Part shown: positions 1 to 64,000 of the stretch, one piece after another
How positions within the stretch are numbered: the first letter of the stretch is position 1
Layout: the number at the start of each line of letters is the position of its first letter
From: Giardia intestinalis
Lineage: Eukaryota
DNA length: 64,000 bases
Reading direction: 5' to 3' (one strand)
Assembly (NCBI GenBank): GCA_000002435.2
Contig: CM018789.1
Program-made: the position numbers and the translations under genes
The notes under the pieces: generated by a model
What the model was told of the DNA's origin: nothing
Databases searched by the model: none
Seen by the model: only the letters and a program-made list of their open reading frames with translations

Positions 1-103
1 TATACCAGGTCCAAATAATGGCCAGAACCACCTTCTGTCTGGATCTGATTCTGAGGAAGATACGATTGGTGCCCAATATCCCAATCCTATAGCTCTAGCT
101 ATT

Positions 104-1807
104 ATGAACAACTGCTGTACGCAGCAGTTGCCACTGCAAGCTATAATACCTAATTTTCAATCCACTAACATTTGTGCAACATATTCTTCCCCCATGACCC
201 TCAAGCAGGACTACTCTGCTGCAAGAGCTATATACCCAGACGAAAAACATGTCTACTTTGACTACAAGGGATATAGTGACGAGGTGAAGCGTCTAGAGTC
301 TATACAGGATTATGAGCATAAGGAGGGAGAGTTCAAAAGTCTAGAGGAGTCAGCAGATGATGAGGAAGTGTCTTTATATTCTGACAGGCTGCAGACAGGA
401 TTTATGGTTATTCTACTTGGTTTGGTGAAGCATGTTTATCGCTGCATTAGACGGCGTTCATACACAAGTCTCCTCGTCGATCCAAATTTTGTTCAAACGG
501 GTGCTTCATCAATCTCAATTCCTAAATTTAAAACAGATATGTTCCACTATTTAATAACAACAAAAGATAAAGAGCAACCTTATTATGTCCTTCCGACGTC
601 GTCTTTTGCAAGCGAGGAGGATTTTTCTAGCACGATATTTACAGAAGAGAGCGTAATACAAGCTCTTAGGAGGATTGTTCCAGGGAATATACAAACTAAC
701 ATAACCTCTGTTGTACAGGAGTCGGGAAAGTATGACGATGTCTTTGATTATGCCAGCTTCCTAGCATTACTCTCACCAGAGTTCCAGAGCTTCATGAAGT
801 ACTTTGTTCACACACCCTTCTTCGAAGAGTTTCTAGAATCGAGACTTCTTTTCCCCTCTCAGCTGGATGGATATTCTTATCATCCGATTTTCAAGCAAAT
901 AGCATTATTTTCACCAAAGCATTCTGACTCTGCCTTCACAAGCATTACAAGCACCTTTTCTGATAGTTGTGCCTCATCCGTTGCTGTGCCCTTTTTTTCT
1001 TTCTTGCCCAACGGGAGCCAGCAGCAATATACTTCTCTTCAGCTGAATGATTGCATCTCGGATACAACTGTGATGACACTCAGTGGCGACGAGCAGAGCT
1101 CTAGACCATCTTCTCCAGTGAATAACCACGGCTCTAGCTCGTTGCTGATTCACTCAGGTGAAATGGACCTTGTGGATGACATAATGGCTCTTAACTTTCT
1201 TCACAGGAATGCCCGAAGAGAAGCGCAGGAGCGATACTCATTTGAATTTCAGGCATTCAAACGAGGCCAGAGAAGACATGTTTGGAGGCCGAAGCAGGTG
1301 ACGCTTGTGACTAGTGCAACGAGGATCGTTATCCACTGGCGCAAGAATGACATCAAAGAGGTAAAATCGGTATCAGTATTAACTGAAGTTGACAGAGCAA
1401 ACCAATTGCGAGACAAAGATTCAGATGATGAGACCGCAGACAGCAGTACAATGGAGCTAATTCCTGGCCAGTACATCACTTTTGTTCCTTATCAGCCACT
1501 TTTAGAAAGTGCAGAGCACACTAACTGTATTTGTATATATGCAGATACCCGGCTCTTATTATTCTCCTTGAAGACACCAGAGCATCAGAGAGCTATGCTC
1601 AGCATTCTGATGCGGTCAGAGGTTCAAAGTAATGAACGCCTGAACTCCGAACAACCGTCAACTAAGTTTATTCTTGATACAAGGAGGGGACGCAGCAAAG
1701 CATTAGGCCACCTTATGAATGCTCTCGATAATGAAGACAGGATCCTTAAGCGCCAATTAGAAGATTTTATCATAGACGTGTATAGCGGAATACCCTTAGA
1801 CAAATAG
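104..1807 (+). CDS. hypothetical protein (567 aa)
   Basis: Long ATG-initiated ORF with no competing antisense ORF; no protein family recognisable by eye (possible PH-like fold near C-terminus is only a guess). Confidence 0.45.
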   Translation: MNNCCTQQLPLQAIIPNFQSTNICATYSSPMTLKQDYSAARAIYPDEKHVYFDYKGYSDEVKRLESIQDYEHKEGEFKSLEESADDEEVSLYSDRLQTGFMVILLGLVKHVYRCIRRRSYTSLLVDPNFVQTGASSISIPKFKTDMFHYLITTKDKEQPYYVLPTSSFASEEDFSSTIFTEESVIQALRRIVPGNIQTNITSVVQESGKYDDVFDYASFLALLSPEFQSFMKYFVHTPFFEEFLESRLLFPSQLDGYSYHPIFKQIALFSPKHSDSAFTSITSTFSDSCASSVAVPFFSFLPNGSQQQYTSLQLNDCISDTTVMTLSGDEQSSRPSSPVNNHGSSSLLIHSGEMDLVDDIMALNFLHRNARREAQERYSFEFQAFKRGQRRHVWRPKQVTLVTSATRIVIHWRKNDIKEVKSVSVLTEVDRANQLRDKDSDDETADSSTMELIPGQYITFVPYQPLLESAEHTNCICIYADTRLLLFSLKTPEHQRAMLSILMRSEVQSNERLNSEQPSTKFILDTRRGRSKALGHLMNALDNEDRILKRQLEDFIIDVYSGIPLDK

Positions 1808-1896
1808 TATAGCACCATCCACTTGTAAATATACTCCTCAACGACTATACTCCTAACAACACAATTTACTGAAGGGTCGCCAAGAGACGCCACTGT

Positions 1897-2883
1897 TCAT
1901 GCCGTCTCGGACACGCGATAAATCTTGACCTCGTCGTATGCGGATAACGTAAGCTTAGCATTCACCATTCCCATAAGGAGCTTCTGACCAGGCTTGAGGT
2001 TTCCGCGCATCTCAAACTGCTTGGATGCATTCTTAGTCTTCTCTCGGCTGGGCTCATACACAAGCTGGCACTGGTCATTGTTGAATGCATAGTATATGGG
2101 CCAAGTTGTTTCGCCGAGAACGGGGACGCGGCCGACAACTGCAACAGGCTTGTCGGAGATGTTTTCAATCAAGTAGCAATCCACACGGCCGCACGGGGAA
2201 TGGTGAAGGAACTTGAGGCGATCTGATAGCTCGCCCTTGTACGCATAGTCGCTACCCTTTTCAGCTACCAAGGTTGCAATCGAGGCCCCAAACGACAAAA
2301 GAGTACGAGAAGTTTCCTCCTTGTCAATGTCGCACTCACTAAAGTATTTCTCAAGAGACTCAATGTTCATTTCTGTTTGAGGAACATCAGAGCAGAGGTC
2401 TATTATGAGGGACTTGGGTTTGGGACCCGAAATCATCATGCAGCTAAGACCCTTGGACGGAGCAACACAGCCAATATTCTTATCACCCGCCTCCACGATC
2501 CCGGCCGCTGTTGCCACCATCGCATCGGACGAGTACTTTGGAAGACAGCTAATAGGCGCATCTACAAGAGAAACAACTGACACAACTGTGATATTATTAC
2601 GCGCACAAACATAGACATCGGCAAAAGGGTATGCACCGGAAGAAATAAGGCTCCAGTCAGCACCTGCTAGTTTAACCAGAAGATCCTTGACCTCCTGGGG
2701 AGCTGTTTCATGTCCCTTCTCTCTAATCGAGTTGATTGCCTCCTCACAGAGCTCCTTCGGAGACGGTCCGCCCTTAACGCCGTAGGACGATACCACATTA
2801 AAATGCTCAAACTTATCATATGTCACTTCGTCGTCCATAACGTGATCAGCACCATCTGCAACATGAGAAGAACCGCAGCCCAT
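1897..2883 (-). CDS. hypothetical protein; N-terminus MGCGSS (dual-acylation-like motif) after re-setting start
   Basis: ORF track 1897..2940 starts on a TTG; first in-frame ATG (plus-strand cat at 2881-2883) gives MGCGSSHV...; A/T-rich sequence immediately upstream. Confidence 0.45.
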   Translation of the reverse strand: MGCGSSHVADGADHVMDDEVTYDKFEHFNVVSSYGVKGGPSPKELCEEAINSIREKGHETAPQEVKDLLVKLAGADWSLISSGAYPFADVYVCARNNITVVSVVSLVDAPISCLPKYSSDAMVATAAGIVEAGDKNIGCVAPSKGLSCMMISGPKPKSLIIDLCSDVPQTEMNIESLEKYFSECDIDKEETSRTLLSFGASIATLVAEKGSDYAYKGELSDRLKFLHHSPCGRVDCYLIENISDKPVAVVGRVPVLGETTWPIYYAFNNDQCQLVYEPSREKTKNASKQFEMRGNLKPGQKLLMGMVNAKLTLSAYDEVKIYRVSETA

Positions 2884-5800
2884 TAATATTTTTATTCTGA
2901 GTCCTTTTGCCTGTCCTTTGTTGTATTTTCTGTTGTCCAAGAATTATCTCTTTGAGTTAAAACATGCAATATATTATGAAGTACTTGCATTATCAGCACG
3001 CGTGCCCCGGGCTGCCTGCATATGGATGCGCGCTTTCTGCCCGGCGAGTCTGCACAAGCAAGGAAAGCTAGACAGATTCCATCGTCCGCCTGCATGAACT
3101 GTGCATGTGCCCATGTCCTTCGAGCAAGAAGCCTGCAAGAGCTCCCTAGACATCACCGCACTCTCCGAGCATTGGACTGTGTACCCAAAAAGCAACAGTC
3201 CCTGCATGTTCGGCATACAGCTCCCCTGTTATCGTTTGGTCGTAGAGTAAAGGCAGATGACCCCGTCGATGATTCGTCCATCTGTCTGTTGCTTCCGGCC
3301 TTGTAGTGTTACAACTCCTGTATACGAGTGTGGACCGAAGCTCGTGCAGGCAAGCCTGCTCCATTTATCGTTTGTCCTATGACGAAGGCAGGTCGGTATG
3401 TGGATTAGAGACCATCGCCCCGGGCGGAGCTGGTATCTTCCAGTAGATTTCCCGCCTGTACAAGTTCTCGAGCAGAGAGCGAGCGCCCTGGCCACAACTG
3501 TGTAGAATGTTATCGAGGAAGGGTCCAGCAAAGAAGAACGGCTCTAGCGCGGCGCAAACTATGAGTGTGTCTAAGTACTGCAGGTTAGGACGATCTATCA
3601 CGGCATGATTGTTGGTGTCTGTTCTTTGTCTAAAGAGGAAACTCACCAAGAGCTGGGAGTCAGACACACACTTGTCAACTAGTGTAGGGTAGTAGACATA
3701 GTCATCATCATTCATCAGGTGGATTATTGCGATAAGAGCTGAGGAGGTATGAACAACATGCTCCCAGTTATCTACAGAGCAAACAGTTTTCCTCGCTTTC
3801 AGATTGCAGAAGCACTTCAGAGGGCTCTAGCAAGCATTGAAAAACTGTCACTCTTGAGATTGTGTTAATACCTATATGACAGCCAAGCTAGCAGACACGG
3901 CAGCGTTGATCAAACGAAGCTTTGGGAATGTGGCCACTCAGTACGATTATTGTTGTCAACCTACTTCTAATTGGCGGTGGTGCTTTTCCCAAGTCAAGCT
4001 AAAATGATTAAGAAAAAGACTAGTCACGAACAAATTATAGCCGAAGGCCACCCTGAGATGACGAGAAGGATACACGACTGAATAACGATAGAGACGCATA
4101 GTGTGGGGGACGAAGGTACTGTCTGAAGCTCCAAGAAGACCCATTAGAACCAGGGCATAAATTGGCGAGGAGTCCCACAGCTTAATCACCGACCTATCTC
4201 TGTCTTCGGATATATCGGTAGATAAAGCGTGTTTATCCTTAGGACTCTTGGCTTACGTCTGTAAGCGGGCTCTGGCAATTCAATATGCAAGGTTCTTTTC
4301 TAGCATGACATACTGTACCTCATGTGACGCTTAAGCATGGCCCCTTTTACGTCTCTTTAGGTCGCAACATCTGGACGGACCTGTGAACATGTGTACTAAG
4401 ATGTAGCATCAAGGCATCTTCGAGTCAAAGGCTGTATCTGTGTGAGATTGACGCAGCTTTTAAGAAAAGTGTCGGCACTCTTGCTAACTACCTAGCTAAA
4501 GGAAGAGGGCAACGACTACAAGCGATATGACAGCTCCTGTTTTTGGTATTGAACCCCGGTTAACGTTCTCTGTTAGTGATTTGCTACAAGGGAAGGCACC
4601 GGGACTTCTTCTAATACCACACTTGTTTGCTCTATGTTTATCTGGTCATCACAAAAGTCTGTTGATACGTATATTTAAGCTATAAGGTAGCGTCATGGTG
4701 TGTTGAACAACAAATTCATTGTCCATGCCAAGGTGAATGGCCTCCATCAATAGGCGTTCGCTCTGCTCTGTCGCCTCACTTATACGAAGAGAACTGTGCT
4801 CCGTCTGTGGTTTCTAAAGTCAAGGTCACTTTACAATTCAGCATCTTACTTCATGGTTTTTTAGATTACAGCCATTGTACTATGGTGCAGCAGAAGGAAC
4901 CGTATGCTATGTCACAGGGCCCCTGGTAACAGGGTGCTTTGGAATATCGTTATCTTGACCGTGTCCCGATACTAGATGGGCTCCAGTTTAACTATCTAAG
5001 CAACGCCTGCTCATATCATCTACCATTTATCTGCACATTCATTGAGGGGCCTGACTGGCACAATAAGGAATGCTTCCGTAGCAGTTGAGAGTGCACGTTA
5101 GCCTTGCTTAGCAAATACCTGGTGTGGAAACAACATAGACTCGAGGTGGATGCTTGTGGGGTAAAAGGGCCTGGAAAGATAGATAATAATATCTTCGAAT
5201 GTTTTATCTGCTGAATTGATTGCCAGTCCAAGAAGCTTGACATAGCGAAAGTCCCTCCATTCCCTTACTGTGTTCGTGGAAGTGACTATGTCTTCGACGT
5301 GACATAGGCCGAACTCCAGCTCTGTATCACATACATCGATAGGACAGACAGAGCATACACCAGAGATTTATCACAACACATAGTTTCAAGAGCTTGTAGA
5401 AATCGTCCTTGCGAGTTAGCTATTTCAACCTTCTACGCATTTAAAGAGACAGGCCACTTGTGTGGGGAGTCGGACACCAGCTATTGGTAAGATAACTGTA
5501 AAAGAAGCTATAGCGACTTCAATTGTAGTGATCTTGCTCAGAATTTTCTTGGATGCATAAGGTGCTTTACCTTTCCTTGAAACCATAGAAACCCATCGCT
5601 GAACTCCAAGCTAGATGGCTTCTGGCGCGGAATTCTATGTGATGATCATACATATGTAAATCGTCTATGGTAGGCTGGCGCGAACCAGAGCAAAAGCCAT
5701 GCTGTTTAGGCTCACGGTGCCAGTGATGATATAATCTACTGTATAAGCCGATCAACGGATTCTTTCACGGTGTTCTAGCCACAGGCGCCTGGAGTTATAG

Positions 5801-5892
5801 ATCTAAGCCTGAGCCGCAGCCGGAGAGCCCGTCACGCGAGACGAAGTAAAACTAAGGTCATACTTCACGGCAATTTACTTCATCCTGCAAAA

Positions 5893-8800
5893 TTATGTGC
5901 GCTTGCACAGGAACCACCACAGGAGAAAACTGACCAGGCCTGTGACAAGGAGGATTGCTGTTACGGATACCCCGGCTATCATGGCCGTCTTCCTTGCCGA
6001 GCTCGGGGCTGGGGCTGGAACCGGATCTGGGACTGGATCTGGGCCGGGCTTGGGCGTCGGAATGATGCTCGGGAGCGCATCAAAGGAGTAGCAGAGGACG
6101 GATCCGACCTTGCCCTCAGGAGGCATGCAGCAAGTGCATCCGTTGACCCCTTTCATGCCGTTGTTGTCCGCACCGCACGCTGTGCATGTGAACGCCGATC
6201 CAGTTGTCGACTGGTAGTACCCTGTGTCACAGAGGGTGCACATCTGCGGATTGTCCGGGGCAATGCAGGTGACGCAGCCCTGGGCGCATTTCTGGCACTG
6301 GCCGTCCACGCTCACATACCCCAGCTTGCACCTCACACAGGCGTCGGCCGTGCATTCGGCGCAGTTTGCGATCGAGCACTCTTGAAGGATGCCCGACTCG
6401 CTGACCATCTTTCCGTGCGCGCCCTTGGTGCACACGCCCCTCTCCTCTGCATGGCAGACGGTGCGTCCAGGATATGTGTCCACCTGGTAGCATCCTCCCG
6501 ACAGGAGGAAGTATCCGTCTGCACAACTCGTGCAGGCGCCGTCGACCACAGAGACGCACGCAGACCCTGCCCGTGCGGAGGGCCCGACGCATTTGCCGTT
6601 CAGAGGGAACGCGGTCTGCACGCTGCATACAGAGCAGTAGCTTGCCCCGTCGATGCTCGCGTCGCACCTCTTGCAGCCGTCGGCTGACGGGGTACACGGT
6701 TTCTTGCACTCCCCGACCCCCGATTCAGACGTTACCGCGTAGCCCGACGGGCAAGACACGCAGCTACTGGGGCCCTTAGCTACGCAGGTGGCGCACGTGC
6801 TGTCGCAAGGAGTGCAGACTCCGTTGTCGGAGAAGTACCCGTCCGAGCACACAGCGCAAAAATTACCGGCTCCACACTCTTTGCAGTTCGAGATCTCACA
6901 CAGAGCGCACCTTGCGGGGCTCTTCTCCGTGGCATCAAGTGCGTAGTGCCCGGGAATGCTTCTGCAGTTGTCCACGCAGGTCCCCACACTGGTGAGGAAG
7001 AACCCGGGTCCACAACGCCGACACTTCTTGCCCTCAGTACACTCGGCGCAATCTGGGACCGTGCATGAACCCATGGTCTTGGTGGTGCATGTGCCTGCCT
7101 GATCCAGAACGTACCCGACCATGCAGTGTGTGCACACCTCCCCCTGGTCATCCATCCTGCACCGCTCGCAGTTCACCGTGGTACAGGGGCGGCAGACGCC
7201 GTCTTGGTTCTCATAGCCGGCGGCACATGCATTGCAAAGACCAAGACCGTAGTTGTTTCCATTAACGTAACCAGGAACACCTGCCCAGGTACAGATGCTT
7301 TTTCCGGGCTCCTTGCTCTCCTGGTAGCAGCCGCCCATGTACAGGAAATACCCCGCACCACACTGAAGACAGCTCCGCGCTGAGTCAAAACCTACGCCAG
7401 TCACGCAGCCACTGGGGTGTGCGCTTGCCACGTTAGTGCAAATGCCGTCCACAGGCGCGTGTTCATCTGTTTTGCACAAGCTACAGTACAGCTTCTCGCC
7501 TATTCCCACCACGCACGAACCCGCCGCGCAATTGGGGTCCTCACAGTGGGACAGGCACTTGCCACCAACTAATACATAGCCAGCTTTGCAAGCGATGCAT
7601 CTAACCGAGTCACCTTTCGCGCTACATTCTCTACAACCATTAATCCCTTTAGGATTGGTTGTGTCTCCACATTCGATGCATTGGCCACGGTTATACCCAG
7701 TAAGAACAAAGAAGTGTGTCCGGAGGTGACAAGATGTGCAGTCATTCTCTTCCGAGCCTCTACATGTAGCGCACCCCTCGCTACAAGGAAGGCATTTGAG
7801 AGCGAAGGGGTGTCCATACATCCCATAGCCACATTGCCACGCATCTACGCAAACTCCGATGTTTTTATGTATGGGCGATAAGTATTTTTTAGGATGACAT
7901 GTGAGGCATTGCTCTGGACTTTCTCCTACGCATGTCTTACAGTCATTGTGGCATCGTTTGCAAAACCTCGGATCGTAGTATCCGTCGATGCAGGATTCGC
8001 ACGTGTTTGTGTCTTGAGCACACGTCTTACAGTACGGGTCCCGGCAGCGTACGCAAATACCTTTATCATTCCGAAATCCACTTGCACATGTCTTACATAA
8101 CCCAATTTCCTCGGGCTTGGTCCCGACTTCTACGCAAACAAAGTTCTTCTCTTCGAGCTCTACCTGATAACATCCTCCTTGGTGAAAGAAGAAACCTGGA
8201 CCACACTTTTCGCAGCGTCCTTTGCTGGCAATGCAGGCGCGTCGGTTATTGGGCGTGAGTTCGGAACACATACCGTTGAGGGGCGCATGTCCTTCTTTGC
8301 AGCGAGAGCAGAGAAGCTCATTCCTCCAAACGACGTCACAGGCGTCTGCCTCACAATACTCAGATGGATCATCACATTCTTTCCTGCATTGTCCATCAAT
8401 AAGTAAACGGTTCGACTCGCACTCTGTGCACTCAACCACCCCGGGGGTACTGGGACGAGTGCAAGCCTTGCAATTTGCTACTCCTTTCCATCCAGCGTGT
8501 CCCTGCTCGTCTCCACAGGAAACACACCTCCCCGTTCCATTCTCTGCTGCCAGAAAATAGCCCTCCGATTCATTGCAAGAGGTGCAATCTGTTTCATTAG
8601 GTCCTTCGCAGGTTTGACACGCACCAGAGCATTTTTTGCATTGTCGCAGCTGAGTAGGGGCTACGTAGAAGCCAACTCCACACTGAGAGACGCAAACACG
8701 CTTGGTTGTTCCCTTAAGATACCCGCGACCACAAACTGCACACGAATCATCAGCCGCACACCTAGGGCAGTCTGGGATCTCGCATCTGTAGCAAATGTCT

Positions 8801-9348
8801 CCGTTCGGATTAGGCTTGTGTGTCGAGAGCTTACACTTGACACATAGGGCCACGTCAGGACCCTTAGACTTAGACGGCGAGAGGCAATGCAGGCAACCGG
8901 CAACTCCTACAAAGTCCGCCACTCCTGTTGTGTCATCACACCGAACACACGAATCGACTGTTTGCGACGCTGCAGGGTTCCTAAAGAAACCAGACGTACA
9001 AGACTTGCAAACTCCTTTATCGCACTCGCTACATATAAGGTTCCCGGGGTAAAGATTACCGCACGCGTAGCAGCCTCCTTTGTATAGATACATGGAGTCT
9101 GTACACATCCCGCACCTCTTTTCGCTTACAATGGGTGTACCATCTGCACTCTTGCATGAAGAGTGTTGCTCGCTATCATACTTAATGCAGTGTCCGTTGA
9201 AGGGTATGTAGCCAGCATTCCTACACTCTGTGCACAGCTCGTGGCCGTTGATCTCCTCGCAACGGTCCTCTGCGCAATCGCTGACCTGGTTGGAGTGTGT
9301 ACACTTCGCTGCTTGAAAGGCGATCAGCAGACCAAGGACCGCAAGCAT
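5893..9348 (-). CDS. high-cysteine membrane protein (HCMP; VSP-like Cys-rich type I membrane protein without CRGKA tail)
   Basis: 1151 aa, ~12% Cys, many CXXC/CXC and GGCY motifs (KGGCYACG, QGGCYQVE, MGGCYQESK, SGGCYQVD), N-terminal signal peptide MLAVLGLLIAFQAA, Pro-rich stalk, single C-terminal TM (IAGVSVTAILLVTGLVSFLLWWFL) and short tail CKRT. Confidence 0.8.
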   Translation of the reverse strand: MLAVLGLLIAFQAAKCTHSNQVSDCAEDRCEEINGHELCTECRNAGYIPFNGHCIKYDSEQHSSCKSADGTPIVSEKRCGMCTDSMYLYKGGCYACGNLYPGNLICSECDKGVCKSCTSGFFRNPAASQTVDSCVRCDDTTGVADFVGVAGCLHCLSPSKSKGPDVALCVKCKLSTHKPNPNGDICYRCEIPDCPRCAADDSCAVCGRGYLKGTTKRVCVSQCGVGFYVAPTQLRQCKKCSGACQTCEGPNETDCTSCNESEGYFLAAENGTGRCVSCGDEQGHAGWKGVANCKACTRPSTPGVVECTECESNRLLIDGQCRKECDDPSEYCEADACDVVWRNELLCSRCKEGHAPLNGMCSELTPNNRRACIASKGRCEKCGPGFFFHQGGCYQVELEEKNFVCVEVGTKPEEIGLCKTCASGFRNDKGICVRCRDPYCKTCAQDTNTCESCIDGYYDPRFCKRCHNDCKTCVGESPEQCLTCHPKKYLSPIHKNIGVCVDAWQCGYGMYGHPFALKCLPCSEGCATCRGSEENDCTSCHLRTHFFVLTGYNRGQCIECGDTTNPKGINGCRECSAKGDSVRCIACKAGYVLVGGKCLSHCEDPNCAAGSCVVGIGEKLYCSLCKTDEHAPVDGICTNVASAHPSGCVTGVGFDSARSCLQCGAGYFLYMGGCYQESKEPGKSICTWAGVPGYVNGNNYGLGLCNACAAGYENQDGVCRPCTTVNCERCRMDDQGEVCTHCMVGYVLDQAGTCTTKTMGSCTVPDCAECTEGKKCRRCGPGFFLTSVGTCVDNCRSIPGHYALDATEKSPARCALCEISNCKECGAGNFCAVCSDGYFSDNGVCTPCDSTCATCVAKGPSSCVSCPSGYAVTSESGVGECKKPCTPSADGCKRCDASIDGASYCSVCSVQTAFPLNGKCVGPSARAGSACVSVVDGACTSCADGYFLLSGGCYQVDTYPGRTVCHAEERGVCTKGAHGKMVSESGILQECSIANCAECTADACVRCKLGYVSVDGQCQKCAQGCVTCIAPDNPQMCTLCDTGYYQSTTGSAFTCTACGADNNGMKGVNGCTCCMPPEGKVGSVLCYSFDALPSIIPTPKPGPDPVPDPVPAPAPSSARKTAMIAGVSVTAILLVTGLVSFLLWWFLCKRT

Positions 9349-9642
9349 TTAAATATAAACCAACGGAATATAATAAACTACATACTGCAAAAGTACAGAA
9401 CTAGGACTTTTGTCAGTAAAGTATACGCCACACCTCTGTCTGTAATTCTTGTGGGCAGTTGTTTGTAGAGAACAATTCTGAGATTTCCTCTTAAGATTGC
9501 AGGTAGGTCCAATCGGCGTTTCAGCTCACATCGCAGAAACCACCATATTATCTCCCTACGGTATGCTGCGTAGAATTGCTCGATTTATGACCATCAACCC
9601 TTAGATTTCTACTTACACTACATTTCGGCTTTCTCAGCGTTT

Positions 9643-10245
9643 ATGACGTTTTTATCGATTCTTGCAAAGGAAATAGGCAGTCCAGATTTGTGTGTCGAGC
9701 CTCGAGCATGCAGTTTGGATTTAACGTTGCAGAGGCCTTCGGACTCCGGCGGTCCTCCTTACAAATCAGTCACTAAGAAGTATGCCTCTCAGGCAGTAGA
9801 AGAAGATCAAAACCGTCTTGGACAGCGTGTAGGGCGATTTTCATGTAGCACAGGGTCTCCCAGCCTTGTAACTAGCCTGGCATTCATTCGCGATTCCCAC
9901 CACTTCTTGTTCTTAGCTGTCGATGAGGACCAGTGCCTCGGGATCCTGAAGGGAGGCATCAAGCATCTCTTTATGCTCGACAGCCAGAGCGAGACCCGCG
10001 AGATGGACGCGATGTGTTGCCTGGACTTCTACACCCATGAGACGGTGCAGCGCCGAGGGATCGGAACACGGCTCTTCCGCGCCATGGGGCTTCACACGCA
10101 TATCTCCGCTCAGGGCTGGGTTTTTGATCGACCCTCTCCGAAGTTGCTGGCCTTCCTCTCGAAGGTGTACGACATGCATGACTTCAAGGCCCAACCCAAC
10201 AACTTCCTCATGCTGGATGCATCCATTCGTCTTTGGGGGGGCTGA
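9643..10245 (+). CDS. ATAT1: alpha-tubulin N-acetyltransferase (MEC-17/alphaTAT1 family)
   Basis: Strong similarity to alphaTAT1 catalytic core: GIKHLFMLD...MCCLDFYTHETVQRRGIGTRLF...DRPSPKLLAFLSKVYDM...QPNNFLMLD matches human KKLFVLD...[22 protein letters not shown]...DRPSQKLLKFLNKHYNL...QVNNFVIF; divergent 295-bp promoter shared with HCMP. Confidence 0.75.
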   Translation: MTFLSILAKEIGSPDLCVEPRACSLDLTLQRPSDSGGPPYKSVTKKYASQAVEEDQNRLGQRVGRFSCSTGSPSLVTSLAFIRDSHHFLFLAVDEDQCLGILKGGIKHLFMLDSQSETREMDAMCCLDFYTHETVQRRGIGTRLFRAMGLHTHISAQGWVFDRPSPKLLAFLSKVYDMHDFKAQPNNFLMLDASIRLWGG

Positions 10246-10846
10246 GTTCAAGCAGTACAGGCGCAGCAAAAAGCACTATATTCCAGATGCATACCTACTT
10301 CCGGAGACCCGGGAAAGCGAGTATCTGGGCGAGGCGGAGCTTACCAAGAGGACGCTCATCAGGAAGTCAACAGCCGTCATTCCCCAAACTAAAACCACTC
10401 AATCAGAGGATGCGCCAGCTCGCGCCTTGACGGCAGATGAACTCCTGTCCAAGCGCTCTGTTGTTCTGCCCACAGCAAGCAGGACCCCTTCCCTTCCGAA
10501 TTAGCCCCAGTCCGTGGCAGTCGCATACATGAATAAACGTAAATGATAATGATTCACTTTACCCCTGGCTATGCCCAGTGCTGTGCTGCTGGAACCTACC
10601 TGTGGGCGTACTCAAGGACCTCACAGGTAAATTGTCGCTCAATTTTTGGCGATGTCCGGAGACGAGGGTTGGTCGTTGATGATATAACGAGAGAATCCTC
10701 TCCATTGATATATCCAGAGCCTGGTGCGCTCCTCTGCCGTTTCGCGGGCGTGTGCTCAGGCTGAGAGTGTGTGTCGGCCCTTTCGGGGTTCAGCTTACTT
10801 ACCCATCTGCGTCGTCCACCAGTGGCGCCTCTCCTTGGTCTGCCGC

Positions 10847-12950
10847 CTTGGTGGGTGAGGCTCTGGTCACTGTCCTTTTTTAGATGCCCCGTCTGCCAGG
10901 GGCTGCCACCGGGCTCTCCGCTGGCTGGGCCCTCGGTGTCCAGTCAGCTGTGGTCCTGGGCAGTGGTCCCACAGTCGCGGTCGCTTGGGTCCCATAGCGG
11001 GTCCGGCTGGTGGGTGAGGCGGGTGGTGGGTGAGGACTGGTGGGGGCTGAGGTGGGCTGTGTCGTATGTGCCTCTGGGTCTGATGGGCCAGTGTGGCGGT
11101 GGGTGATCCCCACTCTATTTGCCAAGGTGGCTGTGTCTGATCCCCAGCCTTCGTTGCACTCCTGAGACACAGACACCGACGATCGTGTTGTGTCCCCCTG
11201 ACTGAGTGCCTCCCTTGGCCTCTGCATGTCCCAGGCAGTATTGCCTCTCTGTCTGGCTGGTGCGTGAGGGTTGAGGCAGGCCATCGCAGCCCCTCCTGAT
11301 GCTCTGTGCGGGTCTGCTAGGCCCCTGGTATGCCCTGTCCAGTGCCTCGATGGGTGCAGTTCACCTCGGGCCAGCAGGGGCATGGATGATCCTGTGGATG
11401 GGATGAGTTCTCTCATGCCTCTAGTGTGATGGCCCAGAAGACTGGCACGGTGGGGCACTGGTGACTGGAGGGTCCCCGTGACCAACTGTGCTGCTCCTGG
11501 TGGGTCCTCGTTGTGGAGTGCTGTGTGTTGTTCATAGGCAGGCTGATCCTCCTTGGTCTCAGGATGCTCTACCATGCAGAGAGGAGCACACTGAGGGTCA
11601 CCCATACCTCACCTGCTGTGTCCTCTTGGGAGTTCCCGATGTGTCACAGGACCTTGCCACCTCTCGTGGCTCTGATGACCCCTCGAGGAGAGCCGGGGTG
11701 TCCTATGCCAGGGGAGGCGTGCACCCTCCTGCATGAGCTGGGACCCACTGCACTGCCCTCAAGGAGGTCTGCTATGAGAGGCAGTGGGATGATTGACGGC
11801 CCCAGAGTGCGGTGGAGGGTGCTCGTGGTCGTCTCTGTGATCGGGCATCACTCTGATGGTCAGCCCTGTGCCTGTATAGTGCTCAGAGGTCACCTATGCT
11901 CCATCGCCTGCTGGACAGCCGGGCCTCTTGTGGCATCCGAAGGCCTCCTCGCTCCTCTGGCTGCTGCCCCCTCGGGTCATCGGTGGAGGCCAGCGGAGTC
12001 TTCGGTGAGTCTGGTGCCTGCCTGGGTGTCATGGGGGGTTGGCAGCTGTCAAGGCTCTGCCACTGCTCACCTGCCTGGAGTGTGCCTCCCTTGGGCCTGC
12101 TGTGCTGTAGTGTTTGAGTCCTCTGGCTTCCTATCAGGCCCTGGTTGTGAGGGTGACTCCACCTGGCCCTCTGATGCCCCTGTGGATGAGCATGGCAATG
12201 TGTCTGGCTGGGGATCTCTAGTGCCCGTGTCTGTCACTGCCTCTCGGTGCTCGGGTGGTTGCCTGGTGCTCTCGTATGGGGCACAGTCAGCGTGTCCCGA
12301 GTAGACTCCAGTCCTCTCTGGGTCCACACAGTCTGTCCGTGTGTGGATGGTCCTCCTGCACTCATGTCCATCTGTGTGCACTGTCACCCAGTCTCGAGAG
12401 CAGACCAGTGCAGTCGCCAGGGCTGCTGTCAGAGGGAGTCGTCTGCCACTACCATCGCTCGAGCAGACTCTACAGCTCAGGCTGGTTGCTGTGCACCCTC
12501 ATCTCTCATGGCAGGGCTGCCTGACTCCCCTTGGTCACCCTCTCTGTCCCGGTGTGCACGGCTCCTGAGGGTTGTCTGGGTGGAGGCACTCACAGACCAC
12601 GAGTTCACAGAGGGATGAGTCACAAGGGGACAGCCTCCAGTCACCACAGCTGCAATCACCCCAGCCCACCGGACCCAGGGGCACATACGAACACCCCCCG
12701 GTCCCCTCCAGCCCCCGCATCCCCACCAGCCGGCCCGCTGGGACCCAAGCGACCGCGACTGTGGGACCACTGCCCAGGACCACAGCTGCCCGGACACCGA
12801 GGGCCCAGCCAGCGGAGAGCCCGGTGGCAGCCCCTGGCAGACGGGAGCATCTAAAAAAGACGGCGACCAGAGCCTCACCCACCAGGACGGCAGACCAAGG
12901 AGAGGCGCCACGGGTAGAGCGGAGAGTCTACAAGAAGGCCTGAATCCAAG
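10847..12950. repeat. GC-rich (~65% GC) palindrome-spacer element with ~250-bp inverted terminal segments; second, inverted copy at 54678..56727
   Basis: 10800-11050 is the reverse complement of 12700-12950 (e.g. gtctgccaggggctgccaccgggctctccgctggctgggccc vs gggcccagccagcggagagcccggtggcagcccctggcagac); interior ORFs occur on both strands in overlapping frames, typical of non-coding GC-rich DNA. Confidence 0.6.
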
Positions 12951-13174
12951 GCAGACCGACGTGCATACTCAGACTGAGCACACACCCGCGAAACAGTAGA
13001 GGAGCGCACCAGACTCTAGATGCATCACCGGAGAGGACTCTCTCATTATGTTATCCACGACCAACTCTTGCCTCCGGACGGCCAGGACTTGAACGAAAAT
13101 TTACTCGTGAGACTTTTGGACACACCATCAGGCGGACCTATCAGCACATCTACACAAGCTACGCACAGTAACGC

Positions 13175-13181
13175 GTTTACT
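13175..13181 (-). promoter_or_regulatory. polyadenylation signal AGTAAAC downstream of VSP stop
   Basis: Matches Giardia AGTRAAY consensus ~25 nt 3' of TAG stop on minus strand. Confidence 0.5.
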
Positions 13182-13203
13182 ACCTAAGTACACAGCTAAG
13201 TAT

Positions 13204-16200
13204 CTACGCTTTGCCTCTACAGAGGAACCACCAGCAGAGGAAGCCGACAAGCCCTCCGACGACAACGATCACGGCGACGGAGATACCCGCGATGGCACCA
13301 GTGGAAAGGCCGCTCTTGTTCGTGCTTCCGCCGGCACTGTCACCGTTCATGAGGTAGCAGAGAACGGAGCCAGTACTAGACGATGGAGGAGCGCAGTTTA
13401 AGCAGCCAGCAACTCCCTTGACACTTCCACTGTTGCTGTCACACGAAGTGCATGGTCCAGCTGCTGATCCGACCATATAGTACCCAGCTGCGCATGACGT
13501 ACACTTATCAGAGCTATCTGCAGCTGAACATGTCTTGCAGGTCGAGTGACACGAAGGGCATGCTCCATCATTGGGCTGAAGACTATTGGCGCACGTTTCA
13601 CACTTACCAGCGCTACTGGCTAGCGTGCATATCTGTATGCCAGGTTGTCTGTCAGTCTTATAGCAGCCGTTGTCCTGACGGAAGTACCCACTGGCACACG
13701 TAGCGCAGCCTCCCTGATTGTCCTTTTTCGAGCATACGGGCGCGCGGGCATTGTCTGCCTTGCAAACTCCGTTGACGGGGACCTCCGTGGATGTGCTGCA
13801 CTTCGAGCAATACTTTGTCCCTCCGATGGTGGCTCCGCAGATCTCGCATCCGCTAGCTCCACTCTGGGGCTTGCACCCGTCCACGCAAGTACCACTTGAT
13901 GGACTGTTCTCATCTGTATACTGAAGCATCTTCCCAGCCGGACAGGCTGTGCACTGATTAGCATCAGCACCCTTGCACTCTGCGCACGCGTCGTTGCACT
14001 TCTTGCAGGTCTTTTTGCCACTATCGTCTCCGTAGTAGCCCTTGAGGGTCGTGCAGTCAGATACGCATTGACTGGTTGGGGTGAGGTAGTTGCCGTCATT
14101 ACATTCAGTGCAGACCTCGTTGTCGGTCTTCGGGTTATCGCAGGCCTTGCAGTTGGGAGTATTGCAGCCAGCAGGCGCGTCCGCACAGGTGTTCGCGTCC
14201 GCCCCGTTGCCGTACGGGCACTTATCGTAGCATCCGCCCATGTAGAGCCTCTGCGCGCCCGTGCAGGCCGCGCAGGTTCCTTCCTGGGCGTTCGCACCGG
14301 CCGTGCACAGGGGCGCGTCCCCCTTCGCCTTGCACTCTCCGTTCACCGGGACCTTGCCTCCCGTGCATTTGGAACAGAAGGTCTGGCCCTCAATCACCAC
14401 GTTGCAGCTGTCAGGGGCGCAGCTTGTCGCGTCCGGGCTCTGGGGGTTGCACGAGGCTGGGCCAGCAGGCGCGTCCGCACAGGTGTTCGTGTCCGCCCCG
14501 TTGCCGTACGGGCACTTATCGTAGCATCCGCCCATGTAGAGCCTCTGCGCGCCCGTGCAGGCCGTGCAGGTTCCTTCCTGGGCGTTCGCACCGGCCGTGC
14601 ACAGGGGCGCGTCCCCCTTCGCCTTGCACTCTCCGTTCACCGGGACCTTGCCTCCCGTGCATTTGGAACAGAAGGTCTGGCCCTCAATCACCACGTTGCA
14701 GCTGTCAGGGGCGCAGCTTGTCGCGTCCGGGCTCTGGGGGTTGCACGAGGCTGGGCCAGCAGGCGCGTCCGCACAGGTGTTCGCGTCCGCCCCGTTGCCG
14801 TACGGGCACTTATCGTAGCATCCGCCCATGTAGAGCCTCTGCGCGCCCGTGCAGGCCGTGCAGGTTCCTTCCTGGGCGTTCGCACCGGCCGTGCACAGGG
14901 GCGCGTCCCCCTTCGCCTTGCACTCTCCGTTCACCGGGACCTTGCCTCCCGTGCATTTGGAACAGAAGGTCTGGCCCTCAATCACCACGTTGCAGCTGTC
15001 AGGGGCGCAGCTTGTCGCGTCCGGGCTCTGGGGGTTGCACGAGGCTGGGCCAGCAGGCGCGTCCGCACAGGTGTTCGCGTCCGCCCCGTTGCCGTACGGG
15101 CACTTATCGTAGCATCCGCCCATGTAGAGCCTCTGCGCGCCCGTGCAGGCCGTGCAGGTTCCTTCCTGGGCGTTCGCACCGGCCGTGCACAGGGGCGCGT
15201 CCCCCTTCGCCTTGCACTCTCCGTTCACCGGGACCTTGCCTCCCGTGCATTTGGAACAGAAGGTCTGGCCCTCAATCACCACGTTGCAGCTGTCAGGGGC
15301 GCAGCTTGTCGCGTCCGGGCTCTGGGGGTTGCACGAGGCTGGGCCAGCAGGCGCGTCCGCACAGGTGTTCGCGTCCGCCCCGTTGCCGTACGGGCACTTA
15401 TCGTAGCATCCGCCCATGTAGAGCCTCTGCGCGCCCGTGCAGGCCGTGCAGGTTCCTTCCTGGGCGTTCGCACCGGCCGTGCACAGGGGCGCGTCCCCCT
15501 TCGCCTTGCACTCTCCGTTCACCGGGACCTTGCCTCCCGTGCATTTGGAACAGAAGGTCTGGCCCTCAATCACCACGTTGCAGCTGTCAGGGGCGCAGCT
15601 TGTCGCGTCCGGGCTCTGGGGGTTGCACGAGGCTGGGCCAGCAGGCGCGTCCGCACAGGTGTTCGCGTCCGCCCCGTTGCCGTACGGGCACTTATCGTAG
15701 CATCCGCCCATGTAGAGCCTCTGCGCGCCCGTGCAGGCCGTGCAGGTTCCTTCCTGGGCGTTCGCACCGGCCGTGCACAGGGGCGCGTCCCCCTTCGCCT
15801 TGCACTCTCCGTTCACCGGGACCTTGCCTCCCGTGCATTTGGAACAGAAGGTCTGGCCCTCAATCACCACGTTGCAGCTGTCAGGGGCGCAGCTTGTCGC
15901 GTCCGGGCTCTGGGGGTTGCACGAGGCTGGGCCAGCAGGCGCGTCCGCACAGGTGTTCGCGTCCGCCCCGTTGCCGTACGGGCACTTATCGTAGCATCCG
16001 CCCATGTAGAGCCTCTGCGCGCCCGTGCAGGCCGTGCAGGTTCCTTCCTGGGCGTTCGCACCGGCCGTGCACAGGGGCGCGTCCCCCTTCGCCTTGCACT
16101 CTCCGTTCACCGGGACCTTGCCTCCCGTGCATTTGGAACAGAAGGTCTGGCCCTCAATCACCACGTTGCAGCTGTCAGGGGCGCAGCTTGTCGCGTCCGG

Positions 16201-18069
16201 GCTCTGGGGGTTGCACGAGGCTGGGCCAGCAGGCGCGTCCGCACAGGTGTTCGCGTCCGCCCCGTTGCCGTACGGGCACTTATCGTAGCATCCGCCCATG
16301 TAGAGCCTCTGCGCGCCCGTGCAGGCCGTGCAGGTTCCTTCCTGGGCGTTCGCACCGGCCGTGCACAGGGGCGCGTCCCCCTTCGCCTTGCACTCTCCGT
16401 TCACCGGGACCTTGCCTCCCGTGCATTTGGAACAGAAGGTCTGGCCCTCAATCACCACGTTGCAGCTGTCAGGGGCGCAGCTTGTCGCGTCCGGGCTCTG
16501 GGGGTTGCACGAGGCTGGGCCAGCAGGCGCGTCCGCACAGGTGTTCGCGTCCGCCCCGTTGCCGTACGGGCACTTATCGTAGCATCCGCCCATGTAGAGC
16601 CTCTGCGCGCCCGTGCAGGCCGTGCAGGTTCCTTCCTGGGCGTTCGCACCGGCCGTGCACAGGGGCGCGTCCCCCTTCGCCTTGCACTCTCCGTTCACCG
16701 GGACCTTGCCTCCCGTGCATTTGGAACAGAAGGTCTGGCCCTCAATCACCACGTTGCAGCTGTCAGGGGCGCAGCTTGTCGCGTCCGGGCTCTGGGGGTT
16801 GCACGAGGCTGGGCCAGCAGGCGCGTCCGCACAGGTGTTCGCGTCCGCCCCGTTGCCGTACGGGCACTTATCGTAGCATCCGCCCATGTAGAGCCTCTGC
16901 GCGCCCGTGCAGGCCGTGCAGGTTCCTTCCTGGGCGTTCGCACCGGCCGTGCACAGGGGCGCGTCCCCCTTCGCCTTGCACTCTCCGTTCACCGGGACCT
17001 TGCCTCCCGTGCATTTGGAACAGAAGGTCTGGCCCTCAATCACCACGTTGCAGCTGTCAGGGGCGCAGCTTGTCGCGTCCGGGCTCTGGGGGTTGCACGA
17101 GGCTGGGCCAGCAGGCGCGTCCGCACAGGTGTTCGCGTCCGCCCCGTTGCCGTACGGGCACTTATCGTAGCATCCGCCCATGTAGAGCCTCTGCGCGCCC
17201 GTGCAGGCCGTGCAGGTTCCTTCCTGGGCGTTCGCACCGGCCGTGCACAGGGGCGCGTCCCCCTTCGCCTTGCACTCTCCGTTCACCGGGACCTTGCCTC
17301 CCGTGCATTTGGAACAGAAGGTCTGGCCCTCAATCACCACGTTGCAGCTGTCAGGGGCGCAGCTTGTCGCGTCCGGGCTCTGGGGGTTGCACGAGGCTGG
17401 GCCAGCAGGCGCGTCCGCACAGGTGTTCGCGTCCGCCCCGTTGCCGTACGGGCACTTATCGTAGCATCCGCCCATGTAGAGCCTCTGCGCGCCCGTGCAG
17501 GCCGTGCAGGTTCCTTCCTGGGCGTTCGCACCGGCCGTGCACAGGGGCGCGTCCCCCTTCGCCTTGCACTCTCCGTTCACCGGGACCTTGCCTCCCGTGC
17601 ATTTGGAACAGAAGGTCTGGCCCTCAATCACCACGTTGCAGCTGTCAGGGGCGCAGCTTGTCGCGTCCGGGCTCTGGGGGTTGCACGAGGCTGGGCCAGC
17701 AGGCGCGTCCGCACAGGTGTTCGCGTCCGCCCCGTTGCCGTACGGGCACTTATCGTAGCATCCGCCCATGTAGAGCCTCTGCGCGCCCGTGCAGGCCGTG
17801 CAGGTTCCTTCCTGGGCGTTCGCACCGGCCGTGCACAGGGGCGCGTCCCCCTTCGCCTTGCACTCTCCGTTCACCGGGACCTTGCCTCCCGTGCATTTGG
17901 AACAGAAGGTCTGGCCCTCAATCACCACGTTGCAGCTGTCAGGGGCGCAGCTTGTCGCGTCCGGGCTCTGGGGGTTGCACGAGGCTGGGCTTGCCTTTGC
18001 TCTACTTGCTGTTTGCGACGCCCAAGCTAATTGCAGGGCCAAGCTTACAAAGATGAGCTTATCGAACAT
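13204..18069 (-). CDS. vsp: variant-specific surface protein (VSP) with 13 tandem 98-aa repeats
   Basis: C-terminus ...GGLVGFLCWWFLCRGKA* (canonical VSP TM + CRGKA), GGCY and CXXC motifs, signal peptide MFDKLIFVSLALQLAWA; ORF track start 18159 trimmed to first Met that begins a signal peptide (plus cat at 18067-18069). Confidence 0.85.
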   Translation of the reverse strand: MFDKLIFVSLALQLAWASQTASRAKASPASCNPQSPDATSCAPDSCNVVIEGQTFCSKCTGGKVPVNGECKAKGDAPLCTAGANAQEGTCTACTGAQRLYMGGCYDKCPYGNGADANTCADAPAGPASCNPQSPDATSCAPDSCNVVIEGQTFCSKCTGGKVPVNGECKAKGDAPLCTAGANAQEGTCTACTGAQRLYMGGCYDKCPYGNGADANTCADAPAGPASCNPQSPDATSCAPDSCNVVIEGQTFCSKCTGGKVPVNGECKAKGDAPLCTAGANAQEGTCTACTGAQRLYMGGCYDKCPYGNGADANTCADAPAGPASCNPQSPDATSCAPDSCNVVIEGQTFCSKCTGGKVPVNGECKAKGDAPLCTAGANAQEGTCTACTGAQRLYMGGCYDKCPYGNGADANTCADAPAGPASCNPQSPDATSCAPDSCNVVIEGQTFCSKCTGGKVPVNGECKAKGDAPLCTAGANAQEGTCTACTGAQRLYMGGCYDKCPYGNGADANTCADAPAGPASCNPQSPDATSCAPDSCNVVIEGQTFCSKCTGGKVPVNGECKAKGDAPLCTAGANAQEGTCTACTGAQRLYMGGCYDKCPYGNGADANTCADAPAGPASCNPQSPDATSCAPDSCNVVIEGQTFCSKCTGGKVPVNGECKAKGDAPLCTAGANAQEGTCTACTGAQRLYMGGCYDKCPYGNGADANTCADAPAGPASCNPQSPDATSCAPDSCNVVIEGQTFCSKCTGGKVPVNGECKAKGDAPLCTAGANAQEGTCTACTGAQRLYMGGCYDKCPYGNGADANTCADAPAGPASCNPQSPDATSCAPDSCNVVIEGQTFCSKCTGGKVPVNGECKAKGDAPLCTAGANAQEGTCTACTGAQRLYMGGCYDKCPYGNGADANTCADAPAGPASCNPQSPDATSCAPDSCNVVIEGQTFCSKCTGGKVPVNGECKAKGDAPLCTAGANAQEGTCTACTGAQRLYMGGCYDKCPYGNGADANTCADAPAGPASCNPQSPDATSCAPDSCNVVIEGQTFCSKCTGGKVPVNGECKAKGDAPLCTAGANAQEGTCTACTGAQRLYMGGCYDKCPYGNGADANTCADAPAGPASCNPQSPDATSCAPDSCNVVIEGQTFCSKCTGGKVPVNGECKAKGDAPLCTAGANAQEGTCTACTGAQRLYMGGCYDKCPYGNGADTNTCADAPAGPASCNPQSPDATSCAPDSCNVVIEGQTFCSKCTGGKVPVNGECKAKGDAPLCTAGANAQEGTCAACTGAQRLYMGGCYDKCPYGNGADANTCADAPAGCNTPNCKACDNPKTDNEVCTECNDGNYLTPTSQCVSDCTTLKGYYGDDSGKKTCKKCNDACAECKGADANQCTACPAGKMLQYTDENSPSSGTCVDGCKPQSGASGCEICGATIGGTKYCSKCSTSTEVPVNGVCKADNARAPVCSKKDNQGGCATCASGYFRQDNGCYKTDRQPGIQICTLASSAGKCETCANSLQPNDGACPSCHSTCKTCSAADSSDKCTSCAAGYYMVGSAAGPCTSCDSNSGSVKGVAGCLNCAPPSSSTGSVLCYLMNGDSAGGSTNKSGLSTGAIAGISVAVIVVVGGLVGFLCWWFLCRGKA
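14166..17990. repeat. tandem array, 294-bp unit x 13.0, within VSP coding region
   Basis: Marker string gcctctgcgcgcccgtgcaggccg recurs every 294 bp from 14249 to 17777; antisense small ORFs recur 13 times at 294-bp spacing; units identical except 2-3 substitutions in the terminal units. Confidence 0.9.
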
Positions 18070-18333
18070 TGGGCCAAAGGTAGCCTGGTGGCGACACGGG
18101 GCTATGTAAGTAATAGCCGCGGACGCAATCGCCTGTCCATGCACCACATTAACGCACAACCCTCCTTTTCACATGTCCGACTTGGCGAAGGTACCAACCC
18201 AGGCCTTCCAGATTTGTGGTCTAACTTAACATAGGCGATATAGGTAGGGACGATCGTAAGTCGCCAAGAGAACAAATACCCTCAGTAAGCATTTACGTCG
18301 AGTATCATAAAACCCCGCCGCCCTCAACTCAGT

Positions 18334-19077
18334 CTACGAGTGCGAGGCAAAAGCGCCACCCTGGGAACCCTTCAAGCGATCGTAAAGCAGAATTGCCAGA
18401 AGCGACTTGCCATCTGTGAGCTTCTCCAGCGACCCGGCTAGCTTAGTAAGGCGAACGATGATGCGTTCGTGTGGTCCGACTCCGGTGAGTCTTCCCGCCA
18501 GATTCTCAAGGAAGTCTTTGGAAACCGACTTCTCCGTGTAGTATAGAGATAGAAGCTCGTCGCTGCCCCCCGGAGAAGTGTAGTATGAACCTAAGCTACA
18601 AAGGTCGGACCGCTTCAGTGAGATGCCGGTCTCCTCTGCCATCTCTTGGACAGCCACGCCGACCACATCTCCATTCTCATCGAGCATTCCCGCGGGGATC
18701 TCCAAGAATGACGCCTTTCCAACGGGAACCCGTGCCTGTTCGGTGAGGACAATGTACTTTTCTGCAGTTTTCTCGTCAATGAGCACAGGAAGGACGCCAA
18801 CAGACCCTCCCCGCATGAAAACGATCCCGGGCACCCGCTGGCCGTGAATCTTGGAGTACGCCTCCGCAGAAAACTTCAAAAAGCCAATCCTAGCTCCGAA
18901 GTAATCCACGCTCTGGACAGTCAAACCCCGGACATCAAGGTTTTCATCAATCTCTTCGCACCATTCGCGGAATGGCTTATACACCTTTAACATGGAAGAA
19001 AACATCACCGGTTCTACATCTGCCGGAAGCGTGACAGAGACATTTTTTCCTCGAATCACCACTGTAACCTCGCTCAT
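18334..19077 (-). CDS. Nudix hydrolase family protein (ADP-sugar pyrophosphatase-like)
   Basis: Nudix box-like GMLDENGDVVGVAVQEMAEETGI (G..EX7..E.MAEETGI; R->Q and one E->G deviation from GX5EX7REUXEEXGU); 247 aa. Confidence 0.5.
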   Translation of the reverse strand: MSEVTVVIRGKNVSVTLPADVEPVMFSSMLKVYKPFREWCEEIDENLDVRGLTVQSVDYFGARIGFLKFSAEAYSKIHGQRVPGIVFMRGGSVGVLPVLIDEKTAEKYIVLTEQARVPVGKASFLEIPAGMLDENGDVVGVAVQEMAEETGISLKRSDLCSLGSYYTSPGGSDELLSLYYTEKSVSKDFLENLAGRLTGVGPHERIIVRLTKLAGSLEKLTDGKSLLAILLYDRLKGSQGGAFASHS

Positions 19078-19181
19078 CTGATGCAGGATGGCCTACGAGT
19101 GCTCCCGTCTTGGCTTTGTCTTTTCCTTGCTAATAATTTAAATTCATATTTGTAAATTAAATGAAATAATTGCAGCACCTT

Positions 19182-19844
19182 ATGTTCAAGTCCATTTCTC
19201 TCGAGGACCTTCCGAGGCTTAACAGCCACCTTGAGACCCGTGCCTACATGGCGGGCTTTGTACCGTCTCTCAACGATCACATCATGTACACCCACGTGTG
19301 CAGCATGGATGTGGCGCCTGAGATGCACCACGTTCTTCGCTGGCTGTCCCACATGAAGTCTTTCAGCCAAGCTGAACGTGCTGCTCTCCCTGCCAAGGGG
19401 AAGATATGCGATTTCGCCCCGGCAGAGGAGAAGCCGGAGGCTAAGAAATCTTCCAACGCAGATCTCTTCGGAAGCGACAGCGAGTCAGACGACGAGGAGC
19501 TGAAGGCAGAGAAGGAGAAGCTGCAGGCCAGTCTTGAGAACAAGAAGAAGCCGAAGAACGCCAAGGCAGAGATGTCCATGGTTGTCCTCGAGATCAAGCC
19601 CAACGATGACGAGTCTGACATGGAGTACGTTCAGAAGAATCTGACTAAGATGGTGACCATGGACGGCCTCAACTGGGGGGAGTCTGAGTTTCAGCCTCTT
19701 TGCTACGGCCTCAAGGCCCTTGTCATCGCCTGCACGGTAGTCGATGACATCTGTTCTGTCGATGATCTCTGTGAGAAAGTGGTCGAAGTCTTTGAGGAGC
19801 AGGTGCAGAGCTGTGATGTCCGATCATTTAACAAGCTCGGGTAG
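19182..19844 (+). CDS. EF1B: translation elongation factor 1-beta
   Basis: C-terminal guanine-exchange domain MVVLEIKPNDDESDMEYVQKNLTKMVTMDGLNWGESEFQPLCYGLKALVIACTVVDDICSVDDLCEKVVEVFEEQVQSCDVRSFNKLG aligns with EF-1beta (ILLDVKPWDDETDM...DGLVWG...VGYGIKKLQI...VQSMDVAAFNKI); acidic Ser/Asp/Glu linker; start moved from TTG to first ATG (19182). Confidence 0.8.
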   Translation: MFKSISLEDLPRLNSHLETRAYMAGFVPSLNDHIMYTHVCSMDVAPEMHHVLRWLSHMKSFSQAERAALPAKGKICDFAPAEEKPEAKKSSNADLFGSDSESDDEELKAEKEKLQASLENKKKPKNAKAEMSMVVLEIKPNDDESDMEYVQKNLTKMVTMDGLNWGESEFQPLCYGLKALVIACTVVDDICSVDDLCEKVVEVFEEQVQSCDVRSFNKLG

Positions 19845-21218
19845 TGAATTTTCACTTGACTGACTTTCTAGGCCACTGAGGCTGTCGGTGCCCCTGAAGC
19901 GGGCGCTAGGCGGCCTTAGCTCGTCGCACGTGTCTTCTAGTATCTTGACAGCAATATCCAATTCATGGAGCTTGATCTCTTGGTCAGACAAGCGATTTTT
20001 GATAGTGCCGTTTTCGCGAGCTAGCTCATTGATGCGTGTTTCAATCGGAATAATCTCACTAATTACACGCTTGATATCCATGCCTAACTGGCTTAGTTGC
20101 GTTCTAAGCTCCTTATTTTCAGCTCGCAATTCCTGACACAGCTCCACAAGTTGTAGTAGCTGCCCCGTCATACTATGGTGTCGTTCGGACAGTCTGTCTA
20201 TGCGTTTATACACTTCTGTGAGGTTGTTAGAGTTTGTCTCTGTGGTTCTTGTTTCAATTATGACATTATCTTGTTCGTCTTGATGCGACGCAGTGGATGA
20301 GATAGGTAAGGATGGACTTTCTGCTGTGTTGGTAGCACCTAGGCTAGAAGTAGATGAATGTGAAGAGGTGGATTGCTGGCACAAAAGAATGCTGCCTTCA
20401 AACTCTTTTAGAAGCTGAAGTAACTCGGCGGCAGTGCTACGGTCATCTTGATCTGAGATAAGGAGATGGGAGATAATGGCACGAATGTAATCATTTCTCA
20501 GCCTGGAGAATACTCGCTTCCAGTGCATTGCTGCATCTGTTTGTCTCCACTGCAGAGGCAAATTAGGACGCTCTCCGGTAGCAAGCTCGTAGAGAACTGC
20601 CCCAAGACTCCACATGTCTGCTTTGGTGTCATATTTCCTCTTCTGCCTGATCTCTGGTGCCGTATAAAACGGTGTACCAGCAGTTGTATTTGCATATTGA
20701 TTTCGTTCTAAAACCCGGCAAAGTCCAAAGTCTGCTAAAACATATGCTGTTCGATCCTTACTGACTAATATGTTTTCCGGTTTGATGTCTCTGTGAATGA
20801 TTGGCGGGAGTAATCGTCCATCACTATCACGCTTTGTCGGGCTGTGAAGGTAAGCCAATGCTTCAGAGAGCTGCTGCGCTATGTCAAGAATCTGAGTGTC
20901 GCTAAGGCACTTACCAGAAGATGTGTGAGAGGTTATAATGTCTCTGAGAGTTTCTGGATAGTAGGTCATACGGATGTAGAGGTAGCGCTCACCACGTACA
21001 ATCTGCTTATATTCGATTATATTTCTGTGCTTCATCTTTGGTAGAATGGAGATTTCGCTTTGAAGTATTGCCAGCACATCGTCAGTGAGCTTAACTAAGT
21101 CAATCACTTTTATCACGTCTTTGTTGTTGTTCTTTAACGAGTATACTGCCCCAAACGCTCCGTGGCCGATAAGTCTATGAAGATTGGCCCGCATTTTCGC
21201 ATCAACCTTCGTGGCCAT
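19824..21218 (-). CDS. NEK-family serine/threonine protein kinase with C-terminal coiled coil
   Basis: GHGAFGAV glycine loop, VIKVID lysine, HRDIKPENILV, DFGLCR, GTPFYTAPE; C-terminal heptad-rich region; 3' end overlaps EF1B by 21 nt tail-to-tail. Confidence 0.75.
   Translation of the reverse strand: MATKVDAKMRANLHRLIGHGAFGAVYSLKNNNKDVIKVIDLVKLTDDVLAILQSEISILPKMKHRNIIEYKQIVRGERYLYIRMTYYPETLRDIITSHTSSGKCLSDTQILDIAQQLSEALAYLHSPTKRDSDGRLLPPIIHRDIKPENILVSKDRTAYVLADFGLCRVLERNQYANTTAGTPFYTAPEIRQKRKYDTKADMWSLGAVLYELATGERPNLPLQWRQTDAAMHWKRVFSRLRNDYIRAIISHLLISDQDDRSTAAELLQLLKEFEGSILLCQQSTSSHSSTSSLGATNTAESPSLPISSTASHQDEQDNVIIETRTTETNSNNLTEVYKRIDRLSERHHSMTGQLLQLVELCQELRAENKELRTQLSQLGMDIKRVISEIIPIETRINELARENGTIKNRLSDQEIKLHELDIAVKILEDTCDELRPPSARFRGTDSLSGLESQSSENSLPELVK
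19843..19849 (+). promoter_or_regulatory. polyadenylation signal AGTGAAT overlapping EF1B stop codon
   Basis: AGTRAAY consensus overlapping TAG. Confidence 0.5.
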
Positions 21219-21346
21219 CTCTCAGCTAGAGTAAATTTTATAGTCACGAACCTAGTCGCGAACATCATTTATCTACATGTCAAACGGTTTACTGTCGTTG
21301 TTTGTTGATCATGCAGACGTGTAGCTCGTAAAGTAAGAAAGCCCTA

Positions 21347-23116
21347 TTAATTTAAGAAGAATTCCATAATAGTGCAAGGGATTGGTACCTTGTAGGTGAG
21401 TAGAGTATTAGGATGAATGACTCCTATCCAACCTAGTGTATGGCCATCGACTACAATTGATGCCCGCCTCCCTGGAAGACAAGTTGGGTGGTCTTCTCCA
21501 ATTAGCTTAAAACTCTTCGCGAGCTTTCTCATGAGATGGTCGAGAAACCCGTGCACAAACTCAAATCCATCAGTAGTGCCCCCATAAATGCATGAGAACT
21601 TCTTCACGGCATGTACTCCAACGTCATCTCTAGCATCGGCATTAGGGACAAGAACCTCAGAGACCTCAAAAAGTCTAAGTGGCAAGCTGATATGTTGCTG
21701 AGCTGAGACAGCCCGCAAGAGGCCTGGAGCTAGGCAAGAACGCGTGTGACTAAACATGGCCGTCTTAGTATTCGATAATTCCACTGGAAGATCCCCGAAG
21801 ATAGAATCCTCTGCAGGACAAAGTGAGAATAGGACCAACTCGATATATCCACACGCAACAGCCTCAGATCTCACTATTTCGCCAAGTCGGAATTCTTGAA
21901 GGATAGACCCCTGCGTCATGGTATTGGGAAGCTTAGCATACTTTTCGGCAATGGCATTATATCCATAGGAGATACAAAAGTTTTCAACTAGGTCCGCTTC
22001 AGCAATAATGTCTTGACGGAAAAATGGAACGTGGCACCTCAATACAGTGTCTGCGAGGTCTGACTTTGCCTGCACCACCTCGGCTCGTATGGACATTCTT
22101 TTGAGGTAGGAACAGACCATGGAAATACTGAGGGTGTTCAGAGGTATACCCGATATCTCACTCAATTTAGCAAGCCTTAAGTCCAATTGGTAAGAAGAGA
22201 TGAGAGGATAGGTGACCTTTGCATGTGGCTTGTTGATGGGGAGCTGAGTGTGCTGGCTAGTAACACTATCATATACTATCGTCACTGTCTCTACCTGATT
22301 CTTCTTCCGTGTATGCATACGGATAGAATTAATAACGTTGTTTAAAGTAGCACAGGCCTTGTTAAGATCTGTTGCTGTGCACTCGATAAAAACGTTAGTT
22401 GTGCTCAAGGAGACCTTGGAATACTCGCTATTTATGATCGGAGGAAGAGACAAGACCTCTCCGCGACCATCTCGAATGACGGGCCACAGAGGCTCATTCT
22501 TGATGATGTGGAGGTACGATGATAGCTGACGGTCTCCTTCGAGAACTTTAAATAGTGACCTTCCATCCATTACTTCAGATTGAGATAGCGCCAGGAAAAC
22601 GATATCCTCAGGGGGCTGTGCAGAATACGTTATGGAGGATGTGTCAATCTTATCCAAATCGTGGGTGCCAATGGCCACAAGCGTACGCTTTCTGCAAAGG
22701 TTCTGATGCAACTTGTCTTGGTAGTCAATGAAGGAGTTAAAGCTTGTCTGAGTAAAGTTAACACCACGTACAATGGCCGAAACGATATATGGGCGTACTG
22801 GGCCCACTGCCTTACCGTCCACCCTGATTTGGACAGAGCTGTCTCTGGCATACAGTCCCAACGGTTCACCAAGGCCCAAGAACGGTTGCAGTGTAACGGC
22901 CATTCCTTCAACTGAGAGGATGTCCGGTCTATTTGCGGTCACATCCACTCTATAATGCTTCACTGGTCCTTGCTCCTCCAGAAATCGCTCTGACTGCATA
23001 ACGACCTCGTCTAGCTCCATGCCAAGGTCAGCAAATATGGCGTCAAATTCTTCATCGCTCCTTGTGATCCCAAGAAGACGCTCGAGCTCATGTTTGACAA
23101 TTGTGGCAGTAGGCAT
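21347..23116 (-). CDS. FARSB: phenylalanyl-tRNA synthetase beta subunit (eukaryotic/archaeal type)
   Basis: N-terminus MPTATIVKHELERLLGITRSDEEFDAIFADLGMELDE matches FARSB [37 protein letters not shown]; further conserved blocks (DKLHQNLCRKRTLVAIGTHDLD, HIIKNEPLWPVIRDGRGEVLSLPPIIN). Confidence 0.85.
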   Translation of the reverse strand: MPTATIVKHELERLLGITRSDEEFDAIFADLGMELDEVVMQSERFLEEQGPVKHYRVDVTANRPDILSVEGMAVTLQPFLGLGEPLGLYARDSSVQIRVDGKAVGPVRPYIVSAIVRGVNFTQTSFNSFIDYQDKLHQNLCRKRTLVAIGTHDLDKIDTSSITYSAQPPEDIVFLALSQSEVMDGRSLFKVLEGDRQLSSYLHIIKNEPLWPVIRDGRGEVLSLPPIINSEYSKVSLSTTNVFIECTATDLNKACATLNNVINSIRMHTRKKNQVETVTIVYDSVTSQHTQLPINKPHAKVTYPLISSYQLDLRLAKLSEISGIPLNTLSISMVCSYLKRMSIRAEVVQAKSDLADTVLRCHVPFFRQDIIAEADLVENFCISYGYNAIAEKYAKLPNTMTQGSILQEFRLGEIVRSEAVACGYIELVLFSLCPAEDSIFGDLPVELSNTKTAMFSHTRSCLAPGLLRAVSAQQHISLPLRLFEVSEVLVPNADARDDVGVHAVKKFSCIYGGTTDGFEFVHGFLDHLMRKLAKSFKLIGEDHPTCLPGRRASIVVDGHTLGWIGVIHPNTLLTYKVPIPCTIMEFFLN

Positions 23117-23263
23117 TTTTTGGCAAGACAGCGAATAAATGCCACATCGACTATTGAAACTCTTATTGCACTACATGTTCTTGCTTATAATGTCCCCAAA
23201 GCAACTGTCCGGCAGGCACCAAGTGTTCACAGAGACAACCTCAGTGAGATCAGAAAAGCTAAA

Positions 23264-25477
23264 ATGAACATAGAAAAACGCAATCAAATAGACCTTTCCC
23301 CTGAAAATATAGCCAGCCTACGCTCCATCATTGCTCGTGATATTGCAAAGATCCAGGATGCCCTTTCAGATAGCTCCCAGAACCCCACCATCCACCAGCA
23401 GCTGGAGCCAATTGTCAAACAAAACCAGAAGATCCTACAAAGCCTGGATACCATTGAACATGAATTTACTGCAAATGCAATAGATACCATAAGGAGCAGA
23501 GGTCAAAAGTACGCGGCTATAGTACAATATGTGTTGAGGAATCATCCACAGCTGGAGAGCACATTGACCTCCAAGTCTCGTGGCACAACGTCGTCCGTAA
23601 ACCAGGATGACTCGGATGCAACAGCTCGTCTCACAGGAGACTTAGGTACCCTTAGTGCCCGTAACTCGGTAGAAGAATTCGGTGTCAATCTGTCGATAAT
23701 GAACAAGGCTTCCCTATTACCAGAGGATAAATTGCTGCACAATCCTCCCACACAAGATGCAGAACAATCTAGACCTTTTTTAGGGAGTGTAGACTCTATT
23801 CGTTCCTTTGCGACTAACTATCCTGCTAAAGTGGCCGATAAAGCCGGTCACGGAGGCATCGTGGCCGCTTCCTTGAGCTCTCTTCACGCGCCAGGCGCTT
23901 CAGCAAATAACAGGCTGCAAGATCTTATCAATAGCGATGTTACCCTATTTAACCTAGCCACTCTAGCAAATGCAGAGCCCAACCCTAACGAATGGTCATC
24001 CATAGAGCAATCTCCTGTCTACTTTATTCATGGACATAAAGCTCGAGACAGCTCGATCGCTATCAAAGCGGACTCGTACCAAGCCTTTAGTCCAGGTTCT
24101 AAGCCTCCCTTGCCATCCATCTATACACCACAGGGAGAGTTAATAGACCCCTGTCCACATCACTCGCGGCAAATTCTCTATGAACTAGCCAAGAGGTATA
24201 AGGCACAGGCTGAAGAGCTGGCCGCCAAAGCTGGTTCCAAACTTCAGCCTGGTGTTGCGGATGCTAGAATGGCCACTCTTGCAGAGGAGAATTCTGCTTT
24301 AAAAGTAAGTCTCCATTCAGCGCTTAACGAGCTCTCAGAAATCAAACAGAAGCTTATGCATCAAGTGCAGGGCAGCTTAAACCAAGAAGGCCCTCTGACC
24401 ACTGAAAACATTTCTCTCAAAGAGACCATTGCTCGCAAAAACTCAGAGTTAATCAAGCAGGGACAGGAGCTTAAAGAGACGCGCAACACTGCCGACGATC
24501 TTCAGAAGACTAAGCAGCACCTAACCCAGCTCACTGATGTCTTGCTCGAAGAGCGGAAGCTTCTCCAGGACGAAATACTAAGTCTTAAGCCAGGAGGAAA
24601 GAGCGCCAATAGTACCAAGGAAATAGAGTCTATGTGCAAACATGTTGCTGCATTAGAAAAGCAATTGCATAGCGAGGTTAAGGTCATTAATGTGGATTTA
24701 TCAGAGCAGCTCTCTGCAAAGCTAAAGGATACCATTTTGATTTATGAGCAAATGCTGACGAAAACAAAGCAAAGAGCGGTGGGAAAGCCTCGTACACCAG
24801 ACCAGCGCAATCAATCTGCAACCACTAGCATGCAAGCCTTTAGTCCTTTCGGCAATTTGGGAACCACAAACACAGGTCCTAACAGTCCATATAATCCATC
24901 GTTTACTGAAGGTGGAGCTCAGCGCCACCAAACCAGCACATTAACGCACAGCTTGGCATACGACTCTCATCATGAAGACGCTGAGCAGCTTAGATCGTCA
25001 TCACGCCCGGGATCTGCTCGATCTCGACAGAGCATTCGCTCCACTTCCTCTCGCGCATCTAGTGGACGAAGATCTGTTGCAAGGGGTGCATCATCTGGGT
25101 CCAGAGGTATAAGCCCAGAAGTCTTGACCTATGAGGTTGTCAAGGTGCTAACAGAGCTTGGGCCACGAGCTCCGTCACTCCAGCGTATCGGCCCTCGAGA
25201 GTGGATTGTTGAAAAGAACGGCGCAGTAATATCTGTTAATCTAGGTCACACTGGGACAGTTGTTGTTGAGTCAGAAGGTGGAGTACCTCTTGTTCAGTTT
25301 CTAAAGCGTCTCCAAGACCCACCAACGCGTACAACAACACCCCGGCGAATGAAGTCCCCAGGGAAAATGGCCAAAGACGATGACCAATCAATTGGGCGAC
25401 GGTCCCCAGCTCTGGATACTTCCGGGCTCGCTATGTTTAGTGCTGCTAGGCGCATGATGACACACCAAGTAAAGTAA
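23264..25477 (+). CDS. hypothetical coiled-coil protein with Ser/Arg-rich C-terminal region
   Basis: ORF track start 23090 overlaps the PheRS-beta start on the opposite strand by 27 nt; in-frame ATG at 23264 preceded by aaaagctaaaATG is the more plausible start; no family recognised. Confidence 0.45.
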   Translation: MNIEKRNQIDLSPENIASLRSIIARDIAKIQDALSDSSQNPTIHQQLEPIVKQNQKILQSLDTIEHEFTANAIDTIRSRGQKYAAIVQYVLRNHPQLESTLTSKSRGTTSSVNQDDSDATARLTGDLGTLSARNSVEEFGVNLSIMNKASLLPEDKLLHNPPTQDAEQSRPFLGSVDSIRSFATNYPAKVADKAGHGGIVAASLSSLHAPGASANNRLQDLINSDVTLFNLATLANAEPNPNEWSSIEQSPVYFIHGHKARDSSIAIKADSYQAFSPGSKPPLPSIYTPQGELIDPCPHHSRQILYELAKRYKAQAEELAAKAGSKLQPGVADARMATLAEENSALKVSLHSALNELSEIKQKLMHQVQGSLNQEGPLTTENISLKETIARKNSELIKQGQELKETRNTADDLQKTKQHLTQLTDVLLEERKLLQDEILSLKPGGKSANSTKEIESMCKHVAALEKQLHSEVKVINVDLSEQLSAKLKDTILIYEQMLTKTKQRAVGKPRTPDQRNQSATTSMQAFSPFGNLGTTNTGPNSPYNPSFTEGGAQRHQTSTLTHSLAYDSHHEDAEQLRSSSRPGSARSRQSIRSTSSRASSGRRSVARGASSGSRGISPEVLTYEVVKVLTELGPRAPSLQRIGPREWIVEKNGAVISVNLGHTGTVVVESEGGVPLVQFLKRLQDPPTRTTTPRRMKSPGKMAKDDDQSIGRRSPALDTSGLAMFSAARRMMTHQVK

Positions 25478-25479
25478 AT

Positions 25480-26310
25480 TTACAATCTGAATGAGAGAAC
25501 GTTATCATCTATGTTTCCCGACTGTTGCACATGTCTAAAATAGCCGTTTTCCCCCCACGCAGGCCCCCAAGACCCGCGCAGAATCCAGTAGTCCGTACCA
25601 GACTCTACTCCGTAACCAACGATAACAACTGACATATATCCCAAGAGCTTACCTGCAACATGATGATATATACCGGAGCCATAGTAGAGAAAGTCTTCGT
25701 AGAGAGCAAATTCTGTTGCTACTGGCCCCTCTGTGACCAGCGCCTCTTTTATCCTATGAGGATTCCGATGCCCGATGTTATAAAATGCTTTAATGCTCGT
25801 CTTTCGGAGCGCATAGCCATCGCTACAAGCAAGTGGGCAAGAAGTGTCGTCAAAGTAGTTGCCGATACAATCGAGAGTCGCAACCCCGTTGGCCAAAAGC
25901 CAATCCCAGAGCTCCATAATATTGAACCTCAATGAGCTATCAACACACGCCTTCAAAAATGGCACTGAGAGGGCCCACTTTGTGTAATTACCACTTGTAG
26001 TCTTCATACAAAGTCTATCTTCCAGAACAGAAACAGCAGAGCACGCCCACGCGTCCTCGAGACGACAGATCTTAACAGTGGCTTCCGTAGTGCATTGTGG
26101 AAAGCCGTCACGCCAGTCATAAAAGACGGGCGGAACGAATTGTGCACCGTGTCCTGGTGAAGCATGTGTGGGTGCAGTGCTTCCCGGATGAACATCGGTC
26201 AAAGGCCATATGCCCCTATGCTCATAAGGCAGGGATGAGGGATCTAAGGGAATGACTGAAGGAGTCCACTTGAGAGAGCTTTCTAACAAAATAGCTGCAA
26301 GAAGGGCCAT
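25480..26310 (-). CDS. cathepsin B-like protein, apparently catalytically inactive (C/H/N triad substituted)
   Basis: Clear cathepsin B similarity (occluding-loop region, YEDFLYYGSGIYHHVAGKLLGYMSVVIVGYGVESGTDYWILRGSWGPAWGENGYF). At the catalytic positions the residues are A (DAWACSAVS vs QGSCGSCWAFS), Y (LGYMSVVIVGYG vs GGHAIRILGWG) and G (RGSWG vs ANSWN). Start reset from GTG to ATG at 26310, giving a signal peptide MALLAAILLESS. Confidence 0.65.
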   Translation of the reverse strand: MALLAAILLESSLKWTPSVIPLDPSSLPYEHRGIWPLTDVHPGSTAPTHASPGHGAQFVPPVFYDWRDGFPQCTTEATVKICRLEDAWACSAVSVLEDRLCMKTTSGNYTKWALSVPFLKACVDSSLRFNIMELWDWLLANGVATLDCIGNYFDDTSCPLACSDGYALRKTSIKAFYNIGHRNPHRIKEALVTEGPVATEFALYEDFLYYGSGIYHHVAGKLLGYMSVVIVGYGVESGTDYWILRGSWGPAWGENGYFRHVQQSGNIDDNVLSFRL

Positions 26311-26324
26311 TTTTTGCACAACGA

Positions 26325-28199
26325 CTAGTCGATATTATTCATGAAGTTCATATACGCTCGTGCATACTGATCTCCAGACGTGGAAATTTCGGGCTGAGAG
26401 AGATTACTCTTTGACGCCGGAGGGCTATCTCGCTTGCTTACGAATCCCACGACAGATATCGCAGAGGATTGCTGAAGTTGACCAGAAGCTATTGGCGGGG
26501 CTACTGTCAGAGAATCCGCAGCAATACGAGGCTGCTTATTTTCAGTTCGGGCTCGCAAGTTTCCAAATTTGTTGAGCAAACTTTGGGTGTCCTGAGAGAG
26601 CGCATCAGAGCTGGAAAACGAAGCTCCATCGCAGGCTCCATGTGGTGGACGCGGTGGAGATAGGGTCAATTCGCTGCTTTGGCCAGACTGAGGTTTTCCA
26701 CGTGTGACATTCCGCTGAAGCATGGGCGCCAAATCTAGTACTTCAAAGTGTTGTGGTAGCAGTGCTGCTGGTTTCTTGAGAACATCCTTCCGCGATACAG
26801 GAGCATGCCCATCTTGAACTTCGGCTAAGAGCTCGTTTCCTTTAAGGTTGGTTAAATTATCTATCATCGCTTTTTGGGATGCAATAGTAGCAGCAAGCTC
26901 CTTGACTTTGGCCTCAGCCTGCGTTTTCTGATTATGTGCTGTTTGAAGAGCGGTGGAGAGCTTCCCGAGCTTTTGTGCGTCACTAGATATCTTAGCCTCC
27001 AATGCTCCATTTGCCTGTGAGAGCTCCGCCACGCGTTCCATGAGACTAGACACTTGTTCTGTCTTAAAACTTAATGATTCCACGACCTCACCTAACTTAC
27101 TTTCAAGCTGATTTCTTTCTGAAAGAGTTGAGTTGTACTTGAGTCCCAACTGGTCGCACTCAGCACTGAGAGCAGCCGCAGCCTCTTTCAGCTCATCGAT
27201 GTTTTGCACCAACTCTTTGTTCTGCGCTTTAAGATGATCTAATTGAGATGTCTGTGCCATAATTGTATTGTTGCTACGCTCTGTCAGACTGGTCAATTGG
27301 AGGGCAAGATCTTGTTTCCCACGCTCCAGCTGGCGCTCCAAATCGCTAAGATGTTTGCACTCTAGACGGAGCTTTTCACATTCTCTTTCGCGCGACGTAA
27401 GGCTTTCACGCGTGAGCTCAAGATTTGATCGAGCTAAGGTCAGATCAGAGAGGGTAGAGCTCAATTCCCTCTCTAAGTCTAGTTTCTTTTGCTCTAATGT
27501 AAACACTTGAGACTGCAGAGACTTCACATTGGCAGTCAAAGATGCTATTTCGCGTGTGGATGATTCTTGCAAAGTATTGAAGTTAACAGTCATAACCTCC
27601 AAGTCTTTAGCCTGTTTGTTGTAGTTTAGAGATAGAGCATTAAATTCTTCAGCTTTACGTTGCAGATCTTGCTGTGAGAGTACAATACGATCAGAGAGCG
27701 TTTTTGAATCCTTATCGCTTTGGGTTCTCAGTGTTGTGATCTCAGCCGCTTGGGCTGTAGCGAGTTTCTGGGATTCTGAAAGCAGCTCGGAGAGGTATTC
27801 TGCGAGACTTCTGTCTGATGCGCGCTCGAATGGTAACCGGAGCCGGTAAAACCTTTGGAAATCCAGCTTATCATGTACTGTGAATATAAAGCCTGTCCGT
27901 TTATCATCATCTTCTAAGCAAACCGTGCGCTTGTCTGAAAGATTGTCAAGCAGTGGAAACAGATATGTATCGAAGGTCGCCACCATTTGTGTATCTATTA
28001 ATAGGGTATCACACATAGTTTTCAGCATTTGATCGGTGATGTTGCAGTAGAAGTAGAACATAAGGTCGTTTGGACTTGTTAGAATAAGCTGGAGAGGAGA
28101 GCCTATTTCGCTACCGGTACGCATTTCTAGAACGGCTGGGAATGTCGTGTTCACACCCTGGTGGAGGTATTGCAGCAAAAACTGTGATCTCCTCGTCAT
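26325..28199 (-). CDS. coiled-coil protein, probable SAS-6-like centriole/basal-body assembly protein
   Basis: N-terminal globular head with LTSPNDLMFYFYCNITDQMLKTM...LLIDTQMVATF resembling SAS-6 [24 protein letters not shown]...LLVDFLAF, followed by ~350 aa heptad coiled coil and disordered tail (SAS-6 architecture). Confidence 0.35.
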   Translation of the reverse strand: MTRRSQFLLQYLHQGVNTTFPAVLEMRTGSEIGSPLQLILTSPNDLMFYFYCNITDQMLKTMCDTLLIDTQMVATFDTYLFPLLDNLSDKRTVCLEDDDKRTGFIFTVHDKLDFQRFYRLRLPFERASDRSLAEYLSELLSESQKLATAQAAEITTLRTQSDKDSKTLSDRIVLSQQDLQRKAEEFNALSLNYNKQAKDLEVMTVNFNTLQESSTREIASLTANVKSLQSQVFTLEQKKLDLERELSSTLSDLTLARSNLELTRESLTSRERECEKLRLECKHLSDLERQLERGKQDLALQLTSLTERSNNTIMAQTSQLDHLKAQNKELVQNIDELKEAAAALSAECDQLGLKYNSTLSERNQLESKLGEVVESLSFKTEQVSSLMERVAELSQANGALEAKISSDAQKLGKLSTALQTAHNQKTQAEAKVKELAATIASQKAMIDNLTNLKGNELLAEVQDGHAPVSRKDVLKKPAALLPQHFEVLDLAPMLQRNVTRGKPQSGQSSELTLSPPRPPHGACDGASFSSSDALSQDTQSLLNKFGNLRARTENKQPRIAADSLTVAPPIASGQLQQSSAISVVGFVSKRDSPPASKSNLSQPEISTSGDQYARAYMNFMNNID

Positions 28200-28296
28200 T
28201 AAATTTTGGTTTTTGGTTTTCCCTGATCGGTTGCCTGCGCAGGGTACAAGAAGTCAATAAATAAAGATTTACCTCTTGAAATGCGGTACCTACTGA

Positions 28297-29028
28297 CTAC
28301 GGGTCATCGAAAAAGTCATCGTCAGCCAAGTCTGTGTTGATGTCGTTCTTCATCTCATCATCGATAGCTGTGCCTCGCAAGAGTTTTGTAGGAGGCGTCT
28401 TCTCCTTGGTCACACGTTTTGCCTGCAAAACAGATGTAATTCGTCTGTTGATAATAATGGCCTTGGCCAAGGTTTGTAGAGTCTCTGGGAGGATTTGATC
28501 ATCCTCAGGTCGAGATTCACCGCCATCGATAAGTCGCCGTAGTATCTTCGTTTGAGCTATAATCTGAGCAGTCCTCTCTGGAACTTTTGCATCACCGTCT
28601 AGTATGTTTCCCTTTAGGTTCTTAAAAGCAGATCGGTATGTCACAAACACCGGGGAATCATTGATATAGAGGTCCAAATCGTCCATAAGGTCAAGCATCC
28701 TATTTGCCCGTGTAATGCCGTCTTTGTCGTCTTTTGTACTGGCTTCTTCACGCGCCTTAAAGAGAGCACGACGCATGTACTTCAGCTTGTTTCGATCAAA
28801 GATTATTGTCGAATTGTGACTCTTACGATACTCAAGAGACCGCTGTTGCAGAGCACTGGCTTCTTGTAAGGTATGGAGCTCAACCTCGCATGTCGCAAGC
28901 TTATTCTTGATGTCTTCTGCCATCTCAAAATTCTTATGCACTGCTGTCTCCTGAGCAGTCAGGAACCGTCGGAACGATCGTAGCTGGCTTCGCATGTACT
29001 GGATCGTTCGGGAGAGGGGAACGGTCAT
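28297..29028 (-). CDS. hypothetical protein (243 aa, acidic C-terminus DDDFFDDP)
   Basis: Clean ATG ORF with A/T-rich upstream; no family recognised. Confidence 0.45.
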   Translation of the reverse strand: MTVPLSRTIQYMRSQLRSFRRFLTAQETAVHKNFEMAEDIKNKLATCEVELHTLQEASALQQRSLEYRKSHNSTIIFDRNKLKYMRRALFKAREEASTKDDKDGITRANRMLDLMDDLDLYINDSPVFVTYRSAFKNLKGNILDGDAKVPERTAQIIAQTKILRRLIDGGESRPEDDQILPETLQTLAKAIIINRRITSVLQAKRVTKEKTPPTKLLRGTAIDDEMKNDINTDLADDDFFDDP

Positions 29029-29204
29029 GCTTCAAATTAAATCAACTAAATCTCAGCTCGCCCTCTATTCTCCTTCAACCATGGACGTATGCGCAGGGCA
29101 GGGAAAAGCAACTGAGTGACTAACTGAGCAGTCAGCTACAGCTGTCTCAAGTTGACCTCTTTAAAGGCGTCGATTTTAACTGACGAGTGCCTGGTAGAAA
29201 TAAA

Positions 29205-29990
29205 ATGCCCGCTTTAGACTTTGGGTCTTCCAGCGAGGGATCTGAGCCAGAGGCATGGGAGAGCAACGCCATGAAGCTATCAAAGCAAAATGAGGAGAAG
29301 GAGATAGCTGAGCAAAAGAGACGGGCAGAAGAAGAGGCCGCCCGAAATCGTGAGAAGATCCGCAAGAGAGAACGGGATAGCTTTACGACTGGTGCTCCCG
29401 AACTTTCAGAAACTGCAAAAGCACGCCTCGATGAAAAGCGTCGGTATGAACAAAACATTGTGGCTGCTTCGAATATGTTACGTGATAACGACAGCAGTGA
29501 CGATGAGGGTGGCAAGGGACCTAAGAACTCCGCCAACGGGGACAAGAAGAAAAACAATGGACAGCTGAGGGACTACACTCTTGAAGACAATTTCATGGGC
29601 GGCGAAATCGCTGAGGGCGTGTCCTCTGGGCCACAGAGTATTGAGGAAATGATCCCTGCGTCTATTGAGCAATTCGATGCATTTGCAGATGCAATAGTTA
29701 AAAAGCTTGTCTCTACCTACAAGAACGACAATGATGTTCTTTACATGCATTGCCTTAAGCGCATTGTCGAGGGCGCTCTTTCTCCGCTCTATCACGAAGA
29801 TGCAAAAGAGCTCTCGGACGTATGCGCACGCATTTCTGTTGAGATGTATCGTAAAGAGGCTGAAAAGAAGAAAAAGAAGGGTAAGGCCCAAAAGGGTGGC
29901 TCACACGCAACTGGCAAGTCCCAGGTCTACGTGGGTGGCCGTGACGCCAAGTACCAAAAGGTGGACGACGACTATGAGGATTTCATTTGA
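29205..29990 (+). CDS. eukaryotic translation initiation factor 3 subunit J-like
   Basis: Acidic N-terminal W motif (SEPEAWES), central Lys/Glu/Arg-rich charged region, Lys-rich tract and C-terminal ...DDDYEDFI resembling the eIF3j C-terminal DYEDFM; start reset from GTG to ATG 29205 (gaaataaaATG). Confidence 0.4.
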   Translation: MPALDFGSSSEGSEPEAWESNAMKLSKQNEEKEIAEQKRRAEEEAARNREKIRKRERDSFTTGAPELSETAKARLDEKRRYEQNIVAASNMLRDNDSSDDEGGKGPKNSANGDKKKNNGQLRDYTLEDNFMGGEIAEGVSSGPQSIEEMIPASIEQFDAFADAIVKKLVSTYKNDNDVLYMHCLKRIVEGALSPLYHEDAKELSDVCARISVEMYRKEAEKKKKKGKAQKGGSHATGKSQVYVGGRDAKYQKVDDDYEDFI

Positions 29991-30120
29991 TCTTAGCAGG
30001 CCCAGGTTGGACGGCTGCCTTTCTCAGTTTACATCTGTTAGGAAAGTGGCTATCCATTAGGCGAGGTGGTTCCTTTTCCTTAGAGATATAGGCAATATCA
30101 CAAAGTGAACCACCTCAGTC

Positions 30121-30651
30121 CTACTTCTTGACTGCACGGGCGCGCTTTATGTTTGCTGCCTGTTGCGCCTTGTTCTTCGCGACACGCTCCTTCTTCTCTC
30201 TGCGTGCACGTGTGAAAGGATCTTCTGCGCCGGTGTAGTCGTCAACACCAGGCTTCGCAGGGACAATAGGATCGAACTCTATGGTATTATCTGTGCGCCG
30301 CCTATATCCATAGCGTGGGCGATACTCACCTGTCTTTTCGTCAAAGACCTTTTGAGACCGGGATCGCTTCTTAATACCTTTCTCTTTAGCAAACTTCTCC
30401 CACGTCGTCAAGGGCTTTTCTTCTGGGAGAGGCTTTTCACGTGGTAGCAAAGTTCTGGGCTCTGGAAGCGTTGCGACTGGTCCCATCGGTCCAGAAGTGG
30501 AGGGTAGCATGACAAATTCTTTACATAGAGAGGCGAGTGTTTTAACCGCTAGCTGCATCAGTACATGCTCGTTAGGTGTTGATAAAGTTGCCTCCTCGGG
30601 TAAGGGCTCCAAATTCGTTGCCATAAGGTAGTGAAGGTCATAGTCTGGCAT
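30121..30651 (-). CDS. RRS1: ribosome biogenesis regulatory protein RRS1 homologue
   Basis: LPREKPLPEEKPLTTWEKFAKEKGIKKRSRSQKVFDEKTGEYRPRYGYRRRTDNT...ARREKKERVAKNKAQ matches RRS1 core (KPLP..PLT.W..FA..KGI...K...WDE..G.W..R.GY.R...DT...AK.KKERVAKNE). Confidence 0.65.
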   Translation of the reverse strand: MPDYDLHYLMATNLEPLPEEATLSTPNEHVLMQLAVKTLASLCKEFVMLPSTSGPMGPVATLPEPRTLLPREKPLPEEKPLTTWEKFAKEKGIKKRSRSQKVFDEKTGEYRPRYGYRRRTDNTIEFDPIVPAKPGVDDYTGAEDPFTRARREKKERVAKNKAQQAANIKRARAVKK

Positions 30652-30669
30652 GATATTTATTTCTTCTTT

Positions 30670-32589
30670 TTAGACCTTTCCCCCCAACGTTGCAGTGACC
30701 CCCAGCGGCCGCACCAATGGCTGTAAGTTGTGCATAGCCTGGGAAGATGTATTGATATTGGGCTTTGAGACCTTTCGAACGAAGAACGAAAGAGCGTGCA
30801 TCACGTCCTCGGCTTCTATTAGGTGTTGCTGGATTATCGCCTTATCGGCCTTCTTTTGCGAATTTTCTATCCCCCGTAAGCATTCAGTGAACGCAGCATG
30901 TGCCTTCTTGACGTGAGAGAAGCCGTCAAACTCTCTATCATACATGGTATAGAGTAGTGCTAGTGTGAGGGACACGTGGCCGTATTCAAGTGTGTCTTTT
31001 CCAAGGTATAGAGAGTATATCATCTGTATCTCTAAAAGCATGCTGATTGGGTCACCTAGCTCAGCGTGGGGAAAGTTTAGTATGCATCCCTTGTTGAATT
31101 GTCGCCGGATTGTAATAGCCCACACGTCTACGATGATGCGTAGCATATTTATACCTTGCTTTAAGCCCTTTCCAAGGTTGCAGAAGCGCGCGGATGGCTC
31201 TCCAGATAAATCAAATGTGACGTCTTCGATGTAGCGATCAAATCGCTTGAGATGACGAGGAGGAGATGGAGCTGGAGTGATAGCAGGGTGTGCAGGTCTT
31301 TCATCAGATAGATATATGCCCATGCTGGACGAAGATGCTATACCTGTGGACTCGGAGGATTTGGGCACTCTCGTGGCAGACTTTGGTTTGGCATGAGGTA
31401 TACCCATTGGAGGCCGTCCGGCTGCCATGGCAGTAACTGGTCTCCTCCCCTTTTCCTGGACTGTTTTGTTATGGTAGATTAGTCTCTTGATTGAGTGTTG
31501 AAGCCTGAGCTTGGGATCTGGATTAGATTGGCTAGCTTCAGCTTCAAAAGTAGAGGACGAACCAACAGACCCTCGCTCTCCGCGGTCCCGCTCCTTCTCT
31601 ATTTCTATCTGTGCTTTTCTTATGAATGTTTTGGCTACACCGTAGTATATGAGTGTGGCTTCGAGACTTGTTGGACCATAAGCCAGTGACATCAGGTATG
31701 CAGAGTGGCTATAGTTGTCTAAAGCCTCTGGAAACCTGTTAGAGTCTAGAAACATGGTGCCTGCTATGTGGCAGATCAAGCTCATGAGTTGAAGAATGTT
31801 CTTGGGTAGCTTTGCGACAATTCGTATCGGTAATAGATCAGATTGGAGAGATATTAAAACGTCCCCAAATCCCGTTCGTGTTCCTGTCCGCAACGCTAGT
31901 GTGCGTGCGTCATATTTTCGTTCGTAGTATTTGTGTCCCATAGTCGTCAAAGTGGACAGAAGCAGATAGTGCATGCCAGACTTCAATCGAGGAAGTGCGT
32001 CTTGAACATAGGCATACTTTTCTAAGCCCAGATGCGCCTGCACCAGTAAGGTGTTTGCCTTAACATATTCATAGCTATTCGTTGAATATATGTGCTCAGC
32101 AAGAATGATGTAGCGAACAGATGGAGCAATGGCCATGATGAAGCATCTACTGGTGATGTATTCCTTGGCCTTTTCAGAGGCCATTTCGCAAATTTCCTTG
32201 AGCATGCCCAACTGCACGGTTGTTTCTGCACGCCCCTTGACAATATCTTCTATAGACTCATATCTTCCTGGCACAAATGACATGGCCCACACTTCTGCCA
32301 ATTTGGGGCAAATATAGAAATGGATGCTTTCAGAGTCCAGCAGAAAATGCTCATACGTGCACCAGTGACTGCGGCATGCTAAGCATTGCAATGTGGCTCT
32401 CTTGCTACAGAGATCACAAGAGATCTGTCTGTTTTTTGGGATGGCCAATGGATTAAGGGGTTTTAAAAGGTCAAATGACTGTGTCCGCAGTTTTTCCTTC
32501 GTCATGACATACCACCGGTACTCCTCCGGAGACATCCCGTCACCATTCTCACTGTACTCTAAGTTCTGGAGCTCCAGTATGGCCTTCAT
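30670..32589 (-). CDS. hypothetical protein with N-terminal MYND/HIT-type zinc finger
   Basis: CDLCSKRATLQCLACRSHWCTYEHFLLDSESIHFYIC (C-x2-C-x7-C-x2-C-x4-C-x3-H...H-x3-C); start reset to ATG 32589. Confidence 0.4.
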   Translation of the reverse strand: MKAILELQNLEYSENGDGMSPEEYRWYVMTKEKLRTQSFDLLKPLNPLAIPKNRQISCDLCSKRATLQCLACRSHWCTYEHFLLDSESIHFYICPKLAEVWAMSFVPGRYESIEDIVKGRAETTVQLGMLKEICEMASEKAKEYITSRCFIMAIAPSVRYIILAEHIYSTNSYEYVKANTLLVQAHLGLEKYAYVQDALPRLKSGMHYLLLSTLTTMGHKYYERKYDARTLALRTGTRTGFGDVLISLQSDLLPIRIVAKLPKNILQLMSLICHIAGTMFLDSNRFPEALDNYSHSAYLMSLAYGPTSLEATLIYYGVAKTFIRKAQIEIEKERDRGERGSVGSSSTFEAEASQSNPDPKLRLQHSIKRLIYHNKTVQEKGRRPVTAMAAGRPPMGIPHAKPKSATRVPKSSESTGIASSSSMGIYLSDERPAHPAITPAPSPPRHLKRFDRYIEDVTFDLSGEPSARFCNLGKGLKQGINMLRIIVDVWAITIRRQFNKGCILNFPHAELGDPISMLLEIQMIYSLYLGKDTLEYGHVSLTLALLYTMYDREFDGFSHVKKAHAAFTECLRGIENSQKKADKAIIQQHLIEAEDVMHALSFFVRKVSKPNINTSSQAMHNLQPLVRPLGVTATLGGKV

Positions 32590-32949
32590 CAATAGGATTT
32601 CAAAGGTTACTACTTGCTATTCTGAGGTAAATTCCAAAATCTAAAAAAACCTGCTCTAGTGGCCCTCTCCATAAAGCGTAGGAGATAGTAGACGCGAAAA
32701 CATATGCGAAAACAATTCACAACTTAATTAGCTTTAAGAATCTTAATAATTTATTGCTGAAAAACAAATGGATAAACCTCACTAAAATGTATTCAAACTA
32801 AAGTATACAAAAGTACATTACATAGACATGTTGCACCACTTAATCTAGCTCATAGAAGGTTCATGGAGGAGAGCTATAGTCTGTAGTAGATGTCAACTTT
32901 CCCTATCAATCTATTGAAGATCGTCCTCAAGCTACCAAGATCTATAAGT

Positions 32950-35900
32950 TTAGTTCTGGATCAACAGTTGTTTGGGCCGCGAGACTAGCCACGGATGAGT
33001 AAGCATCAGCTCTGGGCTCCAGCGAAGATCCAGGTTAAAGGTCCAGCAGCGCTTGATAAAGTCCACAGCATTTGCAGAAATGATCTGCGAGTAGATCGCC
33101 GTTTCAAAGAAAGTGTCCAGATTTCCGCACTCCTCCTTCTGTGCTCCAGGTTTTGCATAGTTCAAATCGTACCAAGGGAGGATACCGGTTGAGGCGAAGT
33201 AAGCCCTTCGCATGCTCCATGGCACCTTTGCCTTCTCTATTGCGGCATCGCAGTTCTTCACTGTATAAACAGCATATCTGTTTGGTGCAACCTCTACCTT
33301 GTCAGAAGACATCAGCATCATTTGATAAATAACGCTAGAATTGTTTGCTACAAGTAGGCTTCGCTCTCCACTACCGGGCGCGAAAGAAGGGACCTTCGAG
33401 ATATCAGCAAACGATGGACAGAAGAGGTTGTTGAGGTTGTGGCCACGCCGTCCCTGATGCAGGTTAACCAGAGTTTCAAGTAGTCTGAAGGTAAGAGTGC
33501 CGACAGACCAGATGTCCGACTTGGTGTCTATTCCCCCACAAACCACTTCCGGGGCAACCCAGATGGTGTTGTGTTCCATAGGCTCGTTGGCAGAGAGAGG
33601 GTACATAAACCCCATGTGGTAGATCTTCGCCACGGGGTCACCGTTGCTGTTCTTCTTAACCCATATCTGATTTGGCCGGAGGTCACGGTGGATAAGCTTT
33701 GTGTCATTAGAGTAGAGGAAGTTTATAGCCTGAAGAAGCGAACGAATAAAGACCCTGATTCGTCGCTCGGACCTAAAGAGTTGGAGAGCCTCCTCGTCAT
33801 ATTGGAAGACACGTGATAGTTTGATCTTTGGCGGTGATTCAGTAAATACATAAAATGCATTGTTAATAGCCGTACCGCAGCCAACAAATGACAAAATGCC
33901 TCTGTGAGACAATTGGCGATATACACGGAGAAACTGCTTTCCAGAAAGCGTCATCGGAAATATCTTTGCAGAGAGAACTGTGTGCTGCAGAAGATCCCAG
34001 GCTGGTAGCATGACATTGAAAGAGTTTGTCTTTGGCATTTTGGTCGAAAATCCGTACCCGGCTGTTATCTTTGTCTTCTGCGGAAGAATAATGAAACGAT
34101 TCTTGATGACTGCCACAGGTGGGAACGTTGTGCAGATGGCAGCCATCACACTTTTGAGTCCCGCGTCGTAGCTACGCAGCTCTAGTGTGCGTTGCTCCGC
34201 ACGGAAAGAGTTAAATACTGCCAAGAGTGATCCCATACACACCAGGTAGTCGGCATTGTCAAGGTAAAAAGGGTCATTGACCATGCGGGCAACCTCCTCC
34301 AAAAAGAACGCTTGTTCGGGAAACATGGCTTGGACTATAGATAAGTACTTTTGCCTGTCTCTGGACTTCTGTGTTGGAAGGAGTAGGGGATGTGGTGTGA
34401 TTTGCATACTACCGTAGATAGAAGACGCATTCTCCGATGCTAGCATTTCTTTCACATTATCTGAATGGATGTCTAGCTCTTCCTTAAGATAATCAGCCCT
34501 TGAGTCTTCTCCTGTGCACCCAAATCGTGCCATGCTGTACGTCGTTAGGATCTCAGGAAGAAAGTTAGCTGGTAGACCGGGAGTCCCGTGGATCGTCAGA
34601 AAAGCCACAGGCAAGAAAAACACCGTTGAGGAGTAGATAACAGCTAGCATGTCCCGACCTTTTTCTTCCGGCTTAAACCTTATCTGTGGAAGAGTAGAGG
34701 CAGTCTCGACGGAAGATGTATGGTCTGCAGGGTCGTCAACCCCCATGATAGTGCCAACATGCCCCAGAGACTTAGCTAAAAAGGGGACACGGTTCTCAAC
34801 GATTGCGTTGTTAGTGCGAGAGCGATTTATCAATTGCTTGATACGGCATTCCAACACTATATGGCGATCAAATGTGGCGTCATTCTCAACTATAAACTCC
34901 ACTTCTGTTGGACTGTATGCTCTGCTGGCCAGCCGGGACCGCATATGCCTGTGGATAGGTTGAAATGCTTCTGCATCTGCCAGAGACACTACCCTAGCTT
35001 CAGTGTCTACTTTTGTTATCGAATATACCGCGACACTATCGTCCATTAGATGCAATACTAAGTGACGCTCAGTCGCATAGAGAGAAAGAATCTTAGTTGG
35101 AAGCGTATTTGCAGACGATGTGAGAAAGAGCTGGGACAAGGGTGAAGCTACGGAGACATTGTAAAACTGGGCAGTGACTGATGGCGTTGGGAGAGATAAG
35201 AACTCGGTACGCATGGCACGGATCTTTGACGAAAAACCTGATTCGGTTAGAGAACGAATTGAGGCAGCTAAGTCCATGGTATCTACTCTCACGGATGACT
35301 CTAAATAGTAGATGTAAGCGAAGCTGAGTGCAGCTTCACCAGAGGAAGTGGTCGTATGTATGCAGCCTGCTATAGAAAGATTAGATAACGATGTAACATA
35401 TCTCGTCTCAGTAGAGTCCACGTGCAGCAAATCCAACAGCCCTAAGAAGACCAAGTTCAAGCCTAGAGAGTGCTTGTCAAGGCCTTGCAGTTTATACAAG
35501 CCGCAGTGTCCAGTGTTATAGAGAACAGCTTGCAGGGGCCATGAGACTACTACCTCGACAGGGTAGCTATGCTCGTCAGTGTCTACTTCCTGTCTGCTGC
35601 CTGACAAGGTGACTGCTGGTGTAGACAAGTGTGTGCGCTGAGACAATGATTCAAGGGTAAGTACGTTTATACTTTTCGCGCTGCAAACGGTCAGGAGATA
35701 CTCATTCTTGTAGTTAAAAATGGTACTCGCCGAAAGGTTCTCCTGCAAGTTCTCAATGTGTACGAGCACATGGTTTGAAATATGACAGATCCAACCCGGC
35801 GAGAAGACCAGTACTAGGTTTATGCTTAAGCTGGTGAGATAGAAATGAGCATTGATGATTCTTCCAGACACCGCAGAAGGAGAGATGGTGAGTGACTTGT

Positions 35901-36150
35901 GCTGTTCAAGAGTCGAACCAACCACCCCATTAAATGGAAAAGTGAAGTTGTTGATCTCTGCGTGCGTTACCCCGTCCAAGATCTTCAGTGATTCCTGTGT
36001 CACAACGTAACATCTGGCTAGATGAGAGATGTAGTGGGAGGCTATGATGGCTATATCGCTATGAAAGCGCGTACAGTCGTCAAGGTTCAACATTTTTCTG
36101 TGACCCAAAGAAGTAGGCTGGAGGCAGTTTTTTGGCGATAGAAAGAGCAT
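32950..36150 (-). CDS. large protein with C-terminal protein-kinase-like domain (possible NEK-type pseudokinase)
   Basis: HRDLRPNQIWV catalytic loop and WVAPEVV (APE) present, but DFG position reads HMG and glycine loop is GCGTAINNA; ~800-aa N-terminal extension; start reset to ATG 36150. Confidence 0.5.
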   Translation of the reverse strand: MLFLSPKNCLQPTSLGHRKMLNLDDCTRFHSDIAIIASHYISHLARCYVVTQESLKILDGVTHAEINNFTFPFNGVVGSTLEQHKSLTISPSAVSGRIINAHFYLTSLSINLVLVFSPGWICHISNHVLVHIENLQENLSASTIFNYKNEYLLTVCSAKSINVLTLESLSQRTHLSTPAVTLSGSRQEVDTDEHSYPVEVVVSWPLQAVLYNTGHCGLYKLQGLDKHSLGLNLVFLGLLDLLHVDSTETRYVTSLSNLSIAGCIHTTTSSGEAALSFAYIYYLESSVRVDTMDLAASIRSLTESGFSSKIRAMRTEFLSLPTPSVTAQFYNVSVASPLSQLFLTSSANTLPTKILSLYATERHLVLHLMDDSVAVYSITKVDTEARVVSLADAEAFQPIHRHMRSRLASRAYSPTEVEFIVENDATFDRHIVLECRIKQLINRSRTNNAIVENRVPFLAKSLGHVGTIMGVDDPADHTSSVETASTLPQIRFKPEEKGRDMLAVIYSSTVFFLPVAFLTIHGTPGLPANFLPEILTTYSMARFGCTGEDSRADYLKEELDIHSDNVKEMLASENASSIYGSMQITPHPLLLPTQKSRDRQKYLSIVQAMFPEQAFFLEEVARMVNDPFYLDNADYLVCMGSLLAVFNSFRAEQRTLELRSYDAGLKSVMAAICTTFPPVAVIKNRFIILPQKTKITAGYGFSTKMPKTNSFNVMLPAWDLLQHTVLSAKIFPMTLSGKQFLRVYRQLSHRGILSFVGCGTAINNAFYVFTESPPKIKLSRVFQYDEEALQLFRSERRIRVFIRSLLQAINFLYSNDTKLIHRDLRPNQIWVKKNSNGDPVAKIYHMGFMYPLSANEPMEHNTIWVAPEVVCGGIDTKSDIWSVGTLTFRLLETLVNLHQGRRGHNLNNLFCPSFADISKVPSFAPGSGERSLLVANNSSVIYQMMLMSSDKVEVAPNRYAVYTVKNCDAAIEKAKVPWSMRRAYFASTGILPWYDLNYAKPGAQKEECGNLDTFFETAIYSQIISANAVDFIKRCWTFNLDLRWSPELMLTHPWLVSRPKQLLIQN

Positions 36151-36401
36151 GTCTTCCAAGACATCCAAAAGGGTAAGGCTTCCTCTGGAAGCTCTGGAAG
36201 GCTAGGAAGGTTGAAATAAGAACTAGAAGAGTTTCCAGAATCTACCAGCCCAATCGAATCAGCTTACACGGACTCGACTGTCTGCAGAGTGTTTATGAAA
36301 TGTGATAATTGTCCACTTTTTATGTACTTATTACTTATTACCATCTTTGCTGTTCTTTTAAGGTCTTTTTTGCAAATTTCTCGCAAATTTGTGAGAGTCT
36401 G

Positions 36402-38639
36402 ATGGAGGAAGGTGAGGCCAACAACACCAACAACTTCAGACTCCATGTTGCTGAGGGTGACGCGTGCTTCCGCTTGGGACTGTTTCAGAAGGCTATAAGC
36501 TCCTATACAGCGGCGCTAGACATTCGCAAGGATCGCAATGTCTTGATAGCCCGCTCAAAGTCCTATGCGTCTCTAGGAATGAATGACGAGGCAATCCAAG
36601 ACGCCACTGACTCTGTCGGGAGTGATACAAACTTCTACCGTGGGTATTACCAGCTTGCACAGGCGTATTTTGTTGCAGGCCTCTTTGAAGAGGCATTGGT
36701 CTACTACTACCGGGCGTACAGGAAACGGCCAGATATACAAGAGTACCGTCTTGGTGTCCAGAAGGCAGAAGAGTCCATCTTGCGCGCTATTGATACGGGA
36801 ATAGACTGCGTGGATGAGCTGACAGTAAAGTGCAACTTAGCACCCACAGTTGAGGAGATTGAAGCCCTCTACCAATCTGAGGAGCTGCAGTTCACGACCA
36901 TCAACGGTGAAGAGCTTGAGCTGGGCCCAAATACTTTTCGTTGTCTATGCGGTTGCCCACACTGTGATCCCACGACCTGCGATGATCTAGTCAACCAGGA
37001 GTTTGAATCTCTCTGCACGTGTAGATGTGAAGCATGTCTCCACCACTTGGCATATAAGCACAACCACATTCTGGACCCCATCTCCAATACTCTCATAAGC
37101 ATACAGAGTGTTCTGGATGAAACTAACCATACCGATAGCGCCATGTTATCTCCAGGCCAAACCCCTCTCACTAGCCGAGTCAAGGTATCTGGTACGTCAA
37201 CCTCAATGCTGGGAAGCACTCGTCAAACCGCAATGGAGCGCGAGTTTCGCCAGGAACAAAGTCTGAGGAAAAAGTACAAGACTGCTGGTGATCTAGCACC
37301 AGATCGCGCTTTCTTAGAGCTTCTCCAGAAAGACTCTACCCTCACTACAACCTGCGGAAGTGTTAAGCCAATTATATCTAGTGGAATTGAGTTCATAGAT
37401 AAGCGTTCTGAATTCTGGCGCCAGCAAGCCCAAGGTACTGCACAGAGTAATCAGACAGTTACTGGCAGGAAGACGGTGACTAAGTCGTCTCTTAGTCGTG
37501 CTGGCACTGGTACGCTTTCAAGCATGTCAATAAAAAGAGTACCGCAGCCCTTGGGGAGTAGCTGCGTCAGTGCCGACAACTCTATGAATGCCCTAGACTC
37601 CTCGGAGATGACTGGGAGAAGCAGGAGCAAGTCAAAAGGCAACCGTCTTGCGCAGCTGCGTGCGCCTGGAAAGAAAACTGTCCAGGATATTGTTGGGCTT
37701 ATTCAGCATGTTCAACAGCAGATAGAATTGGGCAATCTAGACGATGCCCTTGCGGACGCGAAACTGGCAGATCAGTATGCCACAGCATTGGTCGTCAATC
37801 CAGCTGACAAGCAGGCGGCAGTTGAAAAGGAGATGCTTCTTGCCGATATACAGACGTGCATAGGATGTCTTTTGTACGACACTAATAGACCAGGTGTTTC
37901 TGTTCAAAGGTTCCGTCATGCTCTCACTCTCAATACAGGTATAAAGGACGTTAGGGGTATAATAAGGTCCCTACGTAACTTAGGGCGCGTGCTTTTAGCT
38001 GTTGGCGATTATACCAGTGCCAAAGAATCTTATGAAGGAATACTCCCTTACATAGAGGCTAAAAATGATAACGGGGAGCTTGTCTGTCCACGCTACATCA
38101 TTGCAGAAGCGTGCATTAACGCTGCCAAATGTGTGATAGACTCAGGTGTCCAAGGTCCTGCGTTTGACTATCTTAAGAGTGCACTTCACATCTTATCTGG
38201 CGGTACCTTTATGCTAGACGATCCTGGGACTGACATACAATTGAACTACGTAGATCCTGAGCTGGACACTTTCCGTTCTAGAGCACCGAGCTTCTTTGTT
38301 ACACCGGACAGCACACCGAACGAGTTGGCCCTCGATGCCCTCTGCTTAGCGGGTAAGCTATATTATGGAAGCAACTCTATTGATGAATCGAAGAAGACAT
38401 TCATTCTTTGCAAGGAAAAGGCCCGCGGTCTTCGTGATGTGTCTGCAGAGAAGGCTGCCCTGGTCAATTTGAAGTTCCTTGCCATGCAGGAGAACAATGA
38501 ATCGCTGGCAAATCAGTACCAGGCCGAAATAGATAGTCTTTCAACTACCTCTCAGGTTCCCAGCACGTTCAATTCGACCGTGGCAGGGGCTTCAGTGTCA
38601 GCAGGCACTAAGAAGAAAGGTCTATCTATTAAGACGTAA
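36402..38639 (+). CDS. TPR repeat-containing protein with Cys-rich metal-binding-like cluster
   Basis: TPR-like helices (SYASLGMNDEAIQDATDSV...YYQLAQAYFVAGLFEEALVYYYRAYRKRPD); cluster CLCGCPHCDPTTCDD...CTCRCEACLHH; start reset from TTG 36309 to first ATG 36402. Confidence 0.5.
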   Translation: MEEGEANNTNNFRLHVAEGDACFRLGLFQKAISSYTAALDIRKDRNVLIARSKSYASLGMNDEAIQDATDSVGSDTNFYRGYYQLAQAYFVAGLFEEALVYYYRAYRKRPDIQEYRLGVQKAEESILRAIDTGIDCVDELTVKCNLAPTVEEIEALYQSEELQFTTINGEELELGPNTFRCLCGCPHCDPTTCDDLVNQEFESLCTCRCEACLHHLAYKHNHILDPISNTLISIQSVLDETNHTDSAMLSPGQTPLTSRVKVSGTSTSMLGSTRQTAMEREFRQEQSLRKKYKTAGDLAPDRAFLELLQKDSTLTTTCGSVKPIISSGIEFIDKRSEFWRQQAQGTAQSNQTVTGRKTVTKSSLSRAGTGTLSSMSIKRVPQPLGSSCVSADNSMNALDSSEMTGRSRSKSKGNRLAQLRAPGKKTVQDIVGLIQHVQQQIELGNLDDALADAKLADQYATALVVNPADKQAAVEKEMLLADIQTCIGCLLYDTNRPGVSVQRFRHALTLNTGIKDVRGIIRSLRNLGRVLLAVGDYTSAKESYEGILPYIEAKNDNGELVCPRYIIAEACINAAKCVIDSGVQGPAFDYLKSALHILSGGTFMLDDPGTDIQLNYVDPELDTFRSRAPSFFVTPDSTPNELALDALCLAGKLYYGSNSIDESKKTFILCKEKARGLRDVSAEKAALVNLKFLAMQENNESLANQYQAEIDSLSTTSQVPSTFNSTVAGASVSAGTKKKGLSIKT

Positions 38640-38736
38640 ATGGTGCACGTCCTATTGTTGTTTCATTTACAATTGGCACAACCCCGGCAGTTGGTGAAAG
38701 GGGCTTAAAAAATGAAAACGAAAACCCGAGACAGAC

Positions 38737-39249
38737 ATGGAGGAGGCGTCAAACCCTCAAATGAAGACTAGAAGTAAAAAGGGCGGATACTATAAGCATG
38801 CAAAGATGTGGACCACCGGAGAAGAGCTTCTCCTCGTGGCCTGTCTTGTTCTATATGGCCCTGATTGGAAGACTATGGAGAAGCATATACCGGATAGAAG
38901 CAGCAACATGCTCAAAACAAAGGTGTACAACAGCCTACGTACAATATCTGTTAAAGGAAAGCTGGGGTCTGGGGGCGACTTTAACAAGGCCATGCGAGAT
39001 GCACAGCAATGGTACAAAGATGAGGGTAATATAGATCGGTTTTGCGAGTGCTTCTTGACTCCCAAGAATGTTAAAACGCTCTACCCCAATGTCTGGAGCG
39101 TCTGCGTGTCACTGATGAAGAAAAACTCTGGAACATTAGGGGCCAGTTCTGACCCGTTCCAGGCACTTCCTGAGCATGGTCTTGACGCCAGTCTTAACGC
39201 AAGCCTTGACGCCACAGATCAAGTTCTGTCTCTGTCGACGAGCTCGTAG
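38737..39249 (+). CDS. Myb/SANT DNA-binding domain protein (single repeat)
   Basis: WTTGEELLLVACLVLYGPDWKTMEKHIPDRSSNMLKTKVYN resembles a Myb/SANT repeat (W..EE..L......G..W..I.....R). Confidence 0.5.
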   Translation: MEEASNPQMKTRSKKGGYYKHAKMWTTGEELLLVACLVLYGPDWKTMEKHIPDRSSNMLKTKVYNSLRTISVKGKLGSGGDFNKAMRDAQQWYKDEGNIDRFCECFLTPKNVKTLYPNVWSVCVSLMKKNSGTLGASSDPFQALPEHGLDASLNASLDATDQVLSLSTSS

Positions 39250-39290
39250 ATAGCAGAGCCTAAAGGAGAGTAAATACAGTATGGTCTGCA

Positions 39291-40532
39291 TCAGATGTCG
39301 AAGTCGTCAGATAGATCACTAATGTTTATCTTCTTTGCCCCTGGATTAAAGCCGAAGTCGTCACTAAAACTGTCCACGCTTTCAACAAGCTTCTTCTTCG
39401 GGGTAAGATGGAAGCTGCTGTCACTATCTAGGTTCACGGAGTCGTCGCCTTTCTTGAATTTCCCTTGCCTGAGAGTCGTATCTTGAGAGGCCTTCTTAGT
39501 ATTGTCTGCCGTGGGCTGTGTCTTTTCTTCCACAACAGGACTGGCTGCCGAATCTCTGGAGGTCTTTGGCGTCTTCGGTGTGCTAGAGGCTCTCTTCTCC
39601 GACCGGCTTCTGGGGTTCTTTTCCATATACGGTTGTGACTCTCCCGTGCGCTGCATCCTTGAGCGAAGATGCTCAGTGAGCTTGTGCTGCTTCAGGATTG
39701 CTGCCTCGCAGTCTTTTATATACTTTTCTTGAGATTTGAGCTTCCCCTCTAGCTCACGAGCCCGGAGCACGGCGTACTTCAGTCTGCGTGTAAGCCCCAG
39801 GTTCTCTAGCTTGAGAGTGCGTTCTACTTCGTCATGCTGCTCCCTCTCCACCTTCAGGGCTTGGATGAGCTGCCTACACTTATCCTTGAGCTTCTCCTGA
39901 GCCAGCTCCCAGCTTGCAGGCGCTTCTGGAGCAAGCGGTTTAAGCATGTCTGCGACAGCGATAGACTTTGCTGCATTTGTTTGTTCTAGCAATAGCGATA
40001 TATCCTCCCCGGCACGAATAGATGTCTTGTCCTTAATTCGTTTAATTTGCCCCTCTAGCTGTGCTATCCGCTGATTTGCCGCAATAAGCATTTCCCTAAG
40101 TCGCGCAGTTGCCTCGTCTCCAGTGGCTAGCTCTGCATTTAGTGCGTCTAACGTCATTGTTCCTTCCATGTACACAAGACCTGCACTGCGAGTGGAATCT
40201 TGCGTCTTAGAACCATAATGAGCAGATATTTTGGACTTATCGCTTGCAGATCCCTTTTTACCTATGCTTGTTAGAGCATCGGCATCTGAGAGTAGCTGAT
40301 CCACTTCTGGATCAAGCCTTGGAGCGGAGCGCTTAACCCCCTGGTATGCCTCTTTTGGAAGAGCTTTGGCTCTAGCAGAGCGACTGGATTGCTGTCGGAC
40401 TGGCGGTCCAGTATCCTTAAGCTTGTCTTTGCCAAGGAGTTTCGCTATGGTGGAGGATTGGCCTCCTGTGATCTGACTGTTCTGAGATGGTAGCTCGGAG
40501 TCCCTACTAGGTTCAGACTTGGGTTCAGACAT
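39291..40532 (-). CDS. hypothetical coiled-coil protein
   Basis: ORF with central heptad region; start reset from TTG to ATG 40532; no family recognised. Confidence 0.4.
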   Translation of the reverse strand: MSEPKSEPSRDSELPSQNSQITGGQSSTIAKLLGKDKLKDTGPPVRQQSSRSARAKALPKEAYQGVKRSAPRLDPEVDQLLSDADALTSIGKKGSASDKSKISAHYGSKTQDSTRSAGLVYMEGTMTLDALNAELATGDEATARLREMLIAANQRIAQLEGQIKRIKDKTSIRAGEDISLLLEQTNAAKSIAVADMLKPLAPEAPASWELAQEKLKDKCRQLIQALKVEREQHDEVERTLKLENLGLTRRLKYAVLRARELEGKLKSQEKYIKDCEAAILKQHKLTEHLRSRMQRTGESQPYMEKNPRSRSEKRASSTPKTPKTSRDSAASPVVEEKTQPTADNTKKASQDTTLRQGKFKKGDDSVNLDSDSSFHLTPKKKLVESVDSFSDDFGFNPGAKKINISDLSDDFDI

Positions 40533-40672
40533 ACTCCAGTGCAAGTCTTCCTACACCAGCCAATGATTAGTATCTCTCAGTGAAAATTGCTCTAGAATAT
40601 GTGTTTTTCCACAAAAGATATGGGAAATTTACAAATTTTAGAGCAGATTAAAATGATAGATAAAATAACTTT

Positions 40673-42334
40673 ATGGCTCAGCGCATCAACGGAGCCCAGC
40701 TGCTCGGCGTTTCTCAGGACGAGAATGGCAACCCAGTTTACCTGATGCGCGAGGGAACAGAGAAGAAGCGTGCACGAGGTCTGGAAGCCCATAAATCCAA
40801 TATCACCATCGCACGTGCTCTTGCGAATACCCTCCGAACATCCCTTGGGCCTAGGGGAATGGATAAGATCCTTGTTTCGGGAGACCGTGAACTAACAATT
40901 ACTAACGATGGAGCGACAATTCTAGAGAGGATGGAGGTAGACAACCACATTGCTCGCTTGTTAGTGGACCTGTCCAAATGTCAAGACAATGAAATAGGAG
41001 ACGGGACAACGGGTGTTGTGGTGCTTGCAGGAAGTCTCTTGGAGCACGCCGAGACCCTCTTAGACAAGGGCATACATCCCATAAGGATTTCTGACGGCTA
41101 TGACATGGCCTGCGACGTGGCGATCAAGCACTTGGAGAGTATAGCTACCACGTACTCGTTCTCAGCAGATAATAAGGAGCCTCTAATCAAGGCTGCCATG
41201 ACCTCCCTTGGCTCCAAGGTCATAAATAGGTATCACCGCACAATGGCAGAAGTCGCTGTTGATGCAGTCTTCCGCGTGGCAGATCTGCAGCGCAATGATG
41301 TCGACTTCGAGCTGATCAAGGTGCGCTCTAAGATTGGAGGGAAATTAGAGGACATAAAGATCATTAATGGGTTTCTAATAGATCAGGAGATGTCTCACCC
41401 CGGGATGCGTAAGAGCGTCAGTCACGCTAAGATTGCCGTGCTCACATGTCCGTTTGAACCGCCGAAACCAAAGACGACGTACAAGATAGATGTAGATTCT
41501 GTTGAGAAGTATAACACTCTCTACAGAGAGGAGCAGCAGTTCTTCATAAATATGATTGAGCATTTGAAGGAAGCAGGTGCAAACTTCGTTGTTTGCCAAT
41601 GGGGCTTTGATGACGAGGCCAATCATCTGCTCATGCAGAACGACATAAACGCTGTGCGCTGGGTGAAGGGTGAGGATATAGAGGCCATTGCTCTTATTAC
41701 AGGCGCTAGAATTATTCCTCGCTTTGAAGATATCTCCTCTGACAAGCTCGGCTACGCAGAGATTGTGCGCGAAGTGAGCCTAGGAACATCTTCAGATAAA
41801 GTTATGATATTTGAAGGTCTGCAACCCCAACAAACAACCGCGGATAGTGTGCCTCACATGATATCGACTGTCTTTATACGTGGTGGTAACAATATGATTA
41901 TCGAGGAGGCCCGTAGGTCGCTTCACGACGCCATGTGTGTCGTCCGAAACCTCATTCGGGACCCTCGCGTCATCTATGGAGGCGGATCAGCCGAAATTTC
42001 ATGTTCCCTTGCAATTGCTGAGGCAGCTGAGCACGTGGGGACTGTTGAGCAATATGCCCTGAGGGCCTTCTCGGAGGCGTTGGACATCATCCCTCTTACG
42101 CTGGCTCGTAATTCAAGCATTCAACCAATAGAAACCCTGGCTATGGTAAAGGCTGCACAGAAGAAGACAGGGAGCCACCACCTCGGAATAGATTGCATGC
42201 AGCGCAACACTATTGACATGAAGGAGCAGAGTGTCTTTGAAACGCTGTCGAGCAAAGTGCAGCAACTTCTGCTGGCCACACAGGTCGTCCGCATGATCCT
42301 CAAGATCGATGAAGTCATCACCGACGAGGTCTGA
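40673..42334 (+). CDS. CCT5: T-complex protein 1 (CCT/TRiC) subunit epsilon
   Basis: Near-colinear match to CCT5: LGPRGMDKILV...TNDGATILERMEVDNHIARLLVDLSKCQDNEIGDGTTGVVVLAGSLLEHAETLLDKGIHPIRISDGY...VDFELIKV...CPFEPPKPKT...CQWGFDDEANHLLMQN...VRWV...IRGGNNMIIEEARRSLHDAMCVVRNLIRDPRVIYGGGSAEISC...VVRMILKIDEV. Confidence 0.85.
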   Translation: MAQRINGAQLLGVSQDENGNPVYLMREGTEKKRARGLEAHKSNITIARALANTLRTSLGPRGMDKILVSGDRELTITNDGATILERMEVDNHIARLLVDLSKCQDNEIGDGTTGVVVLAGSLLEHAETLLDKGIHPIRISDGYDMACDVAIKHLESIATTYSFSADNKEPLIKAAMTSLGSKVINRYHRTMAEVAVDAVFRVADLQRNDVDFELIKVRSKIGGKLEDIKIINGFLIDQEMSHPGMRKSVSHAKIAVLTCPFEPPKPKTTYKIDVDSVEKYNTLYREEQQFFINMIEHLKEAGANFVVCQWGFDDEANHLLMQNDINAVRWVKGEDIEAIALITGARIIPRFEDISSDKLGYAEIVREVSLGTSSDKVMIFEGLQPQQTTADSVPHMISTVFIRGGNNMIIEEARRSLHDAMCVVRNLIRDPRVIYGGGSAEISCSLAIAEAAEHVGTVEQYALRAFSEALDIIPLTLARNSSIQPIETLAMVKAAQKKTGSHHLGIDCMQRNTIDMKEQSVFETLSSKVQQLLLATQVVRMILKIDEVITDEV

Positions 42335-42412
42335 ACACGAGGCCGCTGAGTTGTAAATAACCATTTTAAATTCACTTCTTCGGCTGTGGCGACTTGTTTT
42401 TTTGAATTCGCC

Positions 42413-42877
42413 ATGACAACGATCGTTCAGCCCAACGACTACAGGGACCTCTTGCGTATGTTTAACACAAACATCCAGGGCAAGGTCGTACTTGAGTGTG
42501 CCCTTGTCGGAATTAAGGGGATTGGGCGCCGCTTTGCCAATGTTGCCCTCAAGAAAGCCAACATTGACGTTCACAAACGCGCTGGTGAGCTCACAGCGGC
42601 CGAGGAGGATGCTCTCATGAAGGTCCTTGAGGACCCCCTCTCCCACGGCATTCCAGCCTGGATGCTTAATCGTAACAATGATTTTGAATCTGGCAAAGAC
42701 ATGCACATTCTGGTCAATACCATAGCCTCTACCCACCGTGCGGACTTGGAGCGTCTCCGTAAAACTCGCTGCGAGCGCGGTGTCCGCCACCACCACAACC
42801 TGAAGGTTCGCGGGCAGCACACAAAGTCCACTGGTCGCCGTGGCCATGTCGTCGGTGTCCAGCGCAAGAAGAAGTAA
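42413..42877 (+). CDS. RPS18: 40S ribosomal protein S18 (uS13)
   Basis: LRMFNTNIQGKVVLECALVGIKGIGRRFANVALKKANIDVHKRAGELT...IPAWMLNRNNDFESGKD...LERLRKTRCERGVRHHHNLKVRGQHTKSTGRRGHVVGVQRKK matches RPS18; ORF-track GTG start 42386 replaced by ATG 42413. Confidence 0.85.
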   Translation: MTTIVQPNDYRDLLRMFNTNIQGKVVLECALVGIKGIGRRFANVALKKANIDVHKRAGELTAAEEDALMKVLEDPLSHGIPAWMLNRNNDFESGKDMHILVNTIASTHRADLERLRKTRCERGVRHHHNLKVRGQHTKSTGRRGHVVGVQRKKK

Positions 42878-42879
42878 AC
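42873..42879 (+). promoter_or_regulatory. polyadenylation signal AGTAAAC overlapping RPS18 stop
   Basis: AGTRAAY consensus overlapping TAA. Confidence 0.5.
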
Positions 42880-42969
42880 GGGAGCTGGCTGCCGGCTGTG
42901 TCATTTACAGTATAGTGTTCTGGTCTAGCGCAGTTGGCTAGAGAGGCCTCCGGGTCTTCAATAGCACCC

Positions 42970-43995
42970 TCAGGTCGAGACCTGGATTCCTGATCTGTGT
43001 CGAATCTCATTTATTATATCTTGCACAGTACCTGTGTTCTGGCTCAACATTCCTAGTGCAGGGTGAGAAACTGGGGTTTGAACGATGCTATTGGGCACGT
43101 AACTCTTTCGCATAACCGAGGATGTCGTGTCTCCTGTGGAAGAGGATTTGTAGAGGTTTGGCTGTCTAGATGTGGCTGAATAGGTCAGTGCACTCAGGTT
43201 TGTTTGACCGCTCTCCACCACGTCATAAAGGTTCTGCACAGAGTTAGGTCTGTGGCTGTTTTGAGTACTCATATCTAACGAAATCATCCCAGGTCGTGCC
43301 GCCCGCTGGTTGTAAGCTGCAGGGTAAACATCGTTAGCTTCTGATGCATTGTGCTGAATCAAATTTGAGGGTCTAATTGTAGCTTGGTTGGGTGGGAAGG
43401 GGGCCGTGTGGGCAGAGAGGTTCGTGATAGACTTGTTGATACTATCTAATGAGCTTTCAAGGTTCCGTAATCGTACTTCTGCGTACGTCTGATCATAGAG
43501 AGACTTCTGGAACTCTATAAGCCTCATTGTTACCTTCTCGTTTATGATCTTCTCCAGTTGATCGTGAGATAGAATAATCATATTATGCGTTGGAAGCGCT
43601 TGCCCCAACTTAATGTCCGGGGTATCCTGTTCTGGCCCACAGCTCTGTACCGGAGTCGCACCCTGGGGGCGATCGCTGGCCGGAGATGTGCTACTCGATA
43701 CACCTCTGTGAATATTGGTTATAAGTACTTCTAATTTGTCTTCTAAAGCATGCAGACGAGCTTCTAATCCAGACCGCATTTGATTTATGCTCTCTACTGC
43801 ATCATGTATGTAATCGCTTGAGTCATGATGCAGCGCAGGCGTTTCTACAACCATTGGTGTTTGATAAGCAACGACATTTCCTACTGTAACCCCCTGGGGA
43901 AGAAAGTCGTTACTTATAAGAGTCACTGGAGAGTGCGCTGAGCCTGGCTGGTACGCAGACTCATCCAAATTAAGAGAGTCGTCAAAGTTGGACAT
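42970..43995 (-). CDS. hypothetical protein (341 aa, Ser/Thr/Asn/Gln-rich ends with central coiled coil)
   Basis: ATG-initiated ORF, no family recognised. Confidence 0.4.
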   Translation of the reverse strand: MSNFDDSLNLDESAYQPGSAHSPVTLISNDFLPQGVTVGNVVAYQTPMVVETPALHHDSSDYIHDAVESINQMRSGLEARLHALEDKLEVLITNIHRGVSSSTSPASDRPQGATPVQSCGPEQDTPDIKLGQALPTHNMIILSHDQLEKIINEKVTMRLIEFQKSLYDQTYAEVRLRNLESSLDSINKSITNLSAHTAPFPPNQATIRPSNLIQHNASEANDVYPAAYNQRAARPGMISLDMSTQNSHRPNSVQNLYDVVESGQTNLSALTYSATSRQPNLYKSSSTGDTTSSVMRKSYVPNSIVQTPVSHPALGMLSQNTGTVQDIINEIRHRSGIQVST

Positions 43996-44127
43996 TAAAT
44001 TTCAAATTATTCACAGTTAAAGTTTATTAGAGTTTGCTTGCACTCCAAAATAAGAGGGCTGGTCAAGGCTCCCCTAGCCGAGTTGCTAAAGAGAAAGATA
44101 GATGAGTGGTCGTTTATAATTAAGGAT

Positions 44128-46668
44128 ATGCCACGAATTGGCTTCTCAGGAGATTTGTTTTCAATTGGTAGAATGATCTTTAGCCAATTAGCATATGCAC
44201 AGGTTCCTTTTAATGTTTCGGACACACAGCTTCAAATGCTTTTCGACTTTTGTGGTGCGAATACCTATTCTACGGGATCACCGCCCGAAACCGTGGTGCG
44301 TTCGATAGAAGCTATTGGCACTCTTTCACTTCACAACTACTCCCCAGAGGTGGTTGCTAATATGGCCCCAATTTTCCCAGCAGTCAGAGAGCTAACAATA
44401 GCAATATACACTCCTTGTTTTGACGAGATTCTTGCCCTTTTAGTTGAAAATCGACACAATCTATCTCACTTAAAGGAATTCAAAATACTAAACAATCGGA
44501 TACTAAGAAAGGAAACCAAGCAGTTAGGTACTCTTCTAGAAAGTCTCACTCGGTTGGAAGTCCTAGTCTTAGATAACTGTGGGCTTTATGACTATGATAT
44601 AGACCACCTTCTTCCGGCTATTTCATGGAGCACTGTCACATATATATCACTAAGCAGAAACAACCTGACAACTCATACCCTAGAGAACATCTTGACCATG
44701 GTGAGAGATCGACGCGGATGCATTCCTCTCAGCTTCTCTCTTCAAGACCTAGACACTGAGTCTGCAGCTACCACTATTCAAGCACTCAGAGTCTTTACTA
44801 ACTCGTCTATGTTGTATTCTAAGCAATCCATCTTTCGAGAGTTTCGATTGTCTTGCAAACAGGACTTTTTACAACACACGTGGTCGATTGTCAAGGAACG
44901 CATGCATATAGACCTATCTCGCTTTGAGGCTTCAGATGCACTAGCTCCTGATCTAGGGCTTTTTATCTATGAGTGGCTTCGTCTAGCTAGTGTTTCTTAT
45001 GGAGGCCTATCAGAGGCAACCATATGTCTCAGTGGTAGAGTGACATCATCTATACGCGGAACCTCAAATGCCTTGTCCATCTATGGATTGTATTTATTGT
45101 GTCATCGAAATCTCAACGAGCTCGGTCTCTTCATATCTTTAGATTGTACTAATTGTAGTCTTGAGTTTGATGCTAAAAAACTGGGGCTTCCACCTGATGC
45201 AATCCCCCAATTAATGCGCCGGTTGAAGATCAATCTTGCTACCTCTCTAATTTGTTTATCATTGTCAGATTGTGATTTGTTCGAACGTTGGAAGCGCCGA
45301 GATACACAAGAGTTTATCTCATTTCTCAGTGATTGCAAGCATCTGAAGCGACTGGATTTGCGGTACAATGAGTTCAATAAGGAATTTAATGTTCTATTTT
45401 GCAAAGAGTTAGAAGATATTGAGTTTATTCCCTTTCTTGACACGTTAGAAGTCGATATGCTAATTGATCTAACTACGCTTTCCATAAGCTTACAGAGACG
45501 ATATTCCCAATATGTAGTAAGATACCTAGATGAGGGAGACACTATATTCAAGCGGCTTGTTCGAGGGCCGGTGGTTCTTTCATGTGGCTCACAGACTAGA
45601 GGAAATAAAGTTCCTATCGCGATAATGAGGATGATCTTATTGAATGGGAACATTGTGTCATCCGCGTTTACACAAAGGTTGGAACGCTCTTTGTTTGATA
45701 GTCATGCAGCTACTCTGCAAAAAATCCTTGGTAAAGTTTTCTACTCTCCATTAAAGTCCATTAGTTTTAGACAATCCATCTCACCCGGTGCTATTCTGAA
45801 GCCAGTAAGTATTAGTCTTTGGAAGTACACGGACAGCTCTATACTAGGAAATACAATGAAGGATATGATCAAAACCAGCCTATCCACTCGAGCAGCCATC
45901 TTGGTAAGGACTGAGATCGTACGCACTGGACGTTACAATTATGAATCCGGTAGACTATATCTACAAGAGGCGAACTATAGATCCCTAACACTTGAATCAT
46001 TCCTTGAACTAGTGTATGAGAAGGATTTTGCAGCTTTCAATCCACAGCTTCTGCACATTGATTTCAGTCATAACTCGTTTACAAAGGCCGATGTTCAAGG
46101 GCTTATCAGGACACTTTCACTACTTACAACATTACATGCATTAATTCTCTCTGATTGCTCTCTTTCCGATAAGACCTGTGCACATATTCTTGAGAGCCTC
46201 CCTAGTCTGCTGGAATGCACCGATCTTTGGTACATAGATATCTCTGAGAATATGTTTGGGGGCCTTACAGCACATGCCCTCTCAAACTTTTTGCAACAGT
46301 ATCTTATGGTAGGACAGAGGCAGATAATTTTGAACCTTAGATTGAAACCAGGATATAGATTCTTATACGCACCACAGATTTTGTTATCAGCTGACGATAA
46401 TATCAATGAGACTCTGAATCGTAAAATCCTTATATGGCTAATTATGTCTAGGGATGCTCTTTTGTTATTTTCAGTAGATGATATAACAAACCTCAAACAA
46501 AGAGGTATAAATATCCTGTCAGTAGTTTCTCCTATAGGCCGCTTTTACGATCATAAGTATAGCATCATAACTCCTTACTTGTTAAGAGAATTGGGCTTAC
46601 CTGATTATTCATTTTCTTGGGACTCGGCGAGGAACATATACGAACACTTCATGCACAACTGTGCATAG
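44128..46668 (+). CDS. leucine-rich repeat protein (ribonuclease-inhibitor-like LRRs)
   Basis: Repeated L..L..L.L..N.L motifs (LSHLKEFKILNNRI, LTRLEVLVLDNCGLYDYDIDHLL, LSRNNLT, LKRLDLRYNEF, LHIDFSHNSFT, LTTLHALILSDCSL); start reset from TTG 44038 to ATG 44128. Confidence 0.55.
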   Translation: MPRIGFSGDLFSIGRMIFSQLAYAQVPFNVSDTQLQMLFDFCGANTYSTGSPPETVVRSIEAIGTLSLHNYSPEVVANMAPIFPAVRELTIAIYTPCFDEILALLVENRHNLSHLKEFKILNNRILRKETKQLGTLLESLTRLEVLVLDNCGLYDYDIDHLLPAISWSTVTYISLSRNNLTTHTLENILTMVRDRRGCIPLSFSLQDLDTESAATTIQALRVFTNSSMLYSKQSIFREFRLSCKQDFLQHTWSIVKERMHIDLSRFEASDALAPDLGLFIYEWLRLASVSYGGLSEATICLSGRVTSSIRGTSNALSIYGLYLLCHRNLNELGLFISLDCTNCSLEFDAKKLGLPPDAIPQLMRRLKINLATSLICLSLSDCDLFERWKRRDTQEFISFLSDCKHLKRLDLRYNEFNKEFNVLFCKELEDIEFIPFLDTLEVDMLIDLTTLSISLQRRYSQYVVRYLDEGDTIFKRLVRGPVVLSCGSQTRGNKVPIAIMRMILLNGNIVSSAFTQRLERSLFDSHAATLQKILGKVFYSPLKSISFRQSISPGAILKPVSISLWKYTDSSILGNTMKDMIKTSLSTRAAILVRTEIVRTGRYNYESGRLYLQEANYRSLTLESFLELVYEKDFAAFNPQLLHIDFSHNSFTKADVQGLIRTLSLLTTLHALILSDCSLSDKTCAHILESLPSLLECTDLWYIDISENMFGGLTAHALSNFLQQYLMVGQRQIILNLRLKPGYRFLYAPQILLSADDNINETLNRKILIWLIMSRDALLLFSVDDITNLKQRGINILSVVSPIGRFYDHKYSIITPYLLRELGLPDYSFSWDSARNIYEHFMHNCA

Positions 46669-49600
46669 GTAGTGCTGGTCTCTGGGTCCAGACCGGCTGC
46701 GATGTCTGTAACGCTCGGGCCCGTCGCACACAGGCAACGTTCTCGGCTCCCCTATCAAGGATGCCCTGTGGCAAGTAGCGGATGTCCGCCTCCTGAGGTC
46801 TAGCCAGAACATGCTAGGACCGGTGTCTACGCGTGCCCCGGGCTGCCTGCATATGGATGCGCGCTTTCTGCCCGGCGAGTCTGCACAAGCAAGGAAAGCT
46901 AGACAGATTCCATCGTCCGCCTGCATGAACTGTGCATGTGCCCATGTCCTTCGAGCAAGAAGCCTGCAAGAGCTCCCTAGACATCACCGCACTCTCCGAG
47001 CATTGGACTGTGTACCCAAAAAGCAACAGTCCCTGCATGTTCGGCATACAGCTCCCCTGTTATCGTTTGGTCGTAGAGTAAAGGCAGATGACCCCGTCGA
47101 TGATTCGTCCATCTGTCTGTTGCTTCCGGCCTTGTAGTGTTACAACTCCTGTATACGAGTGTGGACCGAAGCTCGTGCAGGCAAGCCTGCTCCATTTATC
47201 GTTTGTCCTATGACGAAGGCAGGTCGGTATGTGGATTAGAGACCATCGCCCCGGGCGGAGCTGGTATCTTCCAGTAGATTTCCCGCCTGTACAAGTTCTC
47301 GAGCAGAGAGCGAGCGCCCTGGCCACAACTGTGTAGAATGTTATCGAGGAAGGGTCCAGCAAAGAAGAACGGCTCTAGCGCGGCGCAAACTATGAGTGTG
47401 TCTAAGTACTGCAGGTTAGGACGATCTATCACGGCATGATTGTTGGTGTCTGTTCTTTGTCTAAAGAGGAAACTCACCAAGAGCTGGGAGTCAGACACAC
47501 ACTTGTCAACTAGTGTAGGGTAGTAGACATAGTCATCATCATTCATCAGGTGGATTATTGCGATAAGAGCTGAGGAGGTATGAACAACATGCTCCCAGTT
47601 ATCTACAGAGCAAACAGTTTTCCTCGCTTTCAGATTGCAGAAGCACTTCAGAGGGCTCTAGCAAGCATTGAAAAACTGTCACTCTTGAGATTGTGTTAAT
47701 ACCTATATGACAGCCAAGCTAGCAGACACGGCAGCGTTGATCAAACGAAGCTTTGGGAATGTGGCCACTCAGTACGATTATTGTTGTCAACCTACTTCTA
47801 ATTGGCGGTGGTGCTTTTCCCAAGTCAAGCTAAAATGATTAAGAAAAAGACTAGTCACGAACAAATTATAGCCGAAGGCCACCCTGAGATGACGAGAAGG
47901 ATACACGACTGAATAACGATAGAGACGCATAGTGTGGGGGACGAAGGTACTGTCTGAAGCTCCAAGAAGACCCATTAGAACCAGGGCATAAATTGGCGAG
48001 GAGTCCCACAGCTTAATCACCGACCTATCTCTGTCTTCGGATATATCGGTAGATAAAGCGTGTTTATCCTTAGGACTCTTGGCTTACGTCTGTAAGCGGG
48101 CTCTGGCAATTCAATATGCAAGGTTCTTTTCTAGCATGACATACTGTACCTCATGTGACGCTTAAGCATGGCCCCTTTTACGTCTCTTTAGGTCGCAACA
48201 TCTGGACGGACCTGTGAACATGTGTACTAAGATGTAGCATCAAGGCATCTTCGAGTCAAAGGCTGTATCTGTGTGAGATTGACGCAGCTTTTAAGAAAAG
48301 TGTCGGCACTCTTGCTAACTACCTAGCTAAAGGAAGAGGGCAACGACTACAAGCGATATGACAGCTCCTGTTTTTGGTATTGAACCCCGGTTAACGTTCT
48401 CTGTTAGTGATTTGCTACAAGGGAAGGCACCGGGACTTCTTCTAATACCACACTTGTTTGCTCTATGTTTATCTGGTCATCACAAAAGTCTGTTGATACG
48501 TATATTTAAGCTATAAGGTAGCGTCATGGTGTGTTGAACAACAAATTCATTGTCCATGCCAAGGTGAATGGCCTCCATCAATAGGCGTTCGCTCTGCTCT
48601 GTCGCCTCACTTATACGAAGAGAACTGTGCTCCGTCTGTGGTTTCTAAAGTCAAGGTCACTTTACAATTCAGCATCTTACTTCATGGTTTTTTAGATTAC
48701 AGCCATTGTACTATGGTGCAGCAGAAGGAACCGTATGCTATGTCACAGGGCCCCTGGTAACAGGGTGCTTTGGAATATCGTTATCTTGACCGTGTCCCGA
48801 TACTAGATGGGCTCCAGTTTAACTATCTAAGCAACGCCTGCTCATATCATCTACCATTTATCTGCACATTCATTGAGGGGCCTGACTGGCACAATAAGGA
48901 ATGCTTCCGTAGCAGTTGAGAGTGCACGTTAGCCTTGCTTAGCAAATACCTGGTGTGGAAACAACATAGACTCGAGGTGGATGCTTGTGGGGTAAAAGGG
49001 CCTGGAAAGATAGATAATAATATCTTCGAATGTTTTATCTGCTGAATTGATTGCCAGTCCAAGAAGCTTGACATAGCGAAAGTCCCTCCATTCCCTTACT
49101 GTGTTCGTGGAAGTGACTATGTCTTCGACGTGACATAGGCCGAACTCCAGCTCTGTATCACATACATCGATAGGACAGACAGAGCATACACCAGAGATTT
49201 ATCACAACACATAGTTTCAAGAGCTTGTAGAAATCGTCCTTGCGAGTTAGCTATTTCAACCTTCTACGCATTTAAAGAGACAGGCCACTTGTGTGGGGAG
49301 TCGGACACCAGCTATTGGTAAGATAACTGTAAAAGAAGCTATAGCGACTTCAATTGTAGTGATCTTGCTCAGAATTTTCTTGGATGCATAAGGTGCTTTA
49401 CCTTTCCTTGAAACCATAGAAACCCATCGCTGAACTCCAAGCTAGATGGCTTCTGGCGCGGAATTCTATGTGATGATCATACATATGTAAATCGTCTATG
49501 GTAGGCTGGCGCGAACCAGAGCAAAAGCCATGCTGTTTAGGCTCACGGTGCCAGTGATGATATAATCTACTGTATAAGCCGATCAACGGATTCTTTCACG

Positions 49601-49723
49601 GTGTTCTAGCCACAGGCGCCTGGAGTTATAGATCTAAGCCTGAGCCGCAGCCGGAGAGCCCGTCACGCGAGACGAAGTAAAACTAAGGTCATACTTCACG
49701 GCAATTTACTTCATCCTGCAAAA

Positions 49724-52700
49724 TTATGTGCGCTTGCACAGGAACCACCACAGGAGAAAACTGACCAGGCCTGTGACAAGGAGGATTGCTGTTACGGATA
49801 CCCCGGCTATCATGGCCGTCTTCCTTGCCGAGCTCGGGGCTGGGGCTGGAACCGGATCTGGGACTGGATCTGGGCCGGGCTTGGGCGTCGGAATGATGCT
49901 CGGGAGCGCATCAAAGGAGTAGCAGAGGACGGATCCGACCTTGCCCTCAGGAGGCATGCAGCAAGTGCATCCGTTGACCCCTTTCATGCCGTTGTTGTCC
50001 GCACCGCACGCTGTGCATGTGAACGCCGATCCAGTTGTCGACTGGTAGTACCCTGTGTCACAGAGGGTGCACATCTGCGGATTGTCCGGGGCAATGCAGG
50101 TGACGCAGCCCTGGGCGCATTTCTGGCACTGGCCGTCCACGCTCACATACCCCAGCTTGCACCTCACACAGGCGTCGGCCGTGCATTCGGCGCAGTTTGC
50201 GATCGAGCACTCTTGAAGGATGCCCGACTCGCTGACCATCTTTCCGTGCGCGCCCTTGGTGCACACGCCCCTCTCCTCTGCATGGCAGACGGTGCGTCCA
50301 GGATATGTGTCCACCTGGTAGCATCCTCCCGACAGGAGGAAGTATCCGTCTGCACAACTCGTGCAGGCGCCGTCGACCACAGAGACGCACGCAGACCCTG
50401 CCCGTGCGGAGGGCCCGACGCATTTGCCGTTCAGAGGGAACGCGGTCTGCACGCTGCATACAGAGCAGTAGCTTGCCCCGTCGATGCTCGCGTCGCACCT
50501 CTTGCAGCCGTCGGCTGACGGGGTACACGGTTTCTTGCACTCCCCGACCCCCGATTCAGACGTTACCGCGTAGCCCGACGGGCAAGACACGCAGCTACTG
50601 GGGCCCTTAGCTACGCAGGTGGCGCACGTGCTGTCGCAAGGAGTGCAGACTCCGTTGTCGGAGAAGTACCCGTCCGAGCACACAGCGCAAAAATTACCGG
50701 CTCCACACTCTTTGCAGTTCGAGATCTCACACAGAGCGCACCTTGCGGGGCTCTTCTCCGTGGCATCAAGTGCGTAGTGCCCGGGAATGCTTCTGCAGTT
50801 GTCCACGCAGGTCCCCACACTGGTGAGGAAGAACCCGGGTCCACAACGCCGACACTTCTTGCCCTCAGTACACTCGGCGCAATCTGGGACCGTGCATGAA
50901 CCCATGGTCTTGGTGGTGCATGTGCCTGCCTGATCCAGAACGTACCCGACCATGCAGTGTGTGCACACCTCCCCCTGGTCATCCATCCTGCACCGCTCGC
51001 AGTTCACCGTGGTACAGGGGCGGCAGACGCCGTCTTGGTTCTCATAGCCGGCGGCACATGCATTGCAAAGACCAAGACCGTAGTTGTTTCCATTAACGTA
51101 ACCAGGAACACCTGCCCAGGTACAGATGCTTTTTCCGGGCTCCTTGCTCTCCTGGTAGCAGCCGCCCATGTACAGGAAATACCCCGCACCACACTGAAGA
51201 CAGCTCCGCGCTGAGTCAAAACCTACGCCAGTCACGCAGCCACTGGGGTGTGCGCTTGCCACGTTAGTGCAAATGCCGTCCACAGGCGCGTGTTCATCTG
51301 TTTTGCACAAGCTACAGTACAGCTTCTCGCCTATTCCCACCACGCACGAACCCGCCGCGCAATTGGGGTCCTCACAGTGGGACAGGCACTTGCCACCAAC
51401 TAATACATAGCCAGCTTTGCAAGCGATGCATCTAACCGAGTCACCTTTCGCGCTACATTCTCTACAACCATTAATCCCTTTAGGATTGGTTGTGTCTCCA
51501 CATTCGATGCATTGGCCACGGTTATACCCAGTAAGAACAAAGAAGTGTGTCCGGAGGTGACAAGATGTGCAGTCATTCTCTTCCGAGCCTCTACATGTAG
51601 CGCACCCCTCGCTACAAGGAAGGCATTTGAGAGCGAAGGGGTGTCCATACATCCCATAGCCACATTGCCACGCATCTACGCAAACTCCGATGTTTTTATG
51701 TATGGGCGATAAGTATTTTTTAGGATGACATGTGAGGCATTGCTCTGGACTTTCTCCTACGCATGTCTTACAGTCATTGTGGCATCGTTTGCAAAACCTC
51801 GGATCGTAGTATCCGTCGATGCAGGATTCGCACGTGTTTGTGTCTTGAGCACACGTCTTACAGTACGGGTCCCGGCAGCGTACGCAAATACCTTTATCAT
51901 TCCGAAATCCACTTGCACATGTCTTACATAACCCAATTTCCTCGGGCTTGGTCCCGACTTCTACGCAAACAAAGTTCTTCTCTTCGAGCTCTACCTGATA
52001 ACATCCTCCTTGGTGAAAGAAGAAACCTGGACCACACTTTTCGCAGCGTCCTTTGCTGGCAATGCAGGCGCGTCGGTTATTGGGCGTGAGTTCGGAACAC
52101 ATACCGTTGAGGGGCGCATGTCCTTCTTTGCAGCGAGAGCAGAGAAGCTCATTCCTCCAAACGACGTCACAGGCGTCTGCCTCACAATACTCAGATGGAT
52201 CATCACATTCTTTCCTGCATTGTCCATCAATAAGTAAACGGTTCGACTCGCACTCTGTGCACTCAACCACCCCGGGGGTACTGGGACGAGTGCAAGCCTT
52301 GCAATTTGCTACTCCTTTCCATCCAGCGTGTCCCTGCTCGTCTCCACAGGAAACACACCTCCCCGTTCCATTCTCTGCTGCCAGAAAATAGCCCTCCGAT
52401 TCATTGCAAGAGGTGCAATCTGTTTCATTAGGTCCTTCGCAGGTTTGACACGCACCAGAGCATTTTTTGCATTGTCGCAGCTGAGTAGGGGCTACGTAGA
52501 AGCCAACTCCACACTGAGAGACGCAAACACGCTTGGTTGTTCCCTTAAGATACCCGCGACCACAAACTGCACACGAATCATCAGCCGCACACCTAGGGCA
52601 GTCTGGGATCTCGCATCTGTAGCAAATGTCTCCGTTCGGATTAGGCTTGTGTGTCGAGAGCTTACACTTGACACATAGGGCCACGTCAGGACCCTTAGAC

Positions 52701-53179
52701 TTAGACGGCGAGAGGCAATGCAGGCAACCGGCAACTCCTACAAAGTCCGCCACTCCTGTTGTGTCATCACACCGAACACACGAATCGACTGTTTGCGACG
52801 CTGCAGGGTTCCTAAAGAAACCAGACGTACAAGACTTGCAAACTCCTTTATCGCACTCGCTACATATAAGGTTCCCGGGGTAAAGATTACCGCACGCGTA
52901 GCAGCCTCCTTTGTATAGATACATGGAGTCTGTACACATCCCGCACCTCTTTTCGCTTACAATGGGTGTACCATCTGCACTCTTGCATGAAGAGTGTTGC
53001 TCGCTATCATACTTAATGCAGTGTCCGTTGAAGGGTATGTAGCCAGCATTCCTACACTCTGTGCACAGCTCGTGGCCGTTGATCTCCTCGCAACGGTCCT
53101 CTGCGCAATCGCTGACCTGGTTGGAGTGTGTACACTTCGCTGCTTGAAAGGCGATCAGCAGACCAAGGACCGCAAGCAT
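49724..53179 (-). CDS. high-cysteine membrane protein (identical to 5893..9348 product)
   Basis: 1151-aa translation identical to copy 1. Confidence 0.8.
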   Translation of the reverse strand: MLAVLGLLIAFQAAKCTHSNQVSDCAEDRCEEINGHELCTECRNAGYIPFNGHCIKYDSEQHSSCKSADGTPIVSEKRCGMCTDSMYLYKGGCYACGNLYPGNLICSECDKGVCKSCTSGFFRNPAASQTVDSCVRCDDTTGVADFVGVAGCLHCLSPSKSKGPDVALCVKCKLSTHKPNPNGDICYRCEIPDCPRCAADDSCAVCGRGYLKGTTKRVCVSQCGVGFYVAPTQLRQCKKCSGACQTCEGPNETDCTSCNESEGYFLAAENGTGRCVSCGDEQGHAGWKGVANCKACTRPSTPGVVECTECESNRLLIDGQCRKECDDPSEYCEADACDVVWRNELLCSRCKEGHAPLNGMCSELTPNNRRACIASKGRCEKCGPGFFFHQGGCYQVELEEKNFVCVEVGTKPEEIGLCKTCASGFRNDKGICVRCRDPYCKTCAQDTNTCESCIDGYYDPRFCKRCHNDCKTCVGESPEQCLTCHPKKYLSPIHKNIGVCVDAWQCGYGMYGHPFALKCLPCSEGCATCRGSEENDCTSCHLRTHFFVLTGYNRGQCIECGDTTNPKGINGCRECSAKGDSVRCIACKAGYVLVGGKCLSHCEDPNCAAGSCVVGIGEKLYCSLCKTDEHAPVDGICTNVASAHPSGCVTGVGFDSARSCLQCGAGYFLYMGGCYQESKEPGKSICTWAGVPGYVNGNNYGLGLCNACAAGYENQDGVCRPCTTVNCERCRMDDQGEVCTHCMVGYVLDQAGTCTTKTMGSCTVPDCAECTEGKKCRRCGPGFFLTSVGTCVDNCRSIPGHYALDATEKSPARCALCEISNCKECGAGNFCAVCSDGYFSDNGVCTPCDSTCATCVAKGPSSCVSCPSGYAVTSESGVGECKKPCTPSADGCKRCDASIDGASYCSVCSVQTAFPLNGKCVGPSARAGSACVSVVDGACTSCADGYFLLSGGCYQVDTYPGRTVCHAEERGVCTKGAHGKMVSESGILQECSIANCAECTADACVRCKLGYVSVDGQCQKCAQGCVTCIAPDNPQMCTLCDTGYYQSTTGSAFTCTACGADNNGMKGVNGCTCCMPPEGKVGSVLCYSFDALPSIIPTPKPGPDPVPDPVPAPAPSSARKTAMIAGVSVTAILLVTGLVSFLLWWFLCKRT

Positions 53180-53473
53180 TTAAATATAAACCAACGGAAT
53201 ATAATAAACTACATACTGCAAAAGTACAGAACTAGGACTTTTGTCAGTAAAGTATACGCCACACCTCTGTCTGTAATTCTTGTGGGCAGTTGTTTGTAGA
53301 GAACAATTCTGAGATTTCCTCTTAAGATTGCAGGTAGGTCCAATCGGCGTTTCAGCTCACATCGCAGAAACCACCATATTATCTCCCTACGGTATGCTGC
53401 GTAGAATTGCTCGATTTATGACCATCAACCCTTAGATTTCTACTTACACTACATTTCGGCTTTCTCAGCGTTT

Positions 53474-54076
53474 ATGACGTTTTTATCGATTCTTGCAAAG
53501 GAAATAGGCAGTCCAGATTTGTGTGTCGAGCCTCGAGCATGCAGTTTGGATTTAACGTTGCAGAGGCCTTCGGACTCCGGCGGTCCTCCTTACAAATCAG
53601 TCACTAAGAAGTATGCCTCTCAGGCAGTAGAAGAAGATCAAAACCGTCTTGGACAGCGTGTAGGGCGATTTTCATGTAGCACAGGGTCTCCCAGCCTTGT
53701 AACTAGCCTGGCATTCATTCGCGATTCCCACCACTTCTTGTTCTTAGCTGTCGATGAGGACCAGTGCCTCGGGATCCTGAAGGGAGGCATCAAGCATCTC
53801 TTTATGCTCGACAGCCAGAGCGAGACCCGCGAGATGGACGCGATGTGTTGCCTGGACTTCTACACCCATGAGACGGTGCAGCGCCGAGGGATCGGAACAC
53901 GGCTCTTCCGCGCCATGGGGCTTCACACGCATATCTCCGCTCAGGGCTGGGTTTTTGATCGACCCTCTCCGAAGTTGCTGGCCTTCCTCTCGAAGGTGTA
54001 CGACATGCATGACTTCAAGGCCCAACCCAACAACTTCCTCATGCTGGATGCATCCATTCGTCTTTGGGGGGGCTGA
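53474..54076 (+). CDS. ATAT1: alpha-tubulin N-acetyltransferase (copy 2)
   Basis: 200-aa translation identical to 9643..10245. Confidence 0.75.
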   Translation: MTFLSILAKEIGSPDLCVEPRACSLDLTLQRPSDSGGPPYKSVTKKYASQAVEEDQNRLGQRVGRFSCSTGSPSLVTSLAFIRDSHHFLFLAVDEDQCLGILKGGIKHLFMLDSQSETREMDAMCCLDFYTHETVQRRGIGTRLFRAMGLHTHISAQGWVFDRPSPKLLAFLSKVYDMHDFKAQPNNFLMLDASIRLWGG

Positions 54077-54677
54077 GTTCAAGCAGTACAGGCGCAGCAA
54101 AAAGCACTATATTCCAGATGCATACCTACTTCCGGAGACCCGGGAAAGCGAGTATCTGGGCGAGGCGGAGCTTACCAAGAGGACGCTCATCAGGAAGTCA
54201 ACAGCCGTCATTCCCCAAACTAAAACCACTCAATCAGAGGATGCGCCAGCTCGCGCCTTGACGGCAGATGAACTCCTGTCCAAGCGCTCTGTTGTTCTGC
54301 CCACAGCAAGCAGGACCCCTTCCCTTCCGAATTAGCCCCAGTCCGTGGCAGTCGCATACATGAATAAACGTAAATGATAATGATTCACTTTACCCCTGGC
54401 TATGCCCAGTGCTGTGCTGCTGGAACCTACCTGTGGGCGTACTCAAGGACCTCACAGGTAAATTGTCGCTCAATTTTTGGCGATGTCCGGAGACGAGGGT
54501 TGGTCGTTGATGATATAACGAGAGAATCCTCTCCATTGATATATCCAGAGCCTGGTGCGCTCCTCTGCCGTTTCGCGGGCGTGTGCTCAGGCTGAGAGTG
54601 TGTGTCGGCCCTTTCGGGGTTCAGCTTACTTACCCATCTGCGTCGTCCACCAGTGGCGCCTCTCCTTGGTCTGCCGT

Positions 54678-56727
54678 CCTGGTGGGTGAGGCTCTGGTCG
54701 CCGTCTTTTTTAGATGCTCCCGTCTGCCAGGGGCTGCCACCGGGCTCTCCGCTGGCTGGGCCCCTCGGTGTCCAGTCAGCTGTGGTCCTGGGCAGTGGTC
54801 CCACAGTCGCGGTCGCTTGGGTCCCAGCGGGCCGGCTGGTGGGGATGCGGGGGCTGGAGGGGACCGGGGGGTGTTCGTATGTGCCTCTGGGTCTGGCGGA
54901 CTGGGGTGATCGCAGCTGTGGTGACTGGGGGCTATCCATCTGTGACTCACCCCTCTGTGAACTCGTGGTCTGTGAGTGCCTCCACCCAGACAACCCTCAG
55001 GAGCCGTGCACACCGGGACAGAGAGGGTGACCAAGGGGAGTTAAGCAGCCCCGCTACGAGAGATGAGGGTGCACAGCAACCAGCCTGGGCTGCATGGCCT
55101 GCTCGAGCGATGTAGTGGCAGACGGCTCCCTCTGACAGCGACCCTGGTGACTGCACTGGTCTGCTCTCGAGACTGGGTGACAGTGCACACAGATGGACAT
55201 GAGTGCAGGAGGACCATCCACACACGGACAGACTGTGTGGACCCAGAGAGGACTGGAGTCTACTCGGGACACGCTGACTGTGCCCCATACGAGAGCACCA
55301 GGCAACCACCCGAGCACCCGAGAGGCAGCAACAGACACGGGCACCAGAGATCCCCAGCCAGACACCTTGCTATGCTCATCCACAGGGGCATCAGAGGGCC
55401 AGGTGGAGTCACCCTCACAATCAGGGCCTGATAGGAAGCCAGAGGACTCAAACACTACAGCACAGCAGGCCCAAGGGAGGCACACTCCAGGCAGGTGAGC
55501 AGTGGCAGAGCCCTGATAGCTGCCAGCCCCCCATGACACCCAGGCAGGCACCAGACTCACCGAAGACTCCGCTGGCCTCCACCGATGACCCGAGGGGGCA
55601 GCAGCCAGAGGAGCGAGGAGGCCTTCGGATGCCACAAGAGGCCCGGCTGTCCAGCAGGCGATGGAGCATAGGTGACCTCTGAGCACTATACAGGCACAGG
55701 GCTGACCATCAGAGTGATGCCCGATCACAGAGACGACCACGAGCACCCTCCACCGCACTCTGGGGCCGTCAATCATCCCACTGCCTCTCATAGCAGACCT
55801 CCTTGAGGGCAGTGCAGTGGGTCCCAGCTCATGCAGGAGGGTGCACGCCTCCCCTGGCATAGGACACCCCGGCTCTCCTCGAGGGGTCATCAGAGCCACG
55901 AGAGGTGTCAAGGTCCTGGTGGACCACACCGGGAACTCCCGAACGGGCACAGCAGATGTGAGGTATGGGTGACCCTCAGTGTGCTCCTCTCTGCATGGTA
56001 GAGCATCCTGAGACCAAGGAGGATCAGCCTGCCTATGAACAACACACAGCACTCCACAACGAGGACCCACCAGGAGCAGCACAGTTGGTCACGGGGACCC
56101 TCCAGTCACCAGTGCCCCACCGTGCCAGTCTTCTGGGCCATCACACTAGAGGCATGAGAGAACTCATCCCATCCACAGGATCATCCATGCCCCTGCTGGC
56201 CCGAGGTGAACTGCACCCATCGAGGCACTGGACAGGGCATACCAGGGGCCTAGCAGACCCGCACAGAGCATCAGGAGGGGCTGCGATGGCCTGCCTCAAC
56301 CCTCACGCACCAGCCAGACAGAGAGGCAATACTGCCTGGGACATGCAGAGGCCAAGGGAGGCACTCAGTCAGGGGGACACAACACGATCGTCGGTGTCTG
56401 TGTCTCAGGAGTGCAACGAAGGCTGGGGATCAGACACAGCCACCTTGGCAAATAGAGTGGGGATCACCCACCGCCACACTGGCCCATCAGACCCAGAGGC
56501 ACATACGACACAGCCCACCTCAGCCCCCCACCAGTCCTCACCCACCAACCCCGCCTCACCCACCAGCCGGACCCGCTATGGGACCCAAGCGACCGCGACT
56601 GTGGGACCACTGCCCAGGACCACAGCTGACTGGACACCGAGGGGCCCAGCCAGCGGAGAGCCCGGTGGCAGCCCCTGGCAGACGGGGCATCTAAAAAAGG
56701 ACAGTGACCAGAGCCTCACCCACCAAG
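54678..56727. repeat. GC-rich palindrome spacer element, inverted relative to 10847..12950
   Basis: Copy-1 ORFs 10880..11605(-) and 11513..12304(+) reappear as 55965..56978(+) and 55054..56082(-); coordinate sum ~67574. Confidence 0.6.
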
Positions 56728-59700
56728 GCGGCAGACCAAGGAGAGGCGCCACTGGTGGACGACGCAGATGGGTAAGTAAGCTGAACCCCGAAAGGGCCGA
56801 CACACACTCTCAGCCTGAGCACACGCCCGCGAAACGGCAGAGGAGCGCACCAGGCTCTGGATATATCAATGGAGAGGATTCTCTCGTTATATCATCAACG
56901 ACCAACCCTCGTCTCCGGACATCGCCAAAAATTGAGCGACAATTTACCTGTGAGGTCCTTGAGTACGCCCACAGGTAGGTTCCAGCAGCACAGCACTGGG
57001 CATAGCCAGGGGTAAAGTGAATCATTATCATTTACGTTTATTCATGTATGCGACTGCCACGGACTGGGGCTAATTCGGAAGGGAAGGGGTCCTGCTTGCT
57101 GTGGGCAGAACAACAGAGCGCTTGGACAGGAGTTCATCTGCCGTCAAGGCGCGAGCTGGCGCATCCTCTGATTGAGTGGTTTTAGTTTGGGGAATGACGG
57201 CTGTTGACTTCCTGATGAGCGTCCTCTTGGTAAGCTCCGCCTCGCCCAGATACTCGCTTTCCCGGGTCTCCGGAAGTAGGTATGCATCTGGAATATAGTG
57301 CTTTTTGCTGCGCCTGTACTGCTTGAACTCAGCCCCCCCAAAGACGAATGGATGCATCCAGCATGAGGAAGTTGTTGGGTTGGGCCTTGAAGTCATGCAT
57401 GTCGTACACCTTCGAGAGGAAGGCCAGCAACTTCGGAGAGGGTCGATCAAAAACCCAGCCCTGAGCGGAGATATGCGTGTGAAGCCCCATGGCGCGGAAG
57501 AGCCGTGTTCCGATCCCTCGGCGCTGCACCGTCTCATGGGTGTAGAAGTCCAGGCAACACATCGCGTCCATCTCGCGGGTCTCGCTCTGGCTGTCGAGCA
57601 TAAAGAGATGCTTGATGCCTCCCTTCAGGATCCCGAGGCACTGGTCCTCATCGACAGCTAAGAACAAGAAGTGGTGGGAATCGCGAATGAATGCCAGGCT
57701 AGTTACAAGGCTGGGAGACCCTGTGCTACATGAAAATCGCCCTACACGCTGTCCAAGACGGTTTTGATCTTCTTCTACTGCCTGAGAGGCATACTTCTTA
57801 GTGACTGATTTGTAAGGAGGACCGCCGGAGTCCGAAGGCCTCTGCAACGTTAAATCCAAACTGCATGCTCGAGGCTCGACACACAAATCTGGACTGCCTA
57901 TTTCCTTTGCAAGAATCGATAAAAACGTCATAAACGCTGAGAAAGCCGAAATGTAGTGTAAGTAGAAATCTAAGGGTTGATGGTCATAAATCGAGCAATT
58001 CTACGCAGCATACCGTAGGGAGATAATATGGTGGTTTCTGCGATGTGAGCTGAAACGCCGATTGGACCTACCTGCAATCTTAAGAGGAAATCTCAGAATT
58101 GTTCTCTACAAACAACTGCCCACAAGAATTACAGACAGAGGTGTGGCGTATACTTTACTGACAAAAGTCCTAGTTCTGTACTTTTGCAGTATGTAGTTTA
58201 TTATATTCCGTTGGTTTATATTTAAATGCTTGCGGTCCTTGGTCTGCTGATCGCCTTTCAAGCAGCGAAGTGTACACACTCCAACCAGGTCAGCGATTGC
58301 GCAGAGGACCGTTGCGAGGAGATCAACGGCCACGAGCTGTGCACAGAGTGTAGGAATGCTGGCTACATACCCTTCAACGGACACTGCATTAAGTATGATA
58401 GCGAGCAACACTCTTCATGCAAGAGTGCAGATGGTACACCCATTGTAAGCGAAAAGAGGTGCGGGATGTGTACAGACTCCATGTATCTATACAAAGGAGG
58501 CTGCTACGCGTGCGGTAATCTTTACCCCGGGAACCTTATATGTAGCGAGTGCGATAAAGGAGTTTGCAAGTCTTGTACGTCTGGTTTCTTTAGGAACCCT
58601 GCAGCGTCGCAAACAGTCGATTCGTGTGTTCGGTGTGATGACACAACAGGAGTGGCGGACTTTGTAGGAGTTGCCGGTTGCCTGCATTGCCTCTCGCCGT
58701 CTAAGTCTAAGGGTCCTGACGTGGCCCTATGTGTCAAGTGTAAGCTCTCGACACACAAGCCTAATCCGAACGGAGACATTTGCTACAGATGCGAGATCCC
58801 AGACTGCCCTAGGTGTGCGGCTGATGATTCGTGTGCAGTTTGTGGTCGCGGGTATCTTAAGGGAACAACCAAGCGTGTTTGCGTCTCTCAGTGTGGAGTT
58901 GGCTTCTACGTAGCCCCTACTCAGCTGCGACAATGCAAAAAATGCTCTGGTGCGTGTCAAACCTGCGAAGGACCTAATGAAACAGATTGCACCTCTTGCA
59001 ATGAATCGGAGGGCTATTTTCTGGCAGCAGAGAATGGAACGGGGAGGTGTGTTTCCTGTGGAGACGAGCAGGGACACGCTGGATGGAAAGGAGTAGCAAA
59101 TTGCAAGGCTTGCACTCGTCCCAGTACCCCCGGGGTGGTTGAGTGCACAGAGTGCGAGTCGAACCGTTTACTTATTGATGGACAATGCAGGAAAGAATGT
59201 GATGATCCATCTGAGTATTGTGAGGCAGACGCCTGTGACGTCGTTTGGAGGAATGAGCTTCTCTGCTCTCGCTGCAAAGAAGGACATGCGCCCCTCAACG
59301 GTATGTGTTCCGAACTCACGCCCAATAACCGACGCGCCTGCATTGCCAGCAAAGGACGCTGCGAAAAGTGTGGTCCAGGTTTCTTCTTTCACCAAGGAGG
59401 ATGTTATCAGGTAGAGCTCGAAGAGAAGAACTTTGTTTGCGTAGAAGTCGGGACCAAGCCCGAGGAAATTGGGTTATGTAAGACATGTGCAAGTGGATTT
59501 CGGAATGATAAAGGTATTTGCGTACGCTGCCGGGACCCGTACTGTAAGACGTGTGCTCAAGACACAAACACGTGCGAATCCTGCATCGACGGATACTACG
59601 ATCCGAGGTTTTGCAAACGATGCCACAATGACTGTAAGACATGCGTAGGAGAAAGTCCAGAGCAATGCCTCACATGTCATCCTAAAAAATACTTATCGCC

Positions 59701-61650
59701 CATACATAAAAACATCGGAGTTTGCGTAGATGCGTGGCAATGTGGCTATGGGATGTATGGACACCCCTTCGCTCTCAAATGCCTTCCTTGTAGCGAGGGG
59801 TGCGCTACATGTAGAGGCTCGGAAGAGAATGACTGCACATCTTGTCACCTCCGGACACACTTCTTTGTTCTTACTGGGTATAACCGTGGCCAATGCATCG
59901 AATGTGGAGACACAACCAATCCTAAAGGGATTAATGGTTGTAGAGAATGTAGCGCGAAAGGTGACTCGGTTAGATGCATCGCTTGCAAAGCTGGCTATGT
60001 ATTAGTTGGTGGCAAGTGCCTGTCCCACTGTGAGGACCCCAATTGCGCGGCGGGTTCGTGCGTGGTGGGAATAGGCGAGAAGCTGTACTGTAGCTTGTGC
60101 AAAACAGATGAACACGCGCCTGTGGACGGCATTTGCACTAACGTGGCAAGCGCACACCCCAGTGGCTGCGTGACTGGCGTAGGTTTTGACTCAGCGCGGA
60201 GCTGTCTTCAGTGTGGTGCGGGGTATTTCCTGTACATGGGCGGCTGCTACCAGGAGAGCAAGGAGCCCGGAAAAAGCATCTGTACCTGGGCAGGTGTTCC
60301 TGGTTACGTTAATGGAAACAACTACGGTCTTGGTCTTTGCAATGCATGTGCCGCCGGCTATGAGAACCAAGACGGCGTCTGCCGCCCCTGTACCACGGTG
60401 AACTGCGAGCGGTGCAGGATGGATGACCAGGGGGAGGTGTGCACACACTGCATGGTCGGGTACGTTCTGGATCAGGCAGGCACATGCACCACCAAGACCA
60501 CGGGTTCATGCACGGTCCCAGATTGCGCCGAGTGTACTGAGGGCAAGAAGTGTCGGCGTTGTGGACCCGGGTTCTTCCTCACCAGTGTGGGGACCTGCGT
60601 GGACAACTGCAGAAGCATTCCCGGGCACTACGCACTTGATGCCACGGAGAAGAGCCCCGCAAGGTGCGCTCTGTGTGAGATCTCGAACTGCAAAGAGTGT
60701 GGAGCCGGTAATTTTTGCGCTGTGTGCTCGGACGGGTACTTCTCCGACAACGGAGTCTGCACTCCTTGCGACAGCACGTGCGCCACCTGCGTAGCTAAGG
60801 GCCCCAGTAGCTGCGTGTCTTGCCCGTCGGGCTACGCGGTAACGTCTGAATCGGGGGTCGGGGAGTGCAAGAAACCGTGTACCCCGTCAGCCGACGGCTG
60901 CAAGAGGTGCGACGCGAGCATCGACGGGGCAAGCTACTGCTCTGTATGCAGCGTGCAGACCGCGTTCCCTCTGAACGGCAAATGCGTCGGGCTCTCCGCA
61001 CGGGCAGGGTCTGCGTGCGCCTCTGTGGTCGACGGCGCCTGTACGAGTTGTGCAGACGGATACTTCCTCCTGTCGGGAGGATGCTACCAGGTGGACACAT
61101 ATCCTGGACGCACCGTCTGCCATGCAGAGGAGAGGGGCGTGTGCACCAAGGGCGCGCACGGAAAGATGGTCAGCGAGTCGGGCATCCTTCAAGAGTGCTC
61201 GATCGCAAACTGCGCCGAATGCACGGCCGACGCCTGTGTGAGGTGCAAGCTGGGGTATGTGAGCGTGGACGGCCAGTGCCAGAAATGCGCCCAGGGCTGC
61301 GTCACCTGCATTGCCCCGGACAATCCGCAGATGTGCACCCTCTGTGACACAGGGTACTACCAGTCGACAACTGGATCGGCGTTCACATGCACAGCGTGCG
61401 GTGCGGACAACAACGGCATGAAAGGGGTCAACGGATGCACTTGCTGCATGCCTCCTGAGGGCAAGGTCGGATCCGTCCTCTGCTACTCCTTTGATGCGCT
61501 CCCGAGCATCATTCCGACGCCCAAGCCCGGCCCAGATCCAGTCCCAGATCCGGTTCCAGCCCCAGCCCCGAGCTCGGCAAGGAAGACGGCCATGATAGCC
61601 GGGGTATCCGTAACAGCAATCCTCCTTGTCACAGGCCTGGTCAGTTTTCT
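56728..61650. repeat. inverted copy (palindrome right arm) of the alpha-TAT/HCMP part of the duplicated block
   Basis: Reverse-complement match to 49755..54677 (and 5924..10846) at ~99.7% judged from a handful of amino-acid differences in overlapping ORFs; identity decays over last ~40 bp near 61650. Confidence 0.8.
57329..57931 (-). CDS. ATAT1: alpha-tubulin N-acetyltransferase (copy 3, inverted arm)
   Basis: Identical 200-aa translation. Confidence 0.75.
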   Translation of the reverse strand: MTFLSILAKEIGSPDLCVEPRACSLDLTLQRPSDSGGPPYKSVTKKYASQAVEEDQNRLGQRVGRFSCSTGSPSLVTSLAFIRDSHHFLFLAVDEDQCLGILKGGIKHLFMLDSQSETREMDAMCCLDFYTHETVQRRGIGTRLFRAMGLHTHISAQGWVFDRPSPKLLAFLSKVYDMHDFKAQPNNFLMLDASIRLWGG

Positions 61651-61759
61651 TCTACGGTGGCTCTTATGTAGGCGTACGCAGTCCCATGAGACGAAGCGTG
61701 TTACTCTTACTCGGAAACGTGTTCCCATTATTACATCTATCACTGCGCCATTGACTTGA
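58226..61759 (+). CDS. high-cysteine membrane protein, variant copy (4 substitutions; stop lost, 26-aa C-terminal extension)
   Basis: 1177 aa; TKTMGSC->TKTTGSC, VGPSARAGSACVSV->VGLSARAGSACASV, tail FLLWWFLCKRT* -> FLLRWLLCRRTQSHETKRVTLTRKRVPIITSITAPLT*. Confidence 0.7.
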   Translation: MLAVLGLLIAFQAAKCTHSNQVSDCAEDRCEEINGHELCTECRNAGYIPFNGHCIKYDSEQHSSCKSADGTPIVSEKRCGMCTDSMYLYKGGCYACGNLYPGNLICSECDKGVCKSCTSGFFRNPAASQTVDSCVRCDDTTGVADFVGVAGCLHCLSPSKSKGPDVALCVKCKLSTHKPNPNGDICYRCEIPDCPRCAADDSCAVCGRGYLKGTTKRVCVSQCGVGFYVAPTQLRQCKKCSGACQTCEGPNETDCTSCNESEGYFLAAENGTGRCVSCGDEQGHAGWKGVANCKACTRPSTPGVVECTECESNRLLIDGQCRKECDDPSEYCEADACDVVWRNELLCSRCKEGHAPLNGMCSELTPNNRRACIASKGRCEKCGPGFFFHQGGCYQVELEEKNFVCVEVGTKPEEIGLCKTCASGFRNDKGICVRCRDPYCKTCAQDTNTCESCIDGYYDPRFCKRCHNDCKTCVGESPEQCLTCHPKKYLSPIHKNIGVCVDAWQCGYGMYGHPFALKCLPCSEGCATCRGSEENDCTSCHLRTHFFVLTGYNRGQCIECGDTTNPKGINGCRECSAKGDSVRCIACKAGYVLVGGKCLSHCEDPNCAAGSCVVGIGEKLYCSLCKTDEHAPVDGICTNVASAHPSGCVTGVGFDSARSCLQCGAGYFLYMGGCYQESKEPGKSICTWAGVPGYVNGNNYGLGLCNACAAGYENQDGVCRPCTTVNCERCRMDDQGEVCTHCMVGYVLDQAGTCTTKTTGSCTVPDCAECTEGKKCRRCGPGFFLTSVGTCVDNCRSIPGHYALDATEKSPARCALCEISNCKECGAGNFCAVCSDGYFSDNGVCTPCDSTCATCVAKGPSSCVSCPSGYAVTSESGVGECKKPCTPSADGCKRCDASIDGASYCSVCSVQTAFPLNGKCVGLSARAGSACASVVDGACTSCADGYFLLSGGCYQVDTYPGRTVCHAEERGVCTKGAHGKMVSESGILQECSIANCAECTADACVRCKLGYVSVDGQCQKCAQGCVTCIAPDNPQMCTLCDTGYYQSTTGSAFTCTACGADNNGMKGVNGCTCCMPPEGKVGSVLCYSFDALPSIIPTPKPGPDPVPDPVPAPAPSSARKTAMIAGVSVTAILLVTGLVSFLLRWLLCRRTQSHETKRVTLTRKRVPIITSITAPLT

Positions 61760-63087
61760 ACAATATTGAGGATCCACTCTGTGCCTGGCTCTATAGATTA
61801 GCCTGCATCATTAAGAGAAACCTGCGCTCTTGCCCAACTAAAGTAATTTTGATATACCCAAGGACTATTATGGCTAGTCGTTTCCAATTTTCTTTCAGGT
61901 GTTCTCGGGCGGCTCTGTAAGTTGTTGAAGGCTTCTTCTAGCAACGTAGATTTTGCAAACTCCTGAGTAGAATTCTTTATGCTTTTCCTAAATAGAGCTA
62001 ACAAAGCGGCTCTATTTATTCAGCTAAATTTAATCTAAGTATTATGGTAATGCCTCCAGCATTATTCTGCATGCTCTCATTCCTTTAGAGAAGTTTCCTT
62101 GAAGTTTTATTGTAACTTTATCTGGCAGCATATAGTCTTACTGCTATGCCTTCTTTACCTTGCTGCCCTTCATATTTTAGGATGAATCTCTGTGCTGATC
62201 TAAGATTTCAATTCTTTGCAGCGACTATGGAAAGTGATAACGAGATGCACTTTGATTGCTATGCCAATAGGACATAAATATTCAATACTGAATTGGTGAG
62301 TAATTCACTGGGAACTGGCAGAGCTATCTGTCCGTGATCATTACGTATACCAGGCTTGTGGACGCCATCAATTTTGCTGTGTCCAAATGATTATACCCAG
62401 CTATCTACATTGGCGAGCATTCTGCATCCTCGCATCGTGCGTTTGAAGAATCATTGCTGTTCCAAGATTATTAAAGTGGCTACAAGTATTAGCGCAGTCT
62501 CTTCACTAGTTGTTTAAAGTCGCTTTTAGATTTAGCCAAAGCCTGTACAATATCTAGATGCCTAGATTCTATAACTGTCGTAAGGGAGCTCTTAGTAGAC
62601 CGCGACTTTAAGATACTGTGCTTGCTTAGCAATTATCTTTCAGTAGATACAGAATTTAAAGTTGAGACAATCACTGGCGCTACTGATCCTTTTTTAGTAC
62701 AGTCATTGCGCACTCAAAAAGATTCTTTATCTAACGAATGTTACCTTTCTCTACGTAACGAAACCAACTGTTTCATCTGTCTGACTACACCTTGAGATCA
62801 GCAGTGAGAAGACTAACAAATGCTCGAAGGCAGCGGTGTGTATGCCTATTGGCCACAAATACTTTCCGTTCTGCACAAATGTGGATTAGTATCGTGTGCT
62901 TGGTAGCTAGTATATACTTTCCATTGTGTATGGCTTCTAGGCTCAGAAAAGCCTTGCCACCTCCGACTTCACAAATACGTGCTGAGACAATCAGACATAT
63001 TTATGAATTGGTTGGTGTATGTTCCAATGCTCGTCCAAAAGACCCTCGAGGGTTCACTGATAGCACCCTCATTAGTCCAGAGGAAAG

Positions 63088-63169
63088 CGGCGCCAGCGGG
63101 ATTCGAACCCACGCGTGCTGCGCACAATGATTTATCAGGTCATCGCCTTAACCACTCGGCCATAGCGCC
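63088..63169 (-). tRNA. class II tRNA (long variable arm, Ser-type), anticodon folds as GAU by hand
   Basis: Minus-strand sequence GGCGCTATGGCCGAGTGGTTAAGGCGATGACCTGATAAATCATTGTGCGCAGCACGCGTGGGTTCGAATCCCGCTGGCGCCG folds as 7-bp acceptor, Ser-type D arm GCCGAGTGGTTAAGGC, T loop TTCGAAT, 14-nt variable arm, G73 discriminator. It is closest to eukaryotic tRNA-Ser(GCU) but the anticodon loop is CTGATAA and position 31-39 is a C.A mismatch. Confidence 0.7.
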
Positions 63170-64000
63170 GTCGCCTGCGCGAGAACATATAAATTGTATA
63201 GGTAGTATGATTGTATTGGCCGGGTTTACTCGCTGAACGAGGCGCTCTGTGACTGAAGGACGCTCGCCCTACTCGTGTTGTGCGGAAGCAGGAGGCTGCG
63301 CCGCCTCCGGAAGCTCTGGCATCAGCCGGAACACCTTCCAGACCCGCCGCGGAGCTAAGGCGCGACCCCTGCCGCCCAGTAGCATGGCCGAGGCCGCGGG
63401 GTTGAGCGGACGACAGCACCAGAGCGCCCGGCTCGTCCAGGGCACTGCGAAGCGCCGCCCCTCGCAGGGGACACACTCCGACGCCAGGAGAACGAGGGCC
63501 GCGGGTGCAGTGGGCGCCTGATGAGGCGGCGGAAAAGCCGCGCCTCTCGTGCGAGCGCGTGAAGCACTCGTGGACGCGCTTCCGGTGCTTCAGGTCCGGC
63601 CCGGGCCTCAGGAGCCTACTGGAGACGGAGCACCCTACGCTGGAGTGGCACCAGGCGAACGTTGAACTAGTAGGAGCGGAAAAGCACGTGCCCGTCCTGC
63701 ATGAAGACCCCCCGCAGCGAGGCCGTCCAGACGCATGCAGCACAGACACCGGATGCAGGGCGTTACTGAGTGGAACAACGGGGATAGAGAAGGACATCCT
63801 CTTCAGCGCCCATTGTGCAAACATCCTCAGGGGAGGGTACCTACCACCCCGCAGAGCCCAGTCGAGGGCCGAGGAGACGTGCCCCCCACACAGCAGGGAA
63901 GTGGAGGGGCGGCATTCACCAGCCCACTGCCTCGCCTCGAGGGGGAGCTGCCCCCTAACGGTGCCACCGGCGACCAGCACCTTGCTATCCAGAGGGCCGG

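What the first reader, a model, noticed from the sequence alone, without database searches (positions are those of the whole stretch)
2998..54677. Perfect 7.85-kb direct repeats 43.8 kb apart, bracketing the housekeeping gene block
Intervals 2998-10846 and 46829-54677 give identical translations in every frame. Each contains a 2.9-kb ORF-free segment, an HCMP gene and an alpha-TAT gene. Both repeat edges fall in intergenic DNA: 115 bp upstream of the MGCGSS-protein gene in copy 1, and 161 bp past the LRR gene stop in copy 2. Identity this high over 7.8 kb implies a very recent segmental duplication or gene conversion. It also makes the intervening 36 kb a substrate for deletion or circle formation by homologous recombination.
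Basis: seen in the sequence. Interest (0 to 1): 0.65.

Follow-up and report, generated by a model that had tools for sequence, protein, structure and literature searches.

The report
Giardia surface-protein gene block, triplicated

Summary
The window is Giardia intestinalis WB, from the 2020 chromosome-scale reference. Its three HCMP proteins exactly equal GenBank KAE8301681/KAE8301702 and KAE8301703.

The repeat is real. 2998-10845 equals 46829-54676 (7,848 bp, no difference), and the first mismatch is at 10846/54677.

With copy 2 it forms a 5.2-kb-arm palindrome.

Short-read contigs from many independent runs stop exactly k-1 bases into the repeat at both left edges. This includes isolates about 1% diverged. 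So the duplication is not a mis-assembly, and it predates that divergence.

The right edge (10845/6) lies inside older homology that exists in two sequence types. It is therefore a recombination endpoint. The adjacent 2.2 kb is only about 95-97% identical between loci, and its central spacer is flipped. A fourth HCMP paralogue elsewhere in the genome has a 280-residue N-terminus identical to these copies, while its counterpart in isolate DH does not.

Best reading: an old duplicated HCMP module homogenised by gene conversion.

The "alpha-TAT gene" is a decayed, frameshifted, 3'-truncated copy in all three repeats.

Novelty is low: the assembly paper reports that 6.9% of the genome is duplicated.

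The parts
2998..10845 (+). Direct repeat copy 1, the perfect tract (X1 + HCMP1 + decayed alpha-TAT 1)
   Evidence: Identical base for base to 46829-54676. Contigs from the MGCGSS-gene flank end at 3027 = 2998+29 in many SRA runs.
46829..54676 (+). Direct repeat copy 2, the perfect tract (X2 + HCMP2 + decayed alpha-TAT 2)
   Evidence: Contigs of the unique block end at 46858 (k=31), and one ENA contig assembled at k=141 ends at 46969. Other contigs run from X through 46829 into the LRR-like gene at 100% identity.
56488..61677 (-). Copy 3: the inverted arm (HCMP3 + decayed alpha-TAT 3 + alpha-type inner end). It lacks X.
   Evidence: BLAST: 49728-54895 vs 61677-56488 at 99.1%, and 5897-13111 vs 61677-54451 at 98.3%. 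Only 4 substitutions against copy 1 between 5924 and 10845.
2998..5892 (.). X1: a 2.9-kb ORF-free segment, present only in copies 1 and 2 (X2 = 46829-49723)
   Evidence: Longest ORF is 112 aa. No Pfam hit in six frames. No similarity to HCMP, VSP or the P15 neighbour gene. No homologue in the P15 locus.
5893..9348 (-). [quoted passage not shown]
   Evidence: Exact match to P0019. Pfam VSP, E = 3e-103.
49724..53179 (-). HCMP2, 1151 aa = KAE8301702.1, identical to HCMP1
58226..61759 (+). HCMP3, 1177 aa = KAE8301703.1. It has 3 substitutions and a diverged, read-through C-terminal tail.
   Evidence: Exact match to P0020. Differences are M759T, P923L, V932A and the tail. Pfam VSP.
9708..10540 (+). 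Decayed alpha-TAT/MEC-17 gene, copy 1 (200-aa ORF at 9643-10245). Copy 2 is at 53539-54371 (+) and copy 3 at 57034-57866 (-).
   Evidence: tblastn of intact 362-aa orthologues needs frames 3, 2, 1, 2 in turn. There are in-frame stops, an extra G in the G7 run at 10234-10240, and homology ends at residue ~281. Pfam PF05301 matches the core.
10846..11088 (+). Alpha-type inner end of the arm at locus 1. Its alpha-type partner at locus 2 is 56488-56728 (-).
   Evidence: Four-way alignment A1. About 99% identical between the loci.
54677..54895 (+). Beta-type inner end of the arm at locus 2. Its beta-type partner at locus 1 is 12664-12884 (-).
   Evidence: Alignment A1. Alpha and beta types are about 86% identical.
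11089..12663 (+). Y1: a GC-rich (61%) non-coding spacer between the inverted ends at locus 1
   Evidence: Matches 56487-54896 in inverted orientation at about 95-100% locally. Its ORFs have no Pfam hit and are absent from the protein collection.
54896..56487 (-). Y2: the same spacer at locus 2, flipped relative to X-HCMP
12885..13170 (-). Decayed remnant (~70% identity) of a lost inverted arm at locus 1, abutting the VSP gene
   Evidence: Alignment A1, columns 1-260. 71% identity over 12901-13111.
13204..46668 (.). Unique block between the direct copies: one VSP gene plus 20 mostly housekeeping genes (NUDIX, EF-1 beta, kinases, PheRS beta, cysteine protease, eIF3 subunit, RRS1, CCT subunit, ribosomal protein S13, LRR-like)
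   Evidence: ORF list. Pfam labels. Assembled as a single ~29-kb contig in many short-read runs.

Best explanation
This is a genuine, previously published segmental-duplication cluster in the Giardia intestinalis WB genome. It is built around a head-to-head module of a high-cysteine membrane protein (HCMP) gene and a decayed alpha-tubulin acetyltransferase gene.

The window holds three copies.
- Locus 1 is X-HCMP-psiTAT-alpha-Y-beta, followed by a stub of a lost inverted arm.
- Locus 2 lies 43.8 kb downstream. It is X-HCMP-psiTAT-beta-(Y flipped)-alpha-psiTAT-HCMP, a palindrome with 5.2-kb arms and a 1.6-kb spacer.

The duplication itself is old. It predates the split between WB-like isolates and isolates about 1% diverged.

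The perfect 7,848-bp identity is the footprint of recent non-allelic gene conversion, that is, concerted evolution between the copies. Its left edge (2998/46829) is the original duplication junction, beyond which no homology exists to carry conversion further. Its right edge (10845/6) is a conversion or crossover endpoint inside older homology.

The flipped spacer is explained by recombination between the inverted arms.

Shown: the anatomy, the independent support for the junctions, the mosaic identity, and the conversion of a fourth paralogue. Inferred: the order of events and the mechanism (gene conversion and flip-flop inversion).
For: Identity of the source: the HCMP proteins equal KAE8301681.1/KAE8301702.1 and KAE8301703.1 of strain ATCC 50803. 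Neighbouring genes equal KAE8301680, KAE8301683 and KAE8301700.

The junctions are real.
- Contigs from at least 24 runs end at 3027 = 2998+29.
- Contigs of the unique block end at 46858, or at 46969 for a k=141 assembly.
- Both junctions are seen in the same run, SRR17450161 (L003 and L019).
- Ten contigs are 100% identical across all of X and cross 46829 into the LRR-like gene.

The duplication is old.
- Contigs at 98.9-99.0% identity (L014, L015, L017) break at the same base.
- In isolate DH, the accession order ESU35331...ESU35348...ESU35350 on one 41-kb contig puts an HCMP after the LRR-like gene, as in WB copy 2.

Identity is mosaic.
- 0 differences in 7,848 bp between copies 1 and 2.
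- Copy 1 vs copy 3: 4 substitutions in 4,922 bp, then 99.4%, 97.2%, 95.2%, 97.0% and 71% in successive segments.
- The four inner arm ends fall into two types, and the switch occurs exactly at 10846.

Conversion is active in this family. The fourth paralogue P0001 (KAE8301925.1) is 100% identical to HCMP1 over residues 1-280 and 56-82% identical over residues 300-650. Its DH counterpart P0002 is only 56-80% identical to HCMP1 in residues 1-250.

Literature: 6.9% of the WB genome is duplicated, with multi-gene duplications up to 20 kb and inverted VSP pairs (PMC7000408). Identical inverted vsp pairs have abrupt divergence points (PMC2996952).
Against: I could not read raw long reads or read depth, so copy number rests on graph topology and on the published assembly.

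Short-read polishing of a long-read assembly can homogenise near-identical repeats. Some of the 'perfection' could therefore be technical. The unbroken 100%-identical contigs across X in 10 runs argue against this.

Logan contigs are not strict unitigs: some cross the 46829 junction. The k-1 argument is therefore an inference about assembler behaviour.

A faster mutation rate in the GC-rich spacer Y could mimic part of the identity contrast.

The presence of locus 1 in DH or other diverged isolates was not shown directly.
Confidence: 0.8

Rival explanations
1. A single, very recent segmental duplication copied about 8-10 kb once, and there has been no time for mutations. No gene conversion is needed.
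For: Zero differences in 7,848 bp. An abrupt left boundary with no flanking similarity.
Against: The same boundary is a branch point in isolates about 1% diverged. DH appears to carry the copy-2 HCMP. The adjacent homologous 2.2 kb is 3-5% diverged between the loci and is flipped. The right edge sits inside two-type older homology. A paralogue elsewhere shows a conversion tract.
Confidence: 0.1
2. Assembly artefact: a single-copy or differently arranged region was duplicated or mis-joined by the long-read assembler, and polishing made the copies identical.
For: The repeats are longer than many PacBio RSII reads. The 2007 Sanger assembly seems to have arranged the same genes differently, judging by the accession order XP_001707057...065...068.
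Against: Two different unique flanks are joined to the first 30 or more bases of X in independent Illumina assemblies, including within one run. The 2007 annotation already held three identical copies of the 200-aa ORF. The assembly was checked against optical maps (PMC7000408).
Confidence: 0.04
3. The X-HCMP unit is, or was moved by, a mobile element such as a retrotransposon or DNA transposon.
For: X is a 2.9-kb non-coding orphan segment that travels with the HCMP gene. Reverse-transcriptase remnants lie between some inverted VSP pairs in this genome (PMC7000408).
Against: No reverse transcriptase, transposase or any other Pfam domain in six frames of X or in the ORFs of Y. No target-site duplication or terminal inverted repeat at the unit ends. 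The right ends of the copies differ.
Confidence: 0.04

Closest known systems
Multi-gene segmental duplications of the Giardia WB chromosome-scale assembly (Xu, Jex & Svard 2020, PMC7000408)
   Same: It is the same genome and the same sequence. That paper reports that 6.9% of the genome is duplicated, that there are multi-gene duplications up to 20 kb, that members of cysteine-rich gene families are frequent in them, and that duplicated genes are given separate IDs. The identical proteins KAE8301681 and KAE8301702 are already deposited.
   Different: The paper gives only aggregate statistics and a table of VSP pairs. In the text I read, it does not describe this HCMP triplication, the flipped spacer, the conversion endpoints or the decayed alpha-TAT copies.
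Inverted pairs of identical vsp genes in Giardia (Adam et al. 2010, PMC2996952; vsp1267 pair)
   Same: Copies 2 and 3 are a head-to-head inverted pair of near-identical cysteine-rich surface-protein genes. Their flanks stay identical up to a sharp divergence point, as described for 14 vsp pairs.
   Different: The genes here are HCMPs, with a CKRT tail rather than CRGKA. The intervening DNA is 5.0 kb and contains two decayed genes, rather than 2-4 kb of non-coding DNA. There is also a perfect direct copy 43.8 kb away, whereas Adam et al. found no identical vsp genes outside inverted pairs.
Low-copy repeats and palindromes kept identical by non-allelic gene conversion, such as the human Y-chromosome palindromes (general knowledge, not tested here)
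   Same: Kilobase-scale arms at 99-100% identity, flanked by older and more diverged homology. The spacer orientation can flip by recombination between the arms. The repeats are potential substrates for deletion, duplication and inversion.
   Different: The organism is tetraploid and binucleate, and its meiosis is undemonstrated. No rearranged products were observed here.
Intra-isolate structural variants in Giardia AWB (Pollo et al. 2020, PMC7048089)
   Same: That study predicts 392 structural variants in WB (45 duplications, 46 deletions, 162 inversions) that affect VSP and HCMP genes. These are the kinds of products this repeat architecture would generate.
   Different: I could not check whether any of those calls lies at this locus.

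Membership tests
Segmental duplication / low-copy repeat | Two or more copies of at least 1 kb at 90% identity or more, at separate genomic positions | tested here: met
   7,848 bp at 100% and 8,087 aligned bp at 99.6% (direct copies). 7,232 aligned bp at 98.3% (inverted copy).
Segmental duplication / low-copy repeat | Each copy is joined to a different unique flank in data independent of the assembly | tested here: met
   MGCGSS-gene flank joined to X: contigs end at 3027. LRR-gene flank joined to X: contigs end at 46858/46969 or read through. The outer junction of copy 3 (61677) was not tested independently.
Concerted evolution by gene conversion | Mosaic identity: perfect tracts whose ends lie inside older, more diverged homology | tested here: met
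   The switch from the shared sequence to the alpha/beta types occurs at 10846. Stepwise identity of 99.9, 99.4, 97.2, 95.2 and 71%.
Concerted evolution by gene conversion | Paralogues within a strain are more alike than orthologues between strains over part of their length | tested here: met
   WB P0001 equals WB HCMP1 over residues 1-280. The DH orthologue P0002 is 56-80% identical there, yet about 100% identical to P0001 over residues 300-650.
Giardia inverted identical gene pair (Adam 2010; Xu 2020) | Two identical or near-identical cysteine-rich protein ORFs in head-to-head or tail-to-tail orientation, a few kb apart | tested here: met
   HCMP2 (-) and HCMP3 (+) are head to head, with 5,046 bp between their start codons and 3 substitutions plus the tail. 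The spacing is larger than the 2.2-3.8 kb reported for vsp pairs.
[quoted passage not shown] | VSP-family cysteine-rich ectodomain, a C-terminal transmembrane helix, and a short tail that is not CRGKA | tested here: met
   Pfam PF03302, E = 3e-103. The C-terminus reads ...LLWWFLCKRT. [quoted passage not shown]
Alpha-tubulin N-acetyltransferase (MEC-17/ATAT1, PF05301) | Significant match to the family profile | tested here: met
   E = 6e-32, profile positions 35-169 of 173.
Alpha-tubulin N-acetyltransferase (MEC-17/ATAT1, PF05301) | Intact reading frame collinear with functional orthologues, including the N-terminal ~55 residues with the conserved GRGSQxAQGLP segment | tested here: not met
   Against the 362-aa orthologues P0063 and P0065, the WB locus needs three frame changes, has at least three in-frame stops, and lacks the last 81 codons. 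Whether the 200-aa ORF retains activity cannot be tested here.
Transposable element | Element-encoded enzyme domain, defined termini (inverted or long terminal repeats, or a poly-A tail), and a target-site duplication | tested here: not met
   No Pfam domain in X or in the Y ORFs. No target-site duplication or terminal inverted repeat.
Assembly artefact | Junctions unsupported outside the assembly | tested here: not met
   Read depth and long-read spanning cannot be tested with these tools.

The most novel reading that the evidence does not exclude
Every MEC-17/alpha-TAT homologue of the model strain WB may be a disabled copy riding in this HCMP repeat family. There are three in this window, plus probably a fourth copy with the same 200-aa ORF.

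Intact 362-aa orthologues exist in assemblage E (P15) and other Giardia. WB-derived cells nevertheless have mostly acetylated tubulin (PMC11738946). If no intact copy exists, Lys40 acetylation in WB would be made either by the N-terminally replaced 200-aa remnant or by an unrelated enzyme.

Separately, the direct and inverted copies may be actively recombining within cultures. This would give inversion of the ~43-kb block, a 43.8-kb deletion or circle, or flipping of the spacer.
Probability: 0.2. Interest if true: 0.55.

Novelty: already known. Interest (0 to 1): 0.22.

Why it matters
For genome biology the result is mostly confirmatory. It shows at base resolution how one of the published WB duplications is built. 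It also shows that the perfect identity reflects ongoing gene conversion among dispersed HCMP loci rather than a fresh duplication.

There are practical consequences.
- Reads, RNA-seq and CRISPR guides for HCMP1/2/3 and the 200-aa ORF cannot be assigned to a single locus.
- Short-read assemblies will always break here.
- The repeat pair is a candidate site for structural polymorphism affecting about 20 housekeeping genes.

The side observation on alpha-TAT could matter more. It raises the question of which enzyme acetylates tubulin in the standard laboratory strain.

Tried and rejected
- Prokaryotic or viral origin. I considered this because of the dense genes on both strands. I rejected it once the VSP CRGKA tail and the Pfam VSP domain appeared.
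- X as a dead retrotransposon or decayed gene. Six-frame Pfam found nothing. tblastn with HCMP, VSP and the P15 neighbour gene (CFAP65-like) found nothing. Sensitive blastn found no other copy in the window.
- Y as rDNA or another RNA. Rfam found only one tRNA in the whole window.
- Homology continuing beyond the copy-3 outer edge into X. Only 64 bp of diverged HCMP 3' coding sequence matches.
- Exact look-ups of HCMP1 and P0001 in the contig index returned nothing. The protein-cluster look-up gave the accessions instead.
- A literature search for the gene ID GL50803_117393 returned only noise. The HCMP expression paper does not mention duplicates.
- Two Pfam calls on raw DNA references failed because of stop codons.
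- I could not decide whether the L005-type arrangement (full alpha-TAT 3' end followed by an HCMP 3' fragment) is the fourth WB locus or an alternative haplotype of copy 3.
Full report
**Observation**

The two intervals are identical from 2998 to 10845 and from 46829 to 54676. That is 7,848 bp without a single difference. The first mismatch is at 10846 (C) against 54677 (T).

To the left of 2998/46829 the sequences are unrelated. The stated distances to the neighbouring genes are correct: 115 bp from the ATG of the MGCGSS protein gene at 2883, and 161 bp past the stop of the LRR-like gene at 46668.

- The direct similarity continues at lower identity to 11082/54895.
- There is a third, inverted copy: 5897-13111 matches 61677-54451 at 98.3%.
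- Copy 2 (49728-54895) and copy 3 (61677-56488) are inverted arms at 99.1% identity, separated by about 1.6 kb.
- The window also holds a 13-copy, 294-bp tandem array inside a VSP gene.

**Source**

One large ORF ends in CRGKA. The 1151-aa ORFs match the Pfam Giardia VSP family at E = 3e-103.

The 1151-aa protein is exactly GenBank KAE8301681.1 and KAE8301702.1. The 1177-aa protein of copy 3 is exactly KAE8301703.1. [quoted passage not shown] Neighbouring genes match KAE8301680 (MGCGSS protein, GL50803_002107), KAE8301683 (NUDIX) and KAE8301700.

The window is therefore part of the 2020 chromosome-scale WB reference. The paper describing it states three relevant things (PMC7000408).
- 6.9% of the genome is duplicated.
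- Multi-gene duplications of up to 20 kb were resolved.
- Cysteine-rich gene families are common in the duplications, and 38 VSPs sit in inverted pairs.

Adam et al. 2010 had already described 14 inverted pairs of identical vsp genes whose flanks stay identical up to an abrupt divergence point (PMC2996952).

**Anatomy**

A three-way alignment and a four-way alignment of the inner arm ends give the following segments.
- **X** (2998-5896) occurs only in copies 1 and 2. It has no ORF above 112 aa, no Pfam match in six frames, and no similarity to anything else tested.
- **The core** (5897-10845) occurs in all three copies. It carries the HCMP gene on the minus strand and the 200-aa Mec-17-domain ORF on the plus strand, head to head. 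Copy 3 differs from copy 1 by only four substitutions between 5924 and 10845. It also has a cluster of nine changes at 5899-5923, which remove the stop codon and give HCMP3 a longer tail.
- **The inner arm ends** come in two sequence types. The alpha type is 10846-11088 and the reverse complement of 56488-56728. The beta type is 54677-54895 and the reverse complement of 12664-12884. The two types are about 86% identical to each other and differ by indels.
- **Y** is a 1.6-kb GC-rich spacer lying between an alpha end and a beta end at both loci.

Locus 1 reads X-core-alpha-Y-beta, followed by about 260 bp of a roughly 70%-identical remnant of an inverted arm (12885-13170), and then the VSP gene. 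Locus 2 reads X-core-beta-(Y inverted)-alpha-core(inverted).

The alpha-Y-beta centre is thus flipped between the loci relative to X-core. This is what recombination between inverted arms produces.

**Is it an assembly artefact?**

I used exact-protein look-ups to pull short-read contigs from independent public runs.
- Contigs carrying the MGCGSS gene end at window position 3027, which is 2998+29. This holds in four runs (L010-L013) and in a 52.7-kb contig shared by 20 or more runs (L018, L019).
- Contigs of the unique ~29-kb block end at 46858, which is 46829+29. L016 does so at 100% identity and L015 and L017 at about 99%. L001-L003 do so by coordinate arithmetic.
- A k=141 ENA assembly ends at 46969, which is 46829+140.

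Stopping k-1 bases into a repeat is the behaviour expected of a de Bruijn assembler where two paths merge. That the Logan assemblies use k=31 is my inference from the 29-30-base overlap.

Run SRR17450161 shows both ends (L003, L019). Ten further contigs are 100% identical to all 2.9 kb of X and read through 46829 into the LRR-like gene. X is therefore physically joined to two different flanks in many independent data sets, and the mis-assembly reading is unlikely.

The 2007 Sanger annotation also already contained three identical copies of the 200-aa ORF.

**Recent duplication or gene conversion?**

Four observations point to an old duplication that has since been homogenised.
1. The copy-2 boundary is a branch point at the same base in isolates about 1% diverged from WB (L014, L015, L017). 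In isolate DH (sub-assemblage AII), the accession order on one 41-kb contig (ESU35331 NUDIX, ESU35348, ESU35350 HCMP) mirrors WB (KAE8301683, KAE8301700, KAE8301702). So an HCMP already sat after the LRR-like gene.
2. The right edge of the perfect tract is not a duplication junction. At 10846 copy 2 switches from the shared sequence to the beta type, while copy 1 continues with the alpha type.
3. Identity between locus 1 and the copy-3 side of locus 2 falls stepwise: 99.9% in the core, then 99.4%, 97.2%, 95.2% and 97.0%, and finally 71% in the arm remnant. X and the core show no differences at all between copies 1 and 2.
4. A fourth paralogue elsewhere in the genome is a mosaic. P0001 (KAE8301925.1, 1144 aa, on a 1,539,535-bp record) is 100% identical to HCMP1 over residues 1-280 and 56-82% identical over residues 300-650. 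Its DH counterpart P0002 equals it in the middle but is only 56-80% identical to HCMP1 in the first 250 residues. This is a conversion tract acquired in the WB lineage. Short-read contigs that start at 8467 and end at 10541-10665 fit such an extra copy of that stretch.

**Ancestry (partly inferred)**

In assemblage E (P15), an HCMP (-) and an intact 362-aa MEC-17-like gene (+) sit head to head. Homology to WB runs exactly from the HCMP stop to alpha-TAT residue ~281 (window 5904-10541). X has no counterpart there.

Downstream of the P15 alpha-TAT lies an HCMP 3' fragment plus flank. These match window 61483-62150, which is the 3' end of copy 3 and its unique right flank.

In a more distant Giardia (L025) the order is tRNA, then an ankyrin/kinase gene, then HCMP(-), then intact alpha-TAT(+). 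Its tRNA and the 3' part of the kinase gene match window 63079-63306 and 62041-62192. Copy 3 with its right flank therefore looks like the ancestral position, and copies 1 and 2 with X look derived.

All three WB copies share the same truncation of alpha-TAT at 10541, so they descend from one founder or were converted from one.

I could not decide whether an assemblage-A contig with the full alpha-TAT 3' end (L005) is the fourth WB locus or an alternative haplotype.

**The 'alpha-TAT gene'**

The 200-aa ORF hits Pfam PF05301. Measured against intact orthologues (P0063 from P15, and P0065), the WB locus is broken in several ways.
- The ancestral ATG is at 9708, in another frame.
- A stretch in a second frame carries two stops.
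- The core is in a third frame.
- An extra G in a G7 run (10234-10240) ends the ORF.
- The tail has a further stop.
- The last 81 codons are missing.

The same ORF occurs in Sanger, PacBio and Illumina data, so this is not a sequencing error.

By accession order, no protein appears to be annotated for it in the 2020 release. A search with an intact query found no other MEC-17 protein from WB, DH or GS. Yet most tubulin in WB-derived cells is reported to be acetylated (PMC11738946). This is an open lead, not a conclusion.

**Consequences**

The 36-kb interval holds one VSP gene and about 20 genes. Several are presumably essential, including PheRS beta, a CCT subunit, ribosomal protein S13, EF-1 beta, an eIF3 subunit and RRS1.

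Recombination between the direct copies would delete or duplicate 43.8 kb. Recombination between copy 1 and copy 3 would invert the block. Loss of the block from all four chromosome copies should be lethal, although a heterozygous variant might be tolerated.

Widespread intra-isolate structural variants affecting VSP and HCMP genes have been predicted in WB (PMC7048089). I have no evidence for any at this locus.

**Verdict**

The feature belongs to a kind already published for this very genome, so novelty and interest are low.

Noticed in passing
window 9643-10540 (+), 53474-54371 (+), 57034-57931 (-): All three Mec-17/alpha-TAT ORFs are decayed relative to intact 362-aa orthologues (P15 'MEC-17-like' protein; P0065). 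They need three frame changes, carry in-frame stops, have an extra G in a G7 run at 10234-10240, and lack the last 81 codons. No other MEC-17 protein of WB, DH or GS was found, although WB-derived cells have mostly acetylated tubulin (PMC11738946).
   Followed up: partly
outside the window: P0001 = KAE8301925.1 (1144 aa); L005:1-2724: A fourth HCMP paralogue in WB is a mosaic: residues 1-280 are identical to HCMP1 and the middle is 56-82% identical. An assemblage-A contig (L005) carries the same 200-aa ORF but a complete alpha-TAT 3' end followed by an HCMP 3' fragment, collinear with the P15 locus. Whether L005 is that fourth locus or an alternative haplotype of copy 3 is unresolved.
   Followed up: partly
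window 13204-18069 (-), array 14167-17990: A VSP gene (signal peptide MFDKLIFVSLALQLAWA, CRGKA tail) contains 13.0 copies of a 294-bp (98-aa) tandem repeat at about 99.9% identity. Short-read assemblies collapse it (L001). Pfam 'BmKX' and 'Thiolase_C' hits on the repeats look spurious.
   Followed up: no
window 61760-64000: The right flank of copy 3 has no convincing ORF. 62041-62192 resembles the 3' part of an ankyrin/kinase (NEK-like) gene that is intact at the syntenic place in a distant Giardia (L025), so it may be a decayed NEK gene. One tRNA lies at 63087-63169 (-). ARAGORN calls it Ile(GAT), but its L025 homologue is called Ser(TGA). From about 63200 onward the sequence carries long, arginine-rich ORFs with no Pfam match (for example 63135-63980, minus strand).
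   Followed up: partly
window 5938 / 49769: All ten short-read contigs covering X stop at 5938 (= 49769). This is 15 bases short of where the copy-3 divergence (last mismatch at 5923) would predict, which hints at yet another sequence elsewhere in the genome sharing the HCMP 3' end from about 5909.
   Followed up: no
window 10665 / 54496 / 56909: Two WB-identical short-read contigs (L006, L007) end at 10665, although the three window copies stay identical to 10845. Another contig (L005) diverges after 10466-10541. This indicates additional partial copies or allelic variants outside the window.
   Followed up: no
window 104-1807 (+): This ORF is the C-terminal part of a 1338-aa uDENN/DENN-domain gene that runs off the left end of the window (seen complete in L018).
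   Followed up: no

What the first reader, a model, noticed from the sequence alone, without database searches (positions are those of the whole stretch)
14166..17990. VSP whose ectodomain is 13 perfect 294-bp (98-aa) tandem repeats
About 3.8 kb of a 4.9-kb CRGKA-tailed VSP gene is thirteen 294-bp units that are nucleotide-identical apart from 2-3 substitutions confined to the terminal units. Each unit carries about 12 Cys, including the CXXC motifs CSKC and CTAC and one GGCY. That level of homogeneity implies very recent expansion or ongoing concerted evolution by unequal exchange, and suggests copy number may vary between isolates. The array also creates giant spurious antisense ORFs of 1320 and 1210 aa.
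Basis: seen in the sequence. Interest (0 to 1): 0.6.

Follow-up and report, generated by a model that had tools for sequence, protein, structure and literature searches.

The report
Known Giardia surface-antigen gene with repeats
This is a real but already catalogued Giardia surface-coat (VSP) gene, VSP187/GL50803_89315 of the reference strain WB, most of which is thirteen near-identical copies of a 98-residue cysteine-rich module; it is a typical member of a repeat-containing VSP class described since the 1990s.

Summary
The array is thirteen 294-bp units at 14169..17990. Units 1-11 are identical; units 12 and 13 each carry one nonsynonymous substitution. It lies inside a 4866-bp minus-strand gene (13204..18069) with a VSP leader, CAATGTT initiator, 12.1% Cys, transmembrane segment and CRGKA tail.

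The 1621-aa product is identical to KAE8301682.1 / XP_001704067.2, annotated 'VSP', from Giardia intestinalis WB clone C6 (2020 PacBio reference). Adam et al. 2010 listed the gene as VSP187, GL50803_89315, 'TR294', 739 aa, 73.8 kDa, 88 Cys. That equals this protein with four units, so only the copy number is new. The 2007 model was a 443-aa 5'-truncated fragment.

Two details may go beyond the catalogue. The 98-aa unit is the whole ectodomain module of ~200-aa 'mini-VSPs'. A non-syntenic assemblage E (P15) VSP has a 294-bp repeat with the same start, junction and end. Units are ≥99% identical within each genome but 80% between genomes, which indicates concerted evolution of an old array.

The antisense ORFs are by-products of a stop-free, GC-rich unit whose length is a multiple of three. 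Verdict: real, correctly interpreted, already known, low interest.

The parts
13204..18069 (-). Complete VSP gene (VSP187 / GL50803_89315): ATG at 18069, stop codon at 13204..13206, 1621 aa, calculated mass 160.6 kDa
   Evidence: Translation. Coordinates and length. Exact match to KAE8301682.1 / XP_001704067.2, annotated 'VSP', Giardia intestinalis WB C6. Pfam VSP at 484.6 bits. Mass.
18065..18071 (-). Initiator-like CAATGTT spanning the start codon
   Evidence: The sequence 'cccaatgttcgat' is visible. Adam 2010 lists the INR of VSP187 as CAATGTT.
17991..18069 (-). Leader and pre-repeat segment (79 nt; protein MFDKLIFVSLALQLAWASQTASRAKAS); the hydrophobic signal peptide is about residues 1-17
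   Evidence: The leader is nearly identical to that of annotated mini-VSPs. Adam 2010 reports that arrays in repeat VSPs begin 66-99 bp after the ATG. SignalP was not run.
14169..17990 (-). Thirteen in-frame 294-bp (98-aa) tandem units; 12 Cys, 2 CXXC and 1 GGCY per unit; 67.7% GC
14463..14756 (-). Unit 12, with one substitution (G>A, Ala>Thr)
   Evidence: Also present in the older Sanger-derived model P0028.
14169..14462 (-). Unit 13, with one substitution (A>G, Thr>Ala)
   Evidence: Also present in P0028.
13300..14168 (-). Non-repetitive Cys-rich C-terminal ectodomain cassette (begins GCNTPNCKAC...), shared with many other VSPs
   Evidence: The best non-self hit is 78% identical over 100% of the query, and 216 VSP hits have E<=1e-20.
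13207..13299 (-). Transmembrane segment GAIAGISVAVIVVVGGLVGFLCWWFL followed by the cytoplasmic CRGKA tail (13207..13221)
   Evidence: Translation. This segment is invariant in the alignment with other VSPs.
13175..13189 (-). ACTTAGGTAGTAAAC, 15-29 nt after the stop codon: the extended VSP polyadenylation motif (AGTAAA core)
   Evidence: The sequence is shown. Its identification as the VSP poly(A) consensus ACTYAGRTAGTRAAY rests on my own knowledge of the Giardia literature and was not tested here.
14068..18030 (+). Antisense ORF of 1320 aa, judged spurious
   Evidence: The unit contains no stop codon in this frame. Pfam hits are weak and all below cut-off.
14424..18056 (+). Antisense ORF of 1210 aa, judged spurious
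   Evidence: The unit contains no stop codon in this frame. No Pfam hit.

Best explanation

The protein is a type I membrane protein with four parts:
- a cleavable leader;
- thirteen copies of a 98-residue, 12-cysteine module;
- a roughly 290-residue canonical VSP cysteine-rich cassette;
- a transmembrane helix followed by the CRGKA cytoplasmic tail.

When this gene is the one expressed, the protein coats the trophozoite. The repeated module then presents a multivalent and probably immunodominant epitope. That last step is inferred from vspA6.

The module is the same unit that, in single copy, forms the whole ectodomain of ~200-aa 'mini-VSPs'. The array is an old in-frame tandem duplication of that module. 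It is kept homogeneous by unequal exchange, gene conversion or replication slippage, which also changes copy number. Edge units escape homogenisation and so carry the only substitutions.

Shown here: the anatomy, the identity with the annotated gene, the homology of the module, and the shared junction with a P15 gene. Shown in the literature: expression at the protein level. Inferred: the mechanism of homogenisation, immunodominance, and variation in copy number.
For: - **Array and gene anatomy:**
- **Identity:** exact match to the annotated WB VSP on a 1,485,438-bp contig.
- **Catalogue match:** Adam 2010 lists VSP187 as GL50803_89315, TR294, chromosome 1, CAATGTT, 739 aa, 73.8 kDa, 88 Cys, 22 CXXC. 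My four-unit reconstruction gives 739 aa, 73.81 kDa and 88 Cys. From the counts, 14 non-repeat CXXC plus 8 from four units gives 22.
- **Pfam:** the VSP family hit is far above its cut-off.
- **Module homology:** the unit aligns end to end with the ectodomain of 197-200-aa VSPs from WB and P15 at 56-70% identity. All 12 Cys are invariant and the leader is the same.
- **P15 gene (L001 8001..9380):** it has a 294-bp repeat, 2.0 copies, 99% identical. It shares the same start (nt 76-79), the same internal junction and the same end before CN(T/I)PNC. Unit DNA identity is 80% between WB and P15, against 99% or more within each genome.
- **Precedents:** Adam 2010 describes 30 WB VSPs with repeats of 105-516 bp and from 2 to more than 20 copies. 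It also reports allelic copy-number variation in vspA6 and vspC5, and immunodominance of the vspA6 repeat.
- **Read support:** PacBio reads with N50 12.7 kb at 200x span the 3.8-kb array (PMC7000408).
Against: - No read-level data were available, so the figure of 13 units and the perfect interior identity rest on a polished consensus. Quiver and short-read polishing can erase minor differences between interior units.
- Copy-number variation at this particular locus has not been demonstrated. The three published versions may differ only through assembly collapse.
- The P15 gene is not syntenic and its C-terminal cassette is only 52% identical. It is a related mosaic gene, not a strict orthologue. 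The shared junction could in principle reflect transfer of the array by recombination between VSP genes rather than vertical descent.
- Immunodominance of this repeat has not been tested.
Confidence: 0.93

Rival explanations
1. The copy number, and possibly the perfect homogeneity, is an assembly or polishing artefact. On this view the true array in WB has a different number of units, or its units differ from one another.
For: The same locus appeared as a 443-aa 5'-truncated model in 2007 and as a four-unit, 739-aa gene in 2010. [quoted passage not shown] Consensus polishing with multi-mapping reads tends to homogenise identical repeats (my inference).
Against: The present sequence comes from 200x PacBio data with read N50 12.7 kb, and 10% of reads exceed 20 kb. 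Many single reads therefore span the 3.8-kb array plus unique flanks. Earlier, smaller numbers are the expected direction of error for Sanger assemblies. The two edge substitutions are reproduced in independent Sanger data.
Confidence: 0.12
2. The array is a very recent, one-off amplification in the WB lineage. There has been no long-term concerted evolution, and the P15 repeat arose independently.
For: Eleven units are identical and there are only two substitutions in 3.8 kb. No 90%-identical orthologue was retrieved from other isolates. The P15 locus has different neighbours.
Against: The P15 array has the same 294-bp period, starts at the same nucleotide (within 3 nt), and has the same internal junction and the same 3' end. 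Independent duplications would not be expected to share both breakpoints. The variant units lie at the array edge, which is the classic signature of ongoing unequal exchange.
Confidence: 0.2
3. The repeated module is a functional scorpion-toxin-like (BmKX) domain. On this view the protein is a polyvalent toxin or effector rather than, or as well as, a coat antigen.
For: Pfam PF09132 'BmKX' matches all 13 units with 583.8 bits in total against a cut-off of 24. BmKX hits in three WB VSPs were noted by Adam 2010 and discussed as possible virulence domains by Emery 2016.
Against: Direct comparison with the solved toxin is not significant: 1rji scores E=0.37 and 14.8 bits, essentially on cysteine spacing. 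The toxin is absent from the hits when two full units are searched. The predicted unit structure (pLDDT 73) returns no BmKX hit, and its non-significant best matches are furin-like repeats of R-spondin and HER2. The 30-residue segment is embedded in a 98-residue disulfide-rich module, not a free peptide.
Confidence: 0.04
4. One of the long plus-strand ORFs (1320 or 1210 aa) is the real gene, or a second real gene.
For: Both ORFs exist.
Against: They exist only inside the array, because the 294-bp unit has no stop codon in two plus-strand frames. They have no Pfam hit above cut-off. The minus-strand frame carries every VSP hallmark and is the annotated product, which has been detected by mass spectrometry.
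Confidence: 0.01

Closest known systems
VSP187 = GL50803_89315 ('TR294') of Giardia lamblia WB, as catalogued by Adam et al. 2010 (PMC2996952); now KAE8301682.1 / XP_001704067.2
   Same: It is the same gene. The current record is identical over all 1621 aa. The 2010 entry matches on chromosome 1, the CAATGTT initiator, the 294-nt repeat and clade II. Its length, mass, Cys count and CXXC count equal a four-unit version of this protein exactly.
   Different: Only the copy number differs: listed as 3 (effectively 4) units in 2010, a 5'-truncated 443-aa model in 2007, and 13 units here.
vspA6 (CRP170, VSP67) of WB
   Same: The architecture is the same: a short leader, then a long perfect in-frame tandem array beginning within about 100 bp of the ATG, then a non-repetitive Cys-rich region, then the conserved transmembrane/CRGKA end.
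   Different: vspA6 has a 195-bp (65-aa) unit in about 23-25 copies, with an unrelated unit sequence. Its allelic copy-number variation, allele-specific expression and repeat immunodominance have been shown experimentally. None of these has been shown for VSP187.
Mini-VSPs of about 197-200 aa (for example WB P0044; P15 P0042, P0045 and P0047)
   Same: They share the leader. Their single 98-aa module is 56-70% identical to the unit, with all 12 Cys invariant. The same G|C(N/D)xPNC continuation follows the module. They carry the same Pfam BmKX and VSP hits.
   Different: They have one module only, followed by a short (about 35-aa) stalk rather than a roughly 290-aa cassette.
P15 (assemblage E) partial VSP P0132 (ACVC01000339.1; L001 8001..9380)
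   Same: It has the same leader and a 294-bp module repeat with the same start, junction and end, followed by a long VSP cassette.
   Different: Only 2.0 copies are assembled, in a draft assembly where the gene runs off the contig end. Its units are 80% (DNA) and 74% (aa) identical to the WB units. Its C-terminal cassette is only about 52% identical. Its neighbours are different.
WB VSP XP_001705986.1 (530 aa; by length and repeat probably VSP108, TR105)
   Same: It is the closest paralogue of the non-repetitive C-terminal cassette, at 78% identity over 321 aa.
   Different: Its N-terminal array is five copies of an unrelated 35-aa unit, and its leader is different. This illustrates the modular combination of different arrays with the same cassette.

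Membership tests
Giardia variant-specific surface protein (VSP) | Conserved C-terminus: hydrophobic membrane anchor followed by the invariant CRGKA pentapeptide | tested here: met
   The protein ends ...GAIAGISVAVIVVVGGLVGFLCWWFLCRGKA*. This segment is identical to that of other VSPs in the alignment.
Giardia variant-specific surface protein (VSP) | Cysteine-rich ectodomain (about 11-13% Cys) with many CXXC motifs, usually with GGCY | tested here: met
   196 Cys in 1621 aa (12.1%), 40 CXXC and 13 GGCY.
Giardia variant-specific surface protein (VSP) | N-terminal signal peptide | tested here: met
   The leader is MFDKLIFVSLALQLAWA/SQ, nearly identical to the leaders of annotated VSPs. No signal-peptide predictor was available, so this rests on homology and hydrophobicity.
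Giardia variant-specific surface protein (VSP) | Match to the Pfam VSP family (PF03302) above its gathering score | tested here: met
   484.6 bits against a cut-off of 31.4; the best stretch covers residues 1485-1621.
Giardia variant-specific surface protein (VSP) | Initiator element at the ATG and the extended poly(A) motif just after the stop codon | tested here: met
   CAATGTT at 18071..18065 (also Adam 2010 table). ACTTAGGTAGTAAAC at 13189..13175. The consensus for the poly(A) motif is recalled from the literature.
Giardia variant-specific surface protein (VSP) | One-at-a-time surface expression with switching | not testable with these tools
   Only indirect evidence is available. [quoted passage not shown]
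Tandem-repeat-containing VSPs (vspA6 / vspC5 / CRP136 class; 30 genes in WB) | In-frame tandem repeat of 105-516 bp, from 2 to more than 20 copies, beginning 66-99 bp after the ATG | tested here: met
   294 bp x 13, starting at gene nt 76-80. Class definition from Adam 2010.
Tandem-repeat-containing VSPs (vspA6 / vspC5 / CRP136 class; 30 genes in WB) | Copy number varies between alleles, clones or isolates | tested here: inconclusive
   Three published versions of the WB locus have about 1.25, 4 and 13 units, but assembly collapse explains this equally well. No read data or second long-read isolate was accessible. The structural-variant tables of PMC7048089 held no entry for 89315.
BmKX scorpion short-chain toxin family (Pfam PF09132) | Match to the Pfam model above its gathering score | tested here: met
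   13 stretches, 583.8 bits in total, each covering model positions 1-30 of 30.
BmKX scorpion short-chain toxin family (Pfam PF09132) | Significant sequence similarity to the toxin itself (PDB 1rji / 1wt8) | tested here: not met
   E=0.37 and 14.8 bits with a 36-aa piece. With two full units as query, the toxin does not appear at E<=10.
BmKX scorpion short-chain toxin family (Pfam PF09132) | Toxin-like fold | tested here: not met
   Foldseek against the PDB with the unit model (pLDDT 73) returns no BmKX entry. The best matches, all non-significant (E>=0.4), are furin-like repeats of R-spondin and HER2. The model's confidence is only moderate.
BmKX scorpion short-chain toxin family (Pfam PF09132) | Potassium-channel blocking activity as a free ~31-residue peptide | not testable with these tools
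   Here the segment is internal to a 98-aa module of a membrane protein.

The most novel reading that the evidence does not exclude
The 98-residue 'mini-VSP' module may be an autonomous folding and antigenic unit. Its tandem array, with one fixed junction, may predate the split of assemblages A and E and may have been kept homogeneous ever since. That would imply selection for multivalent display (a decoy or immunodominant epitope, or an avidity-based host interaction) rather than neutral slippage. Copy number might then differ among the four genome copies of a single trophozoite, giving a second, size-based layer of antigen variation at this locus.
Probability: 0.3. Interest if true: 0.35.

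Novelty: already known. Interest (0 to 1): 0.15.

Why it matters
Repeat-containing VSPs matter for three reasons. Their repeats can dominate the antibody response. Their copy number can change quickly. They are systematically mis-assembled, which distorts VSP catalogues, proteomic databases and transcript quantification.

This locus is a clear worked example. The same gene in the same strain was reported as 443 aa, 739 aa and 1621 aa in successive releases. Anyone using the older models, for example as a mass-spectrometry search database or for expected band sizes, would be wrong by up to 87 kDa (73.8 versus 160.6 kDa).

Beyond that caution the finding adds nothing conceptually new. The gene, its repeat, the class it belongs to and the behaviour of that class are all published.

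Tried and rejected
- **First protein search.** The whole 1621-aa protein returned only distant hits (best 51% identity over 21% of the query). This wrongly suggested an uncatalogued gene. The exact-sequence look-up showed the protein is in NCBI. The word-index search had simply missed its own cluster. It also missed P0132, so 'no orthologue found' statements are weak.
- **Literature on VSP187 / 89315.** Only three relevant papers turned up: a proteomics paper, a list of miR2 target sites, and the 2010 catalogue.
- **Nanopore structural-variant tables.** I searched the supplements of PMC7048089 for 89315 and found nothing.
- **Original vspA6 papers.** PMC186261 and PMC308127 are not held. Their content is cited only through Adam 2010.
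- **Genomic locus of the WB mini-VSP P0044.** Not on record.
- **Toxin reading of the Pfam BmKX hit.** Considered and rejected.
- **Synteny of the P15 repeat gene with the WB locus.** Considered and rejected: the neighbours are IFT140 and an ankyrin protein, against NUDIX, NEK and PheRS-beta in WB.
- **Real antisense genes.** Considered and rejected.
Full report

Yes. Tandem Repeats Finder gives a single array at 14167..17990 with period 294, 13.0 copies, 99% matches, no indels and score 7634. The independent repeat finder gives 13 copies at a constant 294-nt spacing.

I cut the minus-strand gene into units. Units 1-11 are nucleotide-identical. Unit 12 (14463..14756) has one G>A change (Ala>Thr). 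Unit 13 (14169..14462) has one A>G change (Thr>Ala). The following 294 nt differ at 200 positions, so the array has sharp ends.

Each unit encodes PASCNPQSPDATSCAPDSCNVVIEGQTFCSKCTGGKVPVNGECKAKGDAPLCTAGANAQEGTCTACTGAQRLYMGGCYDKCPYGNGADANTCADAPAG.

The mechanical ORF 13204..18159 starts at a TTG. The real start is the ATG at 18069, within CAATGTT. This gives a 4866-bp gene encoding 1621 aa, with 196 Cys (12.1%), 40 CXXC motifs and a CRGKA end.

The antisense ORFs of 1320 and 1210 aa exist.

**2. What is it?**

An exact-sequence look-up shows that the window comes from Giardia intestinalis WB clone C6. The flanking phenylalanyl-tRNA synthetase beta chain, a NEK kinase and GL50803_0015545 are identical to WB proteins. 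The 1621-aa product is identical to KAE8301682.1 / XP_001704067.2, annotated 'VSP', on a 1,485,438-bp contig.

That contig belongs to the 2020 PacBio reference: 200x coverage, read N50 12.7 kb, and 10% of reads longer than 20 kb (PMC7000408). The previous version of the same accession, XP_001704067.1, is a 443-aa model. It starts at an internal Met in unit 12 and contains unit 13 plus the C-terminal part. It carries both edge substitutions, which are therefore independently confirmed.

The curated WB repertoire of Adam et al. 2010 (PMC2996952) lists VSP187 as follows: clade II, gene GL50803_89315, feature 'TR294', 294 nt per repeat, repeat number 3, chromosome 1, complete, INR CAATGTT, 739 aa, 73.8 kDa, 88 Cys, 22 CXXC.

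Rebuilding the present protein with four units gives 739 aa, 73.81 kDa and 88 Cys. The CXXC count also matches: 14 outside the repeats plus 8 from four units gives 22. The gene and its 294-bp repeat were therefore already catalogued. Only the copy number has grown with long reads.

The same paper states that 30 WB VSPs contain tandem repeats of 105-516 bp in from 2 to more than 20 copies. It says arrays begin 66-99 bp after the ATG. [quoted passage not shown] It also reports that vspA6 and vspC5 show allelic variation in copy number.

**3. Family evidence**

Pfam VSP (PF03302) scores 484.6 bits against a cut-off of 31.4. The leader, the transmembrane segment and the CRGKA tail align with other VSPs. 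ACTTAGGTAGTAAAC lies 15-29 nt after the stop codon. I recognise this as the VSP extended poly(A) motif from my own knowledge of the literature.

[quoted passage not shown] The gene is therefore expressed in at least some populations.

**4. Anatomy beyond the catalogue**

*(a) The unit is a whole domain.*
- Searching two units retrieved seven VSPs of 167-200 aa from WB, P15 and unnamed ENA assemblies.
- In the alignment the 98-aa unit covers their entire ectodomain module at 56-70% identity, with all 12 Cys invariant. It is preceded by the same leader (MFDKLIFVSLALQLAWASQTAS.AK) and followed by the same G|C(N/D)xPNC continuation.
- VSP187 is therefore a mini-VSP N-terminus whose module has been multiplied, joined to a long cassette.

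*(b) The cassette is common.*
- The 321-aa non-repetitive part has 216 VSP relatives at E<=1e-20.
- The closest is a WB VSP at 78% identity (XP_001705986.1, 530 aa). It carries five copies of an unrelated 35-aa repeat and a different leader.
- VSPs thus combine different arrays with similar cassettes.

*(c) A P15 (assemblage E) partial VSP shares the array structure.*
- This gene is P0132, at L001 8001..9380. It has the same leader and a 294-bp repeat, 2.0 copies, 99% identical.
- Its array starts at gene nt 79, against 76 in WB.
- It has the same internal junction: ...GCGCCT(T/G)CTGG|(G)CC(A/C)A(A/G)CC(C/T)CGTGCAACCCCCAG.
- It ends immediately before TGCAATA(T/C)TCCCAACTGC.
- Units are 80% identical in DNA and 73-74% in protein between the two genomes, but 99% or more within each.
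- One shared junction with within-genome homogeneity is the signature of concerted evolution of an old array.
- The P15 locus has different neighbours and a cassette only about 52% identical. It is a related mosaic, not a positional orthologue, so transfer of the array by recombination cannot be excluded.

**5. Structure and the 'toxin' label**

Pfam BmKX (a 30-residue scorpion-toxin model) matches all 13 units. The same kind of hit was reported for three WB VSPs in 2010 and discussed as a possible virulence domain in 2016.

Direct tests do not support homology with the toxin:
- phmmer of two units against all PDB sequences at E<=10 does not find it.
- A 36-aa piece finds 1rji only at E=0.37, mainly on cysteine spacing.
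- An AlphaFold model of the unit has mean pLDDT 73, pTM 0.66 and a series of beta-hairpins, with the last 15 residues at low confidence. It has no significant PDB match.
- The best non-significant matches of that model are all furin-like Cys-rich repeats of R-spondin and HER2/EGFR. This agrees with a weak Furin-like_2 Pfam hit.

I read the module as a furin/EGF-receptor-like disulfide ladder, with low confidence.

**6. Antisense ORFs**

The unit has no stop codon in two of the three plus-strand frames, nor in the coding frame. Because 294 is a multiple of 3 and the array is 67.7% GC, these frames stay open across the whole array. Neither ORF has a Pfam hit above cut-off. They are by-products of the repeat.

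**7. Mechanism**

*Shown:* the anatomy, the identity with the annotated gene, the module homology, and the shared junction with P15.

*From the literature:* one VSP at a time coats the trophozoite. Repeat copy number varies between alleles in vspA6 and vspC5. The vspA6 repeat is immunodominant.

*Inferred for this gene:* unequal sister-chromatid or allelic exchange, gene conversion or slippage keeps the units identical and changes their number. The edge units pair out of register less often and so retain the only substitutions. The array presents a 13-valent epitope.

*Caveats:* the figure of 13 and the perfect interior identity rest on a polished consensus. The differences between published versions (about 1.25, 4 and 13 units) are most simply explained by assembly collapse.

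**8. Novelty and verdict**

However, this is VSP187/GL50803_89315, annotated in the reference genome and listed with its 294-bp repeat in 2010, within a class known since the early 1990s.

The small additions made here are:
- a copy number of 13 rather than 4;
- the equivalence of the unit to the mini-VSP ectodomain;
- the shared repeat junction with a P15 gene;
- the weakness of the BmKX label.

Novelty: already known. Interest: low (0.15).

Noticed in passing
window 2986..10885 and 46817..54716; 49728..54711 and 56694..61677; ORFs 5893..9348 (-), 49724..53179 (-), 58226..61759 (+): There is a 7.9-kb direct segmental duplication (99.75% identical, 43.8 kb apart) and a 5-kb perfect inverted pair separated by about 2 kb. 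Together they give three copies of a Cys-rich (13.2% Cys) protein with a Pfam VSP hit. Two copies are identical at 1151 aa and end ...WWFLCKRT, so they are of the high-cysteine-membrane-protein type rather than CRGKA VSPs. The third is 1177 aa with a different C-terminal end. VSP187 and a block of housekeeping genes lie between the copies.
   Followed up: partly
window 11042..12806 and 54759..56528: A GC-rich (about 59%), apparently gene-poor stretch lies just 3' of VSP187. It is itself part of the inverted duplication (arms 93-100% complementary). It contains only overlapping ORFs with no Pfam hit. This agrees with the remark in PMC7000408 that regions around VSPs are gene-poor.
   Followed up: no
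window 14169..17990 (each unit, residues PVNGECKAKGDAPLCTAGANAQEGTCTACT): The Pfam 'BmKX' scorpion-toxin model hits every unit very strongly, at about 45 bits per 30-residue match. The solved toxin itself is only marginally similar (E=0.37). The model therefore seems to score Giardia VSP sequences better than its namesake, so the domain label on VSPs in databases is probably misleading.
   Followed up: partly
L001 8001..9380 (P15 contig ACVC01000339.1, gene runs off the contig end): An assemblage E VSP has the same leader and a 294-bp module repeat with the same junction, assembled as exactly 2.0 copies in a draft assembly. Its true copy number is probably underestimated, as it was for WB before long reads.
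   Followed up: partly
window 18334..19077 (-), 19824..21218 (-), 21347..23116 (-): The immediate 5' neighbours of the VSP are ordinary conserved genes: a NUDIX-domain protein, a NEK kinase and the phenylalanyl-tRNA synthetase beta chain. The VSP is therefore embedded at the edge of a housekeeping block and is not in a VSP array.
   Followed up: partly
tool behaviour (versus 16, 53): The word-indexed protein search did not return the query's own cluster (P0028) for the full-length query. It also did not return the 74%-identical P15 repeat protein (P0132) for the two-unit query. Both appeared when the non-repetitive C-terminal part was used. Highly repetitive queries seem to defeat candidate selection, so negative results from such queries should not be trusted.
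   Followed up: yes

What the first reader, a model, noticed from the sequence alone, without database searches (positions are those of the whole stretch)
25480..26310. Cathepsin B homologue with all three catalytic residues replaced (Cys->Ala, His->Tyr, Asn->Gly)
The protein aligns without gaps to cathepsin B around the active-site motifs, yet it reads DAWACSAVS where papain-family enzymes have QGSCGSCWAFS. The oxyanion Gln is also absent. It has LGYMSVVIVGYG for GGHAIRILGWG and RGSWG for ANSWN. It keeps a signal peptide and the occluding-loop region. A secreted, catalytically dead cathepsin B could act as a pseudo-protease, for example as a decoy, inhibitor, chaperone or host-interaction factor. 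It sits 14 bp downstream of the SAS-6-like gene.
Basis: partly seen in the sequence, partly recalled or inferred. Interest (0 to 1): 0.55.

Follow-up and report, generated by a model that had tools for sequence, protein, structure and literature searches.

The report
Catalytically dead cathepsin B-like Giardia protein
This Giardia gene encodes a cathepsin-B-like protein that has lost every catalytic residue yet has been kept under selection since before Giardia species diverged, so it is a conserved "pseudoprotease" of unknown binding function: a modest, real find of a known kind.

Summary
The ORF (window 25480-26310, minus strand, 276 aa) is identical to Giardia intestinalis WB XP_037901628.1, annotated "Papain family peptidase". 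It is a clear papain-family (C1) homologue, closest to cathepsin B by sequence and predicted fold.

Three independent alignments agree on the active site:
- Catalytic Cys is Ala87 (Thr in two other assemblages).
- Asn is Gly246, and the oxyanion Gln is Ile81.
- The GCxGG substrate-binding strand is deleted.
- There is no occluding loop, contrary to the finding.

It is not a decaying pseudogene. The ORF is intact in five G. duodenalis lineages, with dN/dS of 0.06-0.13 and a C-terminal (R-domain) half 89-94% identical.

A syntenic 208-aa ortholog in G. muris shares Cys->Ala but keeps His and Asn, so the triad was lost stepwise. One divergent G. duodenalis lineage has no copy at the syntenic position.

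The hydrophobic N-terminus and a propeptide relic point to the secretory pathway. Secretion was not confirmed, and the protein is absent from the held supplements of two secretome studies.

Verdict: a new member of a known kind (a C1 pseudoprotease). I found no literature on it.

The parts
25480..26310 (-). Complete CDS of the dead cathepsin B-like protein (276 aa plus TAA stop); identical to G. intestinalis WB XP_037901628.1 / KAE8301688.1 'Papain family peptidase'
   Evidence: ORF list, sequence, Pfam PF00112 at E=4.3e-31, exact-sequence look-up
26275..26310 (-). Residues 1-12 (MALLAAILLESS): probable short signal peptide
   Evidence: Mean Kyte-Doolittle 3.14 over residues 2-9, at least as hydrophobic as the N-termini of Giardia CP3 and of the G. 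muris ortholog. It is 83-100% identical among assemblages. No dedicated predictor was run.
26131..26274 (-). Residues 13-60: shortened, Pro/Ser/Gly-rich relic of a cathepsin B propeptide. SLKWTPSVIP aligns with the W-x-A/P-G motif of the CP3 and Trepomonas propeptides.
   Evidence: Alignment A2. This is the least conserved part (52-81% identity; pN 0.15-0.22, for distant pairs). AF2 pLDDT is 50-80 here. TM-score to human/rat procathepsin B is 0.74 against 0.65-0.68 for mature cathepsin B chains. The segment is absent from the G. muris ortholog.
25483..26130 (-). Residues 61-276: papain-fold (C1) domain without an occluding loop. The R-domain half (residues 171-276) is 89-94% identical across assemblages.
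   Evidence: Pfam, AF2 pLDDT 87 / pTM 0.87, Foldseek top hits cathepsin B at E 1e-19 to 1e-21, region identities
26050..26052 (-). Codon GCG = Ala87 at the catalytic Cys25 (papain numbering) position; Thr in assemblage B and in the P0003 lineage; Ala in G. muris
25633..25635 (-). Codon ATG = Met226 at the catalytic His159 position (Tyr225 is the preceding residue); His is retained in G. muris
25573..25575 (-). Codon GGG = Gly246 at the Asn175 position; Asn is retained in G. muris
26068..26070 (-). Codon ATC = Ile81 at the oxyanion-hole Gln19 position; varies among lineages (I/T/S/F)
26311..26324 (-). 14-bp spacer between the stop codon of the upstream 624-aa coiled-coil gene and this gene's ATG. 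It is A-rich just before the ATG (GCAAAAAATG).

Best explanation
This is an old, selectively maintained pseudoprotease: a cathepsin-B-like paralogue of the Giardia cysteine protease family that no longer cuts peptide bonds and most likely acts by binding.

**Shown**
- It has the papain fold.
- The nucleophile (Cys->Ala/Thr), general base (His->Met), Asn (->Gly) and oxyanion Gln (->Ile) are all replaced.
- The GCxGG strand that hydrogen-bonds the substrate backbone is deleted.
- The gene is intact and under purifying selection in five G. duodenalis lineages.
- A syntenic G. muris ortholog already carries Cys->Ala but still has His and Asn. The nucleophile therefore went first, in the common ancestor, and the rest of the triad decayed later.

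**Inferred**
- The N-terminal hydrophobic segment takes the protein into the ER and the secretory or peripheral-vacuole route used by the active Giardia cathepsins.
- It folds with three of the family's disulfides. A lineage-specific Cys82/Cys90 pair may form a fourth.
- It works non-catalytically through the nearly invariant R-domain face. That face includes the remodelled, more hydrophobic cleft wall (Tyr225-Met226, Gly246-Ser247-Trp248).
- The likely ligand is a protein or peptide. In G. duodenalis this may include the protein's own propeptide relic, giving a permanently zymogen-like state.
- The role is accessory rather than essential. The gene evolves fast between species and is missing from the syntenic slot in one lineage.
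For: - **Fold and family.** Pfam E=4.3e-31. AF2 pLDDT 87, pTM 0.87. Foldseek best hits are cathepsin B zymogens and enzymes at E about 1e-20.
- **Dead site.** Three alignments agree.
- **Selection.** dN/dS is 0.06-0.13 between distant lineages. pN/pS is about 0.16 for assemblage A versus B, against 0.07-0.16 for four neighbouring genes. All 8 Cys and one N-x-T sequon are conserved. All full-length isolate variants keep A/T-M-G.
- **Age.** The G. muris gene L014 13637-14263 sits in the same slot, convergent with the same neighbour at the same 2-bp stop-to-stop spacing. It has Ala at the Cys position with His and Asn retained. A second G. muris-like lineage is the same, with dN/dS 0.21.
- **Secretory targeting.** Both species have a hydrophobic N-terminus.
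- **Propeptide relic.** Alignment A2, and a higher TM-score to procathepsin B than to the mature enzyme.
- **Dispensability.** L017 and L018 carry a 255-bp spacer with no homology where the gene should be.
- **Established knowledge.** Cys25 and His159 are indispensable in clan CA peptidases. Cys25Ala mutants are used as inactive forms (e.g. PDB 2c0y, listed).
Against: - No expression, localisation or activity data were obtained.
- The protein name and its assemblage B locus tag are absent from the held supplements of two trophozoite secretome studies. That argues against abundant secretion, though files may be truncated and the WB identifier is unknown.
- No signal-peptide predictor was run, and the putative signal peptide is very short (about 12 residues).
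- The binding partner is unknown.
- The propeptide-in-cleft idea rests only on TM-scores and pLDDT. I could not inspect model coordinates.
- The G. muris ortholog lacks the propeptide and most disulfides, so any mechanism that depends on them cannot be general to the genus.
Confidence: 0.75

Rival explanations
1. It is a decaying pseudogene or functionless relic that happens still to have an open reading frame.
For: - The gene is absent from the syntenic slot in one G. duodenalis-complex lineage.
- The G. muris ortholog is shortened to 208 aa and keeps only 3 Cys.
- dN is about 1.3-2.5 times that of neighbouring genes.
- A few public-assembly variants have frameshifted C-termini.
Against: - The 276-codon ORF is intact in five lineages whose synonymous sites are near saturation (pS 0.59-0.70), while pN is only 0.11-0.14.
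- The R-domain is 89-94% identical.
- The gene persists in synteny across the G. muris / G. duodenalis split with dN/dS 0.21 in the G. muris pair.
- All 8 Cys are conserved.
Confidence: 0.07
2. It is still an enzyme that uses relocated or alternative catalytic residues, for example the conserved Cys82 or Cys90 with His217/His218, or it has a new non-peptidase chemistry.
For: - Cys82, Cys90 and His217-His218 are invariant among G. duodenalis lineages.
- The G. muris ortholog keeps His and Asn at the canonical positions.
- Migrated catalytic residues are documented in some pseudoenzyme families (review PMC10211241, listed).
Against: - Cys82 and Cys90 are not conserved in G. muris, which has Pro and His at those columns.
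- The former nucleophile position drifts freely between Ala and Thr.
- The oxyanion Gln and the GCxGG substrate-binding strand are gone.
- Cys82/Cys90 are more simply read as a replacement disulfide for the lost Cys22-Cys63-type bridge (inference).
Confidence: 0.05
3. It is specifically a decoy that soaks up host or parasite cystatin-type inhibitors and so protects the active secreted Giardia cathepsins.
For: - Cystatins bind papain-family enzymes without needing the catalytic thiol (established knowledge).
- Giardia has a cystatin that inhibits CP14019, CP16160 and CP16779 (PMC10454693).
- The Trp248/Trp252 cluster on the R-domain side of the cleft is retained.
- Fast between-species evolution and loss in one lineage fit a host-interaction gene.
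Against: - The L-domain half of the canonical cystatin-contact surface is deleted or replaced. This covers the Gln19, Cys22-Cys63 and Gly65-Gly66 region (contact map from my own knowledge of papain-stefin structures).
- A decoy should be abundant, yet the protein is not found in the held supplements of two secretome studies.
Confidence: 0.1
4. The triad only appears lost because the alignment register is off.
Against: - With the register corrected, the His position is Met, still not His.
- phmmer against PDB chains, a 95-sequence MAFFT alignment and a 9-sequence MAFFT alignment agree at all four positions.
- No Cys lies within 2 residues of the nucleophile column, and no His lies within 7 residues of the His column.
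Confidence: 0.01

Closest known systems
Giardia cathepsin B-like cysteine proteases (CP1-CP3; CP3 = UniProt P92133, GL50803_16779) and Trepomonas sp. PC1 cathepsin B
   Same: - These are the closest named active relatives (122-125 bits, 30-32% identity).
- Same papain fold and same lack of an occluding loop.
- Signal peptide plus a cathepsin-B-type propeptide motif.
- Three shared disulfide positions and the shared 'SWGPxWGExGYFR' R-domain signature.
   Different: - The catalytic Cys, His, Asn and the oxyanion Gln are all replaced.
- The GCxGG strand and one family disulfide are lost.
- The propeptide is shortened and lacks its first helix.
- It is not among the proteases reported as secreted or active (PMC5955458, PMC10454693).
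SMIPP-Cs, the scabies-mite inactivated cysteine protease paralogues (PMC5956821)
   Same: Both are parasite-encoded papain-family (C1) homologues with mutated catalytic sites that are nevertheless retained, and both are argued to have non-proteolytic roles.
   Different: - SMIPP-Cs are a multicopy, cathepsin-L/Der p 1-like arthropod family.
- This is a single-copy cathepsin-B-like gene in a diplomonad, conserved in synteny across Giardia species.
- There is no homology beyond the shared family.
Other non-catalytic C1 homologues: TINAG/TINAGL1 (cathepsin-B-like matrix proteins), Plasmodium SERA5 (Cys->Ser), soybean P34 (my own knowledge, not tested here)
   Same: All have the papain or cathepsin B fold with the nucleophile replaced, are routed through the secretory pathway, and act by binding rather than cleavage.
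   Different: - Those proteins usually change only the nucleophile (to Ser or Gly) and keep His and Asn, which resembles the G. muris ortholog.
- The G. duodenalis protein has lost the whole triad, the Gln and the GG strand.
- It has none of their extra domains, and no orthology is implied.

Membership tests
Peptidase family C1 (papain family), as a homologue | Significant match to the family profile (Pfam PF00112 above the gathering score) | tested here: met
   109.1 bits against a cut-off of 20.7, E=4.3e-31, residues 63-265 covering profile positions 4-207 of 220
Peptidase family C1 (papain family), as a homologue | Two-domain papain fold (helical L domain plus beta-barrel R domain) | tested here: met
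   AF2 model with pLDDT 87 and pTM 0.87. Foldseek finds 278 PDB chains at E<=0.001, topped by cathepsin B.
Peptidase family C1, as an active peptidase | Catalytic Cys25 (papain numbering) at the N-terminus of the central helix | tested here: not met
   Ala87 (Thr in two lineages)
Peptidase family C1, as an active peptidase | Catalytic His159 | tested here: not met
   Met226
Peptidase family C1, as an active peptidase | Asn175, which orients the His, and Gln19 of the oxyanion hole | tested here: not met
   Gly246 and Ile81
Peptidase family C1, as an active peptidase | Peptidase activity, sensitivity to E-64 | not testable with these tools
   Needs recombinant protein and activity or probe assays
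Cathepsin B subfamily | Closest sequence and structure relatives are cathepsin B enzymes | tested here: met
   The top PDB sequence hits and top Foldseek hits are cathepsin B. The nearest named relatives are diplomonad cathepsin B.
Cathepsin B subfamily | Occluding loop of about 20 residues with the His-His pair that confers carboxydipeptidase activity | tested here: not met
   The query has 14 residues where SmCB1 has 44. The segment is as short as in Giardia CP3.
Cathepsin B subfamily | Short cathepsin-B-type propeptide | tested here: inconclusive
   Residues 13-20 align with the W-x-A/P-G motif of CP3 and Trepomonas propeptides, but the first helix is missing and the rest is poorly conserved. 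The propeptide is absent in G. muris.
Pseudoenzyme (pseudoprotease) | Homologous to an active enzyme family but lacking its catalytic residues | tested here: met
Pseudoenzyme (pseudoprotease) | Maintained by selection, i.e. not a pseudogene | tested here: met
   dN/dS 0.06-0.13 between distant G. duodenalis lineages and 0.21 in the G. muris pair. Syntenic conservation across species.
Pseudoenzyme (pseudoprotease) | Expressed as a protein with a non-catalytic function | not tested
   No expression data could be tied to this gene. It was not found in the held supplements of two secretome studies.

The most novel reading that the evidence does not exclude
The dead cathepsin is a secreted or peripheral-vacuole regulator of Giardia's virulence proteases, or of host factors that meet them. 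It would bind a partner through its invariant R-domain and remodelled cleft face. Its presence, absence and rapid divergence among Giardia lineages (absent from one divergent assemblage, stripped down in G. muris) would then contribute to host adaptation.
Probability: 0.15. Interest if true: 0.6.

Novelty: new member of a known kind. Interest (0 to 1): 0.38.

Why it matters
Cathepsin-B-like cysteine proteases are the best-supported virulence factors of Giardia. They are routinely counted and targeted as a family: 21 C1A genes in WB and 15 in G. muris (PMC7641422).

At least one conserved member cannot be a protease. This has three consequences:
- Gene counts overstate the proteolytic repertoire.
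- Inhibitor-based and activity-based studies will never detect this protein.
- A non-catalytic partner may exist in the protease system.

The stepwise decay is also a clean natural example of how a pseudoenzyme evolves. The nucleophile was lost before the Giardia species split. His and Asn were lost later, in the G. duodenalis lineage. One lineage then lost the copy at the syntenic position.

The significance is moderate. Dead papain-family homologues are already well known in other parasites.

Tried and rejected
- **Single-sequence AlphaFold.** It gave an unusable model (pLDDT 34). It was repeated with a 95-sequence alignment.
- **Word-indexed homologue search.** It found only the three ortholog clusters. 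The exhaustive HMMER search was needed for distant relatives.
- **Neighbour-joining tree of the best hits.** The query grouped with other long-branch dead homologues (P0052, P0114, P0097). I treat this as probable long-branch attraction, not evidence of orthology.
- **Orthologs in more distant PheRS-linked contigs (L015, L019, L020).** The genes in the equivalent position are ABC-ATPase fragments, not C1. Presence outside G. duodenalis and G. muris is therefore unresolved.
- **Literature.** Eight full-text searches found no paper on an inactive Giardia C1 homologue. They covered catalytically inactive, pseudoprotease, papain family peptidase, GL50581_1203, degradome and non-peptidase homologue. 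DuBois et al. 2008 is not held.
- **GiardiaDB identifier.** I could not determine the GL50803 number, so expression and proteome tables could not be queried by ID. The G. muris supplement lists a likely ortholog, GMRT_14649, only in the MEROPS table, and its expression row was not in the held text.
- **Model coordinates.** They are not exposed, so the Cys82-Cys90 distance and the position of the propeptide relic could not be measured.
- **Mis-register explanation.** Rejected (see rival explanations).

Full report
**What is there.** The minus strand carries an ORF from the ATG at 26310 to the TAA at 25482-25480, 276 aa. An in-frame GTG three codons upstream gives the 279-aa form listed by the ORF tool. 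The 276-aa sequence is identical to Giardia intestinalis WB XP_037901628.1 / KAE8301688.1, annotated "Papain family peptidase". The window is therefore G. intestinalis assemblage A DNA. The gene starts 14 bp after the stop of a 624-aa coiled-coil gene. It ends 2 bp from the stop of a convergent 795-aa gene. No other papain-family gene lies in the window.

**Family.** The protein matches Pfam Peptidase_C1 at E=4.3e-31 over nearly the whole profile. By sequence, its best solved relatives are cathepsin B enzymes: Schistosoma SmCB1 at E=1.5e-28, then human, bovine, rat and trypanosome cathepsin B. An AlphaFold model built on a 95-sequence alignment is confident (pLDDT 87, pTM 0.87). Its best Foldseek matches in the PDB are cathepsin B zymogens and mature enzymes at E about 1e-19 to 1e-21. 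In an exhaustive HMMER search of 1.84 billion representatives, nothing lies between the ortholog cluster (80% identity) and generic C1 proteins at about 30-36%. The nearest named active relatives are Trepomonas sp. PC1 cathepsin B and Giardia CP3.

**The active site.** Three independent alignments agree. They are phmmer against PDB chains, MAFFT of 95 homologues, and MAFFT of nine sequences including Giardia CP3 and Trepomonas cathepsin B.
- Catalytic Cys: 'CGSCWAF' in active enzymes reads 'LEDAWAC' here, giving Ala87.
- Catalytic His: 'GGHA...GWG' reads 'GYMS...GYG', giving Met226. Tyr225 sits on the preceding Gly position.
- Asn: 'NSWG' reads 'GSWG', giving Gly246.
- Oxyanion Gln: Ile81.

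Tyr at the preceding position also occurs in active relatives that read 'GYH'. Beyond the triad, the 'GCxGG' strand is deleted. In papain-family enzymes (established knowledge) that strand hydrogen-bonds the substrate backbone and carries the disulfide partner of Cys22. Cys22 itself is Leu84 here.

The occluding loop is not retained. The query has 14 residues where SmCB1 has 44, and the segment is as short as in Giardia CP3. This matches the literature statement that most Giardia cathepsin B-like enzymes lack the loop (PMC10454693).

**Not a pseudogene.** Orthologs were recovered, with the same neighbours, from five lineages:
- assemblage A (WB);
- a lineage 99% identical to WB;
- assemblage E (P15, EFO65716.1);
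- assemblage B (GL50581_1203, annotated 'hypothetical');
- a further lineage at 75% identity, from runs ERR3333378/80/83.

All are 276 codons without indels. Between distant pairs, synonymous sites are near saturation (pS 0.59-0.70) while pN is 0.11-0.14, giving dN/dS of 0.06-0.13. Four neighbouring genes compared the same way between A and B give dN/dS of 0.04-0.09. The dead cathepsin has the highest dN of the set (0.124 against 0.05-0.10) but is clearly constrained.

Constraint is uneven:

| Region | Identity among assemblages |
|---|---|
| R-domain half, residues 171-276 | 89-94% |
| L-domain half, residues 61-170 | 68-89% |
| Propeptide relic, residues 13-60 | 52-81% |

All eight Cys and the N108-x-T sequon are invariant. 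The former nucleophile position drifts: Ala in A and E, Thr in B and in the 75% lineage. The Gln position varies too (I/T/S/F). Met226 and Gly246 are fixed in every full-length variant examined.

**Age and stepwise decay.** I used the neighbouring PheRS beta gene as an anchor. In G. muris (GCA_006247105.1) the same slot holds a 208-aa Peptidase_C1 gene, convergent with the homologue of the 795-aa gene at the same 2-bp stop-to-stop spacing. RRS1 and an eIF3 subunit lie nearby, as in G. duodenalis. A second G. muris-like lineage (SRR30592944) has the same arrangement. These proteins are only about 30% identical to the G. duodenalis protein, where PheRS beta is 54%. They share its derived features, including Ala at the nucleophile position ('LAEAWAH').

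They still have His and Asn at the canonical positions ('GSHHVILIGWG', 'LLENTWGP'). The simplest reading is that the Cys was lost before G. muris and G. duodenalis diverged. His and Asn then decayed on the G. duodenalis branch. The G. muris protein has a hydrophobic N-terminus joined directly to the mature-domain start. It has no propeptide and only three Cys. The two G. muris-like copies differ with dN/dS of 0.21.

**Loss in one lineage.** Two independent assemblies (ERR3333379, ERR3333381) have PheRS beta 82% identical to WB. In both, the flanking genes are present and the slot is a 255-bp AT-rich spacer with no similarity to the gene. I believe these runs are the dog-specific assemblage C/D single-cyst genomes, but that is from memory and was not verified. 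Whether a copy exists elsewhere in that genome could not be checked. In three more distant PheRS-linked contigs of unknown taxa, the genes in the equivalent position are ABC-ATPase fragments, not C1.

**Targeting and propeptide.** Residues 2-9 form a hydrophobic core (mean Kyte-Doolittle 3.1). That is at least as strong as in Giardia CP3 and in the G. muris ortholog. Residues 13-20 (SLKWTPSVIP) align with the W-x-A/P-G motif of cathepsin B propeptides in CP3 and Trepomonas. The first propeptide helix is missing. The model's TM-score is higher to human and rat procathepsin B (0.74) than to mature cathepsin B chains (0.65-0.68). This suggests about 20 N-terminal residues are modelled like a propeptide, though I could not inspect coordinates. 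Entry into the secretory pathway is therefore a reasonable inference. Export is not shown: neither 'GL50581_1203' nor 'papain' occurs in the held supplements of two Giardia secretome studies.

**How it most likely works.** By established knowledge of clan CA peptidases, a protein without the Cys/His dyad, the oxyanion Gln and the GG strand cannot hydrolyse peptide bonds by the family mechanism. Its retention under purifying selection for the whole Giardia radiation sampled makes it a pseudoenzyme. The near-invariant R-domain includes the remodelled cleft wall (Tyr225-Met226, Gly246-Ser247-Trp248). That points to a binding function on that face, in the compartment where active Giardia cathepsins travel.

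Several features suggest an accessory, possibly host-related role rather than a core cellular one: rapid between-species divergence, loss in one lineage and simplification in G. muris. A canonical cystatin decoy is less likely, because the L-domain half of the usual inhibitor-contact surface is gone (inference). Relocated catalysis is unlikely, because the candidate residues (Cys82, Cys90, His217) are not conserved in G. muris.

**Comparison with known systems and novelty.** Dead papain-family homologues are well documented. Scabies-mite SMIPP-Cs are one example (PMC5956821). TINAG/TINAGL1, Plasmodium SERA5 and soybean P34 are others, from my own knowledge. Among the 150 best hits to this protein, 36 of 106 full-length C1 domains lack at least one triad residue. 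The gene is annotated and is presumably one of the 21 C1A genes counted in WB (PMC7641422). I found no paper noting that it is inactive or studying it. I therefore rate it a new member of a known kind, of moderate interest.

Noticed in passing
The label is unverified. The G. muris supplement names a different gene (GMRT_15828) as the SAS-6_N protein.
   Followed up: partly
L017 7400-7654 and L018 (same coordinates): In two assemblies of a divergent G. duodenalis-complex lineage (ERR3333379, ERR3333381), the slot that holds the dead cathepsin gene elsewhere is a 255-bp AT-rich spacer with no homology. This looks like a lineage-specific loss.
   Followed up: partly
L014 13637-14263 (minus strand; G. 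muris CM016928.1) and L016 13641-14267: The syntenic G. muris ortholog is only 208 aa. It has no propeptide and three Cys. The nucleophile is Ala, but His and Asn are retained. It is probably GMRT_14649 of the G. muris protease table (MEROPS match only at residues 108-187).
   Followed up: partly
proteins P0032-P0180 (hits): About a third (36 of 106) of the full-length C1 domains most similar to this protein lack at least one catalytic residue. One is a protein of 'Eukaryota sp. GEM-RC1' (KAL0240868.1); most are from unnamed metagenome or SRA assemblies.
   Followed up: partly
proteins P0032-P0039: The highest-scoring non-orthologous hits are 450-870-aa proteins with two to eight tandem C1 domains or C-terminal C1 fragments. 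Their origin is unknown.
   Followed up: no
window 25477-25480; L014 13634-13637: The dead cathepsin gene and the convergent 795-aa gene (613 aa in G. muris) end 2 bp apart in both species, so their 3' ends and polyadenylation signals must overlap the opposite gene.
   Followed up: no
proteins P0009, P0011, P0012, P0016 (cluster of the window protein): A few public-assembly variants of the protein have frameshifted C-termini, each on one to three short contigs. I could not tell whether these are assembly errors or real null alleles.
   Followed up: no
window 23090-25477 (plus strand): The ORF tool gives 795 aa for the convergent neighbour from the first ATG, but public gene calls give 785 aa (assemblage A) and 737 aa (B and E). 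The true start is probably downstream.
   Followed up: no

What the first reader, a model, noticed from the sequence alone, without database searches (positions are those of the whole stretch)
49755..61650. Large palindrome: HCMP plus alpha-TAT arms inverted around a GC-rich ~2-kb centre
Copy 2 (minus-strand HCMP 49724-53179, plus-strand alpha-TAT 53474-54076, small ORF 54374-54595) is mirrored by an inverted copy: small ORF 56810-57031(-), alpha-TAT 57329-57931(-), HCMP 58226-61759(+). The symmetry centre lies near 55.7 kb. The arms are about 4.9 kb and roughly 99.7% identical. The window therefore carries three HCMP and three alpha-TAT genes, head-to-head around shared 295-bp promoters. Palindromes of this size favour intra-chromosomal gene conversion and hairpin or cruciform formation. 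Their co-location with a VSP fits the Cys-rich surface-protein neighbourhoods known to be recombinogenic in Giardia, but the alpha-TAT amplification is unexpected.
Basis: seen in the sequence. Interest (0 to 1): 0.7.

Follow-up and report, generated by a model that had tools for sequence, protein, structure and literature searches.

The report
Giardia surface-protein gene palindrome, real
The 12-kb palindrome is real, but it is one more of the near-identical inverted surface-protein gene pairs already catalogued in Giardia, and the "alpha-TAT genes" in its arms are three copies of one broken pseudogene.

Summary
The window comes from the Giardia intestinalis WB reference chromosome. The arms are 49728-54851 and 56549-61677. 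Their 4,922-nt cores (49755-54676 / 56729-61650) differ at only 4 positions. Between them lies a 1,697-nt spacer of about 62% GC with no detectable coding content.

A third copy lies at 2998-13111. It has no differences from the left arm and its left flank over 7,848 nt. There the spacer sits between old, short inverted repeats (about 400 nt, 84% identical) and is inverted relative to locus 2.

The palindrome is best read as this short repeat-spacer-repeat unit with its repeats extended to 5.1 kb and kept uniform by homologous recombination. A contig from another isolate has the short-repeat form with the spacer flipped.

An assembly artefact is unlikely. The arms carry SNPs, the two inner ends are of different types, the right flank is unique, and a protein fragment from the 2007 Sanger annotation matches the right-arm-specific HCMP tail exactly.

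The HCMP genes are intact. The alpha-TAT ORFs are remnants of a gene with 2 in-frame stops, at least 3 frameshifts and a 3' truncation.

Identical inverted VSP/HCMP pairs with 2-4 kb spacers are already documented (Adam 2010; Xu 2020). This is a new member of a known kind, of modest interest.

The parts
49728..54851 (.). Left arm of the palindrome (near-perfect core 49755-54676)
   Evidence: only 4 mismatches in the 4,922-nt core against the right arm. No differences from copy 1 (5897-10845).
56549..61677 (.). Right arm of the palindrome (near-perfect core 56729-61650)
   Evidence: A left-arm position p corresponds to right-arm position 111405 - p.
54852..56548 (.). Unique spacer ('centre'): 1,697 nt, 62% GC, only 14% T on the + strand, no detectable coding content
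   Evidence: Composition. No Pfam family in any of six frames and no Rfam family. It is the reverse complement of 11024-12713 in copy 1. Copies at 83-88% identity occur in ENA contigs L010 and L011.
49724..53179 (-). HCMP (VSP-like high-cysteine membrane protein), 1,151 aa, intact
   Evidence: PF03302 3.1e-103. Exact match to KAE8301702.1 / XP_001707065.1. The tail is ...LLWWFLCKRT*, not CRGKA.
58226..61759 (+). HCMP, 1,177 aa, intact. It has 6 substitutions relative to the left copy and a 26-aa C-terminal extension, because the arm ends just before the stop codon
   Evidence: (KAE8301703.1). Its last 197 aa equal XP_001704348.1 from the 2007 annotation.
53539..54372 (+). Alpha-TAT (MEC-17) pseudogene, left-arm copy. 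The 200-aa ORF 53474-54076 is its open remnant
   Evidence: PF05301 6e-32. Against the intact orthologue L012/P0027 it has a 10-nt deletion near 53579, TAG stops near 53626 and 53659, a 1-nt deletion near 53696 and a 1-nt insertion near 54066. Homology to the full-length 3' end in Logan contig L001 stops at 54372.
57033..57866 (-). Alpha-TAT pseudogene, right-arm copy (ORF remnant 57329-57931)
   Evidence: Mirror image of the left copy with no differences.
54677..54851 (.). Inner end of the left arm, 'beta' type, matching the short right repeat of copy 1. The switch from arm-type to beta-type sequence falls between 54651 and 54676
   Evidence: Four-way alignment; list of differences.
56549..56728 (.). 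Inner end of the right arm, 'alpha' type, identical to the inner arm end of copy 1
   Evidence: (I12).
54841..54871 (+). Canonical G-quadruplex motif at the junction of the beta repeat and the spacer
   Evidence: Only 3 such motifs occur in the 64 kb. Two of them are this junction, here and at 12694-12724(-) in copy 1.
61651..61725 (+). Zone of ancient homology just outside the right arm: an HCMP transmembrane/tail/3'UTR remnant
   Evidence: Compared with 49754-49680: 35 identical, 31 transitions, 9 transversions in 75 nt. None of 20,000 random pairs had as few transversions.
46829..49727 (.). 2.9-kb gene-free left flank, duplicated together with the arm (equals 2998-5896)
   Evidence: No differences from copy 1. 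The left junction is abrupt and non-homologous. No Pfam hit in six frames.
2998..13111 (.). Paralogous locus 1. It comprises the flank 2998-5896, HCMP 5893-9348(-), alpha-TAT pseudogene 9708-10541(+), short repeat 10620-11023, spacer 11024-12713 (inverted relative to locus 2) and short repeat 12714-13111 (84% identical to its partner)
13204..18159 (-). True VSP with a CRGKA tail and 13 tandem 294-bp repeats; its 3' end lies 93 nt from the short repeat of locus 1

Best explanation
This is a real inverted segmental duplication in the Giardia WB genome. It belongs to a small family of paralogous HCMP loci that recombine with one another.

The basic unit, seen at locus 1 and in another isolate, is a 1.7-kb GC-rich non-coding spacer flanked by short old inverted repeats. 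These repeats are about 400 nt long and 84-87% identical. The unit sits between an HCMP/alpha-TAT-pseudogene cassette and a VSP gene.

At locus 2 the inverted repeat has been extended outward from the short repeat to 5.1 kb. The extension copies the cassette (truncated alpha-TAT pseudogene, 294-nt divergent intergenic region, whole HCMP gene) onto the other side of the spacer. The most likely route is homologous invasion within the short repeat, followed by break-induced replication or long-tract gene conversion. The copied tract ends in an ancient, diverged HCMP 3' end in the right flank. The three copies have since been kept nearly identical by further gene conversion. The spacer can flip by recombination between the repeats.

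The functional results are a second, slightly different HCMP gene with an altered cytoplasmic tail, plus extra copies of a dead alpha-TAT gene.

Shown here: the architecture, the identity gradients, the relationship of the copies, the repeat types, the spacer inversion between loci and between isolates, and the pseudogene lesions. Inferred: the recombination mechanism and the order of events.
For: 1. The architecture and identity are established.
2. Locus 2 can be written almost entirely from locus 1 sequence. It equals 2998-10845 (0 differences in 7,848 nt) followed by the reverse complement of about 12890-5897. The single switch lies in a 25-nt window (54651-54676) inside the short repeat.
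3. The two inner arm ends are of different types. The left is beta and the right is alpha, and each equals the opposite-side repeat of locus 1.
4. The spacer is inverted between locus 1 and locus 2 relative to the same flank and arm.
5. In ENA contig L011 the arm and the VSP flank match locus 1 on one strand while the spacer matches on the other. Its repeats are 87% identical with a longest exact match of 77 nt, so the assembly path is unambiguous.
6. The right outer boundary drops from 99.9% identity to a 75-nt zone of 31 transitions and 9 transversions. That fits an old homologous HCMP 3' end, given a background transition:transversion count of 108:14 between WB and DH.
7. The right-arm HCMP keeps T759 and L923, which the DH orthologue also has. 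Locus 1 and the left arm share the derived residues. The copies are therefore related as ((locus 1, left arm), right arm), and identity has been restored more than once.
8. The fourth paralogue, P0003, is a mosaic: residues 1-294 are 100% identical, then 295-660 diverge.
9. Independent support for the sequence: XP_001704348.1 from the 2007 annotation equals the right-arm-specific C-terminus, and Illumina-based Logan contigs are 100% identical across 52298-54496.
10. The class is documented in this strain.
Against: - No reads were available, so neither the connectivity across both arms and the spacer nor the copy number could be checked directly.
- One clean event does not explain the data. Spacer identity between the two loci varies from 100% on the alpha side to 91-93% at 12400-12850, and 99% in the beta repeat.
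- The left boundary of the direct duplication is an abrupt, non-homologous junction. That looks like a duplication breakpoint, not the end of a conversion tract.
- The DH (assemblage AII) contig at the orthologous site shows no second arm. It shows the repeat, 170 nt of spacer, and then an unrelated ORF. The palindrome may be specific to WB/AI, or the DH short-read contig may be collapsed.
Confidence: 0.75

Rival explanations
1. Assembly artefact: a chimeric or fold-back long read, or a mis-join of collapsed repeats, created a palindrome that does not exist in the cell.
For: The arms are 5 kb long and nearly identical, which is hard to assemble. Earlier duplicated VSP pairs were once questioned as artefacts. 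No reads could be examined here. The DH contig shows no second arm.
Against: Fold-back artefacts give perfect arms with little or no spacer. Here there is a 1.7-kb unique spacer, 4 SNPs between the arms, different alpha and beta inner ends, and a unique right flank that continues to a tRNA-Ile gene. The right-arm-specific HCMP C-terminus is present as a separate protein in the 2007 annotation. The repeat-spacer-repeat architecture occurs independently in another isolate. Xu et al. report that duplications up to 20 kb were resolved and that chromosome sequences were oriented using optical maps.
Confidence: 0.07
2. Transposon-driven duplication: the repeat-spacer-repeat unit is a fold-back or terminal-inverted-repeat mobile element, or a retrotransposon relic, and its movement carried or duplicated the neighbouring genes.
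For: The unit has terminal inverted repeats and occurs at more than one locus. It is found next to different VSP-family genes in L010 and L011 and twice in this window. Published work reports retrotransposon remnants between head-to-head pairs and proposes transposition-driven duplication.
Against: No reverse transcriptase, transposase or any other Pfam domain appears in six frames of the spacer or of the 2.9-kb flank. No target-site duplication was evident at the outer repeat ends. The arm boundaries lie inside homologous sequence: the short repeat on the inside and the old HCMP 3' end on the outside. That is what recombination predicts, not insertion.
Confidence: 0.1
3. Selected gene amplification: the copies are maintained because extra HCMP and/or alpha-TAT dosage is advantageous.
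For: Three intact, nearly identical HCMP ORFs are retained. The alpha-TAT catalytic core (about 370 nt) remains open and conserved.
Against: All alpha-TAT copies share two stops, at least three frameshifts and a 3' truncation. The same stops occur in DH and in Logan contig L001, so inactivation predates the duplications. GenBank protein accession numbers run consecutively across the three sites, so no CDS appears to be annotated there. The non-coding flank and spacer are just as identical as the coding parts, which indicates recency or conversion, not selection on the protein.
Confidence: 0.08

Closest known systems
Identical inverted pairs of vsp genes in Giardia WB (vsp1267 and 13 others: Adam et al. 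2010, PMC2996952; 19 pairs in Xu et al. 2020, PMC7000408)
   Same: Same organism and same gene superfamily (PF03302). There are two near-identical ORFs in inverted orientation and a unique non-coding spacer of a few kb. The flanks are identical up to an abrupt point of divergence. Head-to-head cases are known.
   Different: The genes are HCMPs (tail CKRT, not CRGKA). The two ORFs are not identical (1,151 vs 1,177 aa). The arms are 5.1 kb and include a second, dead gene, so the ORF-to-ORF distance is 5,046 nt, against the published 2,190-3,847 nt. A third, direct copy lies 43.8 kb away.
Duplicated CRMP/HCMP pairs and shared intergenic sequences of head-to-head pairs (bioRxiv 10.1101/2022.03.07.483299)
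   Same: That paper reports 3 identical CRMP pairs: one head-to-tail and two head-to-head. It also reports similar intergenic sequences among head-to-head pairs. The two 1,151-aa copies here fit the description of a head-to-tail pair.
   Different: That paper counts only pairs identical in amino-acid sequence, so the 1,151/1,177 palindromic pair may not have been listed. It attributes the duplications to transposition, whereas the boundaries here point to homologous recombination. I could not check its supplementary tables for these gene identifiers.
Palindrome formation and inverted duplication seeded by short inverted repeats (Tetrahymena rDNA palindrome, fusion of nearby inverted repeats in yeasts, human DUP-TRP/INV-DUP rearrangements). 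Recalled from my own knowledge, not checked here.
   Same: A short pre-existing inverted repeat supplies the homology for a strand or template switch. The product has long inverted arms around the former spacer. One junction is homologous and the other is not.
   Different: No dicentric or terminal palindrome results; the event is local and interstitial. The mechanism is inferred from sequence only.
Ampliconic palindromes of the human Y chromosome, and flip-flop inversion between large inverted repeats (plastid genomes, the yeast 2-micron plasmid). Recalled from my own knowledge.
   Same: Arm-to-arm identity above 99.9% is maintained by gene conversion. The spacer orientation is variable.
   Different: The scale here is kilobases, not hundreds of kilobases. 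No site-specific recombinase is implied.

Membership tests
Giardia inverted identical VSP/CRMP gene pair | Two genes of the VSP/cysteine-rich membrane protein family in inverted orientation | tested here: met
   PF03302 at 3e-103 and 2e-101. The ORFs are 49724-53179(-) and 58226-61759(+), head-to-head.
Giardia inverted identical VSP/CRMP gene pair | The two ORFs are identical | tested here: not met
   Identity is 99.5% over 1,151 aa, with 6 substitutions and a 26-aa extension in the right copy. They are near-identical, not identical.
Giardia inverted identical VSP/CRMP gene pair | Non-coding DNA of 2-4 kb between the members, and flanks identical up to an abrupt divergence | tested here: met
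   The unique spacer is 1.7 kb, or 2.05 kb between the near-perfect cores. It has no Pfam or Rfam hit. Divergence is abrupt at both the inner and outer ends. The ORF-to-ORF distance (5,046 nt) exceeds the published range because the arms include the alpha-TAT pseudogene.
Variant-specific surface protein (VSP) proper | Conserved C-terminal CRGKA tail | tested here: not met
   The HCMP copies end ...CKRT* or ...CRRTQSHETKR.... The neighbouring gene at 13204-18159 does end in CRGKA*.
Alpha-tubulin N-acetyltransferase (MEC-17/ATAT1, PF05301) | Sequence homology to the catalytic domain | tested here: met
   PF05301 scores 111 bits against a cut-off of 27. PDB alpha-TAT chains match at 3e-23.
Alpha-tubulin N-acetyltransferase (MEC-17/ATAT1, PF05301) | An intact reading frame covering the whole catalytic domain, including the conserved N-terminal helix with the catalytic glutamine (Q58 in the human enzyme; residue recalled from my own knowledge) | tested here: not met
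   The N-terminal 60 residues of the orthologues are encoded in other frames with two TAG stops. There is a frameshift before ...PVTS and another after IRLWG, and the 3' end is truncated.
Fold-back or terminal-inverted-repeat transposable element | Terminal inverted repeats | tested here: met
   10620-11023 vs 13111-12714 is 84% identical. The L011 repeats are 87% identical.
Fold-back or terminal-inverted-repeat transposable element | Target-site duplications and/or a transposase; many dispersed copies | tested here: inconclusive
   No protein domain was found in six frames. No target-site duplication was evident at the outer ends. Only 2 copies were seen in the window and 2 in one metagenome sample. 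The whole genome could not be searched.
Non-LTR retrotransposon remnant between head-to-head pairs (Xu 2020) | Reverse-transcriptase homology in the spacer | tested here: not met
   Six-frame Pfam scans of 54600-56800 and of the 2.9-kb flank found no RVT or other domain.
Long-read fold-back assembly artefact | Perfect arms, negligible spacer and no independent support | tested here: not met
   There are 4 SNPs, differing alpha/beta inner ends and a 1.7-kb spacer. A protein from the 2007 annotation matches the right junction.
Long-read fold-back assembly artefact | No single read spans both arms and the spacer | not testable with these tools
   No read data were accessible.

The most novel reading that the evidence does not exclude
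The roughly 2.5-kb unit is a recurrent nucleation site from which Giardia builds its identical inverted surface-protein gene pairs. The unit consists of short inverted repeats, a G-quadruplex motif at the repeat/spacer junction, and a GC-rich, T-poor spacer. Fork stalling or breakage at the unit would trigger a template switch between the short repeats. That switch copies whatever gene lies outside, giving a palindrome whose spacer can then flip. If the same unit sits between other head-to-head VSP/HCMP pairs, as the published 'shared intergenic sequences' hint, this would give a general, testable mechanism for expansion and homogenisation of the antigen repertoire.
Probability: 0.25. Interest if true: 0.55.

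Novelty: new member of a known kind. Interest (0 to 1): 0.33.

Why it matters
- **Annotation and read mapping.** The region holds three HCMP genes, two of them with different cytoplasmic tails, plus three copies of a dead alpha-TAT gene. Reads from these copies will map to more than one place.
- **Mechanism.** This locus keeps the short-repeat precursor form (locus 1) and the extended palindrome (locus 2) side by side on one chromosome, and the switch point is mapped to 25 nt. That makes it a convenient natural example for testing how Giardia generates and homogenises inverted pairs of surface-antigen genes.
- **Side observation.** Every assemblage A alpha-TAT copy seen here is disrupted, while other Giardia lineages keep an intact gene. 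This raises the question of which enzyme acetylates tubulin K40 in WB.

Tried and rejected
1. **Hypermutation at the right outer boundary.** The 75-nt zone is almost entirely transitions, which suggested RIP-like or deaminase editing. I rejected this because ordinary WB-versus-DH divergence already shows 108 transitions to 14 transversions. A two-parameter substitution estimate predicts about 23 transitions and 6 transversions per 60 nt at that depth, against 25 and 4 observed.
2. **One clean fold-back event from locus 1.** This does not fit. The right arm keeps ancestral residues, and spacer identity is patchy.
3. **'Gene Z' downstream in the DH contig.** A protein search returned nothing, so it could not be placed in WB.
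4. **The fourth paralogue, P0003.** I tried to fetch its locus, but it is not on record.
5. **Coding or RNA content of the spacer and the flank.** Six-frame Pfam scans and Rfam found nothing.
6. **Target-site duplications at the repeat ends.** None were evident.
7. **Literature on a Giardia alpha-TAT.** Nothing relevant was found.
8. **Be-2/WB comparison paper.** It has no information on this locus.
9. **Bacterial promoter/terminator scans and the phage, plasmid and E. coli collections.** I did not use them because the sequence is eukaryotic.

Full report
**Source and gene content**

Exact protein look-ups place the window on the 1,485,438-bp contig of the Giardia intestinalis WB (ATCC 50803) reference assembly. 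The 1,151-aa ORFs equal KAE8301681.1 and KAE8301702.1 ('High cysteine membrane protein VSP-like'). The 1,177-aa ORF equals KAE8301703.1. The chaperonin CCT-epsilon at 40673-42334 equals KAE8301698.1.

Pfam assigns the large ORFs to PF03302 (Giardia VSP family, E about 1e-103). It assigns the 200-aa ORFs to PF05301 (MEC-17 alpha-tubulin acetyltransferase, 6e-32).

**The observation**

- The repeat finder reports arms 49728-54711 / 56694-61677, continuing at 54719-54826 / 56579-56686.
- Self-blastn gives 5,113 nt at 99.65% identity.
- A base-by-base alignment shows a 4,922-nt core (49755-54676 / 56729-61650) with only four mismatches, all in the HCMP gene. All remaining differences lie in the inner 175 nt and the outer 27 nt.
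- The spacer is 1,697 nt (54852-56548). It is 62% GC, with only 14% T on the + strand.
- The third copy is confirmed. 2998-11023 matches 46829-54851 in direct orientation, and 5914-13111 matches 54451-61660 in inverted orientation.

**Anatomy of the two loci**

- Locus 1 reads: a 2.9-kb gene-free flank, then HCMP(-), the alpha-TAT remnant(+) and a short repeat (10620-11023). A spacer follows (11024-12713), then a second short repeat in inverted orientation (12714-13111, 84% identical to the first). A true VSP gene(-) comes last; it has a CRGKA tail and 13 tandem 294-bp repeats.
- Locus 2 reads: the same flank, HCMP(-) and alpha-TAT remnant(+), then the repeat, the spacer, and a full 5.1-kb inverted arm.
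- With the flank and arm held in the same orientation, the spacer of locus 1 is the reverse complement of the spacer of locus 2.
- A four-way alignment of the inner ends shows two sequence types. 'Alpha' is carried by the arm end of locus 1 and by the right arm of locus 2. 'Beta' is carried by the short right repeat of locus 1 and by the left arm of locus 2.
- The left arm of locus 2 changes from arm-type to beta-type within 54651-54676.
- Locus 2 can therefore be written as locus 1 positions 2998-10845 followed by the reverse complement of about 12890-5897.

**Relationship of the copies**

- Locus 1 and the flank plus left arm of locus 2 have no differences over 7,848 nt. The first difference is at 10846.
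- Their shared left boundary is abrupt, with no homology beyond it.
- The right arm differs from both at four sites. At two of the three amino-acid differences (T759, L923) it keeps the residue also found in the DH (assemblage AII) orthologue. The relationship is therefore ((locus 1, left arm), right arm).
- Spacer identity between the two loci is patchy: 100% on the alpha side, 91-93% at 12400-12850, and 99% in the beta repeat.
- A fourth paralogue, P0003, is recorded on a contig of different length (1,539,535 bp), so it probably lies on another chromosome. It is 100% identical over residues 1-294 and then diverges.
- This mosaic indicates repeated gene conversion among paralogues, not a single event.

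**The outer right boundary**

Beyond 61650 identity drops sharply, but the next 75 nt are still homologous to the left copy. They show 35 identities, 31 transitions and only 9 transversions. None of 20,000 random pairs had as few transversions.

I first considered hypermutation. Ordinary divergence between WB and DH already shows 108 transitions to 14 transversions, so the zone fits a very old HCMP 3' end. The tract of near-identity therefore ends inside pre-existing homologous sequence. That is expected for conversion or break-induced copying captured by diverged homology.

Because the arm stops just before the stop codon, the right HCMP has W1144R, F1146L, K1149R and a 26-aa extension.

**Evidence from other genomes**

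- ENA contig L011 comes from a metagenome sample (ERZ27317378). It carries the HCMP/alpha-TAT arm (97.4% identical), a short repeat, a spacer, a second short repeat and a VSP 3' end. It is therefore a locus-1-type arrangement.
- In L011 the arm and the VSP flank match locus 1 on the minus strand, while the spacer matches on the plus strand. The spacer is flipped relative to WB locus 1.
- The L011 repeats are 87% identical with a longest exact match of 77 nt, so the contig path is not ambiguous.
- Contig L010 from the same sample has a shorter repeat-spacer-repeat unit next to a 506-aa VSP.
- The DH contig L006 is colinear with the window from 34029 through the flank and left arm at 98.6% identity. 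After the repeat and 170 nt of spacer it runs into an ORF that is absent from the window and has no detectable homologue. No second arm is visible in DH.
- Illumina-based Logan contigs are 100% identical to the arms over 52298-54496.

**Artefact check**

- The palindrome has a long unique spacer, SNPs between the arms, different inner-end types, and a unique right flank that continues to a tRNA-Ile gene.
- The 197-aa protein XP_001704348.1 from the 2007 annotation equals the right-arm-specific C-terminus exactly.
- Xu et al. state that duplications up to 20 kb were resolved. They oriented the chromosome sequences using optical maps.
- I could not examine reads, so a small residual doubt remains.

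**The alpha-TAT remnants**

Only two relatives were found in the 5.8-billion-protein set: P0027 (299 aa) and P0028 (350 aa). Their genes, on L012 and L009, are intact. L009 lies among unrelated genes, none of them a VSP-family gene, and not next to an HCMP.

When the WB DNA is aligned to L012 (73.5% nucleotide identity from 53539), these lesions appear:

- a 10-nt deletion near 53579;
- in-frame TAG stops near 53626 and 53659;
- a 1-nt deletion near 53696;
- a 1-nt insertion near 54066.

Homology to the full-length 3' end seen in Logan contig L001 stops at 54372. The same stops are present in DH and in L001, so inactivation predates the duplications.

The 200-aa ORF starts upstream of the ancestral ATG, and its first 62 codons are out of frame. 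GenBank protein accession numbers run consecutively across all three sites, so no CDS appears to be annotated there. The 'alpha-TAT amplification' is a pseudogene carried along with the HCMP gene.

**The spacer and the flank**

- No Pfam domain appears in six frames of the spacer or of the 2.9-kb flank.
- No Rfam family matches apart from the tRNA.
- The reverse-transcriptase remnants reported between some head-to-head VSP pairs are not detectable here.
- A canonical G-quadruplex motif lies exactly at the junction of the beta repeat and the spacer in both loci. Only three such motifs occur in the 64 kb.

**Comparison with what is known**

- Adam et al. 2010 describe 14 identical inverted vsp pairs, head-to-head or tail-to-tail. 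They have 2,190-3,847 nt between ORFs and flanks identical up to an abrupt divergence.
- Xu et al. 2020 list 19 VSP pairs and report that 6.9% of the genome is duplicated.
- The 2022 bioRxiv study adds three CRMP/HCMP pairs and notes shared intergenic sequences among head-to-head pairs.
- Pollo et al. 2020 predict many inversions within WB from nanopore reads.
- The present palindrome fits this class. It has longer arms, a pseudogene passenger, non-identical ORFs and a linked third copy.

**Verdict**

The palindrome is real and well characterised, but it is a new member of a known kind. Its main added value is that the short-repeat precursor form and the extended form sit side by side, with a mapped switch point. 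Interest is modest (0.33).

The most novel reading not excluded is that the repeat-spacer-repeat unit is a general nucleation site for Giardia's inverted antigen-gene pairs. I give that a probability of about 0.25.

Noticed in passing
window 53539-54372, 57033-57866, 9708-10541; loci L006, L001, L012, L009: Every assemblage A alpha-TAT (MEC-17) copy seen (three in WB, plus DH and one Logan isolate) shares two in-frame stops and frameshifts. Intact orthologues exist in two other Giardia-like lineages (P0027 and P0028). No other alpha-TAT from WB was found in the protein collection. This raises the question of how WB acetylates tubulin K40.
   Followed up: partly
window 13204-18159 (-), repeats 14167-17994: A true VSP with a CRGKA tail contains 13 near-perfect tandem 294-bp (98-aa) repeats. 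Each repeat also hits Pfam BmKX (PF09132).
   Followed up: partly
window 46829-49727 and 2998-5896: A 2.9-kb stretch has no ORF of 150 aa or more and no Pfam hit in six frames. That is unusual for this compact genome. It is duplicated with no differences, and its left junction is abrupt.
   Followed up: partly
window 63200-64000: A region of about 67% GC with only 13% T has a composition very like the palindrome spacer, but shows no detectable sequence similarity to it. It lies just beyond a tRNA-Ile(GAT) gene at 63087-63169(-).
   Followed up: no
L006 21079-22089 (DH contig AHGT01000087.1): An open frame of at least 337 aa follows the short repeat in DH. Its first 20 or so codons and its promoter resemble the outer part of the short repeat in WB (ATGTCCGGAGACGAGG at 10652, 54483 and 56922). 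It has no homologue in the 5.8-billion-protein collection and no match in the window.
   Followed up: partly
window 34029-46760 vs L006 1-12700: Orthologous divergence between WB (AI) and DH (AII) is strongly biased to transitions: 108 transitions to 14 transversions in 12.7 kb, at 99.0% identity.
   Followed up: yes
protein P0003 (KAE8301925.1) vs window 49724-53179: A fourth HCMP paralogue is recorded on a contig of different length (1,539,535 bp), so it probably lies on another chromosome. It is a mosaic: residues 1-294 are identical, 295-660 are about 70% identical, and the rest is nearly identical. This suggests gene conversion between chromosomes. Logan contigs break at 52298 and 54496, which may mark the ends of the shared tract. 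EukProt numbering hints that the 2007 assembly placed this paralogue near two alpha-TAT copies.
   Followed up: partly
window 54841-54871 (+) and 12694-12724 (-): A canonical G-quadruplex motif sits exactly at the junction of the beta repeat and the spacer in both loci. Only three such motifs occur in the whole 64 kb.
   Followed up: partly
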